Positions 1-64,000 of a stretch of 64,000 nucleotides of DNA are shown piece by piece. This stretch comes from an uncultured delta proteobacterium. GTDB taxonomy: Bacteria > Desulfobacterota > Binatia > UBA9968. The notes under the pieces are model-generated. The model saw only the letters and a list, made by a program, of their open reading frames with translations, searched no databases and was not told the origin of the DNA. The stretch is taken from positions 192,001 through 256,000 of the forward strand of contig CAVYTU010000013.1 of NCBI GenBank assembly GCA_963771465.1. Direction: 5' to 3'. Made by a program: the position numbers and the translations under genes. The stretch's first letter is position 1. Each line of letters opens with the position of its first letter.

Positions 1-251
1 GCAGCGGCAAGACGACGCTCAACGTTTATACCTCGCAGGAGGCTGGGACCAACAAGGCGACTGCGGTCACCTGGGCGGTTGGCGACCAGGTCGAGGATAT
101 CGTGCGGGCGCTGAAGGCGAAGGGCGTCGCTTTCGAGCATTACGACATGCCGGACACGACGCTCCAGGGTGACGTCCACGTCGCCGGCGACATCAAGGTC
201 GCCTGGTTCAAAGATCCCGACGGCAACATCCTCAACATCATCAATCGATAA
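1..251 (+). CDS. VOC/glyoxalase family protein, 5'-truncated by window edge
   Basis: Frame from base 3 reads SGKTTLNVYTSQEAGTNKATAVTWAVG...FEHYDMP...VAWFKDPDGNILNIINR*; the FKDPDGN motif is typical of VOC proteins. Confidence 0.85.
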   Translation, partial: SGKTTLNVYTSQEAGTNKATAVTWAVGDQVEDIVRALKAKGVAFEHYDMPDTTLQGDVHVAGDIKVAWFKDPDGNILNIINR

Positions 252-268
252 ACTTGCTGGGGTGAGCA

Positions 269-589
269 ATGAGCACCATCTCCAAAGACAACAAAGTCGT
301 CACACTGGTCAACGTCTTTACCGTCGGTGCGGAGAACCAGCAGCGGCTAGTCGACGTCTTGATCGAAGCGACGGAAAAAACCATGAAGCATCAGCCCGGT
401 TTCGTTTCCGCCAGCATCCATCGGAGCTTTGACGGCGGCAAGGTGGTCAACTACGCCCAGTGGCGCAGCCGCGAGGACTTTGCCGCGATGATGCGCAACC
501 CGGAGGCGCATCCGCATATGGCAGCCGCGGCGGCGCTGGCCGAGTTCGATCCCATCTTGTGTGAAGTCGTCGATTCCATCGACGCATGA
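269..589 (+). CDS. Antibiotic biosynthesis monooxygenase (ABM) family protein
   Basis: 106 aa; VTLVNVFTV...QPGFVSASIHRSFDGGKVVNYAQWRS ferredoxin-like ABM pattern. Confidence 0.85.
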   Translation: MSTISKDNKVVTLVNVFTVGAENQQRLVDVLIEATEKTMKHQPGFVSASIHRSFDGGKVVNYAQWRSREDFAAMMRNPEAHPHMAAAAALAEFDPILCEVVDSIDA

Positions 590-662
590 GCGGAGTTTTG
601 CAATAGCGCGGGCGAAGCGCTTGACGCTCCGCGCCGCTGCTCGGTTCGGAACAAAAAATAAA

Positions 663-3600
663 TTATTTCTTTTCTTTGCCGTCGATGATGCGTTGCAGTC
701 GATCGTGATCGATGGGCTTGACGAGATGATAGTCGAAACCGGCGGCGCTCGATTGCTCGCGGTCTTCATCGCGGCCCCAGCCGGTTTGCGCAATCAAAAT
801 AGTTTTATCAAAGCGCGGCTGCGCGCGTATCTGACGGGCCACATCGTGGCCGCTCATGCCGCGCGGCAGACCGAGATCGATGAGCGCGAAGTCGGGAACG
901 AAGTCCGCCAATAGGGCCAGCGCACTCGGGCCATCGGCAGCGGTTTTGACTTCATGGCCGCTGAATTCCAGCAGCAGGCAGAGCGACGTGGCCTGCATCT
1001 TGTTGTCGTCGACGACGAGAAGTTTTTTGCGCGCCTGCGTCGCCCCAGGTTTAGCTTGGGCATCCACTTTCGATTCCTCCTGAGGCGCTTGCGCCATCAG
1101 CGGCAGCCGCACGCTGAATACGCTGCCGCGATTGACGCCTTCGCTGTGCGCCTGGACGCTGCCGCCGTGCAACTCGACCAGGCTTTTGACCAGAGTGAGA
1201 CCGATGCCGAGGCCGCCGCTGTCCGTGGCGCGCTCTCCCTGGGAAAACATCTCAAATACCCGGCGCAATAATGCTTTAGACATACCCACGCCGTTGTCGC
1301 TTACGCTGACGCAGACTTGGTTATTTTCCAGTTGCGCCGCTATGCGGATGTCACCGCCCGGATTGGTAAATTTGGCCGCGTTAATCAGCAAATTTGAAAA
1401 TACTTGGCTGAGCCGGACGCGGTCGGCCTCCACCCAGAGGTCGTCGGCGGGCAAAGCTACTTGCAACTTATGATTTTTCTCATCGACGAAGGGTTGGCTG
1501 GCTTCGATGGCTTCTTGGATAATGGTTGCCAGCTTGAGCGGCTGCTTGCGCAAATCGAGCCGGTGTCGGGTCAGCCGGCTGACATCGAGGAGATCTTCCA
1601 ACATGCGCGCCATCTGCTGCACTTCGCGGCCGATAATATTCAGGCTGGTGCTCTGCAAGTCCGGCATCGGCCGTGCCCAAGCGCAGAATCTCGACTGCGT
1701 TGCTGATCGGCGCCAAGGGATTGCGCAGCTCATGGGCGAGCAAAGCGACAAATTCATTTTTCTGCCGATCGGCTTCTTTGAGCTCTTCAATGCGATCTTG
1801 CAATGCTGCCGCGGTTCGCTTCTGCGCGGTGATATCGAAACAGACGCCGGTAAGATAGGCCGGCGCGCCCGCCGCATCGTGGAAAATTTTAGCCGTGGTC
1901 AAAAGCCAGCAGATCGAGCCGTTGGCGCGCAAAAAACGCAGCTCTTCGGTAAAACCGCCGGTGGTCAATGCCTGGCGGCGCGCGGCGCTCAGTTTTTCCC
2001 GATCGTCGGGGTGAATCGCGCTGAAAAATCCCTCGTCGGTAAGCGGTTGCGGCAGCACGCCGAGCAGCGCATGAATGCGATCGTCCCAATAGCACCGATC
2101 GGTCTTGAGATCGCAATACCAAGTCGCCAGCGAGCCGCCTTCGAGCGCCAGCCGCAAGCGCTCGTCTTTTTCGCGCAGCGCTTGCTCGGCGCTCTTAATA
2201 TCCGTGATGTCGAAACTGGAGCCGACGTAGCCGAGAAAATTGCCATCGGCGGAGAAGCGCGGCACGCCGAGAGACTTCATCCAGCGGTATTCGCCGTCAC
2301 GGCGGCGCATGCGGAAGTAGGCTTCGAACGGAGTGCGTTGGGCGACCGCGCCCGCATAGGTTTTCACATACGCTTCATGATCCTCCGGATGGAGGTAGCG
2401 CGACCAAATGTCGTCTTGCAACTCGGTTTCGCTGCCGGCGCCGACGAATTCTAAAAAAGCTCGGTTGACAAACTCATGACCGTTCGCGCCGGCAAGCCAG
2501 ATCAACACCGGCGCGGTGTCGGCGAGCAGGCGGAAACGCGCCTCGCTTTCGCGGATCGCTTCGGCGCTCTTTTTGATGTCGTCGATATCGATCAAAAGGA
2601 TCACCGCGCCTTCGATCTTGTGATCGGCGGTGCGGTAGGGATGAATGCGCAGGCGATGCCAGCGTCCCTCAAGGTCGCGCACTTCGCGCTCGCGCAGTTG
2701 CACCTGATTGATGACTTCATAGATCAAGTCGTCGAGATCGGCGATTTCGATATTGCTCTTCAAATCGGTGAGCGGCCGGCCGATGTCGTTGGCGCGCAGG
2801 TTAAACGCCCGGCGCGCGGCATCGGTGTAGCGCCGGATGCGCAGGTCGGGACCGACCATCACCATCGGAATCGCCATGCTCGCCAGCAGGTTCGATAAAT
2901 CGTTGTTGAGCAGGGTGAGGTCCGAATTGCGATTGTGCAGCTGCTCGTTGACCGTGGTCAGTTCTTCGTTGGTCGACTGCAACTCTTCTTTAGCGGTTTC
3001 CAACTCCTCGTTGGTGCTTTGCAACTCTTCGTTGCTCGACAGGGTCTCCTCATTGGCCGAGCGCAGCTCCTCGTTGGCGGCGTCCTGCTGCTCGAGCAGC
3101 GACTGCAAATATTCTTTGATCGCCGTCAGCTCGCGGCGCAGTTGCAGGACTTCGCGCTCCTCTTCGGGCTCGAAGCGGGCCTCGCGCCGTCGCCGTTGGT
3201 CTCCTGGGTTTTTTCCGGCGCGGCGATTTCATCGAACATAACCAAGAAACAGGTTTCGCGGCTCGCCGGCGGCCGCACCGGCACCACTTCAAGATTGACG
3301 CTGCGGCTGTCGCCGTCGACGCGCACGCGCAGTCCTTCGCGGCGCACGGCGTGGTGTTGCTTGCGCGCCTCTTCGATGGCGCTGCGCAGTTCGAGGAACA
3401 AACCCTCGCGCGCCATTTTGAGCAAATTGTTGGTCGGCTCGCCCGGAGGCAGCTCCAAATAATTGCTGGTGCGGCCGCGAAACTGCACGATGTCGAGGTT
3501 GTCATTGACCAGCACGCCCGGCGGCGCGTAGCGCCCGAGCAGCATTCGGTCGGCTTCACGTTGGAAATCGGCCGGCGTCGAGCCCGGCGCCACGGCGCGT

Positions 3601-5175
3601 TTCTCGATGAAATGGCCGGTGGTGCGAAAGTCTTCCGGGGCGAAATGAATCACAGGCCGGGTCACCGCGGGTTTTTTGGCGTAAATCTTATTGTTCCGGT
3701 CGGTCGCCTCGAACAGGTCGACATTGTCGCCGATCGATTCGGAGCTGCCGAGCACGAGAAAGCCGGGCGAGTTCAAGGCATAGTGAAACGTCGGCAACAC
3801 GCGCTTTTGCAACGGCGGCGCCAGATAGATCAGCACGTTGCGGCAACTCACCATATCGACATGGGAAAAGGGCGGGTCCGCGGTCAGATTTTGGCGCGCG
3901 AATACGCACATATCGCGAATCGATTTATCGATTCGGTAGATATGGTCCTCTTTTTGAAAAAAACGTTTCAAGCGCTCGGGACTGAGCTCGGCTTCGATAT
4001 TGTCGGGATAGATTCCCGCGCGCGCTTTCTCTAAGGAACTTGGCTCGCCGATATCGGTGGCGAAGATCTGAATCGGCGACCGGCTTGGTTTGTTATCGAA
4101 AAACTCGACCAGGCTCATGGCGATGGAATAGGCTTCCTGCCCCGTCGAGCAGCCCGGCACCCAAACCCGTAGCGTCGACAAGGCATGCTTGGCTTCGACG
4201 ATTTCCGGATAGACCCGCTTTTTGAGGGCGTCGAACAAAGCCGGATCGCGAAAAAAACTGGTGACGTTGATCAGCAGATCTTGATAAAGCGCCTTGACCT
4301 CTTGCGGGTCGTTTTCGAGGCGCTGGATATAATCGCCCATGGTTTCCTGGGTGTGCAGCGCCATGCGCCGCAGGATGCGCCGTTTGATCGTGGTATCGCG
4401 ATACATGGTGAAATCGACGCCGGTAACGGCGCGCACCCGGGTGAGAACTTTTCGATACTGGGTTTCGCTATCGTCGGGGATAATCGGCGCCGGTTGTTGC
4501 GAAGTTGGATTTAGATAAGGATGAGTGCGGATCTGCGCCAGCCGGCGGCCGATCTCGTCGGGCGGTAAGATCAGGTCGGCGCAGCGGCTTTCGGCGGCGC
4601 TATGCGGCATGCCGCTATACTTCGCCGACTGCTCGTCCTGGGCGAAGGTGATGCCGCCCATCGCCTTGATTTCGCAAATCCCTTGGGCGCCGTCGGACCC
4701 CGTGCCGGATAGAATGATTCCCACCGCGCAGGTCTTCTGATCTTCCGCCAAGGCGCGAAAAAAATAATCGATGGGCAGATGTAGTCCGCGTCCCTCGGCG
4801 CGCGGCGTGATTTGCAGTATTCCCTGGACAATCGCCAGATTCACATTGGGCGGAATGATATAAACGTGATTGGGCTCGACCTTGAGGCCTTGCGCTGCCT
4901 CGCTCACCGGCATCCGCGTATAGCGCGCCAATAGATCGACCAGCCGGCTTTCATGATGCGGATCGAGATGCTGGATCAAAACGAACGCCATGCCGGTGTC
5001 GTCCGGCAGATGAGCTGAGGAGTTGCTGGTAGGCTTCGAGGCCGCCCGCCGATGCGCCGACGCCGACGATCGGAAAGGCGCCATTGCCGTTATCGCCGCC
5101 GGCGACGGGACCCTTGTCATGCTCTTCGGCAACGGGGAATCTTGATTCAGGATCGTTAGGATTACTTAAAGTCAT
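663..5175 (-). CDS. CheB-CheR-PAS/coiled-coil-PAS-PAS-HisKA-HATPase-REC fusion hybrid kinase (~1500 aa), broken by three frameshifts (~5015, ~3210, ~1670)
   Basis: Consecutive ORFs 4951-5175 (VGVGASAGG), 3126-5132 (QHL, ILSGTGSDG; CheR VTSFFRD, GCSTGQEAYS, SCRNVLIY), 1480-3108 (EELQSTNEEL repeats, PAS, HELRNPL) and 663-1877 (NLLINAAKF, GLGIGL, REC) join into one known architecture. Confidence 0.9.
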
Positions 5176-5414
5176 ACCGATGATCCCTAAATCTCGGCAC
5201 GAAATACGACTTTACGGCCCAAATCTCGTGCAGCAAGAGTTCTAATAATTACTTACCCGCGCATGGTGTGTCAACAGGCTATTCTGCAACGCCGACCGCG
5301 GCCGCTGTCCCAATTCTAAGAAAGATATTTTGCAAAAAGTTGCGTTTGGGTAACAGCCTTATTTTTTCTATTCACCAATTGCCGCGCGTTGATCGTGGAT
5401 CGCGCCATTGCTGC

Positions 5415-5430
5415 TGGCACGAGCGTTGCT
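5415..5430 (+). promoter_or_regulatory. sigma54 -24/-12 promoter
   Basis: TGGCAC-GAGCG-TTGCT, 70 bp upstream of the DUF326 gene. Confidence 0.8.
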
Positions 5431-5500
5431 CCACTCATTTCATACAGGGAAAATTAAAATCGCCGCCGTAAAACCGGCCGGGTAGGCAAGGAGGCATGCA

Positions 5501-5860
5501 ATGAATGAACAGCAACAGCCTATCGATCACGATATGGAAGTGTGCATTGAAAACTGTACCGAGTGTCATCGGATTTGCTTGGAGACGATGGAGTATTGTC
5601 TTGGCATGGGTGGCAAACACGCTGACGCAGCGCACATCGCCCTATTGGCCGATTGCGCGCAGATTTGTCAGACCAGCGCTGATTTCCTGATTCGCGACTC
5701 GCGATTGCACCAGCAAATCTGCGCTGTCTGCGCGGCGGTTTGCCGGCGTTGCGCCGATGACTGCATCGCTGTGGGCGGCGACGACGAGCAGATGCATCAG
5801 TGCGCCGAACAGTGCGTCATCTGTGAGGAGAGCTGCGCCGAGATGGCGGGACATAAGTAG
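5501..5860 (+). CDS. Cys-rich four-helix-bundle copper-binding protein (DUF326/Csp3-like)
   Basis: Repeated CxxxC/CxxC motifs (CIENCTECHRIC, CAQIC, CAVCAAVCRRCADDC, CAEQCVICEESC); AGGAGG RBS. Confidence 0.9.
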   Translation: MNEQQQPIDHDMEVCIENCTECHRICLETMEYCLGMGGKHADAAHIALLADCAQICQTSADFLIRDSRLHQQICAVCAAVCRRCADDCIAVGGDDEQMHQCAEQCVICEESCAEMAGHK

Positions 5861-5896
5861 TACTGAACGAAAGTAGAATTTGAACGAGGCCTAAGA

Positions 5897-7243
5897 ATGA
5901 AAATCAAACTAAAAAAAATCCGTGACCAAATTATCGTTATCACCGGCGCTTCGTCGGGCATCGGCTTGGCGACGGCGCGTATGGCGGCGCAACGGGGCGC
6001 CAAGCTCGTGTTGGCGGCACGCAGCCACGGAGCGCTGCGAACGCTGACCGACGAGATCAAACAAAAAGGCGGTCAGGCGATTCATTTCGAAGCGGACGTC
6101 GGCAATCCCGAAGACGTGTGCGACATCGCCCGCGCCGCCATCGAGCGCTACGGCGGTTTCGATACCTGGGTGAACAACGCCGGCATCGGTATGTACGGCA
6201 AACTCGAAGACGCCGATACCGAGGATATGCGCAAACTGTTCGAAACCAATTTCTGGGGATTGCTCTACGGCTCTCTCGAAGCCGTCAAACACTTGAAACT
6301 GCGCGGTGGCGCTTTGATCAACGTCGGCAGCACCGAATCCGAACGGGGTGTGCCCTTGCAAGGCGTCTATGCGGCCTCGAAACATGCCGTGAAAGGATTC
6401 ACCGATGTGCTGCGCATGGAACTCGAAGCCGACGGCGCGCCGGTATCGGTTACTTTGATCAAGCCCGCCGCCATCGACACGCCGTTTCCGTTGAACGCCA
6501 AAAATTATCTCGCCAGCGAGCCGCAGCATGTGGCGCCGGTCTACGCGCCCGAGGCGGTGGCCGAAGCGATCTTGCACTGTTGCGAAAATCCGGTGCGCGA
6601 GCTGTTTGTCGGCGCCGGCGGCAAAGGTTACGCCGCCATGGGTTACTATGCGCCGAGTCTGGCCGACAAAGTCGGAGAACAATACGTCATGGCCGGAACC
6701 CAGAGCGGCAAGCCCCGGCGTGAACGCGATGCTTTGGATCGGCCTTCAGAAAAACTCCAGGAGCGCGGCGATTACCCGGGTCATGTGGCGCAATCGAGCT
6801 TGTACACGAAAACTTCATTGCACCCGTGGTTATCCGCCGTGGCCGCGTTGGGCGCCGGCTGGCTGCTGCGCGCTTGGTGGCGCGCCGTCCGCTCGCAGCC
6901 GGCGAGTGACGGTCTCCATTGGACCAATCCTTATGAAAACAAATCGACAACTACACAAGCGAGGAGCGAGGCGATGATTGAAAAATCACAAATCCGCGAG
7001 CATATGCAGGTGCGCGGATCGGACGGCCAGCCAGTCGGCGAGGTCGACAAGCTCGAAGGCGATCGTATCAAGCTGACGAAAAATAGCGTCTCCGCTGAGG
7101 ATCAGCATCAGTATATCGACCTCGATGCGGTGGTGTCGGTGCAAGGCGACGTCTTATGTCTCGATAAAACCGCCGAGGCGGCCAAGCGCGAGATGCAAGC
7201 GCGACAAAGCGAGTCCGGCGCCACCGGGCCGGCTGACATTTAA
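5897..7243 (+). CDS. Short-chain dehydrogenase/reductase, reading in frame into a DUF2171 domain
   Basis: TGASSGIG, NNAG and YAASK motifs; no stop before the DUF2171 segment. Confidence 0.85.
   Translation: MKIKLKKIRDQIIVITGASSGIGLATARMAAQRGAKLVLAARSHGALRTLTDEIKQKGGQAIHFEADVGNPEDVCDIARAAIERYGGFDTWVNNAGIGMYGKLEDADTEDMRKLFETNFWGLLYGSLEAVKHLKLRGGALINVGSTESERGVPLQGVYAASKHAVKGFTDVLRMELEADGAPVSVTLIKPAAIDTPFPLNAKNYLASEPQHVAPVYAPEAVAEAILHCCENPVRELFVGAGGKGYAAMGYYAPSLADKVGEQYVMAGTQSGKPRRERDALDRPSEKLQERGDYPGHVAQSSLYTKTSLHPWLSAVAALGAGWLLRAWWRAVRSQPASDGLHWTNPYENKSTTTQARSEAMIEKSQIREHMQVRGSDGQPVGEVDKLEGDRIKLTKNSVSAEDQHQYIDLDAVVSVQGDVLCLDKTAEAAKREMQARQSESGATGPADI
6974..7243 (+). CDS. DUF2171 family protein (probable internal or independent start)
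   Basis: GAGGAG RBS then MIEKSQIREHMQVRGSDGQPVGEVDKLEGDRIKLTK...HQYIDLDAV. Confidence 0.7.
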   Translation: MIEKSQIREHMQVRGSDGQPVGEVDKLEGDRIKLTKNSVSAEDQHQYIDLDAVVSVQGDVLCLDKTAEAAKREMQARQSESGATGPADI

Positions 7244-7338
7244 TCCAGCGCGCCGATGGCGCGCGGATAATCATTTGGCTCTTCGCGTAGTCGAGTGGGT
7301 GAATTCTTGGTAACGACTCTTGTGATTGAGGTTTTCCA

Positions 7339-7462
7339 TCCCCCTTTGAAAAAAGGGGGACCGAGGGGGATTTGTTCGACGCCGAGGGACGAACTGTCAC
7401 CGAGCATCAAACCACGCGCAACGAAAAAATCCCTCCTAACCTCCCTTTGCCAAAGGGAGGAA
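7339..7462. repeat. Inverted pair of REP-like palindromic elements
   Basis: TCCCCCTTTGAAAAAAGGGGGACCGAGGGGGATTT (7339-7373) and an inverted copy AAATCCCTCCTAACCTCCCTTTGCCAAAGGGAGGAA (7427-7462), each with its own hairpin. Confidence 0.75.
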
Positions 7463-7513
7463 CCGTCCGCGATGATCCAATCATTTAACCAACGGCCGGA
7501 AAGGATGACAATT

Positions 7514-8869
7514 ATGAAAGCCTTATGTTGGTACGGCACGAAAGATGTGCGCGTGGAAACGGTGCCCGACCCGAAGATTATCACGCCGCGCGACGTGATC
7601 GTTAAGATCACCACGACGGCGATTTGCGGTTCGGATCTGCATCTTTACGGCGGCTACATTCCGACCATGGAAAAGGGCGACATTCTCGGCCATGAAAACA
7701 TGGGCGAAGTCGTCGAAACCGGCGCGGACGTGAAAAAATTAAAGGTCGGCGATCGCGTCGTCGTGCCGTTCACGATTGCTTGCGGCGAATGTTTCTTTTG
7801 CCGGAAGCAATTGTGGTCGCTGTGCGACAACACCAACCCCAATGCCGCCATGGCGGAAAAACTCTACAGCTATTCCCCCTCGGGGTTGTTCGGTTATTCG
7901 CACATGCTGGGCGGCTATGCCGGCGGCCAGGCGGAATATCTGCGTGTGCCGTTTGCCGACGTCGGCTGCTTAAAAATTCCCAACGGCATGGAAGACGAGA
8001 AAGTGCTATTCCTCTCGGACATTCTCCCCACCGGCTATATGGCCGCGGAGAATTGCGCCATCGAGCCGGGCGACACCGTGGCGGTGTGGGGCTGCGGTCC
8101 GGTGGGCCAGTTTGCGATCAGGAGCGCCTACCTGCTCGGCGCCCAACGGGTGATCGCCATTGACCGCATACCCGAGCGGCTCGACATGGCCGAGAAAAAA
8201 AGCGGCGCGGAAACCATCAACTACGAAACCGAAGAACTGTTCGACGTATTGAAAGAGAAAACCGACGGCCGCGGCCCGGATCGTTGTATCGACGCGGTGG
8301 GCATGGAAGCCCACGTGCCGGGAGCCATCGGCGTTTACGACACGGTCAAACAATCGATGATGCTGGAAACCGACCGGCCTCATGCGTTGCGCCAGGCGAT
8401 TACCTACTGCCGCAAAGGCGGCACGGTTTCGGTGCCCGGTGTTTACGGCGGCTTCATCGACAAATTCCCCATGGGCTCGGTGGTGAATAAAGCGCTGACG
8501 GTCAAGTCCGGGCAAACCCATATGCACCGCTACATGCAGCCGCTGCTCGAACGAATTCAAAACGGCGAAATCGATCCCTCGGATATTATTACCCATCGCT
8601 TGTCCCTCGACGAGGCGCCCCATGGTTATGAAATTTTCCGCGACAAGGCAGAAGGCTGCATCAAAGTCGTGTTGAAACCTGGACAATCGATCCCACGCGC
8701 GGAACATGCAAAACCGGCCAACGAGGCGGCCGCGACGCACGTGATGCATAATGTCTTGCCGCGCTTGAGCGCAGCGAAAACCGGATGGTGGTTCAGTCTG
8801 GATTTTTCGGAAAAGACTTGTTGCGTTGACCTGCAGAGCAGACATGACAACTTCAAAACTGCCTCATGA
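7514..8869 (+). CDS. Zinc-dependent alcohol dehydrogenase (formaldehyde dehydrogenase-like)
   Basis: ICGSDLH, GHE, CGECFFC...C zinc ligands and GCGPVG; start at MKALCW; about 60 aa of extra tail after CIKVVLKP. Confidence 0.9.
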
Positions 8870-8946
8870 ACTTCATAATAAACGTTACGCTTATGCTCGG
8901 TGTTTCTGTCTGTATCGGATTGATCTTCTGGCTTCTCAAGAAGTGA
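8866..8946 (+). CDS. Putative 26-aa single-pass membrane peptide
   Basis: [26 protein letters not shown]; ATGA overlap with the ADH stop; hydrophobic core followed by KK. Confidence 0.4.
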
Positions 8947-8984
8947 AACGCTAAAACCGACGTCGCTTGGCGCAAGGAGCAGCG

Positions 8985-9263
8985 ATGAAAAAATGTCCCC
9001 ATTGCGCCGAAGAAGTGCAAGACGAAGCGGTGAAGTGTCGTTATTGCGGTTCCAGTTTGCACGCCGGCGGCTCGCGCCTTAAGCAGTTGCATCGCTCGCG
9101 CCGGGACCGCAAGATTGCCGGCATCTGCGCCGGCCTTGCCGAATATTTCGACGTCGACGTTGTCATCATGCGTGTCGCCTGGGTGATTTTCGGGTTCGTC
9201 TCCGTCGGCGTCGCCGTGTTGCTTTACCTGGTGTTGATTTTCGTCATACCTAGCGAAGAATAA
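8985..9263 (+). CDS. Zinc-ribbon + PspC domain protein
   Basis: CPHCAE...KCRYCG followed by [24 protein letters not shown]...LYLVL; AAGGAG RBS. Confidence 0.9.
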
Positions 9264-9305
9264 TCTGCGCGTGCAAAGCGCCGTGGCGTGCGAAATTCTC
9301 TCCAC

Positions 9306-9323
9306 TGTCCCGTAAATAGGACA
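9306..9323. promoter_or_regulatory. Palindromic TGT-N12-ACA putative regulator site upstream of kaiC
   Basis: TGTCCCG-TAAA-TAGGACA (CTGTCC/GGACAG inverted repeat). Confidence 0.4.
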
Positions 9324-9473
9324 GCGCTTTTATCCAGTCCGTTAAGGATATTCCCAATCTTTATTCTTGCAGAGCGGTTAGATTTGTGTTTTTTCTATGA
9401 CTCGCGATTCCGTCTGCGCCTTCGGGTTCGAGCGCGCGGCGATGCAACTCATCGGTGGAGAACTTCGACAGTT

Positions 9474-11249
9474 ATGGCAAGGCGAACCAACCAATCTAAA
9501 GCAAGTATGCCGGCGCTCGCCAAGGCAACCACCGGTATCGCCGGGTTCGACGAAATAACCGGCGGCGGTTTGCCGCGCGGCCGGACTTCGCTTGTTGCCG
9601 GCAGCGCCGGCGCCGGTAAAACTCTTTTCGGCATGGAATTTATTTATCGTGGCGCGACGCAGTTCGGCGAGCCGGGCGTGTTCATGGCCTTCGAGGAGAA
9701 TGAAACCGAGTTGGCCGAGAACGTCGCCAGCCTCGGCTTTGATCTCGACGCGTCGATCAAACGCAATCAGATCATGGTCGATTTTGTCCGGGTCGAGCGC
9801 AGCGAGATCGAAGAGACCGGCGAATACGATCTCGAAGGTTTGTTTATCCGCCTGGGCCACGCCATCGAGAAAGTGAAAGCCAAGCGCGTCGTGCTCGACA
9901 CCCTCGAGGCGCTGTTCGCAGCCTTGCCTAATGAAGGCATCTTGCGCGCCGAGATGCGCCGATTGTTTCGCTGGCTCAAAGAGCGCGGCGTCACCGCCGT
10001 CATCACCGCCGAACGCGGCAGCGGCGCGCTCACGCGCCACGGTTTGGAAGAATACGTTTCGGACTGTGTAATTTTGCTCGACCATCGAGTGATCGAACAA
10101 ATGTCGACCCGGCGCATGCGCGTGGTGAAATATCGCGGCTCGGCGCACGGCACCAATGAATATCCGTTTTTGATCGACACCCAGGGACTATCGGTGCTGC
10201 CGGTCACGTCGCTCGGTTTAAATCACGATGCTCCCAACGAGCGCATCTCTTCTGGTATCGCCGCGCTCGATGCCATGCTCGACGGGCGAGGTTACTACCG
10301 GGGTGGCAGCGTGCTGGTATCGGGCACGCCCGGCGCGGGCAAGAGTTCGCTGTCGGCGCACTTCATCGCTGCCGCCTGCGCGCGCGGCGAACGCTGTATG
10401 TATTTTGCCTTCGAAGAGTCGGAGCGCCAGATCGTGCGCAACATGCGCTCAATCGGCATCGATCTCGGCCGTTGGCTAGAAAGCGGCAGGTTGCGCTTTC
10501 ACGCGGCCCGGCCGCAATTGCAGGGATTGGAGTCCCATCTGGCGCTTATGCTTAAGCAGATCAGCGATTTCGATCCGGCGGTGGTGGTGGTCGATCCGAT
10601 GACCAATCTCACCGAGGTCGGCAGCCCGGCGGAAGCCAAAACGATGCTCGTGCGCCTGGTGGATTTTCTCAAATCGCGGCGCATCACAACGCTGTTTGTG
10701 AGTCTGACCACGGACCAGCAGAATCCTGAGCAGACCGAAGTCGGCATCTCGTCTTTGATGGACACCTGGCTTTTGTTGCGTAATCTGGAAACCAATGGTG
10801 AACGCAATCGCGGCCTCTACGTTTTAAAATCGCGCGGCATGCCGCACTCCAATCAGATTCGCGAATTCACTTTGACCGATCACGGCGCGCAATTAAGAGA
10901 AATCTATACGGGAGTCGCGGGCGTCTTGACCGGCACCGCGCGCATCGCGCAGGAGGCGCGCGAGCGCGCTGAAATACTGGCGCGCCAACAGGAGAACGAG
11001 CGCAAACGGCGCGAACTCCAAGGCAAACGCCAAGCGATGGAAGCGCAAATCACGGCGCTGCGGGCCGCTTTTGCCGCTGAGTCCGCGGAGCTCGAGAAAG
11101 TTGTCAACGATACGCGGAGTGCTGATACTCTCATGACTGACACGCGCGCAACTCTCGCTAGTTTGCGCGGTGGCGACGCCAATTCGAAGTCCCGCAACAA
11201 GCGAAAAGGAGCCGATCGTGGCAGTAATAAAGCGAACTCGCGCAAATAG
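9474..11249 (+). CDS. kaiC: Circadian clock protein KaiC homolog (double ATPase) with C-terminal coiled coil
   Basis: Walker A GSAGAGKT and GTPGAGKS, catalytic FEE pairs, [23 protein letters not shown] (SS at the phosphosites), KSRGMPHS; probable start at ATG 9474 or 9507. Confidence 0.95.
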
Positions 11250-11547
11250 CGACGCCGAGGACCCGCCGGCTAAGCTCTGGCGGCTGCGCCTCTATGTTGC
11301 CGGGCAAAGCCCCAAGTGCTTGGCCGCCTTTGCCAATCTGAAAAAGATCTGCGAAGAGCATCTCGCAGGTGAGTATGAAATTGAAATAATCGATCTGCTC
11401 GAGCATCCGCACCTGGCGCGCGGCGACCAAATCCTGGCGATTCCAACCCTGGTGCGCAAACTTCCGGCACCCATGCGCAAAATCATCGGCGATCTGTCCA
11501 ATACCGAGCGCGTGCTCGTCGGATTGGATTTGCGGCCCGCGGGCTAG
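11218..11547 (+). CDS. kaiB: KaiB homolog 1
   Basis: [11 protein letters not shown]...ICEEHL...[38 protein letters not shown]; GTG start after AAGGAG, overlapping the kaiC end. Confidence 0.95.
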
Positions 11548-11597
11548 CGAGTTCGTTCAAGACGTAGGAAGAGATTCCAATAACCGGAAGGGATCAA

Positions 11598-11939
11598 ATG
11601 GCAAAACCAAAACGTCAAACCGCAAGGGAAAAGCCCGGCAGTCCAGACGGCCAAATTTACCTGTTCAAGCTGTGCATCAGCGGCATGACGCCGCGCTCGC
11701 GCCAAGCGGTGGTGAATATCAAGCGTATCTGCGAGGAATACCTGGCCGGCCAATACGAACTCGAGATCATCGATCTTTACCAGCAACCGGAGCTCGCCGC
11801 GCGCCACCAGATTATTGCCACGCCCACATTGCTACGGAACTTGCCGCAGCCGCAGCGACAAATGTTTGGCGATCTCACCGATACCAAAGCGACTTTACGC
11901 CGCCTTGGCATCGCGATCAAAGACGAGCTGCCCACATGA
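11598..11939 (+). CDS. kaiB: KaiB homolog 2 (divergent)
   Basis: [13 protein letters not shown]...ICEEYL...[29 protein letters not shown]...FGDLT. Confidence 0.9.
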
Positions 11940-13565
11940 CGGCGCCGCAGACCAGCCACGATGAGCTGCTCGAGGAGAACCAGGACCTCCAAGCGCGTCT
12001 CGAAGAAGCGGAAGAATTACTGCACGCCATCCGCTCCGGCAATCTCGACGCGCTGCTGCTGGATGGTCAACAGGGCCCTCAGGTCTACACTCTGCAAGGC
12101 GCCGATCAACCCTATCGCGTCTATGTGGAAACCATGAATGAAGGCGCGGTGACGCTGTCAAACGACGGCACGATACTTTACGCCAACCACCAATTCGCCG
12201 AGTTCGTTGGCGAAGGCCTTGAGCAAACCGTCGGTAAATCGTTTCGCGATTTTATTACCGGCGCCGACGACGAGGCCTTCGCCACGCTGGTGCGCGAGAT
12301 CGGCGGCGGCAGCCGCAGGGCTGAAATCACGCTAACCAATCACACCGGCGGGCTCCTTCCGGTCGGGCTTTCGGCGCGGCAAATGGAGCATGGCGGCGAC
12401 CGATTTATTTGTCTTGTGGTGACGGATTTGAGCGGCCAAAGGCTCCAGGAACAATTGCGCGAAGCCGACCGGCACAAGGATGAGTTCCTGGCGATGTTGG
12501 GTCATGAGCTGAGAAATCCCCTGGCGATTATGCACAATGTGCTGCAAGTTCTGCGCAAAAAATATGGGCGCGGATGGATCGGGCGAAATGCGCGGCATGA
12601 TTGAAGAGCAGGTGCGCCATATGGGGCGGCTGATCGACGATTTGCTCGACATATCGCGCGTCACCACGGGCAAGATTCGCCTGGAATCAACCCGTTTCGA
12701 CCTCGTCAAAGTTGTCGCCGACACCGTGCAAAGCTACCGCGACAGTCTTGAAGGCAACGGTTTGACGCTCTCGCTCGAATTGCCAAACCGTCCGTTATTC
12801 GTCCAAGGCGACAAAACCCGCATCGCCCAGGTGATCGGCAATTTGCTGCATAATGCCAGCAAGTTTACCGACAGCGGCGGCAAGGTGACGGTAGCGTTGA
12901 GCGCAGATCCTGGCGTCAATACCGCGTCGATCCGAGTGCGCGATACCGGTATCGGTGTAGACGGCGAAACTTTGCGGCGCGTGTTCGATACTTTCGCCCA
13001 GGCGGACCGCAGCATGGCGCGCAGCCGCGGCGGTCTTGGTTTGGGGTTGGCGCTCGTCAAAGGGCTGGTCGAGCTGCATGGCGGCACAGTGGCGGCGGCG
13101 AGCGACGGGCCGGGACAGGGTTCGGAATTCATCATTCACCTACCGATCGCAGGAGCGCTGTCGGAGGCACCGAGCGAAGAGACCGCAACGGTTGGCCCAA
13201 CGCGCTCTTTCCGTATTCTAGTAATTGAAGATAACCAGGCCGGCGCCTTGAGCATGCAGATGTTGTTGAAACATCTGGGCCATGTCGCGGAAGTCGCCTA
13301 TAACGGCATCGACGGTCTTGCTGCCGCGCAGCGTTTCAAGCCCGATGTGGTGCTCTGCGATATCGGCTTGCCGGGCCTCGACGGCTATCAAATCGCTCAG
13401 CGCTTGCGCGCCAACCAAGAGTTGCGCCAAAGTTTTCTCATCGCTCTCAGCGGCTACGGTCAGGAGGAGGATAAACAGCGCGCCCTGGGGGCAGGATTCG
13501 ATATCCACTGCATCAAACCGCTAAACATCGAACTGCTCGAAAAGTATCTGTCGGAACTGAGTTAA
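11936..13565 (+). CDS. Coiled-coil-PAS-HisKA-HATPase-REC hybrid histidine kinase, frameshift at ~12567
   Basis: ATGA overlap with kaiB2; PAS ([10 protein letters not shown]...YAN) and HELRNPL, then a second frame with [21 protein letters not shown] and REC. Confidence 0.9.
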
Positions 13566-13594
13566 ACGAAACCTATCAGAAACGGTTTGCCGCG

Positions 13595-14563
13595 CTAATA
13601 TTGTGGCGCGGTTTTTAAATAAAGCGGGGTTTTTGTCGGCGTTAAGAAGATCGTCGGTTCTGCGCCGGACTGAGCCTGGCGCGAGAAGAATGTTTCGAGG
13701 ATGTTCTCGATCGAGAGAACGCCGGCGGTGTTGTCGCTGCCGTTGACGATGATGCCGATGGGATTTCCCGCGGCGTCCAGCACGGCGCCGCCGCTCATGT
13801 GGTTTTCCACGCGCATGCCCCATTTGGTGTCGGGCGCGATACCGACACCGCGCAAATAGGCGGGTGAATAGAGTGGGTAGTCCGCCGAAAAGTAACCGCG
13901 GTGCTTGTCATCGCTCAAGTTCAAAAATCCATAGCTGATTTGGAAACGGCCCTGTTGCGGGTAGCCGGCAACAAATATTCTTTTGGGTGGAAAGAGCGGC
14001 TGCAACTCGAAATCCGCCCGCGGCCGGCCGAGATCGATCTTGCCTTGGGCGAAATCTTTGAGCGGCCAATAAGGAAAACGCTCTGCGGGCGCGGCTTTGA
14101 GCCGGGCTATGACGAAATCGCGTTGCTTGATGATCTCGTCGGGACTGTGGCTCGATTTGCCGCTGGTCGAGTCGGTCTCGTTCAAATGCGAGAGCACTTC
14201 AATTTCATATTCGCGGTCGCTAGTTTGGGCTAGATAGCGCAGGCGCGGGCGATTTTTCGAACAGTCGGAAAGATCGGCGAAACGGCTGGCTTCTTTCTGC
14301 GCATCCAAGCAGTATTTCATCACGTGATAAGCGGTGATGAACAGACCGTCGAGGGAAATCAGGAAACCCGATCCGAGATTGACACGTTTCTTGGCCTCGC
14401 CGTCTTGGTATTCCAGCGAAATTTTCACGCTTCTCGACTCGACGTCGCGCCATGAAAACTCCGCGCCGGCTGTTTTGAGCTGCTCAGCTCCCGTCAGATA
14501 ATCGCCCAATGAGATCGACGGACAAAGCAACGCAATAATGATGAAAAAAAAGGAACGTTGCAC
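13595..14563 (-). CDS. Secreted trypsin-like serine protease
   Basis: Signal peptide; GSGFLIS, TAYHV (His), RDFVIARL (Asp), HMSGGAV (Ser). Confidence 0.75.
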   Translation of the reverse strand: MQRSFFFIIIALLCPSISLGDYLTGAEQLKTAGAEFSWRDVESRSVKISLEYQDGEAKKRVNLGSGFLISLDGLFITAYHVMKYCLDAQKEASRFADLSDCSKNRPRLRYLAQTSDREYEIEVLSHLNETDSTSGKSSHSPDEIIKQRDFVIARLKAAPAERFPYWPLKDFAQGKIDLGRPRADFELQPLFPPKRIFVAGYPQQGRFQISYGFLNLSDDKHRGYFSADYPLYSPAYLRGVGIAPDTKWGMRVENHMSGGAVLDAAGNPIGIIVNGSDNTAGVLSIENILETFFSRQAQSGAEPTIFLTPTKTPLYLKTAPQY

Positions 14564-14682
14564 TGGGAATTTGCCGTAAATTACACGACAAAAAATTAAA
14601 AATCAACAAAAATTAAAAATTAAAGGGCTGCGAAAAACGGCGATTTTCAATTCTCGGCGTTTCCGCGAAATTGCCGCCGAGT

Positions 14683-14698
14683 TGGTCCGGAGATTGCA
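14683..14698 (+). promoter_or_regulatory. sigma54 -24/-12 promoter (relaxed match)
   Basis: TGGTCC-GGAGA-TTGCA, preceded by an A-tract region at 14589-14624. Confidence 0.6.
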
Positions 14699-14787
14699 GC
14701 TTATTATTTTATGGTTTTTATTACCTGCCGTAGGCAGGATTGTGGTCGCGCGAGGATTCAAGCTGGCGCGAGAAGGGTTGGTGCAAT

Positions 14788-15216
14788 ATGGCGAAGGATT
14801 TTAAAAAGGTTTTCGCCCGACCGAAGGTCGTTCCGCTGCGTAAGACGCTATTCCCAAAGCCCCGGCTAGTTAGGCCGAAGCGGGCGGAGGAGTCGAAATG
14901 GCAACGGGTCGAGTTGGCATTACTGGTCAGGCTCGAAGCAAGACCTGGAAAAGAGCACGAGCTGGCAAATTGTCTGCGCGCCGGATTGACGCTGGTGCAG
15001 CAGGAGCCCACTACTGCGTCCTGGTTTGCGATTCGCCTCGGACCGTCGACATTTGCGCTCTTCGATGCGTTCCCAGACGAAGCCGGACGTCAGGCCCATC
15101 TGGAGGGTTCACTGGCGGCGATCCTCAAAGAGATAACTTCCAAGCGCTTGGCTCGGCCGCCGGTGATCGAAAGGGTCGACGTGCTGGCCGCCAAGCTGGC
15201 CCATTTCGGCGTTTAG
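14788..15216 (+). CDS. ABM/putative quinol monooxygenase family protein
   Basis: LLVRLEARPGKE...QEPTTASWFAIRLGPSTFALFDAFPDEAGRQAHL. Confidence 0.8.
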   Translation: MAKDFKKVFARPKVVPLRKTLFPKPRLVRPKRAEESKWQRVELALLVRLEARPGKEHELANCLRAGLTLVQQEPTTASWFAIRLGPSTFALFDAFPDEAGRQAHLEGSLAAILKEITSKRLARPPVIERVDVLAAKLAHFGV

Positions 15217-15300
15217 CGCGCAAAGGAGAAGGGGATGCGAGCCAAGCTGATCAATGACGACGCGCAGAAAGCTTTAGAGCAAAAAGCATAAGGAGGTTTT

Positions 15301-15471
15301 ATGGCGAAAGCAAAAAAGCGCAGTAAACAAACGGTAAAGAAGAACAAATCCTCCAAGGGTAAACGCCATCGTAAGATCAGCGGCTCACAGACTAATCAGC
15401 CCTTCGAGCAAGACGCCAAACGCCGTATCGGCCAATACGGCGGAGCAGGCGAGCCACCGATCATGAAGTAA
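15301..15471 (+). CDS. Small basic hypothetical protein (56 aa, not in ORF track)
   Basis: AGGAGG RBS; MAKAKKRSKQTVKKNKSSKGKRHRKISGSQTNQPFEQDAKRRIGQYGGAGEPPIMK*. Confidence 0.7.
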   Translation: MAKAKKRSKQTVKKNKSSKGKRHRKISGSQTNQPFEQDAKRRIGQYGGAGEPPIMK

Positions 15472-15508
15472 TTCATTTTAACAAGAAGAAAAATTTTCGG
15501 GGATGCTC

Positions 15509-15658
15509 ATGATTCGCAAGCTTAAATCTGGGCAATATAGATTGTACTCGGGCAAGAAGAATCCAAAAACCGGGAAACGCAGGAATCTCGGAACGTTCAA
15601 GAGTCTCAAGGCAGCGCAGCATCATGAACGGGCGGTGCAATTTTTCAAGCGCCATTGA
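15509..15658 (+). CDS. Small basic hypothetical protein (49 aa, not in ORF track)
   Basis: MIRKLKSGQYRLYSGKKNPKTGKRRNLGTFKSLKAAQHHERAVQFFKRH*; resembles a small soil-bacterial family (from recall, not searched). Confidence 0.75.
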   Translation: MIRKLKSGQYRLYSGKKNPKTGKRRNLGTFKSLKAAQHHERAVQFFKRH

Positions 15659-15698
15659 TTTCACGGATGGTGTTCGCTGATTCAGCGCTGAGGCCGCC

Positions 15699-15959
15699 AT
15701 GCCTAAAACGAAAAAATGGGTGGGCAAGGTGAAAACAGTTTCTACCGCGCCGCCGAAAAATTTATTCACTAAAAATGCTCAAACGATTGCCAAGACGCTG
15801 GCAAGAAAAAGCGTGAGTCCCAAAGGGATCGGTTCCGGTATCCGGATGATCCAATATTTCATCAATCGCGGCGGCAAAAATTTACCTGTGAGCCGTAAGC
15901 GTGAGCTCGAGAAGGCGAAGATGATACTGCAAAAGAAAAATACCAAGCGCGCGAACTAA
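15699..15959 (+). CDS. DUF3175-like protein
   Basis: KKWV...LFTKNAQTIAKTL...MIQYFINRGGKNL...ELEKAK. Confidence 0.75.
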   Translation: MPKTKKWVGKVKTVSTAPPKNLFTKNAQTIAKTLARKSVSPKGIGSGIRMIQYFINRGGKNLPVSRKRELEKAKMILQKKNTKRAN

Positions 15960-16024
15960 GTTAAGACTTCGGGTAGCAAGTCACTTGCTCCAGGAAAAGC
16001 CCGTCACGTGAAAGGGTTAATATT

Positions 16025-16198
16025 ATGGGCACTCCCGCACACAGGCCGCCTAATCCTAAGCCGCCGTTTCCCGACCCGGATCCACCTCGTCCGCCGCCGC
16101 GTCCGCTCCCCGATCCACCCCTGCCGCCACAGAATCCGCGACCACCGCTGAACAAATCGTTCGCCGGTGACAGTTATTGGGTCATGCCGAGGATATGA
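16025..16198 (+). CDS. Putative proline-rich microprotein (57 aa)
   Basis: MGTPAHRPPNPKPPFPDPDPPRPPPRPLPDPPLPPQNPRPPLNKS...; purine-rich upstream sequence. Confidence 0.45.
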   Translation: MGTPAHRPPNPKPPFPDPDPPRPPPRPLPDPPLPPQNPRPPLNKSFAGDSYWVMPRI

Positions 16199-16200
16199 AG

Positions 16201-16701
16201 TTATGAATGGCGTCGCGCACGCGTACGCGCGGCTTTCCGGCCGGCGGCAGAACGTCCCCTGCGGCCTTTAGTTAGTGCGGCTTTGCGTGCTGCGTTTGAG
16301 CGCGCAGCTCTTGTCCGTTTGCGCGCCGCGGAACGCGTCTGCTTGGATAACGCTTGCTTGGACGCCGCGCTGCCGCTTTCACGTTTCAGAGCGCGTTCAG
16401 TGGCGTCCGATCGGCGGCGAGAGGGTTTCTGTTTTCCTCGCTGGCCGGCTTGATAGGCACGTTTCGCGCTGCGCCGCGTCTTTTCGGAAACGGTGCCTTT
16501 CTCCGGGGGCGGCAAATCGACTCCCGAGCGCCGCGCTTTAGATAAACCGATGGCAATCGCCTGTTTCGCCGATCGAGCGCCGTGTTTACCTTCCCTGATG
16601 TGATGGATTTCCTCCCGCACGAATTCTCCCGCTTGCGTGCTGGACGACTTTCCTTGTTGCTTATCCCTCTTGGCTCTACTGATTGTTTGTTTTTCCGGCA
16701 T
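16201..16701 (-). CDS. DUF6496-like basic, putative DNA-binding protein
   Basis: QAGEFVREEIHHIREGKHGARSAKQAIAIGLSKARR followed by an Arg/Ala/Lys-rich tail. Confidence 0.8.
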   Translation of the reverse strand: MPEKQTISRAKRDKQQGKSSSTQAGEFVREEIHHIREGKHGARSAKQAIAIGLSKARRSGVDLPPPEKGTVSEKTRRSAKRAYQAGQRGKQKPSRRRSDATERALKRESGSAASKQALSKQTRSAARKRTRAARSNAARKAALTKGRRGRSAAGRKAARTRARRHS

Positions 16702-16779
16702 GATCCATTTCCTCTTCTGCTATGAACGCAGGGAAGCTGCGCGAAGCTCGCGACCAAACTAACCTGTATGGTTCTTCGG

Positions 16780-17217
16780 CTAACGATTGGGCTCAGACGG
16801 CTCCGATATGTCAATGAGTGTCTCGTCGACCAGCTTCTGATCTTTGCCTGCGCTGCGCACAGCGAGATCGCCCAAGGACAACATTCCGATCAACTGCTTT
16901 TCTCTGTTCAGTATGGGCAGACGGCGAATTTGCTCTGCTTGCATTACCGTCGAAGCTTCTTCTAATGATTGATCGTCGAAGCAATAAGTCACGCCGGGGG
17001 TCATGATGTCGCTCACCTTGGTGGTCGCGGGATCGAGCCCTTCGGCGACAAGACGTATGGCGATATCGCGATCGGTGATTATCCCTTCGAGCTTCTCCCC
17101 GTTACACACAGGCAAAGATCCGACGTCCAACTCTCTCATCTTCGCAGCCGCTTCTACCGCCGCGGCATCCAAGTAAACAACTTCCGCGCCCTGAGTCATA
17201 ATATCTCTGATTTGCAT
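16780..17217 (-). CDS. Tandem CBS-domain protein
   Basis: IRDIMT, VGSLPV, GIITDRDI, IRRLPI, GMLSLGDL; GGAGG RBS. Confidence 0.9.
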   Translation of the reverse strand: MQIRDIMTQGAEVVYLDAAAVEAAAKMRELDVGSLPVCNGEKLEGIITDRDIAIRLVAEGLDPATTKVSDIMTPGVTYCFDDQSLEEASTVMQAEQIRRLPILNREKQLIGMLSLGDLAVRSAGKDQKLVDETLIDISEPSEPNR

Positions 17218-17401
17218 AACAGCACCTCCGTTTTTTTTTCAGCTGTATTCTGGGGATTATAATCTGACTGATCGATCCGTTCTGCTACTTGTTGCACGGA
17301 TGGCGCATCGAAACTGTCGGCTCGCTGTCGGAGTTTTACATCGGGGCATTGAACGTCTTTGTTTTGTGGCTTATGTTTCGTCGCGCGTGCCAGGTAATGA
17401 C

Positions 17402-17416
17402 GCAAACCGAATGCCA
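17402..17416 (-). promoter_or_regulatory. sigma54 -24/-12 promoter
   Basis: Minus strand TGGCAT-TCGGT-TTGC, pointing at the CBS/DUF6496 genes. Confidence 0.7.
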
Positions 17417-17751
17417 TGGTTCCGAGAGTAGAAGAGAATAAAAACTCATCATGTGCGTAGCGATCATCGCGTACGCGCAAGCCTGCAAGTATTAAGCACA
17501 TGCCGATGCGTGGAAATTTTCACGCGGTTCATTCACGTCTAGTGTAAGCGCCAAAATGATTTGACGGCCGTCCGATCTTCGCTTTCCTGTTCGCTCTGCT
17601 GTCCCCAAACTGGGTCGCCGAGGCCGAGCAAACTCTCAATTATAGTAATGGTGTTTCGACTAGATCTTCTTATCGCCTTCAGCGGCCAGACAACGGTGGT
17701 TTATCGATGCGAGGATCTTTTTGATTCGTCTAAATCGGGTGCGCAATCGCC

Positions 17752-17769
17752 TGTCCCATTTGTGATACA
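17752..17769. promoter_or_regulatory. Palindromic TGT-N12-ACA putative activator site
   Basis: TGTCCCA-TTTG-TGATACA; partial copies at 17600 and 17794. Confidence 0.45.
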
Positions 17770-17932
17770 AATTGCGCAAATCCGGCCACAAGTTGTCTCA
17801 AATATAGGAACTAAAAAAAATAAAAATATGGTGAATTGGAATAATCTTGACAACCGCAAACCAAAAATTGATTAATTGTGAGTCATCATTAGACATCATA
17901 TCTAGAGGACAACTGGCGTAAGGAGAACGCGG

Positions 17933-24274
<6,342 letters not shown>

Positions 24275-24349
24275 CCGTTGTTCGAGGTTATCTGTTAACG
24301 TTCAAAGCGAAAACGTTGGATCTCGAACCTTGAAATCTTACGACCCACT

Positions 24350-25465
24350 ATGAATGAACCGACCAACATTCTCCTCGTCGACGATCAGGCGCGTAATCTC
24401 GATGCCCTCGAGGCGATCCTGGCTTCGCCGGACTACCGCCTGTTCCGCGCCCAATCGGCCAACGAAGCGCTGCTGGCATTGCTCAACCACGATTTCGCGG
24501 TCATTGTGCTCGATATCCGCATGCCGGATGTCAACGGCTACGAGCTCGCGCAGATGATCAAGCAGCGCAAAAAAAATCAGCATCTGCCGATCATTTTCTT
24601 GACCGCCTATTTGCAGGATGATAGAGAAATCCTCGACGCCTACGGCGCCGGCGCGGTGGACTATTTGAGCAAGCCGATCAACCCTTTGATCCTCAAGTCC
24701 AAGGTCGGAGTTTTTGTCGATCTGTTTCGCAAGACCCGCGAGCTGGCGCGCCTCAACGAAATCATGGAGAGCGAGATCGAAGAGCGGGTGGCGCAGATCA
24801 GGGCGAGCTTGCAAGAAAAAGAAATTTTGCTCAAGGAAGTCCATCACCGGGTAAAAAATAACATGCAGGTCATTTCGAGTCTGCTGAGTCTGCAAGCCGA
24901 GCGCGTTGGCGAAGGCGAGACCCGGCAACAATTTCGCGACGTGCGCGATCGCGTCCAGTCGATGGCGCTGGTGCACGAGAAGCTTTACCAGTCCGAGAAC
25001 TTCGCGCATGTGCAGATTGACGATTATACGCGCAGCTTGATGAACGATCTATTTCAAGCCTACGCCAGCGGACTTCCGAAGGTGCAACTTCATCTCGATC
25101 TTGAGACGGCCGAGCTACCCGTGAATCTCGCTATCTCTTTTGGACTGATCCTGAACGAGTTGGCAACCAATGCCTTCAAGCATGCGTTTCGCGGCCGTGA
25201 CAGCGGCGAAATCCAGATCAAACTTGAAACTAACCGAAATGAAGAAATCCGGTTGCGATTCGCGGATAATGGCCGGGGCTTTGCCGCGCCACTGCGTTGG
25301 GAGAGCGTCGATTCGTTGGGCCTGCGTTTGGTCCGCATGCTAACCCAGCAGCTCGGCGGGCACGTCGAAATGCGCAGCGAACGGGGCACGACTTTCGAGC
25401 TGAGCTTCAAAATCAGTCCTGCGGCAATGTCGCCTGGCAGCAATGAGGAGTCGTTAAGGTCATGA
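24350..25465 (+). CDS. REC + HisKA_2-type histidine kinase
   Basis: ILLVDD...LDIRMP...KP receiver; KEVHHRVKNN H-box; NELATNAFKHAF. Confidence 0.9.
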   Translation: MNEPTNILLVDDQARNLDALEAILASPDYRLFRAQSANEALLALLNHDFAVIVLDIRMPDVNGYELAQMIKQRKKNQHLPIIFLTAYLQDDREILDAYGAGAVDYLSKPINPLILKSKVGVFVDLFRKTRELARLNEIMESEIEERVAQIRASLQEKEILLKEVHHRVKNNMQVISSLLSLQAERVGEGETRQQFRDVRDRVQSMALVHEKLYQSENFAHVQIDDYTRSLMNDLFQAYASGLPKVQLHLDLETAELPVNLAISFGLILNELATNAFKHAFRGRDSGEIQIKLETNRNEEIRLRFADNGRGFAAPLRWESVDSLGLRLVRMLTQQLGGHVEMRSERGTTFELSFKISPAAMSPGSNEESLRS

Positions 25466-27456
25466 GCAGCGCGAGCATTCTAGTTGTCGAAGATGAAGCG
25501 ATCGTCGCGCTCGATCTCAGTCAACGATTGACCCGCCTGGGTTACCGAGTCATCGCCACGGTCGACCAAGGAGAAAAGGCGGTTGCTGCGACGCTCACGC
25601 ATAATCCAGATTTGGTGCTGATGGACCTTCGACTCGCCGGCGCCATGGACGGCATTGCCGCAGCGCAACAGATCGCGCAGGTGGCCGACGTTCCGATCGT
25701 TTTTTTGACCGCCCACTCCGACCCCGAAACCCTCGCCAGGGCGTGCCTGACCGGGCCATTCGGTTATATTTTGAAGCCCTTCAACGAGCGCGAGTTACAC
25801 ACCCAGCTTGAAATTGCACTTTACCGCCACGGCGCGGAACGGCGCGTGCGCGAAAGCGAAGCGCAGCTGCGCGCCGTCATGAACACTGCCCAAGACGGTA
25901 TACTGGCGATCGATAAGGCTGGGGTGATTCTCAGTACGAACCCGGGAGGCGAAGAAATCTTTGGCTATGGCGCCGGCGAAATGATTGGGCTCGACGCTGG
26001 CGAATTGATGCCTAGCTTGCACGTGATGATAGACAACGATGACGATCAAGGTTTTGTCAAAACCCGCGGCGGCAGTATTTTGAGCGCGGTTCGAGAAGTG
26101 AGCGGCAAGCGCAAAGACGGCGCCCTACTGCCGCTCGAGATAACTCTAAGCAAAAGAAACGATCGGGCACAACGCAACTACATTGGCATCGTGCGCAATA
26201 TCAGCCGGCGCAAGCAACTTGAAAATAAACTTAAGGGGATCGTCGACGACCTGCGCGAGAGCGATCGGCGCAAGGATGAATTTTTGGCAACGCTGTCGCA
26301 CGAATTGCGCAACCCCTTGGCACCCATACGCAGTGTCTCGGATATTCTCAAGAGCATGGTGGATATAGTCGATCCCAAATTTCACTGGTGTTGTGAGATT
26401 CTCGACCGCCAGATGGACCTAGTGACCCGCCTGATGGAAGATCTGCTCGATGTTGGCCGGATTAGCCGGGGCAGCCTGATATTGCACAAGGAATGGGTCG
26501 ATTTTCGCGAAATCGTTCGCACGCTCATCGCAGCTTGCAGCCCTGAGGTCGACGCCGCTGGACATAAACTCGTCGTTGACGTCCCTGATATCGACATCAA
26601 GATGTTCGTGGACCCGGTCCGGATGACGCAAATCTTGAGCAACTTAGTGAACAACGCCGTGAAATATACGGATGGCCACGGCGAGGTGCGATTTATTGTC
26701 CAAAGCCAACGCGATGAGATCGTCATTCAAGTGCAAGATTCCGGCATCGGCATCTCGGCCGATTTTTTGCCTTCGGTATTTCAAATGTTCAGGCAGGCGG
26801 ATAGTAGTTTGGAACGCAACCGGGGCGGGCTTGGCATCGGGCTCGCGTTGGTGAAAAGCCTAGTCGAGCTGCACGGCGGCAGTGTTGAGGCTTCGAGCCT
26901 CGGTCTCGGCCAAGGTAGTGTGTTTACGGTGCGACTGCCGGTGGCGCCGGTGGGCTCGATTGCCGCTGACATGCTCCCACGCGCTGCCGAACAGAACGGC
27001 CGACCAGCGCCGACGTCGAGGTCTAAACGAATTCTAATCGTCGACGATAATAAATTGCAGGCCCAAAGCCTGGGGATTTTAGTGCAGCTCTGGGGTTATG
27101 AGGTTCGGCTCGCTTATGACGGGCCGAGCGCGCTTGCGGCCTTGGGTGAATATTCGGCCGACGTTGCGCTTATCGATATCGGGTTGCCCGGTATCAGTGG
27201 CTACGAAGTCGCGCGTCAAATCCGTGAACAGCCGCAATGGCGGCACATGACACTGATCGCGCAGACCGGTTGGGGGCGCGACAGTGATCGCGACAAATCG
27301 GAACAAGCGGGTTTCGATCATCACTTCACCAAGCCGCTCAACCACAACGCCTTGGAAAAAGTTCTTGTTCAGACGGTGGCGCAAAACATTGGCGCATCAA
27401 TGGATTTCGTGGAAATTCACAGTAGCGATCCAGCCCCTCCAATGAAATCGAGTTGA
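25462..27456 (+). CDS. REC-PAS-HisKA-HATPase-REC hybrid kinase
   Basis: ILVVEDE...MDLRL; PAS; SHELRNPL; NLVNNAVKY; C-terminal REC; ATGA overlap with the previous gene. Confidence 0.9.
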   Translation: MSSASILVVEDEAIVALDLSQRLTRLGYRVIATVDQGEKAVAATLTHNPDLVLMDLRLAGAMDGIAAAQQIAQVADVPIVFLTAHSDPETLARACLTGPFGYILKPFNERELHTQLEIALYRHGAERRVRESEAQLRAVMNTAQDGILAIDKAGVILSTNPGGEEIFGYGAGEMIGLDAGELMPSLHVMIDNDDDQGFVKTRGGSILSAVREVSGKRKDGALLPLEITLSKRNDRAQRNYIGIVRNISRRKQLENKLKGIVDDLRESDRRKDEFLATLSHELRNPLAPIRSVSDILKSMVDIVDPKFHWCCEILDRQMDLVTRLMEDLLDVGRISRGSLILHKEWVDFREIVRTLIAACSPEVDAAGHKLVVDVPDIDIKMFVDPVRMTQILSNLVNNAVKYTDGHGEVRFIVQSQRDEIVIQVQDSGIGISADFLPSVFQMFRQADSSLERNRGGLGIGLALVKSLVELHGGSVEASSLGLGQGSVFTVRLPVAPVGSIAADMLPRAAEQNGRPAPTSRSKRILIVDDNKLQAQSLGILVQLWGYEVRLAYDGPSALAALGEYSADVALIDIGLPGISGYEVARQIREQPQWRHMTLIAQTGWGRDSDRDKSEQAGFDHHFTKPLNHNALEKVLVQTVAQNIGASMDFVEIHSSDPAPPMKSS

Positions 27457-27706
27457 ATGGCCAGCGTAATCTGCCCAGGGAATTCGCTGCGAAAAATCGC
27501 GCAGCGGTGATAGTTCCAGAGGCGTTTTTCACGCTTGTGGTCACGCCAACGGACTCTTTCATGCCGTTTGAGCGTGCCCATTGTCGACTTTGTTTAAACA
27601 GTTTTTGGTTTTCGGGTTGGCACCGTTGGCGGCGCGATTTTGCTGTGCTAGTCTGCGACAGCTTTCGCGTTCGATCATTCGCCAATCCAGATTTAAGTAG
27701 GAGAGC

Positions 27707-28411
27707 ATGGTGTCCAAAAAAACCGGCGATCTAAAATTTTTGAAATTGTGGTGTGGCTTGATTGTCGGTGGTGCGGTGATGATGTCTTGTTCCCTCAATC
27801 CGAAAATTCCCGTGGTCGCTGATGAGCCGATCGAGAAGTTGGTGCGCGAGGAAGCCGGTCAGATTCTGGCCGCGGCCGATCCGAGCGCCGAGTTTGCCCA
27901 TTACCATTTTCAGCTTTCAGCGTTTCCACGGGGCGATCTGCTCGGTTTAAGTATTGGGCGCGGGCGGGTCTATATCAGCTATCGGCTAGCGCAGCTGGCG
28001 CTCAAAAGTTCTTATCATCGCTGGCTGCTGCGGCAGACCCTGGCCCATGAAATTGCCCATGAGCTCGCCGGACATGCAAATCAGCGCGGCGCCGTCGCTA
28101 ATACCTCGGCGGCACAAGGGGGCATCACCGCAGGTCATCTCGGGCTCGCTGGGCGGGTGCAGTTCCAAAACTATTCCGTTGAAAAAGAGTTGCAAGCAGA
28201 CTTTTACGGCATGAGCTACTGGGCCAAGCTGGGTTGGGATTGCACCATCTGGGTCAATATCCTGCGCGAATTTCAAAGACAGAATTATTCCGGAGATAGT
28301 TTCCACCCGACTGATCGCCGCTTGGAGCAGGCGTCGGCAAGCTGTCCCGCGATTCGCCAGCGGCCAACAACTCCCGTCGCCTCCACTGCCGCTAGCCCGT
28401 CGCTTTATTGA
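27707..28411 (+). CDS. M48 family metallopeptidase, probable lipoprotein
   Basis: MMSC lipobox-like segment; LAHEIAH, ELQAD, FHPT motifs. Confidence 0.75.
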   Translation: MVSKKTGDLKFLKLWCGLIVGGAVMMSCSLNPKIPVVADEPIEKLVREEAGQILAAADPSAEFAHYHFQLSAFPRGDLLGLSIGRGRVYISYRLAQLALKSSYHRWLLRQTLAHEIAHELAGHANQRGAVANTSAAQGGITAGHLGLAGRVQFQNYSVEKELQADFYGMSYWAKLGWDCTIWVNILREFQRQNYSGDSFHPTDRRLEQASASCPAIRQRPTTPVASTAASPSLY

Positions 28412-28495
28412 GCTTCAGAGACAGCGCAGTGGCACGTTTTTAATCACCCGTGATTTAGCGACAGTGAGATCCTTGCCCGTTATTATCCAGTCTAA

Positions 28496-29911
28496 ATGGC
28501 AAATCGATACGATGCCGTCGTAATCGGTTCCGGCCCCAACGGTTTAGCGGCGGCGATTACCTTGGCCCAGGCGGGCCGATCGGTAATCGTCTATGAAGCA
28601 GAAGCGATTCCCGGCGGCGGGGCGCGCTCGTTTGCGCTGACCTTGCCGGGTTACGTTCACGATGTCTGCTCGGCAGTCTATCCACTGGCCATCGGTTCGC
28701 CGTTTTTTCGCACCTTACCTCTCGATCAGCACGGGCTTGATTGGATCCATCCGCCGTCGCCGCTGGCGCATCCACTCGACGATGGCACAGCGGTGATCGT
28801 CGAGCGCTCGGTCGACGCCACTGCGGCCAGCCTCAATGACGACGCTAATTCCTATCGCCGCTTGATGAATTATTTCTGCGCCCGGTGGGACGGATTGGAC
28901 ATCGACCTGTTGGGGCCACCGCGAATGCCACGCCACCCGTTGGTGTTGGCGCGCTTCGGCTTTCTTGGCATTCGCCCGGCAGCGAACTTTGCCCGCAGCT
29001 ATTTCAAAGGTGCTCGAGCACGCGCGTTATTTGCCGGATTGGCGGCCCATTCCATGTTGCCGCTCGAAGCGTTGGGCTCGGCGGCATTCGGACTGGTCTT
29101 GGGCATCACCGCTCACAGCGTCGGCTGGCCGGTGGCACGCGGCGGCGCGCAAAGGTTGGCCGATGCGCTGGTTTCCTACGCGCGCTCGCTGGGCGTGGAG
29201 ATTGTCACCGAGCGGCGTGTTCGCGCGCTTCGCCAACTGCCAAAAGCGCGCGCCGTGTTATGCGATGTGACGCCGCGCCAGCTTTTAGCGCTGGCGGAAA
29301 ATGAATTGCCGGATTCGTTCCAGCGGCGCTTGCAAAGCTATCGCTACGGCATGGGCGTTTACAAAGTCGATTGGGCGCTCTCGGCGCCGGTGCCCTGGCG
29401 AGCAGCCGAGTGCGCCCGCGCCGCCACGGTTCACCTCGGCGGTTCGCTGGAAGAAATTGCGCTGTCGGAACGCGCTGCGGCGCGCGGCGAACAGAATGAC
29501 CGGCCCTTCGTCCTGATCGCGCAGCCCTCACTTTTCGATGAATCGCGCGCGCCCCAAGGCAAACACACGCTCTGGGGTTACTGTCATGTGCCCCATGGTT
29601 CGGACCGACCGATGCTGGATAACATTGAAAGTCAGATCGAGCGGTTTGCGCCGGGGTTTCGCGAGATCGTGCTGGCGCGGCATACAATGGGGCCGGCGCT
29701 GCTCGAACAGCGCAATGCCAATCTAGTGGGCGGGGACATCAACGGCGGTACTGCCGATCTGCGGCAATTATTTTTGCGGCCGTCCCGGCGCATGTACGGT
29801 ACTCCGGTAAAAGGTCTTTATCTATGCTCGGCGTCGACGCCGCCCGGCGGCGGCGTGCACGGCATGTGCGGCTATTTTGCCGCGCGCCGGGCCCTCAGCG
29901 AGATGGAATAA
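28496..29911 (+). CDS. FAD-dependent oxidoreductase (phytoene desaturase-like family)
   Basis: IGSGPNG, HDVCSAV, YLCSASTPPGGGVHGMCG. Confidence 0.85.
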   Translation: MANRYDAVVIGSGPNGLAAAITLAQAGRSVIVYEAEAIPGGGARSFALTLPGYVHDVCSAVYPLAIGSPFFRTLPLDQHGLDWIHPPSPLAHPLDDGTAVIVERSVDATAASLNDDANSYRRLMNYFCARWDGLDIDLLGPPRMPRHPLVLARFGFLGIRPAANFARSYFKGARARALFAGLAAHSMLPLEALGSAAFGLVLGITAHSVGWPVARGGAQRLADALVSYARSLGVEIVTERRVRALRQLPKARAVLCDVTPRQLLALAENELPDSFQRRLQSYRYGMGVYKVDWALSAPVPWRAAECARAATVHLGGSLEEIALSERAAARGEQNDRPFVLIAQPSLFDESRAPQGKHTLWGYCHVPHGSDRPMLDNIESQIERFAPGFREIVLARHTMGPALLEQRNANLVGGDINGGTADLRQLFLRPSRRMYGTPVKGLYLCSASTPPGGGVHGMCGYFAARRALSEME

Positions 29912-30094
29912 AGCGTCGGACCCGTCGCAACGATAACAATTAACCTTCCTTTCGTCGCCGCTTATCTTTTTAATCCCGCGGCTTTAGACTGGACGCGAGC
30001 CATCGTCTAGAGGAACCGGTAGCCAAAAAGTGCTTAAGGCCCGTGTGTCCGCGTTGGCGGCTCGACCTGCATCCATTGGGTAAATCTTTACGTC

Positions 30095-30110
30095 TGGATT
30101 AAGTTTTGCA
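30095..30110 (+). promoter_or_regulatory. sigma54 -24/-12 promoter (relaxed match)
   Basis: TGGATT-AAGTT-TTGCA upstream of 30189/ndh. Confidence 0.5.
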
Positions 30111-30188
30111 GAGCCAGAGGTGTTGTGGGACTAACATTCGCTCATGTTTCGAAAGAAATTTTCCGTTTCAGCGTGCGAGGTAGGTGCA

Positions 30189-30407
30189 ATGGTTAGACTG
30201 AAGAAATCATCCGATCAAAGAGCCAAACAAACTCAGACGGCCGACCCTGTGCTCATCGAGCTCAGCGCTGAAGCCAAAACCAATCTGAAAAAGCTCCAGT
30301 TACTCTCTTTGGATGGCGAGGGGCGGCAACCGGGCGCCTCACAGATTATCGAAAAACTGATCAACGCCGCGGTGGTTAGCGGCCCGGATGCGCCTTATCC
30401 GGGATGA
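30189..30407 (+). CDS. Small hypothetical protein, possibly ribbon-helix-helix-like
   Basis: GAGGTAGG RBS; VLIEL-SAEAKTNLKKLQ-...-ASQIIEKLINAA strand-helix-helix pattern; ends 3 bp before ndh. Confidence 0.5.
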   Translation: MVRLKKSSDQRAKQTQTADPVLIELSAEAKTNLKKLQLLSLDGEGRQPGASQIIEKLINAAVVSGPDAPYPG

Positions 30408-30410
30408 TCT

Positions 30411-31679
30411 GTGCATCGGGTCGTGGTGATCGGTGGCGGGTTTGGCGGACTTTGCGCGGTCCAGTCGATGCGCCATTTACCCGTCGAGGTCACGCTCGTA
30501 GACCGGCGCAATTTCCATCTTTTTCAGCCACTGCTTTACCAAGTTGCTACCGGTTGGTTATCGCCGGCCAACATCGCTTCGACCCTTAGAGCCGTATTAC
30601 GTCACCAAAAGAACGCCAAAGTTCTTCTTACAGAAGTAACCGACATTGACCCGGCGCGTCGCAAAGTAGTTTTCGCCGGCGGAACACTTGACTATGACAC
30701 GCTGATCGTCGGCACCGGCTCGAGTCACCATTATTTCGGACATGACCATTGGCAGAAACTTGCACCGGGCTTAAAGACCATCGAAGACGCCATCGAAATG
30801 CGCCGCCGGATCTTTTCCGCCTTCGAGTCCGCTGAGCGAGAGACCGATCCGGCCAAGATTCGCGACTGGTTGACCTTCGTGATTGTCGGCGGCGGTCCTA
30901 CCGGCGTGGAACTCGCCGGTGCGTTAGCGGATATTGCCAATCAAACTTTGACTCACGACTTTCGCAGCATCGATCCTAGCGCGACGCGAATACTTTTGCT
31001 TGAGGCGTCTGATCGTATCCTATCGACTTATCCTGAGGATCTGGCGAGCAACGCGCAAGGCTTTCTAAAGAACCTTGGTGTGTCAGTGCAAACTCGCACT
31101 GCGGTCACCGAACTCCGGCCGGGTGAGGTTGCGGTCAAGCGTTGTGAGACGCCTGAGGTGATTCCCTGTCAGACGGTGCTCTGGGCGGCGGGGGTGCGCG
31201 CATCGCAACTTGGCGAAGTGCTGGCGCGCTGCGGCGTTGCGACTTTGGATCGCGGCCGCAGGGTGATCGTTGAGGACGATTTTTCTCTTGCCAATCATCC
31301 GGAGATTTTTGTCATCGGCGATCTGGCTTGCTATACGCCGTCCGGCGGCAATCCGTTGCCGGGTATCGCGCCGGTCGCGCAACAAGCCGGTCGCTACGTC
31401 GCCCAAATTATCGGCAACCGTCTCAATGGCAAAACTACGCGGCCATTCAAATATCGGGATCGCGGCAGTATGGCAATTGTCGGTCGCGCCATTGCCGTCG
31501 CGGACTTGGGAGGCATGCATCTCGCCGGTTTCGCCGCTTGGCTCGCGTGGTTGTTTATTCATCTGATGCAGATCGTTGAGTTCGAAAACCGTGTGCTGGT
31601 ACTGGTTCAATGGGGCTGGTTCTATTTTCGCCGCAGCCGTGCTGCGCGGTTAATTACGGGTGACAAGTTTGAGTCGTGA
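30411..31679 (+). CDS. ndh: Type II NADH dehydrogenase
   Basis: IGGGFGG, HLFQPLLYQVATG, VGGGPTGVELAG, WAAGV, IGD, YRDRGSMA. Confidence 0.9.
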   Translation: MHRVVVIGGGFGGLCAVQSMRHLPVEVTLVDRRNFHLFQPLLYQVATGWLSPANIASTLRAVLRHQKNAKVLLTEVTDIDPARRKVVFAGGTLDYDTLIVGTGSSHHYFGHDHWQKLAPGLKTIEDAIEMRRRIFSAFESAERETDPAKIRDWLTFVIVGGGPTGVELAGALADIANQTLTHDFRSIDPSATRILLLEASDRILSTYPEDLASNAQGFLKNLGVSVQTRTAVTELRPGEVAVKRCETPEVIPCQTVLWAAGVRASQLGEVLARCGVATLDRGRRVIVEDDFSLANHPEIFVIGDLACYTPSGGNPLPGIAPVAQQAGRYVAQIIGNRLNGKTTRPFKYRDRGSMAIVGRAIAVADLGGMHLAGFAAWLAWLFIHLMQIVEFENRVLVLVQWGWFYFRRSRAARLITGDKFES

Positions 31680-31791
31680 AACTGCGCGGGCGAAAATTAA
31701 AAACCCAATTGGCTCGCTCCGTAGAATTACCGTGAGGCTGCGTGATTCGTCGCGCGCGAGATCCTGACAAAATGCGCTAACGCAATGACAA

Positions 31792-31809
31792 TGTCTCATT
31801 TTTGAAACA
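31792..31809. promoter_or_regulatory. Palindromic TGT-N12-ACA putative activator site
   Basis: TGTCTCA-TTTT-TGAAACA, about 105 bp upstream of a sigma54 site. Confidence 0.55.
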
Positions 31810-31913
31810 CCGTAAAGCTTTTCGTATCATTCTTGGGATTACGCGCCCCAGCGAAATTTTACAAAGCGGTTGAATTTCGTTCGTTGCCGTTGGTTCACGC
31901 GACGACTCGCCAC

Positions 31914-31929
31914 TGGCATGTCGGTTGCT
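31914..31929 (+). promoter_or_regulatory. sigma54 -24/-12 promoter
   Basis: TGGCAT-GTCGG-TTGCT. Confidence 0.75.
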
Positions 31930-32108
31930 CTTTTGACACGCAAAACTTTGGCCTTTCTGGCACTTGCGCGTCGTCGCCGTTTGGACGCCGACCCAAATTG
32001 TCATCGTCAGCGCAGTCGGTCCAATCAGCGCCACCGCCTTGAAACATTTTGACCGCGGATTTTACGCAAAAAGAAAACGATTATCTTATTTATTAAGGAG
32101 ATCTGAGT

Positions 32109-32471
32109 ATGGGAAATCTTGCCGCAAACGACCACTCGAGAACTTGGTTGCAGGTTTTCAACAATAGCAAGGTTAATGGCGCGCCTTATCGCGGTGACAA
32201 TTTGCCTGCGCATAGTTGGGATTGGCCAACCGACACTTACTTGCAACGCCGCTTGCTCCAGTTGCGGGCGCATGGGGGCGGCGAAACGAAGACCGGTACT
32301 TCTGCCGAGGCGGAAAAACAGCAGGACCAACATATGTTCAGCCCGACGCGTATGCTCGATCCGCAGCTCGAAAGAAGCGATACGCTTGTAGCCTACCCGA
32401 AAAAACGTCGGAAGCTTCGGGGGATTTCGCCCGCGGTTGGAGCGACGAAGCAACGCCGCCGATCCTCCTGA
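32109..32471 (+). CDS. Hypothetical protein
   Basis: TAAGGAG RBS; downstream of a sigma54 motif; no recognisable domain. Confidence 0.5.
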   Translation: MGNLAANDHSRTWLQVFNNSKVNGAPYRGDNLPAHSWDWPTDTYLQRRLLQLRAHGGGETKTGTSAEAEKQQDQHMFSPTRMLDPQLERSDTLVAYPKKRRKLRGISPAVGATKQRRRSS

Positions 32472-32566
32472 TGCTGGTGCCGGCTGCGGAGTCCTTCTAG
32501 CTAGCAGTGATTTTTATCGCCGCCACCAACATCGGAAGAGACTCTATCGCCTAGCTAGCAGAGCGT

Positions 32567-33724
32567 GTGCTCGCGTTACATGCGATGAAACTGGACCGAC
32601 ATTTTTCGCCGCCGGTGTCGTCGACCAGCCGGAACCGCACGCGACATTTGTGGGAAATCACTGCGGTGCGCGATCTGGCGCTGATCTTAGTGCCGGTATC
32701 GTTGCTCGTGTCGGTCTACCTTTTATGGGATATTTTCCTGCCGGTTTTTCTTGGTCTTTTGATGGCGCATTTTTGCAATCCGGCGATCACGCATCTCGAG
32801 CGACGATGGCGCTGGCCGCGCACGCTTACGATTTCGCTCATTTTATTCATCGGATTGGGCCTGCTTGCAGTGCTTCTGATTTGGCTCGTTCCGCTGCTGT
32901 ATGAGCAAATCGTCGGGTTGGTAACCAACTTGCCCAAATATTTGCGCGCGTTGGCGCAACGGTTGCAGATCGATGGGGGCGCGCTCGGCGAACAGGTCGA
33001 GGCGGTGTTGGCGCAGGCCCAAGGCGATCCCCGGCAAATATTGGCCCAGGTTTTTCGCAGTACAGGTCAAGCCATCGGCTGGCTTGCAGCGCTGGTCGGT
33101 GTGGTCAGCAATCTGACTTTGGCGTTGATCCTGATCCCAATCTATTTCTTCGTCTTCGCGTGGTATTTCAATCATGGTTTGGCCCGGCTTGAAGCTTATT
33201 TGCCCACCCGCCGCAAAGCGCAAATCTTGCAGGTGTTTGGAGAGATGGATCGCGCAGTCAGCGATTTTTTTCGCGGTCGGCTGGTAATTGCCGTGATCGT
33301 TGGCGCGCTGTTTTCCGCCGGCTGGTACGCCGCCGCCGTGCCTTATTGGTTCGCCCTCGGCATGATCACGGGTTTTTTAAATATCATCCCTTACCTGTCG
33401 GTGATTAGCTGGCCGCTGGCGGTGCTACTCAAGTATGTCAGTGGCTTGGATGCGGGCGCGAGTGGCGGACTGATCGATGCAGTGCTGTGGCCGAGCGCAG
33501 TTTATGTCGTCGTGCAGCTCCTCGAAGGTTGGGTTCTGACCCCGTGGATTCAGAGCGGCCAAACCAACCTTAGCGGCGTCACCATTATCATTGTTGTGTT
33601 CGTCGGCGCTTCCCTGGCCGGCGTCTGGGGCATGCTCTTTGCGATTCCCGTGGCTGCGTGTATCAAAATCGTTTTCGTTGCAACGCTTTTGCCGCAGCTC
33701 AAGCGCTGGGCCGCAGAGCATTGA
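32567..33724 (+). CDS. AI-2E family transporter
   Basis: Multi-TM protein; FFRGRL, LNIIPYL, VQLLEGWVLTPWI, GMLFAIPVAA. Confidence 0.9.
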   Translation: MLALHAMKLDRHFSPPVSSTSRNRTRHLWEITAVRDLALILVPVSLLVSVYLLWDIFLPVFLGLLMAHFCNPAITHLERRWRWPRTLTISLILFIGLGLLAVLLIWLVPLLYEQIVGLVTNLPKYLRALAQRLQIDGGALGEQVEAVLAQAQGDPRQILAQVFRSTGQAIGWLAALVGVVSNLTLALILIPIYFFVFAWYFNHGLARLEAYLPTRRKAQILQVFGEMDRAVSDFFRGRLVIAVIVGALFSAGWYAAAVPYWFALGMITGFLNIIPYLSVISWPLAVLLKYVSGLDAGASGGLIDAVLWPSAVYVVVQLLEGWVLTPWIQSGQTNLSGVTIIIVVFVGASLAGVWGMLFAIPVAACIKIVFVATLLPQLKRWAAEH

Positions 33725-33767
33725 GGATCGTTGTTAACCCGTTTGAACCCGTGGAAAGGAGACCGTC

Positions 33768-34124
33768 GTGAACTTAGAAATACGACCGGGACTGTTTCAC
33801 CCCGACATGCTTGCCGCCCATGAGGTCGCCGTAAACTCACAAGCCGCCGAGCAGCCCGAGCAGCGTTTGATGATGGCGGTCCTGGGCGAGGCGCTTTTCT
33901 GTTTCCAAAAGTATCATCTGGCGCCGGACCGGGATGGGAAAAAAATTTTCGCCGAGGCGCAAGACTGGCTGCTCGACGAAAACGAGCAGTGGCCTTTCTC
34001 GTTCAATAACATTTGCGCCGGTTTGGGCATTAGCCCGTCGTATCTGCGCCGTCAGTTGCAGCGTTGGAAGGCGAGCCAACTGTGCCGCGCTGAAGCCGGC
34101 ATGAAACTTCGCCACAGCGCTTAA
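33768..34124 (+). CDS. Hypothetical protein (paralog of 41968-42366)
   Basis: AAAGGAG RBS; PEQRLMMAVLGEALFCFQ...AQDWL...PFSFNNICAGLGISPSYLR. Confidence 0.8.
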   Translation: MNLEIRPGLFHPDMLAAHEVAVNSQAAEQPEQRLMMAVLGEALFCFQKYHLAPDRDGKKIFAEAQDWLLDENEQWPFSFNNICAGLGISPSYLRRQLQRWKASQLCRAEAGMKLRHSA

Positions 34125-34225
34125 GCAGCTAGTTAAACGTTCAGAGATTGACGCTGCGCGAACAGAGCGGCGCAGCGAAAATTGATCGCTGTTTCAATCT
34201 TGTTACGACAAAGAGGTAAATAATA

Positions 34226-34411
34226 ATGATCCATGCGATCCGTGATTTAATGGCCGGCGCCGATCCAACCATGCTGATCGGCTTGATTTGTTCTTCTTGC
34301 GGACTCGGTTTTACTTGCGAAAAGGAGCTGCGCGACCATCAGTTGGTTTGCCGCAGTAGCGGCGAGTTTCTTAGCCAGTTCAATATTGAGAGCGAGCAGC
34401 GTGACAACTAA
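34226..34411 (+). CDS. Single zinc-finger (C2HC) microprotein
   Basis: C-SS-C-GLG-F-TCEKE-L-RD-H-QLV-C matches C-x2-C-x3-F-x5-L-x2-H-x3-[HC]; AGAGGT RBS. Confidence 0.65.
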   Translation: MIHAIRDLMAGADPTMLIGLICSSCGLGFTCEKELRDHQLVCRSSGEFLSQFNIESEQRDN

Positions 34412-34698
34412 TAATTAGTTTAATTACATATTCTTCGGAATTCGTCCATCCCGCTGTCCTGTCGTGGGGCGCGTAAAAGCGCCCTCGGATTTCTAAAACG
34501 TAATTTTTATCCTTCATAGCGCGTAGGGCTTTTTGCGCTATTGGTCAGGTCAACTCCCCACCTGCCGACAACCGCTTTGAGACCCCGTTTCGCGCGTAAG
34601 ATATTTGAATTAAAAGACTTCATCCCCGACGGGTCTGTCGACTTTTTCAAACCGGAATTATGTTGTAGCCAAGGGCCCGACAGTCGAACGGTATACTT

Positions 34699-34714
34699 TG
34701 GCATGTCTGTTGCT
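34699..34714 (+). promoter_or_regulatory. sigma54 -24/-12 promoter
   Basis: TGGCAT-GTCTG-TTGCT, 46 bp before ATG 34761. Confidence 0.8.
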
Positions 34715-34760
34715 CCAACTAATGCCGATGCAGGAATCGCCGGCTCAAAACAAAAAAAAT

Positions 34761-35501
34761 ATGAGTGAAAAGAGAAACATCCGGATTGCCGCGGTCGGTG
34801 ATTTACACTGCACCAAAACTTCCCAGGGAAAGCTGCACGCGTTATTCCAGCAGATTTCCGAGAATGCAGACATTCTGCTTTTATGCGGCGATTTGGTTGA
34901 CTATGGTCAGCACGACGAAGCGGTGGTGTTGGCTAAGGAATTAGCGCCGATCAAAATTCCCATGCTGGGCGTGTTGGGAAATCATGAGTATGAGTCCAAC
35001 CAGCAACTCGACGTCCTCCGTATTTTAGGTGACGCGGGGGTGACGATTCTCGACGGCGATGCCGTTGAAATTCTCGGCATCGGCTTTGTCGGAGCCAAGG
35101 GGTTCGGTGGCGGCTTTGGCGAACAGGCGTTGCAGCCTTGGGGTGAGGAAGCGGTCAAGAATTTTGTTCACGAGGCGGTCAACGAAACCCTGAAGCTCGA
35201 ATCCGCATTGGCAAAGTTGCGCACCGAACAACGGATTGCGCTGCTCCATTACTCGCCGATACGGGCTACGGTGGTCGGCGAGCCGCTGGAGATCTATGCC
35301 TTTCTAGGTTCGAGCCGGCTCGAAGAGCCGCTCAACCGATACCCGGTGAACGCGATATTTCACGGCCATGCCCATCGTGGCTCGCCGGAAGGACGCACGC
35401 AAAATAATGTGCCGGTCTACAACGTCGCCATGAAGCTTTTGGCGAAAACATTTCCAGACCAACCACCTTACAAAATTCTCGAACTGCCGGCCGTGTCTTA
35501 G
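34761..35501 (+). CDS. Calcineurin-like metallophosphoesterase
   Basis: GDLH, GDLVD, GNHE, LLHY, HGHAH motifs. Confidence 0.9.
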   Translation: MSEKRNIRIAAVGDLHCTKTSQGKLHALFQQISENADILLLCGDLVDYGQHDEAVVLAKELAPIKIPMLGVLGNHEYESNQQLDVLRILGDAGVTILDGDAVEILGIGFVGAKGFGGGFGEQALQPWGEEAVKNFVHEAVNETLKLESALAKLRTEQRIALLHYSPIRATVVGEPLEIYAFLGSSRLEEPLNRYPVNAIFHGHAHRGSPEGRTQNNVPVYNVAMKLLAKTFPDQPPYKILELPAVS

Positions 35502-35516
35502 GCCGCGGATTTGCCT

Positions 35517-36305
35517 ATGGAATGCTTAACCGATCAAAAAAAAACCAACGACTTTTATTGTCGCGTGCTCCATACGCTCAACGCGGCCAAGGTGCCCTTT
35601 CTAGTCGGCGGCGCCTGCATGCTGGAAAGGATCACCGGAATCGTGCGGCCGACCAAGGACTTCGATCTCCATGTGCGTCCGCAAGAGATCGCGGGAATCT
35701 TTGCCACCCTGGACGCGGCAGGATACCAGACCGAGATGACATTCTCACACTGGCTCGGCAAAGTCTTCCAGCGTACCCATTACATCGATATAATTTTCAG
35801 CTCGGGAAACGGCATATGCCGAGTCGATGACGAATGGTTTGACCATGCCATCGCCGGTGAAATCTTCGGCGTGCCCGTGCGGTTCTGCGCGCCCGAGGAG
35901 GCGATCTGGTCCAAAGCTTTCATTTTGGAGCGCGAGCGCTACGATGGTGCCGACATCGCCCATCTCATTTTAGCTGCGGCGCCACAGATGGATTGGCGAC
36001 GGCTGCTGCACCGATTCGGCGAACATTGGCGGGTGCTGTTAAGCCATCTCGTGCTGTTCGGATTTATCTATCCGGGGCGAACTCATCTGGTGCCCGCCTG
36101 GGTGCTCAACGAGCTTTGGCAGCGCCAGTGTCGCGAGTCCGAAAATTCGGCCGATGATCTATGCCGGGGAACACTGCTATCGCGTACCCAGTATCTCTAT
36201 GACATAGAAAATTGGGGTTATCGCGACGCGCGCCTGCATCCACCGGCGAGTATGAGCCCCGAGGACGTCGAGCGCTGGACCCAGAAAGCGATGCATCAGG
36301 AATAA
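35517..36305 (+). CDS. Nucleotidyltransferase (Pol-beta superfamily) family protein
   Basis: LVGGACM...RPTKDFDL...IDIIF; SKAFILERERYDGADIAHL. Confidence 0.8.
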   Translation: MECLTDQKKTNDFYCRVLHTLNAAKVPFLVGGACMLERITGIVRPTKDFDLHVRPQEIAGIFATLDAAGYQTEMTFSHWLGKVFQRTHYIDIIFSSGNGICRVDDEWFDHAIAGEIFGVPVRFCAPEEAIWSKAFILERERYDGADIAHLILAAAPQMDWRRLLHRFGEHWRVLLSHLVLFGFIYPGRTHLVPAWVLNELWQRQCRESENSADDLCRGTLLSRTQYLYDIENWGYRDARLHPPASMSPEDVERWTQKAMHQE

Positions 36306-36453
36306 CGCCCTGGGGGCCGCGGCCGTTTAGTATTCAAGGTCAATATTCGATTGACTCGTTTCATCGGGCTCCATTTAAATTTTTCAGCTGAATAATCAGA
36401 TCGAACGCATCTCCAGCCTTGAACCACCGTCCGCATAAATGTAGAAGCGGCCA

Positions 36454-39273
36454 ATGAAACGATTGCTCGGCTATGAGTACCTGCGCCAACGCTTCGACAC
36501 CCTATCGCTGCGCGCGCACCTGTTTGCGCTGGTGGTGCTGTCGGTGCTGCCGTTTCTGGTGTTTGCGTTCCTGGTGCTAAATCTTTTCGCGAGCCGAGAA
36601 AAAGCGTCGCTGGCTACCGGCTTGCGCGAAACGACCCGGGCGCTGTCCTCCGCTTTGGATCGCGAGTTCGAAGCGACCAAAACGGCCCTCGAGGCGGTGG
36701 GGACTCTGGAGGACTTCGATAGCGGCGACCTCGCCCCAGTCTATCGTAAACTGCGGCGCGTCTTGGAGAGCCGTCCCAATTGGCGAACCATTGTGCTTCA
36801 CGACCCGTCTGGGCGCCCGGTTTTGGATGTGCTCAATCGATTCGGTGAACCGCTGTCCGAGGCCGACATCGACCAGGAAAGTTTCCGGGCGACCCTAACC
36901 CGTAAGCAGCCCATGCCGATCAATTTTCATCGCGATCCGGCTGCCGGCCCGATGGTTGGATATCGTGTGCCGGTGCTGCGCGCCGGTGAATTGCGCTACG
37001 TGCTCTCGGCGGAGATTGCCCCGGCGGTGTTCGGTGAAATTCTCTCCCGCCAGAAATTGCCGCCCCAGGCCTTGGCTACAATTGTCGATGGACGCAATAT
37101 TATCGTCGCCGTTAGCGCGCGCCCGCAACTGGTCGGTCAAATCGCGGGACCTCTGGTACGCCGCGCTGCGCCGGGTGAGCTCGATGGCTGGTTCGAAGGG
37201 CTTGACCGAGAAGGGGTCGAATCCTTCGCGGCATTTAGCCGTTCACCGACCAATGGCTGGGCGGTGTCGCTGACGATTCCCGCCGCACAACTCGAGGCGC
37301 CGCTAAGGCGTTCACTGTGGGCATTGGTAGGCGCGGGGGTGATCTTTCTGGTCGTCGGTATCTTGCTGGCGGTGATCGTCGAAGCGCGCATCACCGAACC
37401 GCTCGATCAATTGACGCGCCAAACCGGTGCCCTCGGTCGGGGCGAGGCGGTGGTCATGAGCGGCCATTCTCGGGTGACCGAAGTGGAGAACCTCAGGCGC
37501 GATATCGGTCGCACGGCCGGGTTGCTTGAGCAGCGCGGCCAGGAGCGCGACAGCGCGGCAGTGGCGCTGCGCGATTTGAACGATCGCTTGGAGCTGCGCA
37601 TCCTGGAGCGTACCGAAGAGTTAGAAGACACCAACAGCGCACTCAGGAAAGAAATCCGCGAGCGCCAACTGGCCGAAGCCGCGCTGCGCACGGAGCATGT
37701 ATTTTTAAATCTACTGCGAAGCACCGAGCTGGTTATCCATGAGGCGGCGAGTATAGAGGGCGCCTTGAACGCAGCCCTCGAGCAAATCTGCCGCCATCTG
37801 AGATCGCCGGTTGGCTACTGTTTGATACCGGCTGCGGCCAAGCAGGACCGAGGCACTTTTCTCTGGTATGTCGAGCCAGACCGGGAGCGCTTCGCCGCCC
37901 TGCAATTTGCCCTTGAGTGCGCCGGTGCCGACGGTAACGACCTGGCCTCGCTGGCGTTGTCGAGCCGCAAACTAAACTGCTTCAACGACTTGGCTGCGCA
38001 ACCTGAGCAGTGGGCGCACGCGGCGAGCGATGCGGGTCTGGTATCGGCCTGTGTTTTTGCCGTGATCTGTGGCGGTGAGCCGACCGCCGCCCTGGCGTTT
38101 TTTTTCGAGCGCGCCATCGAATTAGATCAACGGCTCTCGACGCTATTAGCGCAGCTGGCGATGCAACTGGGCCGGGCCGTCGAGCGTCAGCAGGCCGATG
38201 AGGCACTGCGACTGAGCGAAGAGCGCTTTCGTTCGGCCTTTGACGAAGGACCCATCGGCATCGGCATGGTCGATCTCGAAATGCGCTATTTGCGCGTCAA
38301 CGAAGCGCTCTGCGGCATGCTCGGGTTGCCGAGCGAAGAGTTGTTGGGGCAAAAGTTTTTCGCCAGCGTCCATCCCAGGGATGTGAGTGATATTCGGCGC
38401 CAGGCCGAACGATTGTTGCGCGGTGAGACGACTGGCTATCGCCACGAAACCCGGCTGATCGGCTCTAACGGCGAAATCCTTTGGTGCTGCATCACCGCCA
38501 CTCTGATCGCCACACGCGACCCCACGCCCAATTATGCCCTCTACCTGATCGAAAATATCACCGAGCGTAAACGCATGGAGGAAAAATTGCGCGAAAGCGA
38601 ACGGCTCGCAGCGGTCGGCGCCACCTCGGCCATGTTCGCCCATGAAGTGGGAAATCCACTCAACGGCATTTCCACCACCGTGCAGATGATCGAGCGCGAT
38701 CTGTCGCGCGCGCAAAACGGGATTAACCCCCTGGTGTTCTCGGCCCTGGGCGATATCAAGAGTGAGATTACCCGTTTGGGCGCGCTACTCCATGAATTTC
38801 GCTACCTAGCACGGCCGCAACGATTGGAACAACATCCGGTCCGCCTGGAGAATTTAATTAAGTCTGTGTTAGTGCCGAATGCCTATAGCGAAAAGGGGGT
38901 GGAGCTCAAAATCGCGATTCCCGCCGATCTGCCGGCCATCAGCGTTGACGAAGAGAAGCTCAAGCAAGTGGTGACCAATCTTGCCGACAATGCTGTCGAC
39001 GCCATGCCCGAGGGCGGCACGCTGACAGTGCGCGCTTACCGTAGCCGGGATGAACTTTGCCTCGAGCTTGCGGATACCGGTATCGGCATCGCGCCGGGCG
39101 TGAATATTTTCGAGCTCTTTACCACGACCAAGTCCCACGGTACGGGGCTCGGCCTAGCCGTGGTCCGCCAAATCGTATCCGCCCATGGCGGCCGGGTCGA
39201 TTATCGCAGCGTGCCCGGCACCGGTACGACCTTTACCGTGACGCTGCCGCTCAATGAAGAAATTTCAAATTAA
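36454..39273 (+). CDS. Membrane Cache-HAMP-GAF-PAS-HisKA-HATPase sensor kinase
   Basis: Two TM segments around a periplasmic domain; FAHEVGNPLN, NLADNAVDA, GTGLGL (NtrB-like kinase core). Confidence 0.9.
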   Translation: MKRLLGYEYLRQRFDTLSLRAHLFALVVLSVLPFLVFAFLVLNLFASREKASLATGLRETTRALSSALDREFEATKTALEAVGTLEDFDSGDLAPVYRKLRRVLESRPNWRTIVLHDPSGRPVLDVLNRFGEPLSEADIDQESFRATLTRKQPMPINFHRDPAAGPMVGYRVPVLRAGELRYVLSAEIAPAVFGEILSRQKLPPQALATIVDGRNIIVAVSARPQLVGQIAGPLVRRAAPGELDGWFEGLDREGVESFAAFSRSPTNGWAVSLTIPAAQLEAPLRRSLWALVGAGVIFLVVGILLAVIVEARITEPLDQLTRQTGALGRGEAVVMSGHSRVTEVENLRRDIGRTAGLLEQRGQERDSAAVALRDLNDRLELRILERTEELEDTNSALRKEIRERQLAEAALRTEHVFLNLLRSTELVIHEAASIEGALNAALEQICRHLRSPVGYCLIPAAAKQDRGTFLWYVEPDRERFAALQFALECAGADGNDLASLALSSRKLNCFNDLAAQPEQWAHAASDAGLVSACVFAVICGGEPTAALAFFFERAIELDQRLSTLLAQLAMQLGRAVERQQADEALRLSEERFRSAFDEGPIGIGMVDLEMRYLRVNEALCGMLGLPSEELLGQKFFASVHPRDVSDIRRQAERLLRGETTGYRHETRLIGSNGEILWCCITATLIATRDPTPNYALYLIENITERKRMEEKLRESERLAAVGATSAMFAHEVGNPLNGISTTVQMIERDLSRAQNGINPLVFSALGDIKSEITRLGALLHEFRYLARPQRLEQHPVRLENLIKSVLVPNAYSEKGVELKIAIPADLPAISVDEEKLKQVVTNLADNAVDAMPEGGTLTVRAYRSRDELCLELADTGIGIAPGVNIFELFTTTKSHGTGLGLAVVRQIVSAHGGRVDYRSVPGTGTTFTVTLPLNEEISN

Positions 39274-39495
39274 ACATTCAGACCGATAAATTCGCCGGCT
39301 CTGGGGGCGCGATGTTTTAATTTTTACCTTTAAAGTTTTGATTTTTCTTATCGATCATCACCCGCCGCCCGCGCATGGAGCCGCCGCTGCTTCGTGGCCG
39401 CCTCTTTTTCTTAGATTGCTGGCGTTTCTTGCGCATGGGTCACCTTCGCTTGCAGCTCTGCCGCGTGTGGTAAATCGCTGTCGGTGCCATTACAA

Positions 39496-39642
39496 CTAGA
39501 CTCTCGGCTGGACTTTATCACCCTGGCAAGTTTCTTCATGCTTGCGCAGGTCCGCTTCAGTTTCAAACACCGCGCCGCAGAAATCACACTCGAATTTGGA
39601 AATTTCACCAGGCTCCGGGGGGTTGGATCGATCGGTATTCAT
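39496..39642 (-). CDS. Single zinc-finger (C2HC) microprotein (48 aa, not in ORF track)
   Basis: GGAGGTGA RBS; MNTDRSNPPEPGEISKFECDFCGAVFETEADLRKHEETCQGDKVQPRV* matches F-x-C-x2-C-x3-F-x5-L-x2-H-x3-C. Confidence 0.8.
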   Translation of the reverse strand: MNTDRSNPPEPGEISKFECDFCGAVFETEADLRKHEETCQGDKVQPRV

Positions 39643-39712
39643 CTTATCTCACCTCCGCGCTTCGTTTAGCGGCAAGGGTTGTAACTTGGCATTGCCCGCT
39701 TAAATCTTCCAT

Positions 39713-39874
39713 CTAGGTCCGGTCAGACGACCGCCCTTCGGAACGCTTTGCCAGCTCCGAGAACCGACCGTTCGGTGTTTTGAGAAGCATCGCTCGCAAC
39801 GGCGATGCGAACGTCGTTGTTGCCGTCACTAACCCAATAATCAGTAGCGCACCGAGAACGATCTGCCGGCGCAT
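39713..39874 (-). CDS. Small putative exported peptide (53 aa)
   Basis: GGAGG RBS; MRRQIVLGALLIIGLVTATTTFA signal peptide; directly downstream of a sigma54 motif. Confidence 0.55.
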   Translation of the reverse strand: MRRQIVLGALLIIGLVTATTTFASPLRAMLLKTPNGRFSELAKRSEGRSSDRT

Positions 39875-39905
39875 TCGCCACCCCTCCCGCACCTTCAACT
39901 TTTGG

Positions 39906-39920
39906 GCAAAGTTTGTGCCG
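39906..39920 (-). promoter_or_regulatory. sigma54 -24/-12 promoter
   Basis: Minus strand CGGCAC-AAACT-TTGC. Confidence 0.75.
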
Positions 39921-39981
39921 TCGATTTCTGAGTTAAGCAGCTGTGAATATGTGCCGATTCCGGCACACAACCGGCTCGCCG

Positions 39982-39999
39982 GGTCGCAAAGTTGGGACA
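39982..39999. promoter_or_regulatory. Palindromic putative activator site between divergent sigma54 promoters
   Basis: GGTCGCA-AAGT-TGGGACA; adjacent perfect inverted repeat TGTGCCG-ATTC-CGGCACA at 39950-39967. Confidence 0.5.
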
Positions 40000-40102
40000 G
40001 CTCTCGCGTTTATTTTTTCGCTTGACCTGATTTTAGTTCTTCTTATTCAAGGAGAAAGTCCTACTGCGCGCTTAGGAGCAGCATCGGAACTGTGACAGGC
40101 AC

Positions 40103-40117
40103 TGGCTTCGGTTTTGC
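40103..40117 (+). promoter_or_regulatory. sigma54 -24/-12 promoter (relaxed match)
   Basis: TGGCTT-CGGTT-TTGC, 40 bp before ATG 40158. Confidence 0.65.
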
Positions 40118-40157
40118 GTTAAAACCGGACAAATTTTCTTATTTATCAGGAGTGGTC

Positions 40158-41168
40158 ATGACTGAGAAAAACAGCCGCTGGGGTATTGTGCTCGCGGGGG
40201 GTGAAGGAAATCGGGTGCGGGACTTTCTCTCGGCACTGTGCGGCGGGCGAGGCATCAAACAATATTGCTCGGTCTTAGGCAGGCGCTCTTTGCTGCAAAT
40301 GACCGTGGATCGCGTCCAGCAGCTGATTCCACGTGAGCGCATTCTTATCATTGTCGACAAACGCCACCGGCCGGAAGCAACCGCGCAGCTCGCCGGCTGG
40401 CCGGAGGAGAACATCATCTATCAACCCGCTAATCGCGAGACCGCCCCCGGCATCCTGCTGCCGCTGGCACACGTGAGCCATCGCTGCCCGGACGCGACGG
40501 TGGCGGTTTTTCCGTCCGACCATTTTATCGCCAACGAGCGCGGCTTTATGACCCATGTGGCGAAGGCTTTCGAGGAAACCGAAGTGTTTCCGCAAAGTGC
40601 GATTTTGCTGGGTATGACGCCGGATCGCGTTGAAGATGGCTATGGCTGGATTAGCAGCCGGGAAGAGCGCGCCGGTAAAGCCAGCCGAGCGGTGCGCGGC
40701 TTTTGGGAAAAACCTGCACTGCCCCATGCTGAAGAGTTGATGCAGCAGGGCGCTCTGTGGAACACTTTTGTGTTTGCCGCTCGCGCGTCAGCAATGTGGG
40801 AGATGACGCGCCAAACCGTGCCGAATCTTTACGGACTATTCACCGGCGTGCGAGCGATGCTGGGTACGACGCATGCGCAGAAATATATCGACCAAACCTA
40901 TGAGCGCCTGTGCGCGGTCAACTTCAGCTCGGCGATTCTCGCCCGCTGCGCGGCTCGCCTTCGAGTCCTACCGGTGCCGGACATTGGCTGGAGCGACTGG
41001 GGTAGCGCCGACAGAATCCTCGACTCGGCGATGCGCATGGGACGTGTGGGCGAGCTAGCCGCTCGTCTGGAGAATCAATACGTCGACGACCCGTCGATCA
41101 TAAATCTGCTGTCGCGTTACCAATCGTCTTCGAAGCAGGTGGCCTACGAAAATTCGGCTATAGCATAA
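40158..41168 (+). CDS. Mannose-1-phosphate guanylyltransferase-like sugar-phosphate nucleotidyltransferase (no cupin domain)
   Basis: IVLAGGEG.R, KQY, QPANRETAP, FPSDH, YGWI, FWEKP, WSDWGS. Confidence 0.85.
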   Translation: MTEKNSRWGIVLAGGEGNRVRDFLSALCGGRGIKQYCSVLGRRSLLQMTVDRVQQLIPRERILIIVDKRHRPEATAQLAGWPEENIIYQPANRETAPGILLPLAHVSHRCPDATVAVFPSDHFIANERGFMTHVAKAFEETEVFPQSAILLGMTPDRVEDGYGWISSREERAGKASRAVRGFWEKPALPHAEELMQQGALWNTFVFAARASAMWEMTRQTVPNLYGLFTGVRAMLGTTHAQKYIDQTYERLCAVNFSSAILARCAARLRVLPVPDIGWSDWGSADRILDSAMRMGRVGELAARLENQYVDDPSIINLLSRYQSSSKQVAYENSAIA

Positions 41169-41260
41169 CTACGTGGCGGCGAGATTAACCCGCCGCCAAG
41201 TGTCTCTTGATCCCTCAAGAGACCGAGCGAAATACAATATAAAGCTTACAGCCGGAAACT

Positions 41261-41920
41261 TTACTGCCTCAGTGCGGCGATACGGTCTTCGGTGGCGGGA
41301 TGGCTTGATAAGAAACCGCCGCCTCCTCTGCCGGCTTCTTGGCTGAGAAGCCACTTGAGAGTTCGTTCCATGGTTTGGGGCGGATAACCGGCGCGTTGTA
41401 ACAGTTCCATGGCGTGGCGATCGGCGGCGAATTCCTCTTGACGGCCGTACCCCCTGGCGATCAGAGTGCCGGCAATGGGTGTGACCGCACTGCTGCCGGG
41501 AAACAGCTGTTCCAGCAACACTACGCCAATATTCAAGCCAGCGCCGAGCACCTGCGCTCTGGCGACATGGCCGAGATCGTCATGGGCGATTTCATGGGCT
41601 AGCACGCCGCGCAATTGCTCGTCACTGGCTCTTTGTAACAAACCGGTCGTAACGTAAAATTCGCCTCCGCCGGCATTAGCCGCGTTGATACTCGGATCGT
41701 CGATTAAGCCGATGCGTACCTGGCTCGCCGAGCCGCGCTTATTTGTCGCCTGCAAGAGCGGCAACATGGTGCGCTTGAGGCGTTCGGCCTGGCGCCCATC
41801 GAAGGGCACCGTGCGGACGCTAGACTGCGCCGCGGGTTCGCTGTCTCCCGAACTCGTGACAAACTCAACGCATCCACTCAGCAGTAAGAGCGCTAGCACG
41901 ATCCGAATCGGTCTTCTCAT
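41261..41920 (-). CDS. M48 family metallopeptidase lipoprotein
   Basis: LLLSGC lipobox; INAANAGGG, LAHEIAH, EFAAD, SSHPA. Confidence 0.85.
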   Translation of the reverse strand: MRRPIRIVLALLLLSGCVEFVTSSGDSEPAAQSSVRTVPFDGRQAERLKRTMLPLLQATNKRGSASQVRIGLIDDPSINAANAGGGEFYVTTGLLQRASDEQLRGVLAHEIAHDDLGHVARAQVLGAGLNIGVVLLEQLFPGSSAVTPIAGTLIARGYGRQEEFAADRHAMELLQRAGYPPQTMERTLKWLLSQEAGRGGGGFLSSHPATEDRIAALRQ

Positions 41921-41967
41921 GATAAATTCCGACTTCATTTTCTGACCGTTAGCGGTTGTTCTTTGTT

Positions 41968-42366
41968 TCACTGCGGCAGCGCCACGTTCGCCATCGAGAC
42001 GAGACGGCAGTTTTTCCAATGTTGCAGCGCGCAGCGCAATGAATTGGCTTCGATGGCGAGATGCTGGCAAACGTTTTCGAAGGAAAATGGAGAGTCATCA
42101 TCCCTTTGCAATATCCACTCTTCGGCAGCGAAAAAGAGCTTCATGCCGGCGCGGCTGCGAGCAGCAAAATGATGTTGAAAGCAGTAGACCGCGTCATTCA
42201 AGAGCGCGAACAGAAGTTTTTCTTCTGGTTCGTCGTAGGTCTTGCGGTGACTAAAGTCGAGATAAGTGAGCGGCGCCAGAGTGTCGTCGATAAACAGCGG
42301 CAGTAAAGGTATGAGTTTGTCGCTCCATGCAGCCGATTCTAACGATGAAATGTCCGTGTTTGCCAT
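41968..42366 (-). CDS. Hypothetical protein (paralog of 33768-34124)
   Basis: GGAGGT RBS; PEEKLLFALLNDAVYCFQ...AEEWI...PFSFENVCQHLAIEANSLR. Confidence 0.8.
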   Translation of the reverse strand: MANTDISSLESAAWSDKLIPLLPLFIDDTLAPLTYLDFSHRKTYDEPEEKLLFALLNDAVYCFQHHFAARSRAGMKLFFAAEEWILQRDDDSPFSFENVCQHLAIEANSLRCALQHWKNCRLVSMANVALPQ

Positions 42367-42419
42367 ACCTCCGCCCTTTCTCATTACTTGTCGGGTGGTG
42401 GACCGATGGACGCAGAGTG

Positions 42420-42435
42420 AGCAAACAGAATGCCA
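42420..42435 (-). promoter_or_regulatory. sigma54 -24/-12 promoter
   Basis: Minus strand TGGCAT-TCTGT-TTGCT. Confidence 0.8.
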
Positions 42436-42597
42436 CCAAGGCAAATAAGCAATCAAAGAAACTTTATCAATGACGCCGGCTGCGCTCGGCTCCGCAATGT
42501 CCCACAATCGAGATCGTGGTCTCTAATCAATTGCGAAATTGGGACGTTGTCCAAAAATAAAGCGGTGAATCACCCTACACAGTCGTAAATTTCGTGA

Positions 42598-42613
42598 TGG
42601 TCCGCGGTTTGCT
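42598..42613 (+). promoter_or_regulatory. sigma54 -24/-12 promoter (relaxed match)
   Basis: TGGTCC-GCGGT-TTGCT. Confidence 0.6.
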
Positions 42614-42784
42614 GCATTATTTGTTATTCTCTCCAAACCAAAACACCAAGGTCGAATATAGTTGATGCAGGCTCCTATTCGTGGGAGCAGCATTGCATTC
42701 ACTGAATTCCATTAGCAAAGTGAGCCCTCGGCTTTCAAGCCGTTTGTGGTCAAGGGTTGAACGATAACACAGAGGAAATTCCAC

Positions 42785-43114
42785 ATGGAACGAAGAACAG
42801 TACGCAAGCCGACTGAGACTGTCAAAAAAAAATCTCCCAAGGCAGCGTCAAAATTAAAGGCAGTACCGCTGGCCTATTTCGCGCCGGAAGCGAATACGGT
42901 GGCGGCAGCCGGGGATTTCAATAATTGGGATGTTCAAGCGAACATGCTCGAAAGAAATGGTGACGGTTGGTGGAAGACCGATCTCAAGCTCACCCCGGGA
43001 CGTTATCTTTACCGCTTTGTGATCAATGGCGAACAGTGGAGTGAAGATCCGGAGAACCCGAATAAAGTTCCTAATGAATTCGCCTCGTACAATTCCATCC
43101 TGGAGGTCCCGTAG
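42785..43114 (+). CDS. Stand-alone glycogen-binding (CBM48/AMPK-beta-like) domain protein
   Basis: APEANTVAAAGDFNNW...GWWKTDLKLTPGRYLYRFVINGEQWSEDPENP...NSIL. Confidence 0.9.
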   Translation: MERRTVRKPTETVKKKSPKAASKLKAVPLAYFAPEANTVAAAGDFNNWDVQANMLERNGDGWWKTDLKLTPGRYLYRFVINGEQWSEDPENPNKVPNEFASYNSILEVP

Positions 43115-43256
43115 CAGCGCTGCGAGATCGTCAACGCCAGCATGCCGCTAGTTCGCAAATGGCGCCTGTCTCGATAGCAAAACAGCCGGCTCTGAGAAAA
43201 ATCCTATTATTGGCACTTTTACCGAAGCGGACGTCGCTGATTGAATAAGTTAGCTG

Positions 43257-43272
43257 CGGCACATTGTTTGCT
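43257..43272 (+). promoter_or_regulatory. sigma54 -24/-12 promoter
   Basis: CGGCAC-ATTGT-TTGCT; TGTCTCG-ATAG-CAAAACA upstream at 43167-43184. Confidence 0.7.
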
Positions 43273-43284
43273 GAATTTAGCTGT

Positions 43285-43476
43285 ATGAGATTTGTATGTC
43301 GCCATTGTGAAGAACTTTGCTACGGCGAGGCGTTCCGGGTGACCAGCGTCGACAACGATATAGTTTTGCTCGACATGATCGTCTGTCAACACTGTGCGCT
43401 GGTGGCGCGCGGCTTAGAATTGCCAACGCAGAAAATCGACTTGCCATCTGGAAACGACGCGCAAGTCAATTTTTAA
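43285..43476 (+). CDS. Small CxxC...CxxC zinc-ribbon-like protein
   Basis: MRFVCRHCEELCYGEAFRVTS...LDMIVCQHCALVAR. Confidence 0.65.
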   Translation: MRFVCRHCEELCYGEAFRVTSVDNDIVLLDMIVCQHCALVARGLELPTQKIDLPSGNDAQVNF

Positions 43477-43764
43477 AGCGTCGCCAAAATTCATTCCCCA
43501 GTAGCACTCGCCGGAGTTCGTAGGGTGGTCGCACGGCTGCCTTCCTCCCGGCGCAGCGAATAACCGCGAAAACGCTGACGGTTTTTATTTGCCTACTAGT
43601 ATTCGAACCACTCCTTAGTTGTGCTCTAGAAGCCCAACGCTCCGAGGGGATTTTCCCAGATAATTTTACCCACTCTCGTAGGGAAAATTCCTGCAAGAAG
43701 GGACTGGAGCGATCTACGCGCAAAAAAATTGCCGTAAAATTGCTAGCGATCCGGCGTAACCACC

Positions 43765-43779
43765 TGGCACGTCCTTTGC
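43765..43779 (+). promoter_or_regulatory. sigma54 -24/-12 promoter
   Basis: TGGCAC-GTCCT-TTGC, 48 bp before ATG 43828. Confidence 0.8.
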
Positions 43780-43827
43780 CCTTGTGACATTCGCGATGAA
43801 AAGCTGCGACTGCGATGGAGGTGACAG

Positions 43828-44163
43828 ATGAAAGATCGATGCGCGATAGGTGTACGGATTTCCTTGCTACCGCAACATTGGTTGCGGCCCTATGAAATTG
43901 GCGTCGTGATTGACCAACAACCGCGAGCATTAAAGAAATGGCTGGTGCAGTTCGAGAATTCCTATCCCGGCGGGGGTATCGACGGAGACAAAATGTGGTG
44001 TGATGAAAGCGATTTTGCCGAAGTGATTCGTCCTCGTAGTGAAGCCACGCGGACCGCGCACATACCGGGGACGTTTCCCCTCGCCGATGCACCGAAGTTT
44101 TCGGGCATAGAAAACGGGGCCGGAGACAGATCGAACGGCAACGGTAGCGTTGTGTTGAGCTGA
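43828..44163 (+). CDS. Hypothetical protein (beta-rich, possibly SH3-like N-terminal half)
   Basis: GGAGGTGA RBS; IGVRISL...IGVVID...WLVQF...MWCDESDF. Confidence 0.65.
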   Translation: MKDRCAIGVRISLLPQHWLRPYEIGVVIDQQPRALKKWLVQFENSYPGGGIDGDKMWCDESDFAEVIRPRSEATRTAHIPGTFPLADAPKFSGIENGAGDRSNGNGSVVLS

Positions 44164-44348
44164 GTGCGGCGCGGAATACGCCTCCCGAGGAGCAGTGACG
44201 CGGTGATGAATTCACCGAGTATTGCGGTCATGCTCGGGACAGCTCGATACGCGTCGAACTGCGCAAATGCGGAGGAACGCGGCTAGGCATCGCGCGCAAT
44301 CGCGATGAGATCGAGCACCACTGGCGCTAGCTTAAAATTCTCGTAATC

Positions 44349-44789
44349 ATGCGACCGACAAAATCAACCTCGTGGTTTACTCGCTTCGCGAAAACGACGT
44401 CTCGACTCGTCGGTCGCCCGGCCGCGTTTATCTCGGCAGCGGGACTCGTTGTGGTGTGGGGTTTGACCGGTCCGATGTTCGGCTATAGCGAAGGCTGGCA
44501 ACTGGTGATCAATACCGGCACGACGATCGTTACGTTTCTGATGGTGTTCTTGATTCAGAATACTCAGAACCGCGACTCAGAGGCGATTCAGATCAAACTG
44601 GATGAATTAATTCGGGTCAGCAAGGGGGCGCAAAATGCCCTGCTGAACTTAGAAGAGCTCGAGGAAGAGGAACTGGATTCCATTCGTGAAAAATACGTCG
44701 AGGTGGCGGAGAATGCGCGCGCCGATTTGCGCTCTCAGCGAGGTCAAACAGCGAGCCCGGATGGCCAGCGGAGAAGGCGCGTTCGATAA
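44349..44789 (+). CDS. Low-affinity iron permease (Fet4-like) family protein
   Basis: WQLVINTGTTIVTFLMVFLIQNTQNRD...KLDELI signature. Confidence 0.9.
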   Translation: MRPTKSTSWFTRFAKTTSRLVGRPAAFISAAGLVVVWGLTGPMFGYSEGWQLVINTGTTIVTFLMVFLIQNTQNRDSEAIQIKLDELIRVSKGAQNALLNLEELEEEELDSIREKYVEVAENARADLRSQRGQTASPDGQRRRRVR

Positions 44790-44792
44790 AAA

Positions 44793-45440
44793 ATGAGGAC
44801 GGCAGCTATGTCAATCGTGGTTTTCAGCTTGGCGCAGGCCGTGGCGCCGCAAGTGGGGTCGCGCTCCAAAGAGAGCGAGCCGCCAGCGACCGCTAAAAAA
44901 CAGGTCGATGCCGAGACCGCGCAACGGCTTTATCGAATTGCCACGCCACTGCTGCGCGCGATGGAGCATTCGCTCAAGCCGCAACAAGTTAGCGTCGGCG
45001 TTATTGCCGATGCCGCCATCAACATCGCCAACGGCGGCGGCGGCAAATTGTTTGTCACCACCGGTTTATTGGAGCGGGCGAATGACGACCAGTTGCGCGG
45101 GCTGATGGTACACGAAATCGCCCACGAGGATCTCGGCCATGTAACCAAGCTCAAGATATCGGCAACAGGCGCTAACATGGTCTTGCTCGAACATTTGGCG
45201 GCGAAGCACACGGCGCTGACATTAATTGACGGGCCGATGATCACTGCAAGCTTCAGTGTGTCCGAGGAACTCGCGGCCGATCGCCAAAGTGTCGCGATCC
45301 TGGAGCGCGCAGGGTATCCCAAATCAGTTGTCACCGAAGCGCTGACCTGGATCTCGAAAATTTCGCCAAGCCACGGCGGGTTTATTTCTACTCATCCCAA
45401 TATCAGCGAGCGCATCAAAAACCTGAAGGCGTCGCCCTAG
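44793..45440 (+). CDS. M48 family metallopeptidase
   Basis: INIANGGGG, VHEIAH, ELAAD, STHPN; close paralog of 41261-41920. Confidence 0.85.
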   Translation: MRTAAMSIVVFSLAQAVAPQVGSRSKESEPPATAKKQVDAETAQRLYRIATPLLRAMEHSLKPQQVSVGVIADAAINIANGGGGKLFVTTGLLERANDDQLRGLMVHEIAHEDLGHVTKLKISATGANMVLLEHLAAKHTALTLIDGPMITASFSVSEELAADRQSVAILERAGYPKSVVTEALTWISKISPSHGGFISTHPNISERIKNLKASP

Positions 45441-45455
45441 CGGGTACAGACAGTT

Positions 45456-45689
45456 ATGATGAAATCCGGCGGCGGTAAAATACTGGCTATTTAAGGGTTG
45501 GCTGTGCTCCTAGGGAGTGTCGCCTGCGAAAATATCTCGCTCATCAAACGGCCCACGCCTCAGCTCGATGGCGATGAAATCGTCGGTGAGATAACGAGGA
45601 TCGATGCAGGCCTCAAGCAAATCTATCTGCGTCCAACTGCCGACTTCTCCGGCCGCGTTTCGACACAGACAGTTCGCTATGACGAGTAA
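45456..45689 (+). pseudogene. Probable decayed lipoprotein gene
   Basis: MMKSGGGKILAI*GLAVLLGSVAC: in-frame TAA at 45492 inside the signal peptide; frame ends after a short beta-rich domain. Confidence 0.45.
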
Positions 45690-46102
45690 CCGGGGTGTGA
45701 GATCAGTATGCAAAGGGTCTGCTCGGTAAAAAACTCGAAGCATTTAGGCAAGGAGAGAATATGGCCGATCTAGCTGCCTGGTCTGTTACTGTGCCGATAT
45801 CTTTACTCGCTTTGCTTTGGGTCTTTGACGTACTCTAAGGCCCGCTTGCTCGGCGCGTGATTACAGTTGTCCGAGCGTTCAAAACCCTTCGGTAAGCCAA
45901 TCAGGAAAGCGAACTCGCGATATCACAGGTCTTAAATTACCGACTTTTACCTAGCAACCCGAACATTCCATCTCTTCAAGATATCGCAAGAGCGATTCTT
46001 TCTGTTAGCTAAAACTCGTAGGAAATTACCTTCGTAAAGGAAATTGCATACCGTCCCTGCGTCAAAACTCTCGTGAATTCGCGCTGTCCCTTGGCTCGCT
46101 CG

Positions 46103-46117
46103 TGGCACATGAATTGC
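46103..46117 (+). promoter_or_regulatory. sigma54 -24/-12 promoter
   Basis: TGGCAC-ATGAA-TTGC, 34 bp before ATG 46152. Confidence 0.8.
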
Positions 46118-46151
46118 GCTTCATATTTTTCGCCCGAGAAGGAGTTGGCGA

Positions 46152-46328
46152 ATGGAACTACCAGTCGATGCGCAGGATGTTGAGACCACTATCAATGAAC
46201 TTATTTTGATGTTGCGAGAAAACGCCAGCGACAGCCAGACCCATCAGCGCGAGACGCAAATTTTAGTGGCCTACGCGCTCTCAGGGCTTTTTGGCGGAGA
46301 AGGACTTTGTTCGCGATGCTGGCATTGA
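46152..46328 (+). CDS. Small hypothetical protein (58 aa, not in ORF track)
   Basis: AAGGAG RBS plus sigma54 motif; MELPVDAQDVETTINELILMLRENASDSQTHQRETQILVAYALSGLFGGEGLCSRCWH*. Confidence 0.6.
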   Translation: MELPVDAQDVETTINELILMLRENASDSQTHQRETQILVAYALSGLFGGEGLCSRCWH

Positions 46329-46506
46329 GCATCCTCAACGCGGACGATAAATAAAATAAAATGAAACCGAAGCTCCCAACTTCTAAGGATTCGCTAGACG
46401 ATCGTTGTGAGGAAAAAAAGCCTTCTGAACGGTTTTTCCCTTCAACAATTTTATCTGTGTTCGGTCTTTTCGCTTTGGATTCACGCATTTTTGCGCAGAT
46501 ATGCGC

Positions 46507-46521
46507 TGGCATCAGGATTGC
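46507..46521 (+). promoter_or_regulatory. sigma54 -24/-12 promoter
   Basis: TGGCAT-CAGGA-TTGC, 45 bp before ATG 46567. Confidence 0.8.
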
Positions 46522-46566
46522 GGATACAAAGATTCAGCTTAGTCTAGTAAAGGAGGGTTCTAAGGT

Positions 46567-46791
46567 ATGAAGACATTTTTAGTTTTGATGTTGGCAGCAG
46601 CGTTGACTCAATCGGGTTGCGCATTTCTCGGTGGTGCGGCTACCGGTGTGTTGGCTACCGGGGCAGGATATGAGATCCAGGCGAAGCGGCAAATGGATAA
46701 GCTGGATGACGATCTCAAGAGCGAGAGAATTTCGCGGCGCGAGTATGAGCAGCGCAAACAGCAGATCGAGAACGGTTCGATCATTTACTAA
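46567..46791 (+). CDS. Small lipoprotein
   Basis: AGGAGG upstream; LTQSGC lipobox, Gly-rich helix, charged tail. Confidence 0.75.
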   Translation: MKTFLVLMLAAALTQSGCAFLGGAATGVLATGAGYEIQAKRQMDKLDDDLKSERISRREYEQRKQQIENGSIIY

Positions 46792-46852
46792 GGACCGCTA
46801 AACGCGGCTGGTAAACGGAATGAAACGATCAAAGCAGAAAGGAGGTTATACT

Positions 46853-47020
46853 ATGTTAAGCTGGGCACTGACCTTTTTGATTATCGGTCTGATCGCTGCG
46901 CTTCTGGGCGTAGCGGGAGTTGCCGCCGTGGCAACACAGGTCGGCTGGATCTTATTTGTCGTTGGCCTCATCCTGCTAATCGTACATTCAGTCCGTGGAC
47001 GGGTGCCACCTGTCGCGTAA
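46853..47020 (+). CDS. DUF1328 (UPF0391/YtjA-like) small membrane protein
   Basis: AGGAGG RBS; MLSWALTFLIIGLIAALLG...ILFVVGLIL. Confidence 0.85.
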   Translation: MLSWALTFLIIGLIAALLGVAGVAAVATQVGWILFVVGLILLIVHSVRGRVPPVA

Positions 47021-47226
47021 GTGAGCTAGTGGATTCGAACGATGTTGTCAAAACATCGTTCGAATCCTGAGGACAAAGATTCGCTGGAATCGATCCAACG
47101 ATTTAATCAAGTTCACCCCACGATTGTTGTGATAGTCTCGCGCAGCGAGACCGGTAATGATGTTTTGCGGTTGATTCTTTCGATCGCCACGAAAGACGAC
47201 TACAGAACATCCATCGCGCCCTCGTT

Positions 47227-47584
47227 CTATAGTTGCATCGCTCGCGAATTGCTTGCGTCGCCGGTCAATATCATTTCCAGGACTTGGAAATCGAGCGGCT
47301 TTATTAAATGATAATTAAATCCGGCTTGGCGGGATTCTTCGCGGTCTTCATCGCTTCCCCAACCGGTTTGCGCGATCAAGATGATGTTCTTGAAGGCGTT
47401 CATTTTTCGCCGCTTCCTGCTCGGTATAGCCAAAGAGCCGTTCCGCTCCGCCATTCCAGCTGGTGATAATGCCGTTGAGATCTTTGCTAATAATAGCGTC
47501 GTCGGAAGACTCGACAATCGCTGCGAGTCTGGCACCGTCCCCGAGGAAAAAGTTACTGATGTTCGCTAGATCGATCGGCATCAC
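47227..47584 (-). pseudogene. Internally deleted PAS...REC hybrid kinase remnant
   Basis: PAS start [34 protein letters not shown] abuts the receiver C-terminus [28 protein letters not shown] in another frame. Confidence 0.75.
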
Positions 47585-47852
47585 GCCATTCCTTCAGTTG
47601 CAGAATCCACCGAGAGCCTCAAGAACTTACCGGACTACTGAGCGGTTCTTCTTGGAGACAAAAAACTAGGCTACTTCCCAGGTCAAATCAAGGGATATTG
47701 GCGCGATGTTAAACCGTCTCGCAGAATCAAGAAAAACGGAAACTGAAAAAAAAACAGCGAGGAACCCGCCGGCGCTTCAGCGCAAAATACCAGGCTTTCC
47801 TGGGATAGTGGCGAGGGTTACGCGGTAAGGAGAAGCCTATTTACGAAGAAAG

Positions 47853-48599
47853 TTACTTCCGCCGTTGCGGCTTAAATGTAGAGCCGCGTACGCCCACACT
47901 ATCGGATCGCGCAGAGGGTGAATCCGTTGATCTTAGTATCGATTGATCGTAGCGCGCCAACAGATCGGCGGGATGGCGATAAACTTCAATACATCCGGCG
48001 TGGCGTAATCGCTCTTCGGTCCAGCCGCCGCTAAGCAATCCGATTATACGCATATTTGCGTTGGTGGAGGCTTCGGCGTCATACGGTGTGTCGCCGACTG
48101 TAACGATTTCGCCGAGGGCGATATCGCCGAGCTTGCTGAGCGCAGCTTCGAAAATATCGGGATGCGGCTTGGATTGTTTGACGTCGGCGGACGAAGTGTC
48201 GGCTTCGATGAGATCCTCGATCCGGGCGATTTTTTTATACTCATCCAATTCATCTTTTTTGGCCGACGAAGCCAGTGCGATTTTTCGCCCATCGTCTTGG
48301 ATTCGGCGCAACAGCTCGCGCACTTTGGGGAAGGGTTTAATTTGTGGCAAGTATTCCGTCCGAAACAGATTACCGCGAAATTCCTCTAGCTCCCGGCCGA
48401 AACGACCGAGCTCTTCAGTGGAGAAAAACACTGGCAGAAGCTGATCGGCGCCTTTGCCGATCTGCCGGCGGATCGCTTCGAATGAAACGTCCCTGTCAAA
48501 CTTCGCGAAGGCAACCTGCCATGCCTTAGCATGGAGATCGACCGAATCGACTAACGTGCCGTCAACGTCAAAGATGACTGCTTCAAGCGCACTCTGCAT
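47853..48599 (-). CDS. HAD family hydrolase
   Basis: FDVDGTLVDS, ALASS, SKPHPDIF, VGDTPYD. Confidence 0.9.
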   Translation of the reverse strand: MQSALEAVIFDVDGTLVDSVDLHAKAWQVAFAKFDRDVSFEAIRRQIGKGADQLLPVFFSTEELGRFGRELEEFRGNLFRTEYLPQIKPFPKVRELLRRIQDDGRKIALASSAKKDELDEYKKIARIEDLIEADTSSADVKQSKPHPDIFEAALSKLGDIALGEIVTVGDTPYDAEASTNANMRIIGLLSGGWTEERLRHAGCIEVYRHPADLLARYDQSILRSTDSPSARSDSVGVRGSTFKPQRRK

Positions 48600-48744
48600 G
48601 GCCGCATTTACACTCGTCCGCGCTACCAGCGGGCCCAATATTGGCGCAAAAAGTGCTGCAAAAGGTTTCGCCCCCTTTGTCGACACCCTTGCCGTCTCGG
48701 ACTATGCAATCACAATCATCGTGGGCGCAATTCATCTCTGCCAT
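48583..48744 (-). CDS. Bacterial metallothionein-like protein (53 aa, not in ORF track)
   Basis: AAAGGAGG RBS; MAEMNCAHDDCDCIVRDGKGVDKGGETFCSTFCANIGPAGSADECKCGHAECA* (8 Cys, 2 His; BmtA/SmtA-like spacing). Confidence 0.85.
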   Translation of the reverse strand: MAEMNCAHDDCDCIVRDGKGVDKGGETFCSTFCANIGPAGSADECKCGHAECA

Positions 48745-48782
48745 AGGAGATCCCTCCTTTTAGCGACTTGACGAAGGAGAGT

Positions 48783-48798
48783 AGCAACCCCAGTGCCA
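48783..48798 (-). promoter_or_regulatory. sigma54 -24/-12 promoter
   Basis: Minus strand TGGCAC-TGGGG-TTGCT, 38 bp before the metallothionein ATG. Confidence 0.85.
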
Positions 48799-49102
48799 TT
48801 GGACGAAAAAGAAAATCTCTAACGACTACCTACCGATCTGAAGTTCACGCAGGATTTTCGCTGTCAGACAATCGGAATTAAAAGTCACGATTCGGAATGA
48901 TTTTCCCGACATCAGGATTCAGCAGCATGATGAAAGGCGGCCGTACTAAGTATTGTGGATGTGCAAGGTCTTCGCGAGATAAGGTTGCCGTGGCTATTAC
49001 AGCTTGCGGGGTCGCGAAGAGTCCAAACGTGAGAAAAAACCGACCGGTGTTGGCAGAGATCACAAGGTAAATGATGTCGGGAGAGGAAGTTGACGGGTGG
49101 CT

Positions 49103-49324
49103 TTAGCGAGTAGGTAGGGTGCGTCGCGACCGATCCATGCCGCCAATAATCAGCTTGAACCGCTGGCCAACTTTCGCGGGATGACGATATCCTGGGAGGT
49201 GCAATTTCTCCGAGCGGGGCTCGTTCTGGGCCCGTTCATCAGGTAATTTGAGAGCCGCAAGCGTCTGTTCGCACAGGTCTAGCATCTCAACCAGCAACTC
49301 GCCGCCTTTGCCATAACTAACCAT
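49103..49324 (-). CDS. Possible small hypothetical protein
   Basis: MVSYGKGGELLVEMLDLCEQ...; only a degenerate TTGCAC-N5-TTGC upstream. Confidence 0.3.
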   Translation of the reverse strand: MVSYGKGGELLVEMLDLCEQTLAALKLPDERAQNEPRSEKLHLPGYRHPAKVGQRFKLIIGGMDRSRRTLPTR

Positions 49325-49563
49325 GAAGCTTCCATATAGGCAAAAATCGTGCAAAGCCGAAAGGCTGGAACTTCACCACTTTGAGTCGCTTGCGAGCCAT
49401 CGCGGGTGTCGTTCGATAGTCCACCTGAACAGAGTCGTCACTGAGCTTCACGACTTGATGTGATTTTTGTCTCGGTGCAGCGATGAGATGAAGCCGTGAT
49501 TGACAGCCTTGAGCGAGCGTACTAAGCGATGAGTGAAAAACTTTTCACAAACCAAAATCCTCG

Positions 49564-50775
49564 ATGAAGCGAACTAATAAAGTCACTCTGGCAGATCTAC
49601 CTCACGTCGGTCGCGGCACGCCGGCGGGCGACTGGTTTCGCCGTCACTGGTTGGTTGTCGGCACGACAGCCGATTTGCGGGACATCCCTCAGGCTGTCAA
49701 AGTTCTCGGCGAAGAGTTGGTTTTGTTTCGCGACGACAAAGACGCCGTCGGTTTACTCGGCCTACACTGTCCGCATCGCGGCAGCTCGCTTGAGTACGGC
49801 GATATCGAGGACGGCGGCATTCGCTGTCCCTATCATGGCTGGCTGTTCGACGTGGGCGGGCAATGCTTAGACATGCCGGCGGAGGCGGGCGACCGGAGCT
49901 TCGCGCGCAAAGTGCGCCATCGCTCCTATCCGGTTCGTCAACAGGGCGGTTTGCTCTTCGCTTACTTGGGTACGGATCGCGATCATCCGCCGCCGCTGCC
50001 GGAATATCTTCCGCTGGTGAGCGAGCACGGCCAAAGGTCGCTCGAACCGACTCGAGTCTATGATTACAACTGGTTTAACTTCATTGAGAACGGCGCCGAT
50101 CCGGCGCATTTTTCGATTCTCCATCGCGCCGATCCCGACGACGGAACCTGGCGCAGTTGGTTTTTCAACTTTCGCGACATTCCGCCGTTCGACGCCATCG
50201 AGATGGCTTACGGGATGAAGGTAGTGTCGCGCAAACCGGGGCCCAACGTTGAAAGTGAATACGTTGACGAGAAAAGTTTCGCGCTGCCAAGCATATTGCA
50301 AATCGGCGACACGGAGTTCACGCACTTCAAGCAGCCGCGCGAAGCGCTGCGCGGCGGTTCGCACAATGCCCATATCATGTTCGTCACCCCCTGTGACGAC
50401 GAGAGTTTCACGCTCTACACGGTCAATCATTACACCGGTGACGACGCCGAATTCTTTCAGAAACTCGCACCGAGCCGCAAGATCGAGACCCGAGCGGAGA
50501 AAAAACCTTACGACCAGCGTAAGCATGCGCCGTTTCGCGGCAGCGTGCGGACGGAAGACATCGCTTGTCAGGCGACGCAGAAAATTCTCGGCTCACGGCG
50601 GGAACAGCTCGCGACGTCGGATCGCGGCGTGATTATGCTGAGAAAACTGATTCTGGATGATATAGAAGCGCTACGCCGCGGCAGACAGCCAAGAGCGCTG
50701 GCTTGGGCGGCCGAGTATGGTAGCCCGATCAAGATCGACTCGTTTACCGGCGTACGCCCGAAAGGAATATCTTAA
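49564..50775 (+). CDS. Rieske non-heme iron oxygenase alpha subunit (phthalate/vanillate-type)
   Basis: CPH...CPYHGW Rieske motif; ENGADPAHFSILH mononuclear Fe motif. Confidence 0.9.
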   Translation: MKRTNKVTLADLPHVGRGTPAGDWFRRHWLVVGTTADLRDIPQAVKVLGEELVLFRDDKDAVGLLGLHCPHRGSSLEYGDIEDGGIRCPYHGWLFDVGGQCLDMPAEAGDRSFARKVRHRSYPVRQQGGLLFAYLGTDRDHPPPLPEYLPLVSEHGQRSLEPTRVYDYNWFNFIENGADPAHFSILHRADPDDGTWRSWFFNFRDIPPFDAIEMAYGMKVVSRKPGPNVESEYVDEKSFALPSILQIGDTEFTHFKQPREALRGGSHNAHIMFVTPCDDESFTLYTVNHYTGDDAEFFQKLAPSRKIETRAEKKPYDQRKHAPFRGSVRTEDIACQATQKILGSRREQLATSDRGVIMLRKLILDDIEALRRGRQPRALAWAAEYGSPIKIDSFTGVRPKGIS

Positions 50776-50778
50776 CCC

Positions 50779-51753
50779 ATGCTACGGAGAGTGTTTGGAC
50801 TTGTCGTCCTGTCGATCGTTGTCTGCGTCGGCTCAAGCAAAGCCGCGCCGATGCGCATCGCTTACAGCGCGATCAGCGGCGCGATGTCGTCGCTCTGGGT
50901 GGCGCAGGAAGGAGGCTACTTCAAGCGCGAGGGATTGGACACGGAACTTCTTTACATCGGCGGCGGTTCGCTTTTAATTCAAGCGATGCTGAGCGGCGAC
51001 GTGCCGTTCGCCTACGGGCCGTCGGTGCCGGTGATCAACGCGTCGCTGCGCGGCGCCGATTTGGTTTTGATCGGCAATACCGGCAACAGCTTGGTTTTTT
51101 CCGTCATGTCGCGGCCGGAGATCAAGCAGCCGGCTCAGCTTAAGGGCAAAAAAATCGGTGTGACTCGTCTCGGCGGCTCGACCGATTGGGCGTTGGATGC
51201 GGCCTTGAAACATTGGAACATTGAGCGCGGCCAGATCACCGTCATTCAAACTGGCGGCATGCCCGAGGGATTAGCGGCGCTTTCGGCCGGCGCGCTCGAT
51301 GCGGTCATCCTTTCGCCGCCGAGTAATTTCCGCGCCGCCAAGGCCGGCATGCATGAGTTGGAAGACGTCGGGCAATTGAAAATCACTTTCCCCAACACAC
51401 CGCTCTCGACGACGCGATCGTTTATCCGCACTAACCGCGACACAGCGCTGCGTTTTCTGCGCGGATTTACTCAAGGCTTGCAGCGGCTACGGGCTGATAA
51501 AGAGTTCAGCATGAAAGTGTTGTTCAAATACACCAAGGTGCCCGACGCCGAGACACTCAGCCAACTGCATCAGACCTACGGCGTGCGTTACAGCGGCGAC
51601 CGGATTCCCTACGTACGGCCGGAGAGCATCGACGAGATACTCAAACGGACGCCGGGCAAGGAAGCGCGCGATGCCAAGGCCGGCGACTTCATCGACAATA
51701 GCTTGCTGCAAGAGTTGGACAAGAGCGGCGGGTTCAAAGGTCAAGCGAAGTAA
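50779..51753 (+). CDS. ABC transporter substrate-binding protein (NMT1/SsuA-like)
   Basis: Signal peptide; GYFKREGLD, LKGKKIGV. Confidence 0.85.
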   Translation: MLRRVFGLVVLSIVVCVGSSKAAPMRIAYSAISGAMSSLWVAQEGGYFKREGLDTELLYIGGGSLLIQAMLSGDVPFAYGPSVPVINASLRGADLVLIGNTGNSLVFSVMSRPEIKQPAQLKGKKIGVTRLGGSTDWALDAALKHWNIERGQITVIQTGGMPEGLAALSAGALDAVILSPPSNFRAAKAGMHELEDVGQLKITFPNTPLSTTRSFIRTNRDTALRFLRGFTQGLQRLRADKEFSMKVLFKYTKVPDAETLSQLHQTYGVRYSGDRIPYVRPESIDEILKRTPGKEARDAKAGDFIDNSLLQELDKSGGFKGQAK

Positions 51754-51757
51754 TACC

Positions 51758-52642
51758 ATGCGCGTCGTCGTCACGGGTGGATCGGGCCGGCTTGGGCAGT
51801 TCGTCGTGCGCGAACTGTTCACCCACGCCCATCAAGTCTCAGCCATCGATACGGTCAAGCCGCGCGAGTGTCCTTGTCCGACTTATGTCGTCGATTTAAA
51901 TAAGGTTGAGCCATTGATCGAGCAATTCAACAAAGCCGACGCGGTGATTCATCTCGCGCGCCGGCGTTTTCCGTATACGGAAAACGGATTTAACAGCGTC
52001 ACGCAGCGCTGGGAGTTTTCTGACGTTGCCGGCGACGCCGAGCGTTTCAATGCGAACGTGGCGATGACCAACAATGTTTTGGCCGCCGCGGAATCTGCGG
52101 GATTGACGAAAGTTGTCTGCGGATCGAGCTTGGCGATTTATGGCCTGTACTATCCGGTGACCGATTTACTGCCCGATTACTTGCCGGTCGATGAAACTCA
52201 TCCGCTGCGGCCGCAGGATGCTTACGGTTTGACTAAGCTCGTCGGTGAGAAGCTGTGCGATGCATTCAGCCAAAAGAGCGGCATGCAGATCGCGAGTCTA
52301 CGTTTTTCCGGTATTTATACCGAAGAGCATCGCGCACTGCTCGCCGAGCGAAAGAACCATCCGACGATCCGTGGCACCGGCGCGCTGTGGAGTTACATCG
52401 ACGTGCGCGACGCGGCGCGGGCATGCCGGTTGGCGCTTGAGACGAATTTCACCGGCCATCAAGCGTTTAACATCTGTGCGCCCGACACGATCATGGATAT
52501 TCCAACCCGAGAGCTTGTCAGCCGCTATCTTTCCCAGGTAAGGGATTTACGGGAAGATTTGGCCGGACAGAGCAGCGGTTACAGTGTCGTCAAAGCCAAG
52601 GCGACGTTGGGGTTTGCAGCAAAATTGTTGATTGAAAGATAA
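51758..52642 (+). CDS. NAD-dependent epimerase/dehydratase family protein
   Basis: TGGSGRLG, VIHLA, YGLTK. Confidence 0.85.
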   Translation: MRVVVTGGSGRLGQFVVRELFTHAHQVSAIDTVKPRECPCPTYVVDLNKVEPLIEQFNKADAVIHLARRRFPYTENGFNSVTQRWEFSDVAGDAERFNANVAMTNNVLAAAESAGLTKVVCGSSLAIYGLYYPVTDLLPDYLPVDETHPLRPQDAYGLTKLVGEKLCDAFSQKSGMQIASLRFSGIYTEEHRALLAERKNHPTIRGTGALWSYIDVRDAARACRLALETNFTGHQAFNICAPDTIMDIPTRELVSRYLSQVRDLREDLAGQSSGYSVVKAKATLGFAAKLLIER

Positions 52643-52661
52643 TTCGCAGGATGATGGCCAC

Positions 52662-54038
52662 ATGATGGACTTGCATGAGTTTCTCAAAGTTCTCGAAGAA
52701 GAGCACGAGTTGGTAAAGATCAAAGCCGAGGTCGCCGCGCAGCATGAGCTGGGCGCGATCTGTAAGCTTCACAACGAGCGGCCCAACAGTCCGGCGCTGC
52801 TGTTCGAAAACGTGAAGGGCCACAAGATCCCCGTCGTCGGTCAGCTCTTGGCGAGCGATCGGCGCGTGGCGTTGGCGCTCGGGCTATCGCAGGAAAACGT
52901 TTTTGACGAAACCGTTCGTCGCGCTAACAAACCGTTGCCGACCCGGTTAGTCGCGAGCGGACCCTGTCAGGAGGTCGTCTACGAAGGCGGCGATGTCGAC
53001 GTGACTCATCTGCCGCTGTGCACCAACAATCCGCGCGACGGCGGGCCGTACATCACGGCGGGCCATGTGATCTTGAAAGATCCCGAGTACGGCAAAAATT
53101 TGTCCATCTATCGGATGATGCTGGTGTCGAAGAACGAAGTGACAATCCGTTTTACGCCGGGACATGACGGTCACGATTTTTTCAAGAATGCCGAAAAACG
53201 CGGCGATAAGAAGTTTCAAGTCGCCGTGTGTATTGGCGTGCCGCCGGCGGTGTACGTCGCGTCGCAGTTCGAGCCGCGCATCGGTGTTTATGAATTGGAA
53301 ATCGCCGGCGGTCTGGCCGGCGAGTCCATCGACGTGGTCAAATGCCGCACGGTCGATCTCGAAGTGCCGGCGCTGGCCGAGATCGTTCTCGAAGGCGAGC
53401 TCGAAATTCCCGCCAAGACCGGCAACGAAGGACCGTTCGGCGAGTTCTGCGGCTACACGACGCAGCAAGTGCCGGGCGAACGAGTCATGACGATCAAGGC
53501 GGTCACGCACAGGAAAAATCCGATCTATCACAATATCTGGCTCGGCAAGCCGCCCCATGAACATCTCTACGTCGACGCGCTAACCTACGCCGTGGCGGCG
53601 TATCAAGAATTGAAACCGGCCTATCCGGCGCTCAAGAAAGCTTACGCGCCGCCCTGGGGCGTTTCGATCGTTCTCGTTCTACAACTGGAAAAGCGGCTGA
53701 TGCGCCAGGGCATCGTCGACAACATCCTCGCCGCGTCGCTTTATACCCGCAGCGGCAAATGGAAACATGTCATCGTCGTCGATGAAGATATCGTGATCGA
53801 AGACCCCAACGAAGTGCTGTGGGCGCTGACGACGCGCTTTCAACCGGCATCTGATATGTTCGTTATCCCGCGCGGCATCACCAGCACGCTGGAGCCTTCG
53901 GCGACGGCGGAAGGGGTGACGTCGAAACTGATGCTCGACTTGACCAAGAAGCAAAACTTCCGCGGCGAAGTCGCCGAGCCGACCGCTGCGATGCGCGAAA
54001 AAGTTTTGCAACGGTGGCAGGAATACGGCTTCAAATAG
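52662..54038 (+). CDS. UbiD family (prFMN-dependent) decarboxylase
   Basis: DGGPYIT, NLSIYR, EIVLEG, EGPFGEF, IVVDEDI...WALTTR. Confidence 0.9.
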   Translation: MMDLHEFLKVLEEEHELVKIKAEVAAQHELGAICKLHNERPNSPALLFENVKGHKIPVVGQLLASDRRVALALGLSQENVFDETVRRANKPLPTRLVASGPCQEVVYEGGDVDVTHLPLCTNNPRDGGPYITAGHVILKDPEYGKNLSIYRMMLVSKNEVTIRFTPGHDGHDFFKNAEKRGDKKFQVAVCIGVPPAVYVASQFEPRIGVYELEIAGGLAGESIDVVKCRTVDLEVPALAEIVLEGELEIPAKTGNEGPFGEFCGYTTQQVPGERVMTIKAVTHRKNPIYHNIWLGKPPHEHLYVDALTYAVAAYQELKPAYPALKKAYAPPWGVSIVLVLQLEKRLMRQGIVDNILAASLYTRSGKWKHVIVVDEDIVIEDPNEVLWALTTRFQPASDMFVIPRGITSTLEPSATAEGVTSKLMLDLTKKQNFRGEVAEPTAAMREKVLQRWQEYGFK

Positions 54039-54104
54039 CATTTGAGGGAAATTCCCAACGTTCCAGCCGTTTGGGATCGCGGGATAGTTAAAAGTGAAAT
54101 TGTC

Positions 54105-55334
54105 ATGGCACGGTCAAGTATCAAAAGAAGCAACAAGAAAGTCACGCTCGCCGACATTCCTCATGTGGGTCCGGGCACGCCAGCGGGAGAATGGTTTCGC
54201 CGCTATTGGCTGGTCGTCGGCGTGGCGCGCGATCTCTACGATATTCCTCAGGCGGTCAAAGTTCTTGGCGAAGAGCTGGTGCTGTTTCGCGATGCCAACG
54301 GCCAATTGGGTTTGCTCGGCGAGCATTGTCCGCACCGCGGCACGTCGTTGGAATACGGCGATATCGAAGACGGCGGACTGCGTTGTCCGTATCATGGTTG
54401 GCTGTTCGACGTTCACGGCCAGTGTTTGGAGATGCCGGCGGAGCCCAAGGACAGCAAGTTCTGCCAGAAGGTGAAGCATCTGGCGTATCCGGTGCGTGAG
54501 TTGGGCGGATTGATCTTTGCCTACATGGGCACGGATCGCGACAATCCACCGCCGCTGCCCAATTACGCGCCGCTGCTCGACCGCGGCGGCCAGCGCCAGA
54601 TCGAAGCGGTGCGTTACGCCGATTACAATTGGTTCAACTTTTTCGAAAACTCCGCCGATCCGGCGCATGTCTGTATCCTGCACCGTCATGCCGGCTACGG
54701 CCAGCAGTCGTGGGGCGATCATTTTTTTAGCTATCGGGACATGCCGTATTTCGACTTCGTCGAGATGGACTACGGCATGAAAGTCGTCATGACCAAGCCC
54801 GGCCCGACGCCGGCAACCGAATTCATCGACGAGATGAGCCTGGCGCTGCCGAGCATCGTGCAAGTGGGCGATACCGAATTCGTCCACGCCAAGATGGACG
54901 CGGCGGCGCTGATCGACGCCGGGTCGCAGTGCGAGCATTGGATGTTTGTCACGCCCAACGACGATGAGCACTTCATGCTGTTCACCGCCGACAACTACTT
55001 TGGTCCGGAGGAGAATTTTTTTGCCAAGCTCAAAGAGCTGCGCGCAAAAGAAACGCCGGTCGAGCCCGTGAAGCCCTACGACAAGCGCAAGCACATGCCG
55101 TATAAAGGCAACGTGCGCAAGGAAGACATCATGACGCAGGGGACGCAGGGATTGCTCGGCGAACGCGGCGAGCAACTGGGCGTGTCGGACCGCGGCGTGA
55201 TCAAGTTTCGCAAGATCGTCGTCGACGCCATCGGTACGGCGCTCAACGGTGGCCGGCCGAAAGGCGTGCTGGTCAACGAACGAGCGCGCGAAATGATGCA
55301 ATTGGATACCCAGGTGGGAGTGCGGAATAAATAA
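54105..55334 (+). CDS. Rieske non-heme iron oxygenase alpha subunit, paralog of 49564-50775
   Basis: CPH...CPYHGW; ENSADPAHVCILH. Confidence 0.9.
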   Translation: MARSSIKRSNKKVTLADIPHVGPGTPAGEWFRRYWLVVGVARDLYDIPQAVKVLGEELVLFRDANGQLGLLGEHCPHRGTSLEYGDIEDGGLRCPYHGWLFDVHGQCLEMPAEPKDSKFCQKVKHLAYPVRELGGLIFAYMGTDRDNPPPLPNYAPLLDRGGQRQIEAVRYADYNWFNFFENSADPAHVCILHRHAGYGQQSWGDHFFSYRDMPYFDFVEMDYGMKVVMTKPGPTPATEFIDEMSLALPSIVQVGDTEFVHAKMDAAALIDAGSQCEHWMFVTPNDDEHFMLFTADNYFGPEENFFAKLKELRAKETPVEPVKPYDKRKHMPYKGNVRKEDIMTQGTQGLLGERGEQLGVSDRGVIKFRKIVVDAIGTALNGGRPKGVLVNERAREMMQLDTQVGVRNK

Positions 55335-55401
55335 TGGATAATGGAGAATTGCTAATTGAGCATTTCGGATCCCAGGCTGGAGGATTAAACGGGAGGAAAT
55401 C

Positions 55402-56292
55402 ATGATTCGTGGAGTGTTGTTGCCGATCATTACGCCGTTCGATGAAAAAGTTCGGGTCGACGAGCAGATGATGCGCCAGTTGGTGGATTTTCACATCAAG
55501 GCCGGTGTTCAAGGCTTGTTCGTTCTCGGCTCCACCGGGCAAGGGCCGGCGATGACGACCGACGAGAGAAAACAGACCGCGGCGATCGCCCTCGATCACG
55601 CGAAAGGTCGCGTGCCGGTGATCATTCACGTCGGCACCGCCGATGCCGGCAGCGCCGTGGAATTGGCCGAGCACGCGGCGGCGCATAAAGCCGATGCGGT
55701 GGCGATCGTACCGCCTTACTACTATTCCGATCACACCGAGTTCGAGATCATGGCGCACTACAAAGCGGTGCACCAAGCGGTGCCGCTGCCAATTTACATC
55801 TACGAGAATCCAAAATACTCCGGCATCTCTATTCCGCCCGGTTTTGCCGTACGGATGAAAGAACAGGTGCCGGCGTTGCAAGGTATCAAAGTCGCCTACG
55901 GCCAAGGCGCGCTGCTGGAATATGTTCGCTTGTTGCCGGATGTGTCGGTCTTTACCGGCAATGCCGATTTATTCGGCCTGGTGCCCTTCGGCGTCGCCGG
56001 CATGATCAATCCACCGACGAGCTTCGTGCCGGAGATTTGCGTCGAATTATTTACCGCGCTGGATAAGCGAGATTACCCGCGCGCGGTGCTGGCGCAAAAG
56101 AAGGTTGACGCCGCAGCGCGCATCGTCGCCGCGCGCCTGCGCAAATACGGCCGCGTGCCGCTGCAGGAAGTTTTTCGCATGCGCGGCTTCGCGGTGAAAC
56201 GTTTCCCTAAATGGGAGACCGAGCAGATGCCGAAAGATGAGATCGCGCGGCTCGAGCGTGAGCTGAGAGATGAAGGCATCCTGGGGCAGTGA
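55402..56292 (+). CDS. Dihydrodipicolinate synthase/NAL-family aldolase
   Basis: ITPF, LGSTGQ, PPYY, IYENP, GIK Schiff-base Lys. Confidence 0.9.
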   Translation: MIRGVLLPIITPFDEKVRVDEQMMRQLVDFHIKAGVQGLFVLGSTGQGPAMTTDERKQTAAIALDHAKGRVPVIIHVGTADAGSAVELAEHAAAHKADAVAIVPPYYYSDHTEFEIMAHYKAVHQAVPLPIYIYENPKYSGISIPPGFAVRMKEQVPALQGIKVAYGQGALLEYVRLLPDVSVFTGNADLFGLVPFGVAGMINPPTSFVPEICVELFTALDKRDYPRAVLAQKKVDAAARIVAARLRKYGRVPLQEVFRMRGFAVKRFPKWETEQMPKDEIARLERELRDEGILGQ

Positions 56293-56517
56293 AGTTGTCG
56301 GCTGCCAAGAAAAACTCACCGTGAGCCCTGCGATGTTACGAACTGCTGACTGGTCGAAGCGTGGTGATCGTGCCGGACGACCTGGCGCGCCAGGTCAAGG
56401 AGAAGTGGGGCAAGAAGATTCTCAATTGACCGCGACCCGGAAAAAAGAAACTGTGGAAAAAGTTGTCACCGGCCTCGATCAGGCGGGCGCGGTTAGGATT
56501 AAGGTGTTAGGCGCAAG

Positions 56518-57498
56518 ATGAAATGCCATAAGGTTCGACTCATCCGAGCGATGGTCATCGCGGCGATGGCGTGCTCGGCCTTGCTTTTGACTTCGGCGCA
56601 GGCGCAGAAAATTACCATCGCTGTTTCCAATCCCGATATGTCGTTTCTCAGCGGCGGGGTGGCGACGTACCGAGGCTTCTTCAAAGAGGAAGGGCTCGAC
56701 GCCGAGTTGGTGCAGATCAGCGCGAACGTTTCCATCGCCGCGTTGGCCGGCGGCAACGTCGATTATAACTTGATCTTGCAATCGGTAGTCACCGGCAATC
56801 TGCGCGGCTTGCCGATCAAAGTCGCGGGCATTCTCATCGAGCGGCCCAATCACGTTGTCGTGGTCAATCCGAAAATCACACGATTCGCCGATCTCAAAGG
56901 TCGGAAGATCGCCATCAGCTCGTTTGGCTCGGCTACGGATATCCTCGCCCGGTTGACGGTCGAACATTTCAAACTCAATCCGCAAAAAGACGTGCAGTTC
57001 GTCGCCGCCGGGAGCGGTTCCGGTCGACTGGCACAACTGGAATCCGGCCTGGTCGACGCCGCCTTGGTTTCGCCGCCGTCCGATCACGTGGCCGAGTCGC
57101 GCGGTTTTAAGAGTTTGGTGCGAACGCGCGACATCATGATTTTCCCGGTCAACGGTCTGGGCCTGCACGAGCAGAAGCTCAAAAACAATCGCGACGAGGT
57201 CAAGCGCGTGCTGCGCGCGCTGCTCAAAGCGAATCGTTTCATCCTCGACGATAAGAAGGGCGCCATCGATGTTCTACAAAAATGGAGCCGGACTCCGCTC
57301 GCCGTGGCTGAACAAGGCTATGCATCGTCGGTGAGTAATTTCAGCCGTAACCTGCTGGCGCCGCGTGCCGCGCTGGAAAAAGTGATCGACAGCACCAAGC
57401 TCAATATCGATCTCAAGCGCGACGTGTCGCTCAACGAAGTCTTCGATTTCAGTCTCGTCCGTGAAATTCTCAAGGAGATGGGCGAAACGCCGGGGTGA
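56518..57498 (+). CDS. ABC transporter substrate-binding protein (NMT1/SsuA-like)
   Basis: Signal peptide; GFFKEEGLD, DLKGRKIAI. Confidence 0.85.
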   Translation: MKCHKVRLIRAMVIAAMACSALLLTSAQAQKITIAVSNPDMSFLSGGVATYRGFFKEEGLDAELVQISANVSIAALAGGNVDYNLILQSVVTGNLRGLPIKVAGILIERPNHVVVVNPKITRFADLKGRKIAISSFGSATDILARLTVEHFKLNPQKDVQFVAAGSGSGRLAQLESGLVDAALVSPPSDHVAESRGFKSLVRTRDIMIFPVNGLGLHEQKLKNNRDEVKRVLRALLKANRFILDDKKGAIDVLQKWSRTPLAVAEQGYASSVSNFSRNLLAPRAALEKVIDSTKLNIDLKRDVSLNEVFDFSLVREILKEMGETPG

Positions 57499-57668
57499 GA
57501 TCGTGTTCGTGACTCGTGTTCGTATGCTGAGTAACGAGATCGTGTTGAGTGTGATCGATAGGGTGCTGCTTCGGTAGATTCTTCAGTCGCTTCGCTTCGT
57601 CGAAATCACGGAAAGGTTGGCGTCTGTATTTCGACCCAAGTGAGGAATTTTTTGACCGCAACGATGTG

Positions 57669-59897
57669 ATGAAACCTCGAAAAATCATCGGTGTTGCGAC
57701 AACACGCTCCGAAGGCCGAGAAAAAGTTTCCGGCACGGCGCTCTACGCGACCGATGTCGTATTGCCCAACATGCTTTGGGCCAAAGCGCTGCGCAGTCCC
57801 ATTCCCTACGGCCGGATCAGGAAGGTCGACACCGGTAAAGCCGAAGCGTTGCCGGGCGTTCGCGCGGTCGTGACCGGCGCCGACGTAAAGGGCTCGCTCA
57901 TCGGCCGCAAAATTTACGACATGCCGGTGCTATCCGATAGCGTCGTCCGTTTTATCGGCGAGAAAGTTGCGGTGGTTGCGGCCGAGAACGAAGAGATCGC
58001 CGAGGCGGCCGTCGACCTGATCGACGTCGAGTACGAAGAACTCGAACCGCTGCTCGATCCACTTGAAGCGGTTAAGCCGAGCGCAACGCTGCTTCACCCC
58101 GACGTGCAGGGTTACCGTGGTTTGCTGCACGAGATCAAAGCGTCGAGCAACGTCTTCGTCGATATGACCTGGAGCAAAGGCGATATCGAGGCGGGCTTTC
58201 GCGATTCTGACTTTATCGTCGAAAATATTTTTACCACGCAGCCGATGCATCAAGGTTACATCGAGCCGCATGCTTGTGTTGTGCGGGCAAATCCTAACGG
58301 CAGCGCGGATGTCTGGCATTGTTCCAAAGTTCCCTTTGCGCTGCGCGAGCAGGTCGCCACGGCGCTGCGCAGACCGCTCGACGGTTTTATCATGCATCCT
58401 TGCTACATCGGCGGCTGTTTTGGCGGCAAGGGCGACTTCATGGATGTGCCGGTGTGCTACCTGTTGTCGCTCAAGAGCGGCCGCCCGGTGAAGATGGTGA
58501 TGGATTATTCGGAAGAATTCATCGCCGGCAATCCACGCCACGCGGCGGTGATCCAAGTCAAAACCGGCGTAAAAAAAGACGGCAAGCTGGTGGCGCACCG
58601 GATGGATTTCATCTACGACAGCGGCGCCTATGGCGCGTTCAAACCGCAAGGCTATCTGGTCGGACCGAAAGAAGCGGCGGGGCCGTACAAAATCCCCCAC
58701 GTCTTCATCAACGAAAAGATTGTTTACACTAACAAGATTCCCTGCGGTCACATGCGCGCGCCGGGCGAACCGCAAGGATTCTTTGCCAACGAATCGCAAA
58801 TGGACTTGGTGGCGCGCCGGCTGGGTATGGAGCCGATCGCTTTCAGGAAGAAAAACTTGATGCATGACGGCGACATCTCGCCGATCGGTCACGTCATTCC
58901 ACATATCAAGAGCGACGAGATTCTCGCCGAAGCTTTGCGGGTTTCTGCTTTTAGGAAATCCAAGCGCAAACACGTCGGCCGCGGTCTGGCGTTGGCGCAG
59001 TGGCTTCCGCTCGGCGGCGAGGGGCATGGCTTCGTCTCCGTTGGCGCGAGCGGCGAGATTACGGTTGCTACGGCGATGGTCGATCAAGGCGCGGGAACTT
59101 ATACGGCGATGCGCCAGATTGCCGCCCATGAGCTGCAAGTTCCGGTCGACGAAGTTCGCTGTGAAATTCTCGACACTAGCCGTGCCGCCGCGGATACCGG
59201 CGTCGGCGCCAGCCGGGCGACGCGCATCTTCGGCAACTCGGTTCATGCCGCCGCGCTCAGAGTGAAAGACAAGCTGCTCGAAAGCGCGAGCGCGATGCTC
59301 GGTGTCGCGCTCGATCAAGTTGCTCTCACCGGCACCAGCGCGGTCCGGGCGAGCAACGGTGGGCAGGTGAGTTATCGCCAGGTCATTGAGCGGCTCGGCG
59401 CGCCGATTCGTTTTGAAGGCGCGTACAAAAACTTTGACAACGGGCCCCAAGCGGCCATGTGCGTGCAGGTCGCCGAGGTCGAGGTGGACGTCGAGACGGG
59501 CGAGGTCAGCTTGAAGCAATTCACCACGGCGCACAGCACCGGAACCGTGATCAACCCGTTGATGCATCAAGGCCAGATCGACGGCGGCGTGATAACCGCC
59601 ATCGGTTACTCGCTGATGGAGCAGTTGTTGATCGATCAAGGTCGAGTTACGACGACTAACTTCGGCGAAAGCAAGATTCCGTCGATGCGCGACATTCCGC
59701 CGCTCAAAACGGTGATCCAGGAATTCCCCGTTGGCAACGGACCCTACGGCGCCATGAGCATCGGCGAACCGCCGGTGCTGGTGGCGGCCGCGGCGATCGC
59801 CAACGCGGTACACGACGCCGTCGGTGTGCGAATATTCGATCTACCGATCACGGCGGAGAAGGTGCTGCGAGAGCTGAAGAATGGAGTGTTGGAGTGA
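57669..59897 (+). CDS. Xanthine dehydrogenase family molybdopterin-binding subunit
   Basis: LRSPIPYG, HQGYIEPH, GGCFGGK, GHMRAPG, DQGAGT, GQIDGG, IGEPP...IANAV. Confidence 0.9.
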   Translation: MKPRKIIGVATTRSEGREKVSGTALYATDVVLPNMLWAKALRSPIPYGRIRKVDTGKAEALPGVRAVVTGADVKGSLIGRKIYDMPVLSDSVVRFIGEKVAVVAAENEEIAEAAVDLIDVEYEELEPLLDPLEAVKPSATLLHPDVQGYRGLLHEIKASSNVFVDMTWSKGDIEAGFRDSDFIVENIFTTQPMHQGYIEPHACVVRANPNGSADVWHCSKVPFALREQVATALRRPLDGFIMHPCYIGGCFGGKGDFMDVPVCYLLSLKSGRPVKMVMDYSEEFIAGNPRHAAVIQVKTGVKKDGKLVAHRMDFIYDSGAYGAFKPQGYLVGPKEAAGPYKIPHVFINEKIVYTNKIPCGHMRAPGEPQGFFANESQMDLVARRLGMEPIAFRKKNLMHDGDISPIGHVIPHIKSDEILAEALRVSAFRKSKRKHVGRGLALAQWLPLGGEGHGFVSVGASGEITVATAMVDQGAGTYTAMRQIAAHELQVPVDEVRCEILDTSRAAADTGVGASRATRIFGNSVHAAALRVKDKLLESASAMLGVALDQVALTGTSAVRASNGGQVSYRQVIERLGAPIRFEGAYKNFDNGPQAAMCVQVAEVEVDVETGEVSLKQFTTAHSTGTVINPLMHQGQIDGGVITAIGYSLMEQLLIDQGRVTTTNFGESKIPSMRDIPPLKTVIQEFPVGNGPYGAMSIGEPPVLVAAAAIANAVHDAVGVRIFDLPITAEKVLRELKNGVLE

Positions 59898-59971
59898 AGG
59901 AGTACCCGGAGTGGTGGGTTTGTCCGGACCCATTTCTGCACCATTCCATCACTCCATTACTCCAACTCTCC
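59882..59971. repeat. Octamer (TGGAGTRW) tandem repeats followed by their inverted complement
   Basis: TGGAGTGT TGGAGTGA AGGAGTAC...CCATTCCA TCACTCCA TTACTCCA. Confidence 0.65.
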
Positions 59972-60018
59972 CGCCGGTTGCGGCGAATTCCTTTCCCTGC
60001 TAATTCACTTTACCAACT

Positions 60019-60525
60019 ATGAAAGATGAACTCGCCAAACGCCTCGTGCAGGGCCTGAAGGACGCTGGAATCAACTTTGTTACCTATCTGCCGGAGACCC
60101 GTTTGAGTCAGATCGTGCCATTGATTCGTGACGACCCCGATATGGAGCTCATCGCGGTCGCCAACGAGTCGGAGGCGATCACGATTGCTGCCGGCGCGAC
60201 CTTGGGCGGCAAACAGGCGGCGGTATATATGGAAAACACCGGCATTTTTACTTCCTGTTACAGTTTGCTGACGGTCGGCAAGCAACTCGGTGTGCCGTTG
60301 CTGTTGGTGATCGCTTATCTCGGCGGCGTGCCGGACCTGCGCAATAGTTTTCTCTACGCGACGATTGGCAAGCACTCGATTCCAGTGCTCGATGGTCTGG
60401 GCATCGATCATACGTTGATCGAAGACGGCGACAAGCTTGAAATTAAAATCACCGACGCGGTGCGCGCGGCGAATTCCTTGCGCGCGCCCTACGCGCTGCT
60501 TTTTGCCGGGGAGTTCTCCGAATGA
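60019..60525 (+). CDS. ThDP-dependent decarboxylase alpha subunit (sulfopyruvate/phosphonopyruvate decarboxylase-like)
   Basis: FVTYLPE, ANESEAITIAAGA, YMENTG. Confidence 0.8.
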   Translation: MKDELAKRLVQGLKDAGINFVTYLPETRLSQIVPLIRDDPDMELIAVANESEAITIAAGATLGGKQAAVYMENTGIFTSCYSLLTVGKQLGVPLLLVIAYLGGVPDLRNSFLYATIGKHSIPVLDGLGIDHTLIEDGDKLEIKITDAVRAANSLRAPYALLFAGEFSE

Positions 60526-61124
60526 TTCGCTACGAATGTCTACAATTGCTGGCAAACAAGATGTCGAATCAACTGGTGGTGACCTCGCAGAGCGGCCAGC
60601 GCATCGAGTGGTCGCATCTGTCGCGCCATGAAGGCAACTTGCTGGTCGGCATGATGGGCTGCGCCATCGGTGTCGCCACCGGATTGGCTTTGGCTTTGCC
60701 GCACCGTAAAGTCATCGCGCTGGATTCCGACGGCAGCGTCTTGCTCTCGCTTTTCAATCTCGCGACGCTGGGCAACTTGCAGCCGAAAAATTTGGTCGTC
60801 TATGTTTTCGACAACGGCGTTTATAGCGGTAGCCGCATTAGTTATCCGACGGCGACTTCCGGCAATACGGATTTGGCGGCGATGGCGCAGGGAGCTGGGA
60901 TCAAGAACGTGCAGACGATCCGTGACTTCGAGGAATTCAAAAAGGCCGGCATCGACGCTTTGACAAGAAATGAGTTGGGTTTCGTCGTCTGTAAAGTCGA
61001 AGAGAGCCTGATACACCGCGAGATTCCGCGGCCCAACACGGATCTCGCCGAAAACAAATACACCTTCGTGCGCTATCTCGAGCGCACTGAAGAGAAAACC
61101 ATTCCGTTCGTCGGGCGCGGTTAA
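60522..61124 (+). CDS. ThDP-binding beta subunit (ComE-like)
   Basis: GMMG, DSDGSVL...FDNG ThDP motif; ATGA overlap with the alpha subunit. Confidence 0.8.
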   Translation: MIRYECLQLLANKMSNQLVVTSQSGQRIEWSHLSRHEGNLLVGMMGCAIGVATGLALALPHRKVIALDSDGSVLLSLFNLATLGNLQPKNLVVYVFDNGVYSGSRISYPTATSGNTDLAAMAQGAGIKNVQTIRDFEEFKKAGIDALTRNELGFVVCKVEESLIHREIPRPNTDLAENKYTFVRYLERTEEKTIPFVGRG

Positions 61125-61147
61125 ACCTGAATCGCGGGGAGACATTT

Positions 61148-62174
61148 ATGCAGAAATATCCGCGTCTGTTAATTGTTGCCGTCACCTTGGTAATCTGTAG
61201 CCCGTGGCAGTCGGGCGCGCAGGAGTACAAAGACAAGACGCTGACGATCATCGTCGCCTATTCGCCGGGTGGTTCCTTCGATCTCTACGCGCGCGTATTG
61301 GCGCGCTACATCGGCCGCTATCTGCCGGGCAATCCGTCGCGCATCGTCGAGAACATGACCGGCGCCGGCGGCATGATCGCCGCCAATCATCTTTACAACC
61401 GGGTAAAACCCGACGGCTTTACCATCGGCGCCTGGGCATCGCCGCTGGTGTTGCAGCAGATCATGGGCAACGAAGCGGCGCAGTTCGACGGCCGCCGATT
61501 TGGCTACCTCGGTATTCCGAGCGAGTACGACACGGTATGCACTTTCAATCAGCAAAGTGGCATCGCCAAGATGGACGATTGGATCAATGCCAAGCGGCCG
61601 CAAAAGATTTCCACCATCGGCCCCGGCACGAGCACGTCGGACATTCCAAAATTGCTCAAGGCCTCGCTCAATCTGCCGATGGATGTGATCGACGGTTACA
61701 AAGGCGGCGCGGACGCGCGTCTGGCGGTGGAGTCCGGTGAAGTCGACGGCTACTGCGGCTCATGGGGCACGGTGGAGACGGTTTGGCGCAGCGCCTATGA
61801 GAGCAAGAAAATTATTCCCGATCTTGCAAGTCGCGCGCAAATCGCAGCCCAAGTATAAACATATTCCGCTGGCGAACAGTTACGCTAAGACGGAGGAAGC
61901 GCGCGAGCTGCTAAAAATCGCCGACGATGTTCACGTCGCGCAGTTTCCATTCTCCGTGCCGCCGGGGATGGCCAAAGATCGGCTCGAATTGCTGCAGCGC
62001 GCTTTCATGCGCACGTTCAAGGACCCCGACCTGATCGGCGAGGCGAAGCGATCGCAGCTCGACGTCGAACCGATCGATGGCCCGACGATCACGAAGACGC
62101 TGTCAGGCCTCTACGATCTCAAGCCGGCGACGGTGACTCGGCTGAAGGATATTCTCCTGCCGAAGAGGAAATGA
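61148..62174 (+). CDS. Tripartite tricarboxylate transporter (TctC/Bug) substrate-binding protein, frameshift at ~61818
   Basis: YSPGGSFDLYAR, VENMTGAGG, YKGG...AVESGEVD; continues in ORF 61737-62174 after an extra C in ATTCCCGATC. Confidence 0.85.
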
Positions 62175-62331
62175 GCGTGATAGTTGTTCGTGTTCGTGCT
62201 CGTCTCAGAGAGGTTCATCACATGGGTTAGTAGTGAGCGTAAGGTCGATTCCGTTATTCCGGTCAAGTTGGCGTCAGCGTCGGCGTTCAATCCTTGAAGC
62301 GCTATAAACAGATCTCGTGGAGGACGAAACC

Positions 62332-62727
62332 ATGGCCAGGATCAAACATATCGCGATTAGAAGTAATGATGTCGAAAAGACCGCGACGTTTTACCGAGAC
62401 GCCTTCGGTCTCGAACAAGTCGGCGTCGGCCAGAGCGGCATTTATCTTACCGATGGATATCTCAACATCGCTATCCTGAGCATGCGCGCCGTGGTCGATG
62501 GTGAGACCATGAAACTAGGCGTCGATCACGTCGGCTTTCAAGTCGATGACGTGAACGCCACCGTGGCGAAAATTCGCGCCCTCGGCGGCAAAGCGCTCAA
62601 CGAGCGCAACGAAGTTCATCACAGCGACCCGTCCAAGCCGCAGTCCTATTTCGAAGTCAAATGCGTCGTTCCCGACGATCAAGTGATCGACGTGTCCAAC
62701 GCCGGCTGGGTCGGCGCCAGCAAGTAG
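62332..62727 (+). CDS. VOC/glyoxalase family protein
   Basis: IKHIAI...TATFYRDAFGL...DHVGFQVDD. Confidence 0.85.
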   Translation: MARIKHIAIRSNDVEKTATFYRDAFGLEQVGVGQSGIYLTDGYLNIAILSMRAVVDGETMKLGVDHVGFQVDDVNATVAKIRALGGKALNERNEVHHSDPSKPQSYFEVKCVVPDDQVIDVSNAGWVGASK

Positions 62728-62815
62728 CGCCGGCTCCTAGCTTAAAAGCCGACAGAATCAAGTTAGCAACCAAAATGTTCGCTGAAACAAGGTTTAGAGA
62801 TGAAGCACTCGGCGG

Positions 62816-63934
62816 TTATTTTTTCTCTCCTCGAGGGAATCCTAAAGCCTTCACGATTTCCTGTTCGTACATCTCCATCTTTAGGTGATGCTGCCATGCA
62901 AGAAGGGAAATATTTCTCCCTTGCGTCAGGCGCGCATGGGTCGACCCCGGACTATAGATCGATGCTGCAAGATCGATTTCATCCAAAATCTTCTGACCTT
63001 CTGGACCGGCTTCAAACTCCAACCACAGCAGCGCAGCGTGGGGATTTTCCGCCGTGGCGAGAACCGCTTGGGTTTCACCGAGGCGAGTAGGAATCGGTTC
63101 TACCACCTTAAAGCCCAAAACTCCCTTAACATCTTTGCGTTTGACTCTTTCGATTGTTTTGTAGTTTGGCCCCAGGGCGATGGGAAACTGGCCGGTCATC
63201 AAATAGGTCACGATCTGGGCGTCGCCCCGTAACCAGACGGGATTTTGAGCAGCCAACTTCTTGGCGTAAGCCAAGGTTTTTTCCAGACCCCAGGCGGGTA
63301 CGAGGCCGGCAAGATTTTTCGGCCTCACGTCCGTTGCTAGTTTTCTGTCCTTGAATTCCGGCTTGAGGAAGTCCTCCCAAGTGTTCGGGACTTTGTCGGG
63401 AGCGATAAGCTCCCTGTTATATGCTGCCACTTGGATGTTGCTTTGCAGCGAGACAATGTGCCGGTTCACCGGGTCCACCATATTGGGCGACATCGTCAGG
63501 ACACCCTGTTCGGCCATGCCTAAAATGTCAAAGTTTTTCTGCAGAGTGAGGTAATCGTTGTAAAAGTCAAAGGCGACATAATTGACATCCCATTTGGCGA
63601 GTCCGGCCTTCATTTCCTGAAGCATTCGGCTATAGATCTCGGTGCCGTCAATTCCGTTTGCCCGAACATCGATGAACGGATACTTTTTCTTAAAAGCCTC
63701 CGTCACGGCTTTGAGAGACTTTGTATCTTGTCCGCTAAAAACGAGCAGCTTGCCCTCTTTCTTGGCTCGGGAGACGATCTCGTCGTGGTCAGCATAAAAA
63801 ACGAAACCATTGGCCTCGGCCGTCTTTTTTGCCTTAAGCAGAGCCGCACCTGGCGCGGCTGCAGCAAATACACTCACCGTTCCCAACCACGATGCGATCA
63901 AACATACTACAACCCAAAGATATGTTTTTTTCAT
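62816..63934 (-). CDS. ABC transporter substrate-binding protein (Fe3+/thiamine-type family)
   Basis: Signal peptide; AKKEGKL, AYNRELI, PNTWEDFL, NPHAALLW. Confidence 0.85.
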   Translation of the reverse strand: MKKTYLWVVVCLIASWLGTVSVFAAAAPGAALLKAKKTAEANGFVFYADHDEIVSRAKKEGKLLVFSGQDTKSLKAVTEAFKKKYPFIDVRANGIDGTEIYSRMLQEMKAGLAKWDVNYVAFDFYNDYLTLQKNFDILGMAEQGVLTMSPNMVDPVNRHIVSLQSNIQVAAYNRELIAPDKVPNTWEDFLKPEFKDRKLATDVRPKNLAGLVPAWGLEKTLAYAKKLAAQNPVWLRGDAQIVTYLMTGQFPIALGPNYKTIERVKRKDVKGVLGFKVVEPIPTRLGETQAVLATAENPHAALLWLEFEAGPEGQKILDEIDLAASIYSPGSTHARLTQGRNISLLAWQHHLKMEMYEQEIVKALGFPRGEKK

Positions 63935-64000
63935 TGAACCACCATGACCATTTTATTCTCGCGCTCGCGGCTGAATCAGCGTGCCTAAAACTAAATAAAC

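Follow-up and report, generated by a model that had tools for sequence, protein, structure and literature searches.

The window, a 64,000-nt stretch of contig C13 from an uncultured soil bacterium whose nearest relatives are labelled "Candidatus Binatia/Binatota," contains 11 strict matches to the sigma-54 promoter motif YGGCAY-N5-TTGC (Table 1), exactly where the first-pass annotation placed them; minus-strand sites are denoted by their higher coordinate. This compares with 1.22 matches expected from 100 shuffles of the whole window, none of which reached 11. On a position weight matrix (PWM) trained on this genome, all 11 score 12.8 to 23.6 bits (null tail, ≤2.3e-5). None is overlapped by coding sequence that we judge to be real, and each is followed, 13 to 184 nt downstream, by a start codon with a Shine-Dalgarno-like sequence, so the earlier description of these sites as intergenic and start-facing holds for all 11, with the reservation that the first open reading frame after 31914 may not be genuine, the start of the following gene being ~720 nt away. 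The 63-aa CxxC protein is possibly leaderless, because its ATG lies just 13 nt past the 43257 motif. The names previously given to the CBS, SDR-DUF2171, Zn-ADH, Fet4-like permease, DUF1328, and Csp3-like products were upheld, the last of these matching the solved CSP3 chains 6zif (3e-14), 5fig, and 5arm. A scan of the window found no strict site beyond 48798, and the genes past 49.5 kb are indeed catabolic (Rieske oxygenases, UbiD, Mo-hydroxylase, and a DHDPS-family enzyme).

Table 1. Predicted sigma-54 promoters, upstream palindromes, and associated genes in the window
Feature	Position	Strand	Score and associated genes
Weak palindrome copy	5306..5323		11.9 bits (above 95th percentile); 109 nt upstream of 5415
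Predicted promoter, TGGCAC-N5-TTGC	5415..5429	+	18.3 bits; ATG with RBS 71 nt downstream
Likely operon (from strand and spacing)	5501..9263	+	Csp3-like Cys-rich four-helix protein 5501-5860, SDR-DUF2171 5897-7243, Zn-ADH 7514-8869, Zn-ribbon-PspC 8985-9263
Doubtful relaxed site	14683..14697	+	9.1 bits, noise level
Predicted promoter	17402..17416	-	17.9 bits; CBS-pair protein 17217-16780
Two palindrome-like sites upstream of 17416-	17600..17769		17600-17617, 15.3 bits; 17752-17769, 13.3 bits
Candidate sensor module	17933..27456	+	2113-aa poly-HAMP-GAF-HisKA-HATPase-3xREC hybrid kinase; REC-HisKA_2/HWE kinase; REC-PAS-HisKA-HATPase-REC kinase
Palindrome-like site	31792..31809		15.8 bits; 122 nt upstream of 31914
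Predicted promoter	31914..31928	+	23.6 bits, top score in window; next solid gene, AI-2E family transporter 32648-33724
Predicted promoter	34699..34713	+	21.6 bits; calcineurin-like phosphoesterase (ATG 34776, to 35501), then 35517-36305
Predicted promoter, CGGCAC variant	39906..39920	-	12.8 bits; 53-aa membrane protein 39874-39713
Two palindromes common to divergent 39920-/40103+	39950..39999		39950-39967, 17.5 bits; 39982-39999, 18.4 bits
Credible relaxed site, TGGCTT	40103..40117	+	14.1 bits, null 2e-5; NTP-transferase 40158-41168
Predicted promoter	42421..42435	-	19.8 bits; 132-aa Binatota-specific protein 42366-41968, then M48 peptidase 42019-41261
Two weaker palindrome-like sites between 42435- and 42598+	42498..42546		12.7 and 11.3 bits
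Borderline relaxed site, TGGTCC	42598..42612	+	10.4 bits, noise level; CBM48 protein 42785-43114
Predicted promoter, CGGCAC	43257..43271	+	16.3 bits; 63-aa CxxC protein, ATG 43285
Predicted promoter	43765..43779	+	18.8 bits; 111-aa protein 43828-44163, Fet4-like permease 44349-44789, M48 peptidase 44808-45440
Predicted promoter	46103..46117	+	19.9 bits; 58-aa protein 46152-46328
Predicted promoter	46507..46521	+	19.1 bits; 74-aa lipoprotein 46567-46791, DUF1328 46820-47020, 89-aa protein 47042-47311
Predicted promoter	48784..48798	-	16.9 bits; prokaryotic metallothionein 48744-48583, then HAD hydrolase (to 47853)

The relaxed pattern TGG-N8-TTGC is loose (30 matches found versus 11.4 expected), and ~13 matches of at least 9.8 bits on the PWM are expected in the window as noise. 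The four relaxed sites proposed earlier are all present in the sequence and are of mixed quality: 40103+ is credible because of its score and the upstream palindromes that it shares with 39920-, and 42598+ and 14683+ are borderline. The fourth, at 30095..30109 on the plus strand (4.3 bits; null, about 1e-3), is not above chance and was rejected.

The genome bin, which has an estimated contamination of 6.29%, contains 119 exact TGGCAY-N5-TTGC sites, and 105 of them are intergenic although non-coding DNA makes up only 15% of the genome. The density of the motif in intergenic DNA is 11.5 times that in coding sequence; since the genes were called by a crude hexamer method that missed some small ones, these fractions, and the distances given here, are approximate. 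Conservation is confined to the core positions (flanks, ~0 to 0.5 bits), with A almost excluded after TTGC. The motif is also found elsewhere in the genome upstream of nitrogen-assimilation genes, classic targets of sigma-54 (a NIR_SIR-Rieske reductase and an NMT1_2 binding protein). There is a single rpoN gene (449 bits versus a curated cut-off of 277), and enhancer-binding proteins account for 22 PF00158 matches of 170 to 254 bits in full-length frames, plus fragments. Since consensus alone identifies the promoters, one could imagine that a different DNA-binding protein recognizes the motif, or that it is a repeat scattered through intergenic DNA with a chance resemblance to the -24/-12 consensus, ideas to which we give almost no credence: the sites have the exact GG-N10-GC geometry and the canonical core, their unconstrained flanks argue against copies of a repeat, they are strand-oriented toward starts 13 to 300 nt away, rpoN and GAFTGA activators are encoded and nitrogen-assimilation genes are among the targets, and a palindrome of the activator type is found upstream at the classic spacing (see below). 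On the sequence evidence, we take the strict sites to be genuine -24/-12 promoters of sigma-54.

Intergenic PWM matches are unevenly distributed, with 59 of the 263 in the genome falling into two 100-kb islands. The first of these, at C13:148.9-241.4 kb, spans 92.5 kb and has 31 such sites, whereas 100 kb of the genome contains 3.8 on average. The extent of ~44 kb originally assigned to the cluster was too small, as it runs over C13:148,856-241,354, starting 43 kb ahead of the window and ending at position 49,354 within it, and the window covers only the right half of this ~92-kb island. In the left half, the same motif precedes genes for CsbD, YtxH, DUF948, Dps/ferritin, BON, YflT, CBS, and BrkB proteins; the cargo overall adds DUF1003, AI-2E transporters, PspC, DUF1328, metallothionein, Csp3-like proteins, and M48 peptidases. 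Genome-wide, 17 of the 26 CsbD, BON, YtxH, and YflT copies stand behind a sigma-54-like site, compared to 568 of 6664 called genes (8.5%), and the other 9 do not. The Pfam names YflT and CsbD themselves mark membership in general-stress regulons.

The window itself contains no GAFTGA-type AAA+ protein (zero PF00158 matches), as stated in the first-pass annotation, and the activator that it expected to be encoded elsewhere was found 37 kb before the window, at C13:153,626-154,981. Its product combines REC, Sigma54_activat, AAA_lid, and HTH_8 domains with a GAFTGA loop, and the gene has its own sigma-54 site. The protein reaches no equivalog cut-off in NCBIfam; its best match is AtoC (456 bits versus 714). 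Given its receiver domain, it could in principle be fed by a kinase. There is no histidine kinase beside the gene; the three kinases of the sensor module in the window may be candidates for this role. The second island (C15:482-582 kb), whose cargo is similar, encodes a second activator of the REC type (39% identity) and appears to be a separate branch.

An 18-bp palindrome, TGTCCC-N6-GGGACA, scoring above the 95th control percentile, is found ~60 to 130 nt upstream of 18 of 28 promoters in the C13 island, as well as at 3 of the 24 C15-island promoters and 31 of the 203 in the rest of the genome, an enrichment that is partly circular because the 17 sites that seeded the palindrome PWM include C13-island promoters. 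The position range of -130 to -60 holds 43 of 52 high-scoring matches versus 100 of 203 low scorers. In an unbiased comparison, the top 7-mer upstream of promoters was GTCCCAA (18 of 181 versus 55 of 3000 control intergenic windows; p = 6e-8). The sole independent test of the palindrome comes from related Binatia loci outside the training set, where 22 of 54 sigma-54 sites exceeded the 99th-percentile threshold, compared to 10 of 630 control windows. The activator's own sigma-54 promoter carries tandem palindromes, and near-perfect copies lie 71 to 100 nt upstream of this promoter in the related loci L015-L018, L020, L024, L025, L028, and L030. From their upstream sequences, most island promoters appear to answer to a single activator, an orphan response regulator of the NtrC family. 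The palindrome is absent at 5 of the 11 strict sites in the window (34699, 43765, 46103, 46507, and 48798), and these promoters may answer to another of the ~22 activators.

The motif is conserved beyond this genome. Of 20 loci with an orthologue of the activator (62 to 93% protein identity), 15 have a sigma-54 site in the 300 nt preceding the gene, and sites also precede orthologues of CsbD, Dps, a DUF1942-like protein, C13_152251, and YflT. When the CsbD loci of 29 further genomes of the class were examined, 12 had a site with no more than one mismatch in the 400 nt upstream in the sense orientation versus 2 in antisense, and 17 of the 29 loci had none in that interval; in the phylum of a Nitrospirota-labelled genome, used as an outgroup, 0 of 15 evaluable CsbD loci had a site. 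Among 10 copies of the 74-aa lipoprotein gene in three genomes, 5 have a sigma-54-like site 59 to 82 nt upstream. The window block as such shows no synteny, even in same-genus genomes; of 11 homologous fragments examined, only 4 come from a 3-kb locus with an exact site at any position, and a single one of these 4 has it just upstream on the strand of the gene.

Two further explanations accept sigma-54 binding. Closed complexes of sigma-54 are stable without an activator, so that many sites, the palindrome-less ones with no assigned activator in particular, might bind the holoenzyme and yet be mostly silent or act as roadblocks. Many non-productive sites have been reported in E. coli, according to the available part of one study (PMC4591121). 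We consider this highly unlikely for the sites described here, which with few exceptions lie between genes in the correct orientation, the reverse of the intragenic pattern, and are conserved upstream of orthologues; assembled RNA-library contigs also cover genes downstream of the sites, which is weak evidence. Alternatively, the promoters might be real and serve no single programme, forming a patchwork of independent activator-operon pairs for metal, envelope, carbon storage, etc., in a variable accessory region, in which case "general stress regulon" over-reads the gene names. This is possible, if rather unlikely. The palindrome is missing at the five window sites and at 10 of 28 island promoters, four of those five (43765, 46103, 46507, and 48798) have a second weak upstream motif (GGGAAAATTCC-like), ~22 activators are on hand, a dedicated metal-sensing activator could serve the metal cargo (metallothionein, Csp3-like, and Fet4-like proteins), and the block is non-syntenic. 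However, one palindrome in one position range is common to most island promoters, its pairing with the promoter recurs in other genomes, the stress families are enriched behind the motif across the genome, and the cargo families are those that define the general-stress regulons of SigB, RpoS, and EcfG in other bacteria.

We favor, as the probable reading, a lineage-specific general-stress regulon run by sigma-54 and its activator, in which the island would be a set of short general-stress or stationary-phase operons with one sigma-54 promoter apiece. A stress programme operating through sigma-54 had been suggested from the window alone, and the motif density, rpoN, conservation, cargo, and activator all speak in its favor. 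The motif with its intergenic bias and orientation, rpoN, the activator, the cargo, the palindrome and its position, and the conservation in related genomes are read directly from the DNA. In the proposed mechanism, a kinase would phosphorylate the receiver domain of the activator, which would assemble on TGTCCC-N6-GGGACA ~60 to 130 nt upstream of the -24 element, spend ATP to open closed sigma-54 complexes, and boost its own synthesis through its own promoter with the tandem palindromes. We infer the outcome to be a general stress or dormancy state, and the inducing signals likewise. Neither an RpoS or SigB equivalog nor NepR was found in the genome. It does encode ~12 ECF sigma factors and, at C17:914,918, a second RpoD-like one that scores under the RpoS cut-off, so sigma-54 need not be the sole stress route.

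Placing classic general-stress genes behind sigma-54, many of them apparently under one self-activating regulator, would be an unusual stress wiring, and we found no published description of it in the literature. The closest parallels in content are the SigB (Bacillus), RpoS (E. coli), and EcfG/PhyR (Alphaproteobacteria) regulons, to which the YtxH, Dps, BON/OsmY-like, CBS, and DUF1328/YtjA-like families belong and which share this cargo, CsbD and YflT included, as well as the layout of many small operons with the same alternative promoter on each. Unlike those systems, the island has promoters of the -24/-12 class that require an ATP-driven activator and has no partner-switching or proteolysis module. 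The activator resembles E. coli NtrC, ZraR, and AtoC in its REC-AAA+-HTH_8 architecture, GAFTGA loop, predicted autoregulation, and palindromic sites roughly 80 to 120 nt from the promoter, and differs from them in having no adjacent kinase, a much larger predicted regulon, and a different cargo. The PspF phage-shock, RtcR, and NorR systems are likewise sigma-54-dependent stress responses, and a PspC-domain protein is part of the window cargo, but each of them handles one insult through a single operon, as against many families and ~30 promoters here. In Myxococcus xanthus, Nla activators of starvation and sporulation, some of them autoregulated, are sigma-54 activators that drive entry into a resistant state, albeit in a different lineage and in the context of multicellular development. 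In the Rrp2-RpoN-RpoS pathway of Borrelia burgdorferi, as outlined in the available portions of two reports (PMC2940757, PMC4014564), a response-regulator-type enhancer-binding protein and sigma-54 stand atop a global adaptive programme, an arrangement predicted here from sequence. There, sigma-54 drives rpoS and RpoS drives the effectors, whereas sigma-54 promoters in the island lie directly before dozens of effector operons, and a DNA-binding HTH together with a defined palindrome sets the island activator apart from Rrp2 as portrayed in these sources.

In the window, the strict pattern YGGCAY-N5-TTGC, a candidate sigma-54 -24/-12 element, occurs 11 times, compared with a mean of 1.22 in shuffled sequences (11 was reached by 0 of 100 shuffles). 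These are exactly the 11 sites, position for position, reported in the first-pass annotation. On a 23-position matrix trained on oriented intergenic sites genome-wide, they score 12.8 to 23.6 bits (null tails of <=2.3e-5), and all have the GG and GC exactly 10 nt apart in a TGGCAC-N5-TTGC-like arrangement. As had been claimed, each points at a start codon, which lies 13 to 184 nt downstream of the motif and has a Shine-Dalgarno-like sequence, with the reservation that the first open reading frame after the 31914 site is doubtful. The relaxed pattern TGG-N8-TTGC is found 30 times against 11.4 expected and is therefore far less specific. Since chance alone should produce about 13 window matches of >=9.8 bits, only the site at 40103 stands unaided among the four relaxed sites proposed earlier; 30095 is indistinguishable from background, and 42598 and 14683 do not stand alone. 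No strict site follows 48,798, consistent with the reported lack of such sites in the catabolic stretch, where aromatic-type catabolic enzymes are encoded. Within 43257-43476, only 13 nt separate the TTGC of a sigma-54 site from the ATG of a 63-aa CxxC protein, so that the mRNA would have little or no leader. A GGGCAT-N5-TTGC sequence (13.1 bits) at 33628-33642 (+), in the terminal part of the gene for the AI-2E transporter and ~125 nt before the gene at 33768, may be an internal promoter.

The source genome (6.9 Mb in 19 contigs, estimated bin contamination 6.29%) was divided into 6664 genes (84.7% coding) by a simple in-frame hexamer model, a crude caller that makes all intergenic figures approximate. 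Of 182 strict matches genome-wide, 123 lie outside called genes, which corresponds to 116/Mb in intergenic and 10/Mb in coding DNA, rather than the equal density that would have spoken against a promoter motif. The T-initial form TGGCAY-N5-TTGC is intergenic in 105 of its 119 matches, and 78 exact sites of this form have a same-strand start within 300 nt. In a core profile of 89 oriented sites from the whole genome, the flanks carry almost no information, so that the sites are not repeat copies; only the base that follows TTGC departs from this, being almost never A. Single mismatches are tolerated chiefly at positions 1, 4 (TGGTAY), and 12.

There is one rpoN gene, scoring 449.5 bits against the TIGR02395 cut-off of 277, so the idea does not fail for want of sigma-54. 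The sigma-54 activator domain (PF00158) has 35 matches in the genome, 22 of them at 170 to 254 bits in full-length frames and the others being split fragments or weak AAA+ matches; none is in the window, which bears out the earlier statement that no GAFTGA AAA+ protein is encoded there. Outside the two site clusters described below, the motif precedes genes for a NIR_SIR-Rieske nitrite/sulfite reductase and an NMT1_2 nitrate/sulfonate-type binding protein, as well as a porin, an SLT-LysM protein, and signaling proteins. The nitrogen-assimilation genes in this set are an internal positive control for the sigma-54 motif. In addition, 1.35 kb at the end of one contig (C18:192,900-194,250), including a sigma-54 site and a palindrome of the type described below, matches the beginning of another (C2:1-1,390) at 96% identity, through a duplication or else through overlap of the assembly or of strains.

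Intergenic matrix matches of >=12.5 bits number 263 genome-wide (3.8 per 100 kb) and are concentrated in two islands, one on contig C13 with 31 matches and one on contig C15 with 28 matches per 100 kb (C15:482,000-582,000, loci L005-L009). The ~44 kb previously assigned to the regulon is thus too small an extent, as the window (C13:192,001-256,000) covers only the right half of the C13 island. The CBS, SDR, Zn-ADH, Fet4-like, DUF1328, and Csp3-like products named in the first-pass annotation were all recovered behind window promoters, and the left half of the island carries the more telling cargo (see table). The C15 island has FliA at its edge and was considered as a flagellar cluster, but its genes are of stress and signaling types, not flagellar.

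Coordinates and contents of the sites, islands, signaling genes, and cargo (bare numbers are window positions)
Feature	Coordinates	Strand	Details
Relaxed site	40103	+	14.1 bits
Relaxed site	42598	+	10.4 bits
Relaxed site	14683	+	9.1 bits
Relaxed site	30095	+	4.3 bits
Palindrome matches above 99th percentile	9306; 17600; 17752; 31792; 39950; 39982
GGGAAAATTCC-like motif stretches	43600-43760; 45980-46100; 46400-46500; 48830-48900
C13 island	C13:148,856-241,354
C15 island	C15, from 482,458
rpoN	C14:367,857-369,332
C13 activator	C13:153,626-154,981		451 aa
C15 activator	C15:498,005-499,462
Window signaling block: CheB methylesterase-CheR methyltransferase fusion with PAS	1480-4991	-	Adjoins triple-PAS histidine kinase
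Window signaling block	17933-27456		Span of three kinases, led by 2113-aa hybrid histidine kinase: 11-12 HAMP repeats, GAF, HisKA, HATPase, three receivers
Window signaling block	Same span, after 2113-aa kinase		REC-HisKA_2/HWE kinase, then REC-PAS-HisKA-HATPase-REC kinase
Window signaling block			Cache-GAF-PAS kinase
Window signaling block			KaiC with two KaiB proteins
Window cargo			Csp3-like protein (matches solved CSP3 chains), then SDR-DUF2171, Zn-ADH, Zn-ribbon-PspC
Window cargo			CBS-pair protein
Window cargo			AI-2E transporter
Window cargo			Calcineurin-like phosphoesterase
Window cargo			Small membrane proteins, lipoproteins
Window cargo			DUF1328 protein
Window cargo			Fet4-like permease, M48 peptidases
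Window cargo			Prokaryotic metallothionein with HAD hydrolase
Left-half cargo, same motif			CsbD-YtxH-DUF948 operon
Left-half cargo, same motif			Dps/ferritin
Left-half cargo, same motif			Two BON proteins
Left-half cargo, same motif			Three YflT-domain proteins, one fused to CBS
Left-half cargo, same motif			DUF1003
Left-half cargo, same motif			Two BrkB/YihY proteins
Left-half cargo, same motif			AI-2E-B12 fusion
Left-half cargo, same motif			GT4 glycosyltransferase
C15 island cargo			DUF4168, AAA-BON, MlaC, SRPBCC, CBS, YflT-like
C15 island cargo			PRC-barrel and CsbD; CsbD with ElaB-like neighbors

The association with stress families extends to the whole genome. Every genomic copy found with Pfam models was checked for an upstream intergenic site with <=1 mismatch, within 2.5 kb and with no opposite-strand gene between. 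Such sigma-54-like sites precede 4 of 7 CsbD, 7 of 13 BON, 2 of 2 YtxH, and 4 of 4 YflT copies; the combined figure is 17 of 26, versus 568 of all 6664 called genes, for which a binomial p-value overstates the case because copies that share an operon are not independent. As in the SigB, RpoS, and EcfG regulons, stress-family cargo is distributed over many operons; those regulons, however, are under sigma-70-family control, whereas the promoters here are of the -24/-12 class. The genome also encodes RpoD, RpoH, FliA, and ~12 ECF-type factors, along with a second RpoD-like factor that reaches neither the RpoS nor the SigB cut-off. It was found to contain no NepR, no equivalog of RpoS or SigB, and no recognized RpoS, SigB, or EcfG system, and a sigma-70-family stress route could still operate alongside sigma-54. 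A 132-aa protein without a Pfam match, with copies at 41968-42366 (-) and 33768-34124 (+), represents a Binatota-specific family with 16 copies in this genome and 2 to 18 copies in each of 100 of the 101 sampled genomes of the class (a tally that includes genome G087). It was discarded as a regulon marker or sigma-54 partner, as a site precedes just 3 of the 16 copies.

The enhancer-binding protein had been predicted to be kinase fed and encoded outside the window, and a fitting gene is found in the left half of the C13 island. Its product has a REC-Sigma54_activat-AAA_lid-HTH_8 architecture with GESGVGKE and GAFTGA motifs and the receiver aspartate context. The REC, Sigma54_activat, and HTH_8 domain order is that of NtrC-family response regulators, but the protein falls below every NCBIfam cut-off for a named equivalog (NtrC, AtoC, ZraR, GlrR, NtrX, and others). 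A TGGTAC-N5-TTGC site is located 34 nt before its start, and the region upstream contains two tandem 18-bp palindromes, YGTCCC-N6-GRGACR. The same element emerged from promoter comparisons: TGTCCCA stood out in upstream regions of island promoters against those elsewhere, and when 181 promoter upstream regions were set against 3000 intergenic control windows in an unbiased test, GTCCCAA was the top 7-mer (18 versus 55 regions, p = 6e-8) and TGTCCCAA the top 8-mer. Another 8-mer, CATGCGCG, was enriched when the comparison was initially limited to the cluster, and it occurs at 10 promoter regions in 8 distinct copies. It is absent from the top genome-wide k-mers and was treated as noise.

With <=2 mismatches, the palindrome consensus has 36 intergenic occurrences genome-wide, of which 17 have a sigma-54-like site no more than 300 nt away, typically at 35 to 116 nt. 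A matrix built from these 17 sites placed 17 of 255 promoters above the 99th control percentile and 52 above the 95th. The 52 are made up of 18 of the 28 C13-island promoters, 3 of the 24 on the C15 island, and 31 of the remaining 203; as island sites were among the seeds, such within-genome figures are partly circular. In 43 of these 52, the palindrome lies at -130 to -60. When the window was scanned in full, coding and noncoding, all six matches above the 99th percentile fell in promoter regions, and weaker ones were seen at 5415, 42435/42598, and 43257. The matrix scan of the window found no palindrome at 34699, 43765, 46103, 46507, or 48798, so that the pairing of a GAFTGA activator with an upstream sequence, which holds overall, does not extend to these five sites. 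Four of them (43765, 46103, 46507, and 48798) are preceded by a GGGAAAATTCC-like sequence, a possible second upstream motif that we regard as a lead only; AAATTCCT is present in 11 of 181 promoter regions versus 34 of 3000 controls (p = 3e-5, not significant after correction for the number of 8-mers).

A single activator serving both islands was considered and rejected, given the palindrome at only 3 of the 24 C15 promoters and the presence on C15 of a separate REC-AAA+ activator, 39% identical to the C13 protein and with no HTH_8 domain detected. The C15 island, which encodes a REC-type activator of its own, and the palindrome-less promoters are probably parallel branches. A KaiC-KaiB-KaiB-PAS/HisKA-HATPase-REC cluster (9507-13565) is preceded, at a distance of ~200 nt, by the near-perfect palindrome at 9306-9323 (16.6 bits), whose N6 spacer is identical to that found at the promoter of the activator gene. 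No sigma-54 site was seen between the two, and the activator's mode of action there may be a different one.

An independent check in other genomes gives the strongest evidence that the activator is conserved as a single unit with its promoter and palindrome. Orthologs of the activator were found at 21 loci with 62 to 93% identity, after which the next-best matches fall to 45%; those of >=62% are confined to Binatia-type records or to metagenome-assembled genomes whose labels look like binning errors. At 15 of the 20 ortholog loci with upstream sequence, the 300 nt preceding the activator gene contain a sigma-54 site, and near-perfect palindromes lie 71 to 100 nt before the activator's promoter in other genomes. 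When the palindrome matrix of the source genome was applied to these foreign loci, 22 of 54 sigma-54 sites exceeded the 99th-percentile threshold, compared with 10 of 630 random windows drawn from the same loci (33 of 54 versus 34 of 630 at the 95th). The expected conservation of the promoter motif upstream of orthologs was also seen in these loci for CsbD (down to retention of the GGGCAY variant), Dps, a DUF1942-like protein, gene C13_152251, YflT, the CBS protein, and the 74-aa lipoprotein of the window.

CsbD, found in 39 of 100 other genomes sampled from the class, was checked at the best locus from each of 29 class genomes. A site with <=1 mismatch within 400 nt upstream was present in the sense orientation at 12 of the 29 loci (5 exact) and in antisense at 2 (0 exact), and the 12 genomes span 6 families. 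In an outgroup phylum, that of a Nitrospirota-labeled genome, 81 genomes yielded 15 evaluable CsbD loci, none with a site; the link is thus lineage specific and not a property of CsbD leaders. The window's own promoters appear to be conserved more patchily. The 74-aa gene has a site in 5 of 10 copies. The 39-49 kb segment showed no synteny in five same-family genomes, in which short coding fragments alone matched, and hence provided no block-level promoter footprint; homologous fragments have an exact site nearby at 4 of 11 loci. The Csp3-like gene, present in only 2 of 101 class genomes including the source genome, was likewise unsuitable for footprinting.

In the proposed mechanism, a kinase would phosphorylate the orphan activator, which would assemble on the palindromes and open sigma-54 closed complexes at ~15-40 promoters, its own among them, resulting in positive feedback. 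The products would be protective small proteins, Dps, metal buffers, proteases, and transporters. Input might come from the dense signaling block of the window. General stress responses are classically controlled by sigma-70-family factors that compete for RNA polymerase. If CsbD, YtxH, Dps, BON, and YflT proteins are indeed under sigma-54, this stress response would follow a different logic, with no basal leak, an obligatory ATP-using activator, and positive feedback through the activator's promoter. It is tempting to go further and assign to sigma-54 and a self-amplifying orphan activator the master general-stress or dormancy role that RpoS, SigB, or EcfG plays elsewhere. Entry into the resistant state would then be an ATP-gated switch that stays firmly off before a phosphorelay fires, with the neighboring poly-HAMP/HWE kinases and a KaiBC module perhaps as inputs; we put this forward tentatively, as a reading for Binatia that is somewhat more apt to fail than to hold.

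Binatia are abundant in soils and uncultured, and a compact, conserved promoter-plus-palindrome code would therefore offer a handle on their physiological state from metatranscriptomes. The regulon is also testable: one activator, one 18-bp site, and ~15-40 promoters could be rebuilt in Escherichia coli without culturing the organism. As judged from sequence, we rate the C13 system as ordinary sigma-54/activator mechanics with a defined, conserved operator and with unusual cargo and scale. The latter rating follows from the published record, so far as it was accessible, in which sigma-54 is connected with the Borrelia Rrp2-RpoN-RpoS cascade and with systems for nitrogen, motility, the envelope, and single-operon stress responses. 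In the accessible portions of that record, including PMC12316311, PMC3162934, and PMC2725144, sigma-54 is not linked to CsbD/YtxH/Dps/BON cargo, supplementary tables being a place where such genes could be listed, and no report on sigma-54 in Binatia was found.

The 39-49 kb segment is partly present in 16 metatranscriptome runs (best share, 0.43), with RNA contigs from 4 runs of 3 studies 95 to 100% identical to it. Some of these begin 14 to 60 nt downstream of predicted starts and others span promoters (e.g., 45992-46861 and 48433-48919); they were set aside as promoter evidence, as assembled contigs are uninformative on start, strand, and level and may include DNA carry-over. Finally, genomes labeled Aminicenantes or Acidobacteria (L050, L054, L058, L062, and ~25 further loci) encode an activator of 42 to 44% identity, with an exact sigma-54 site at a fixed place ~180 nt after the end of its gene, an arrangement suggestive of a conserved pairing of activator and target that has no relation to the present finding.
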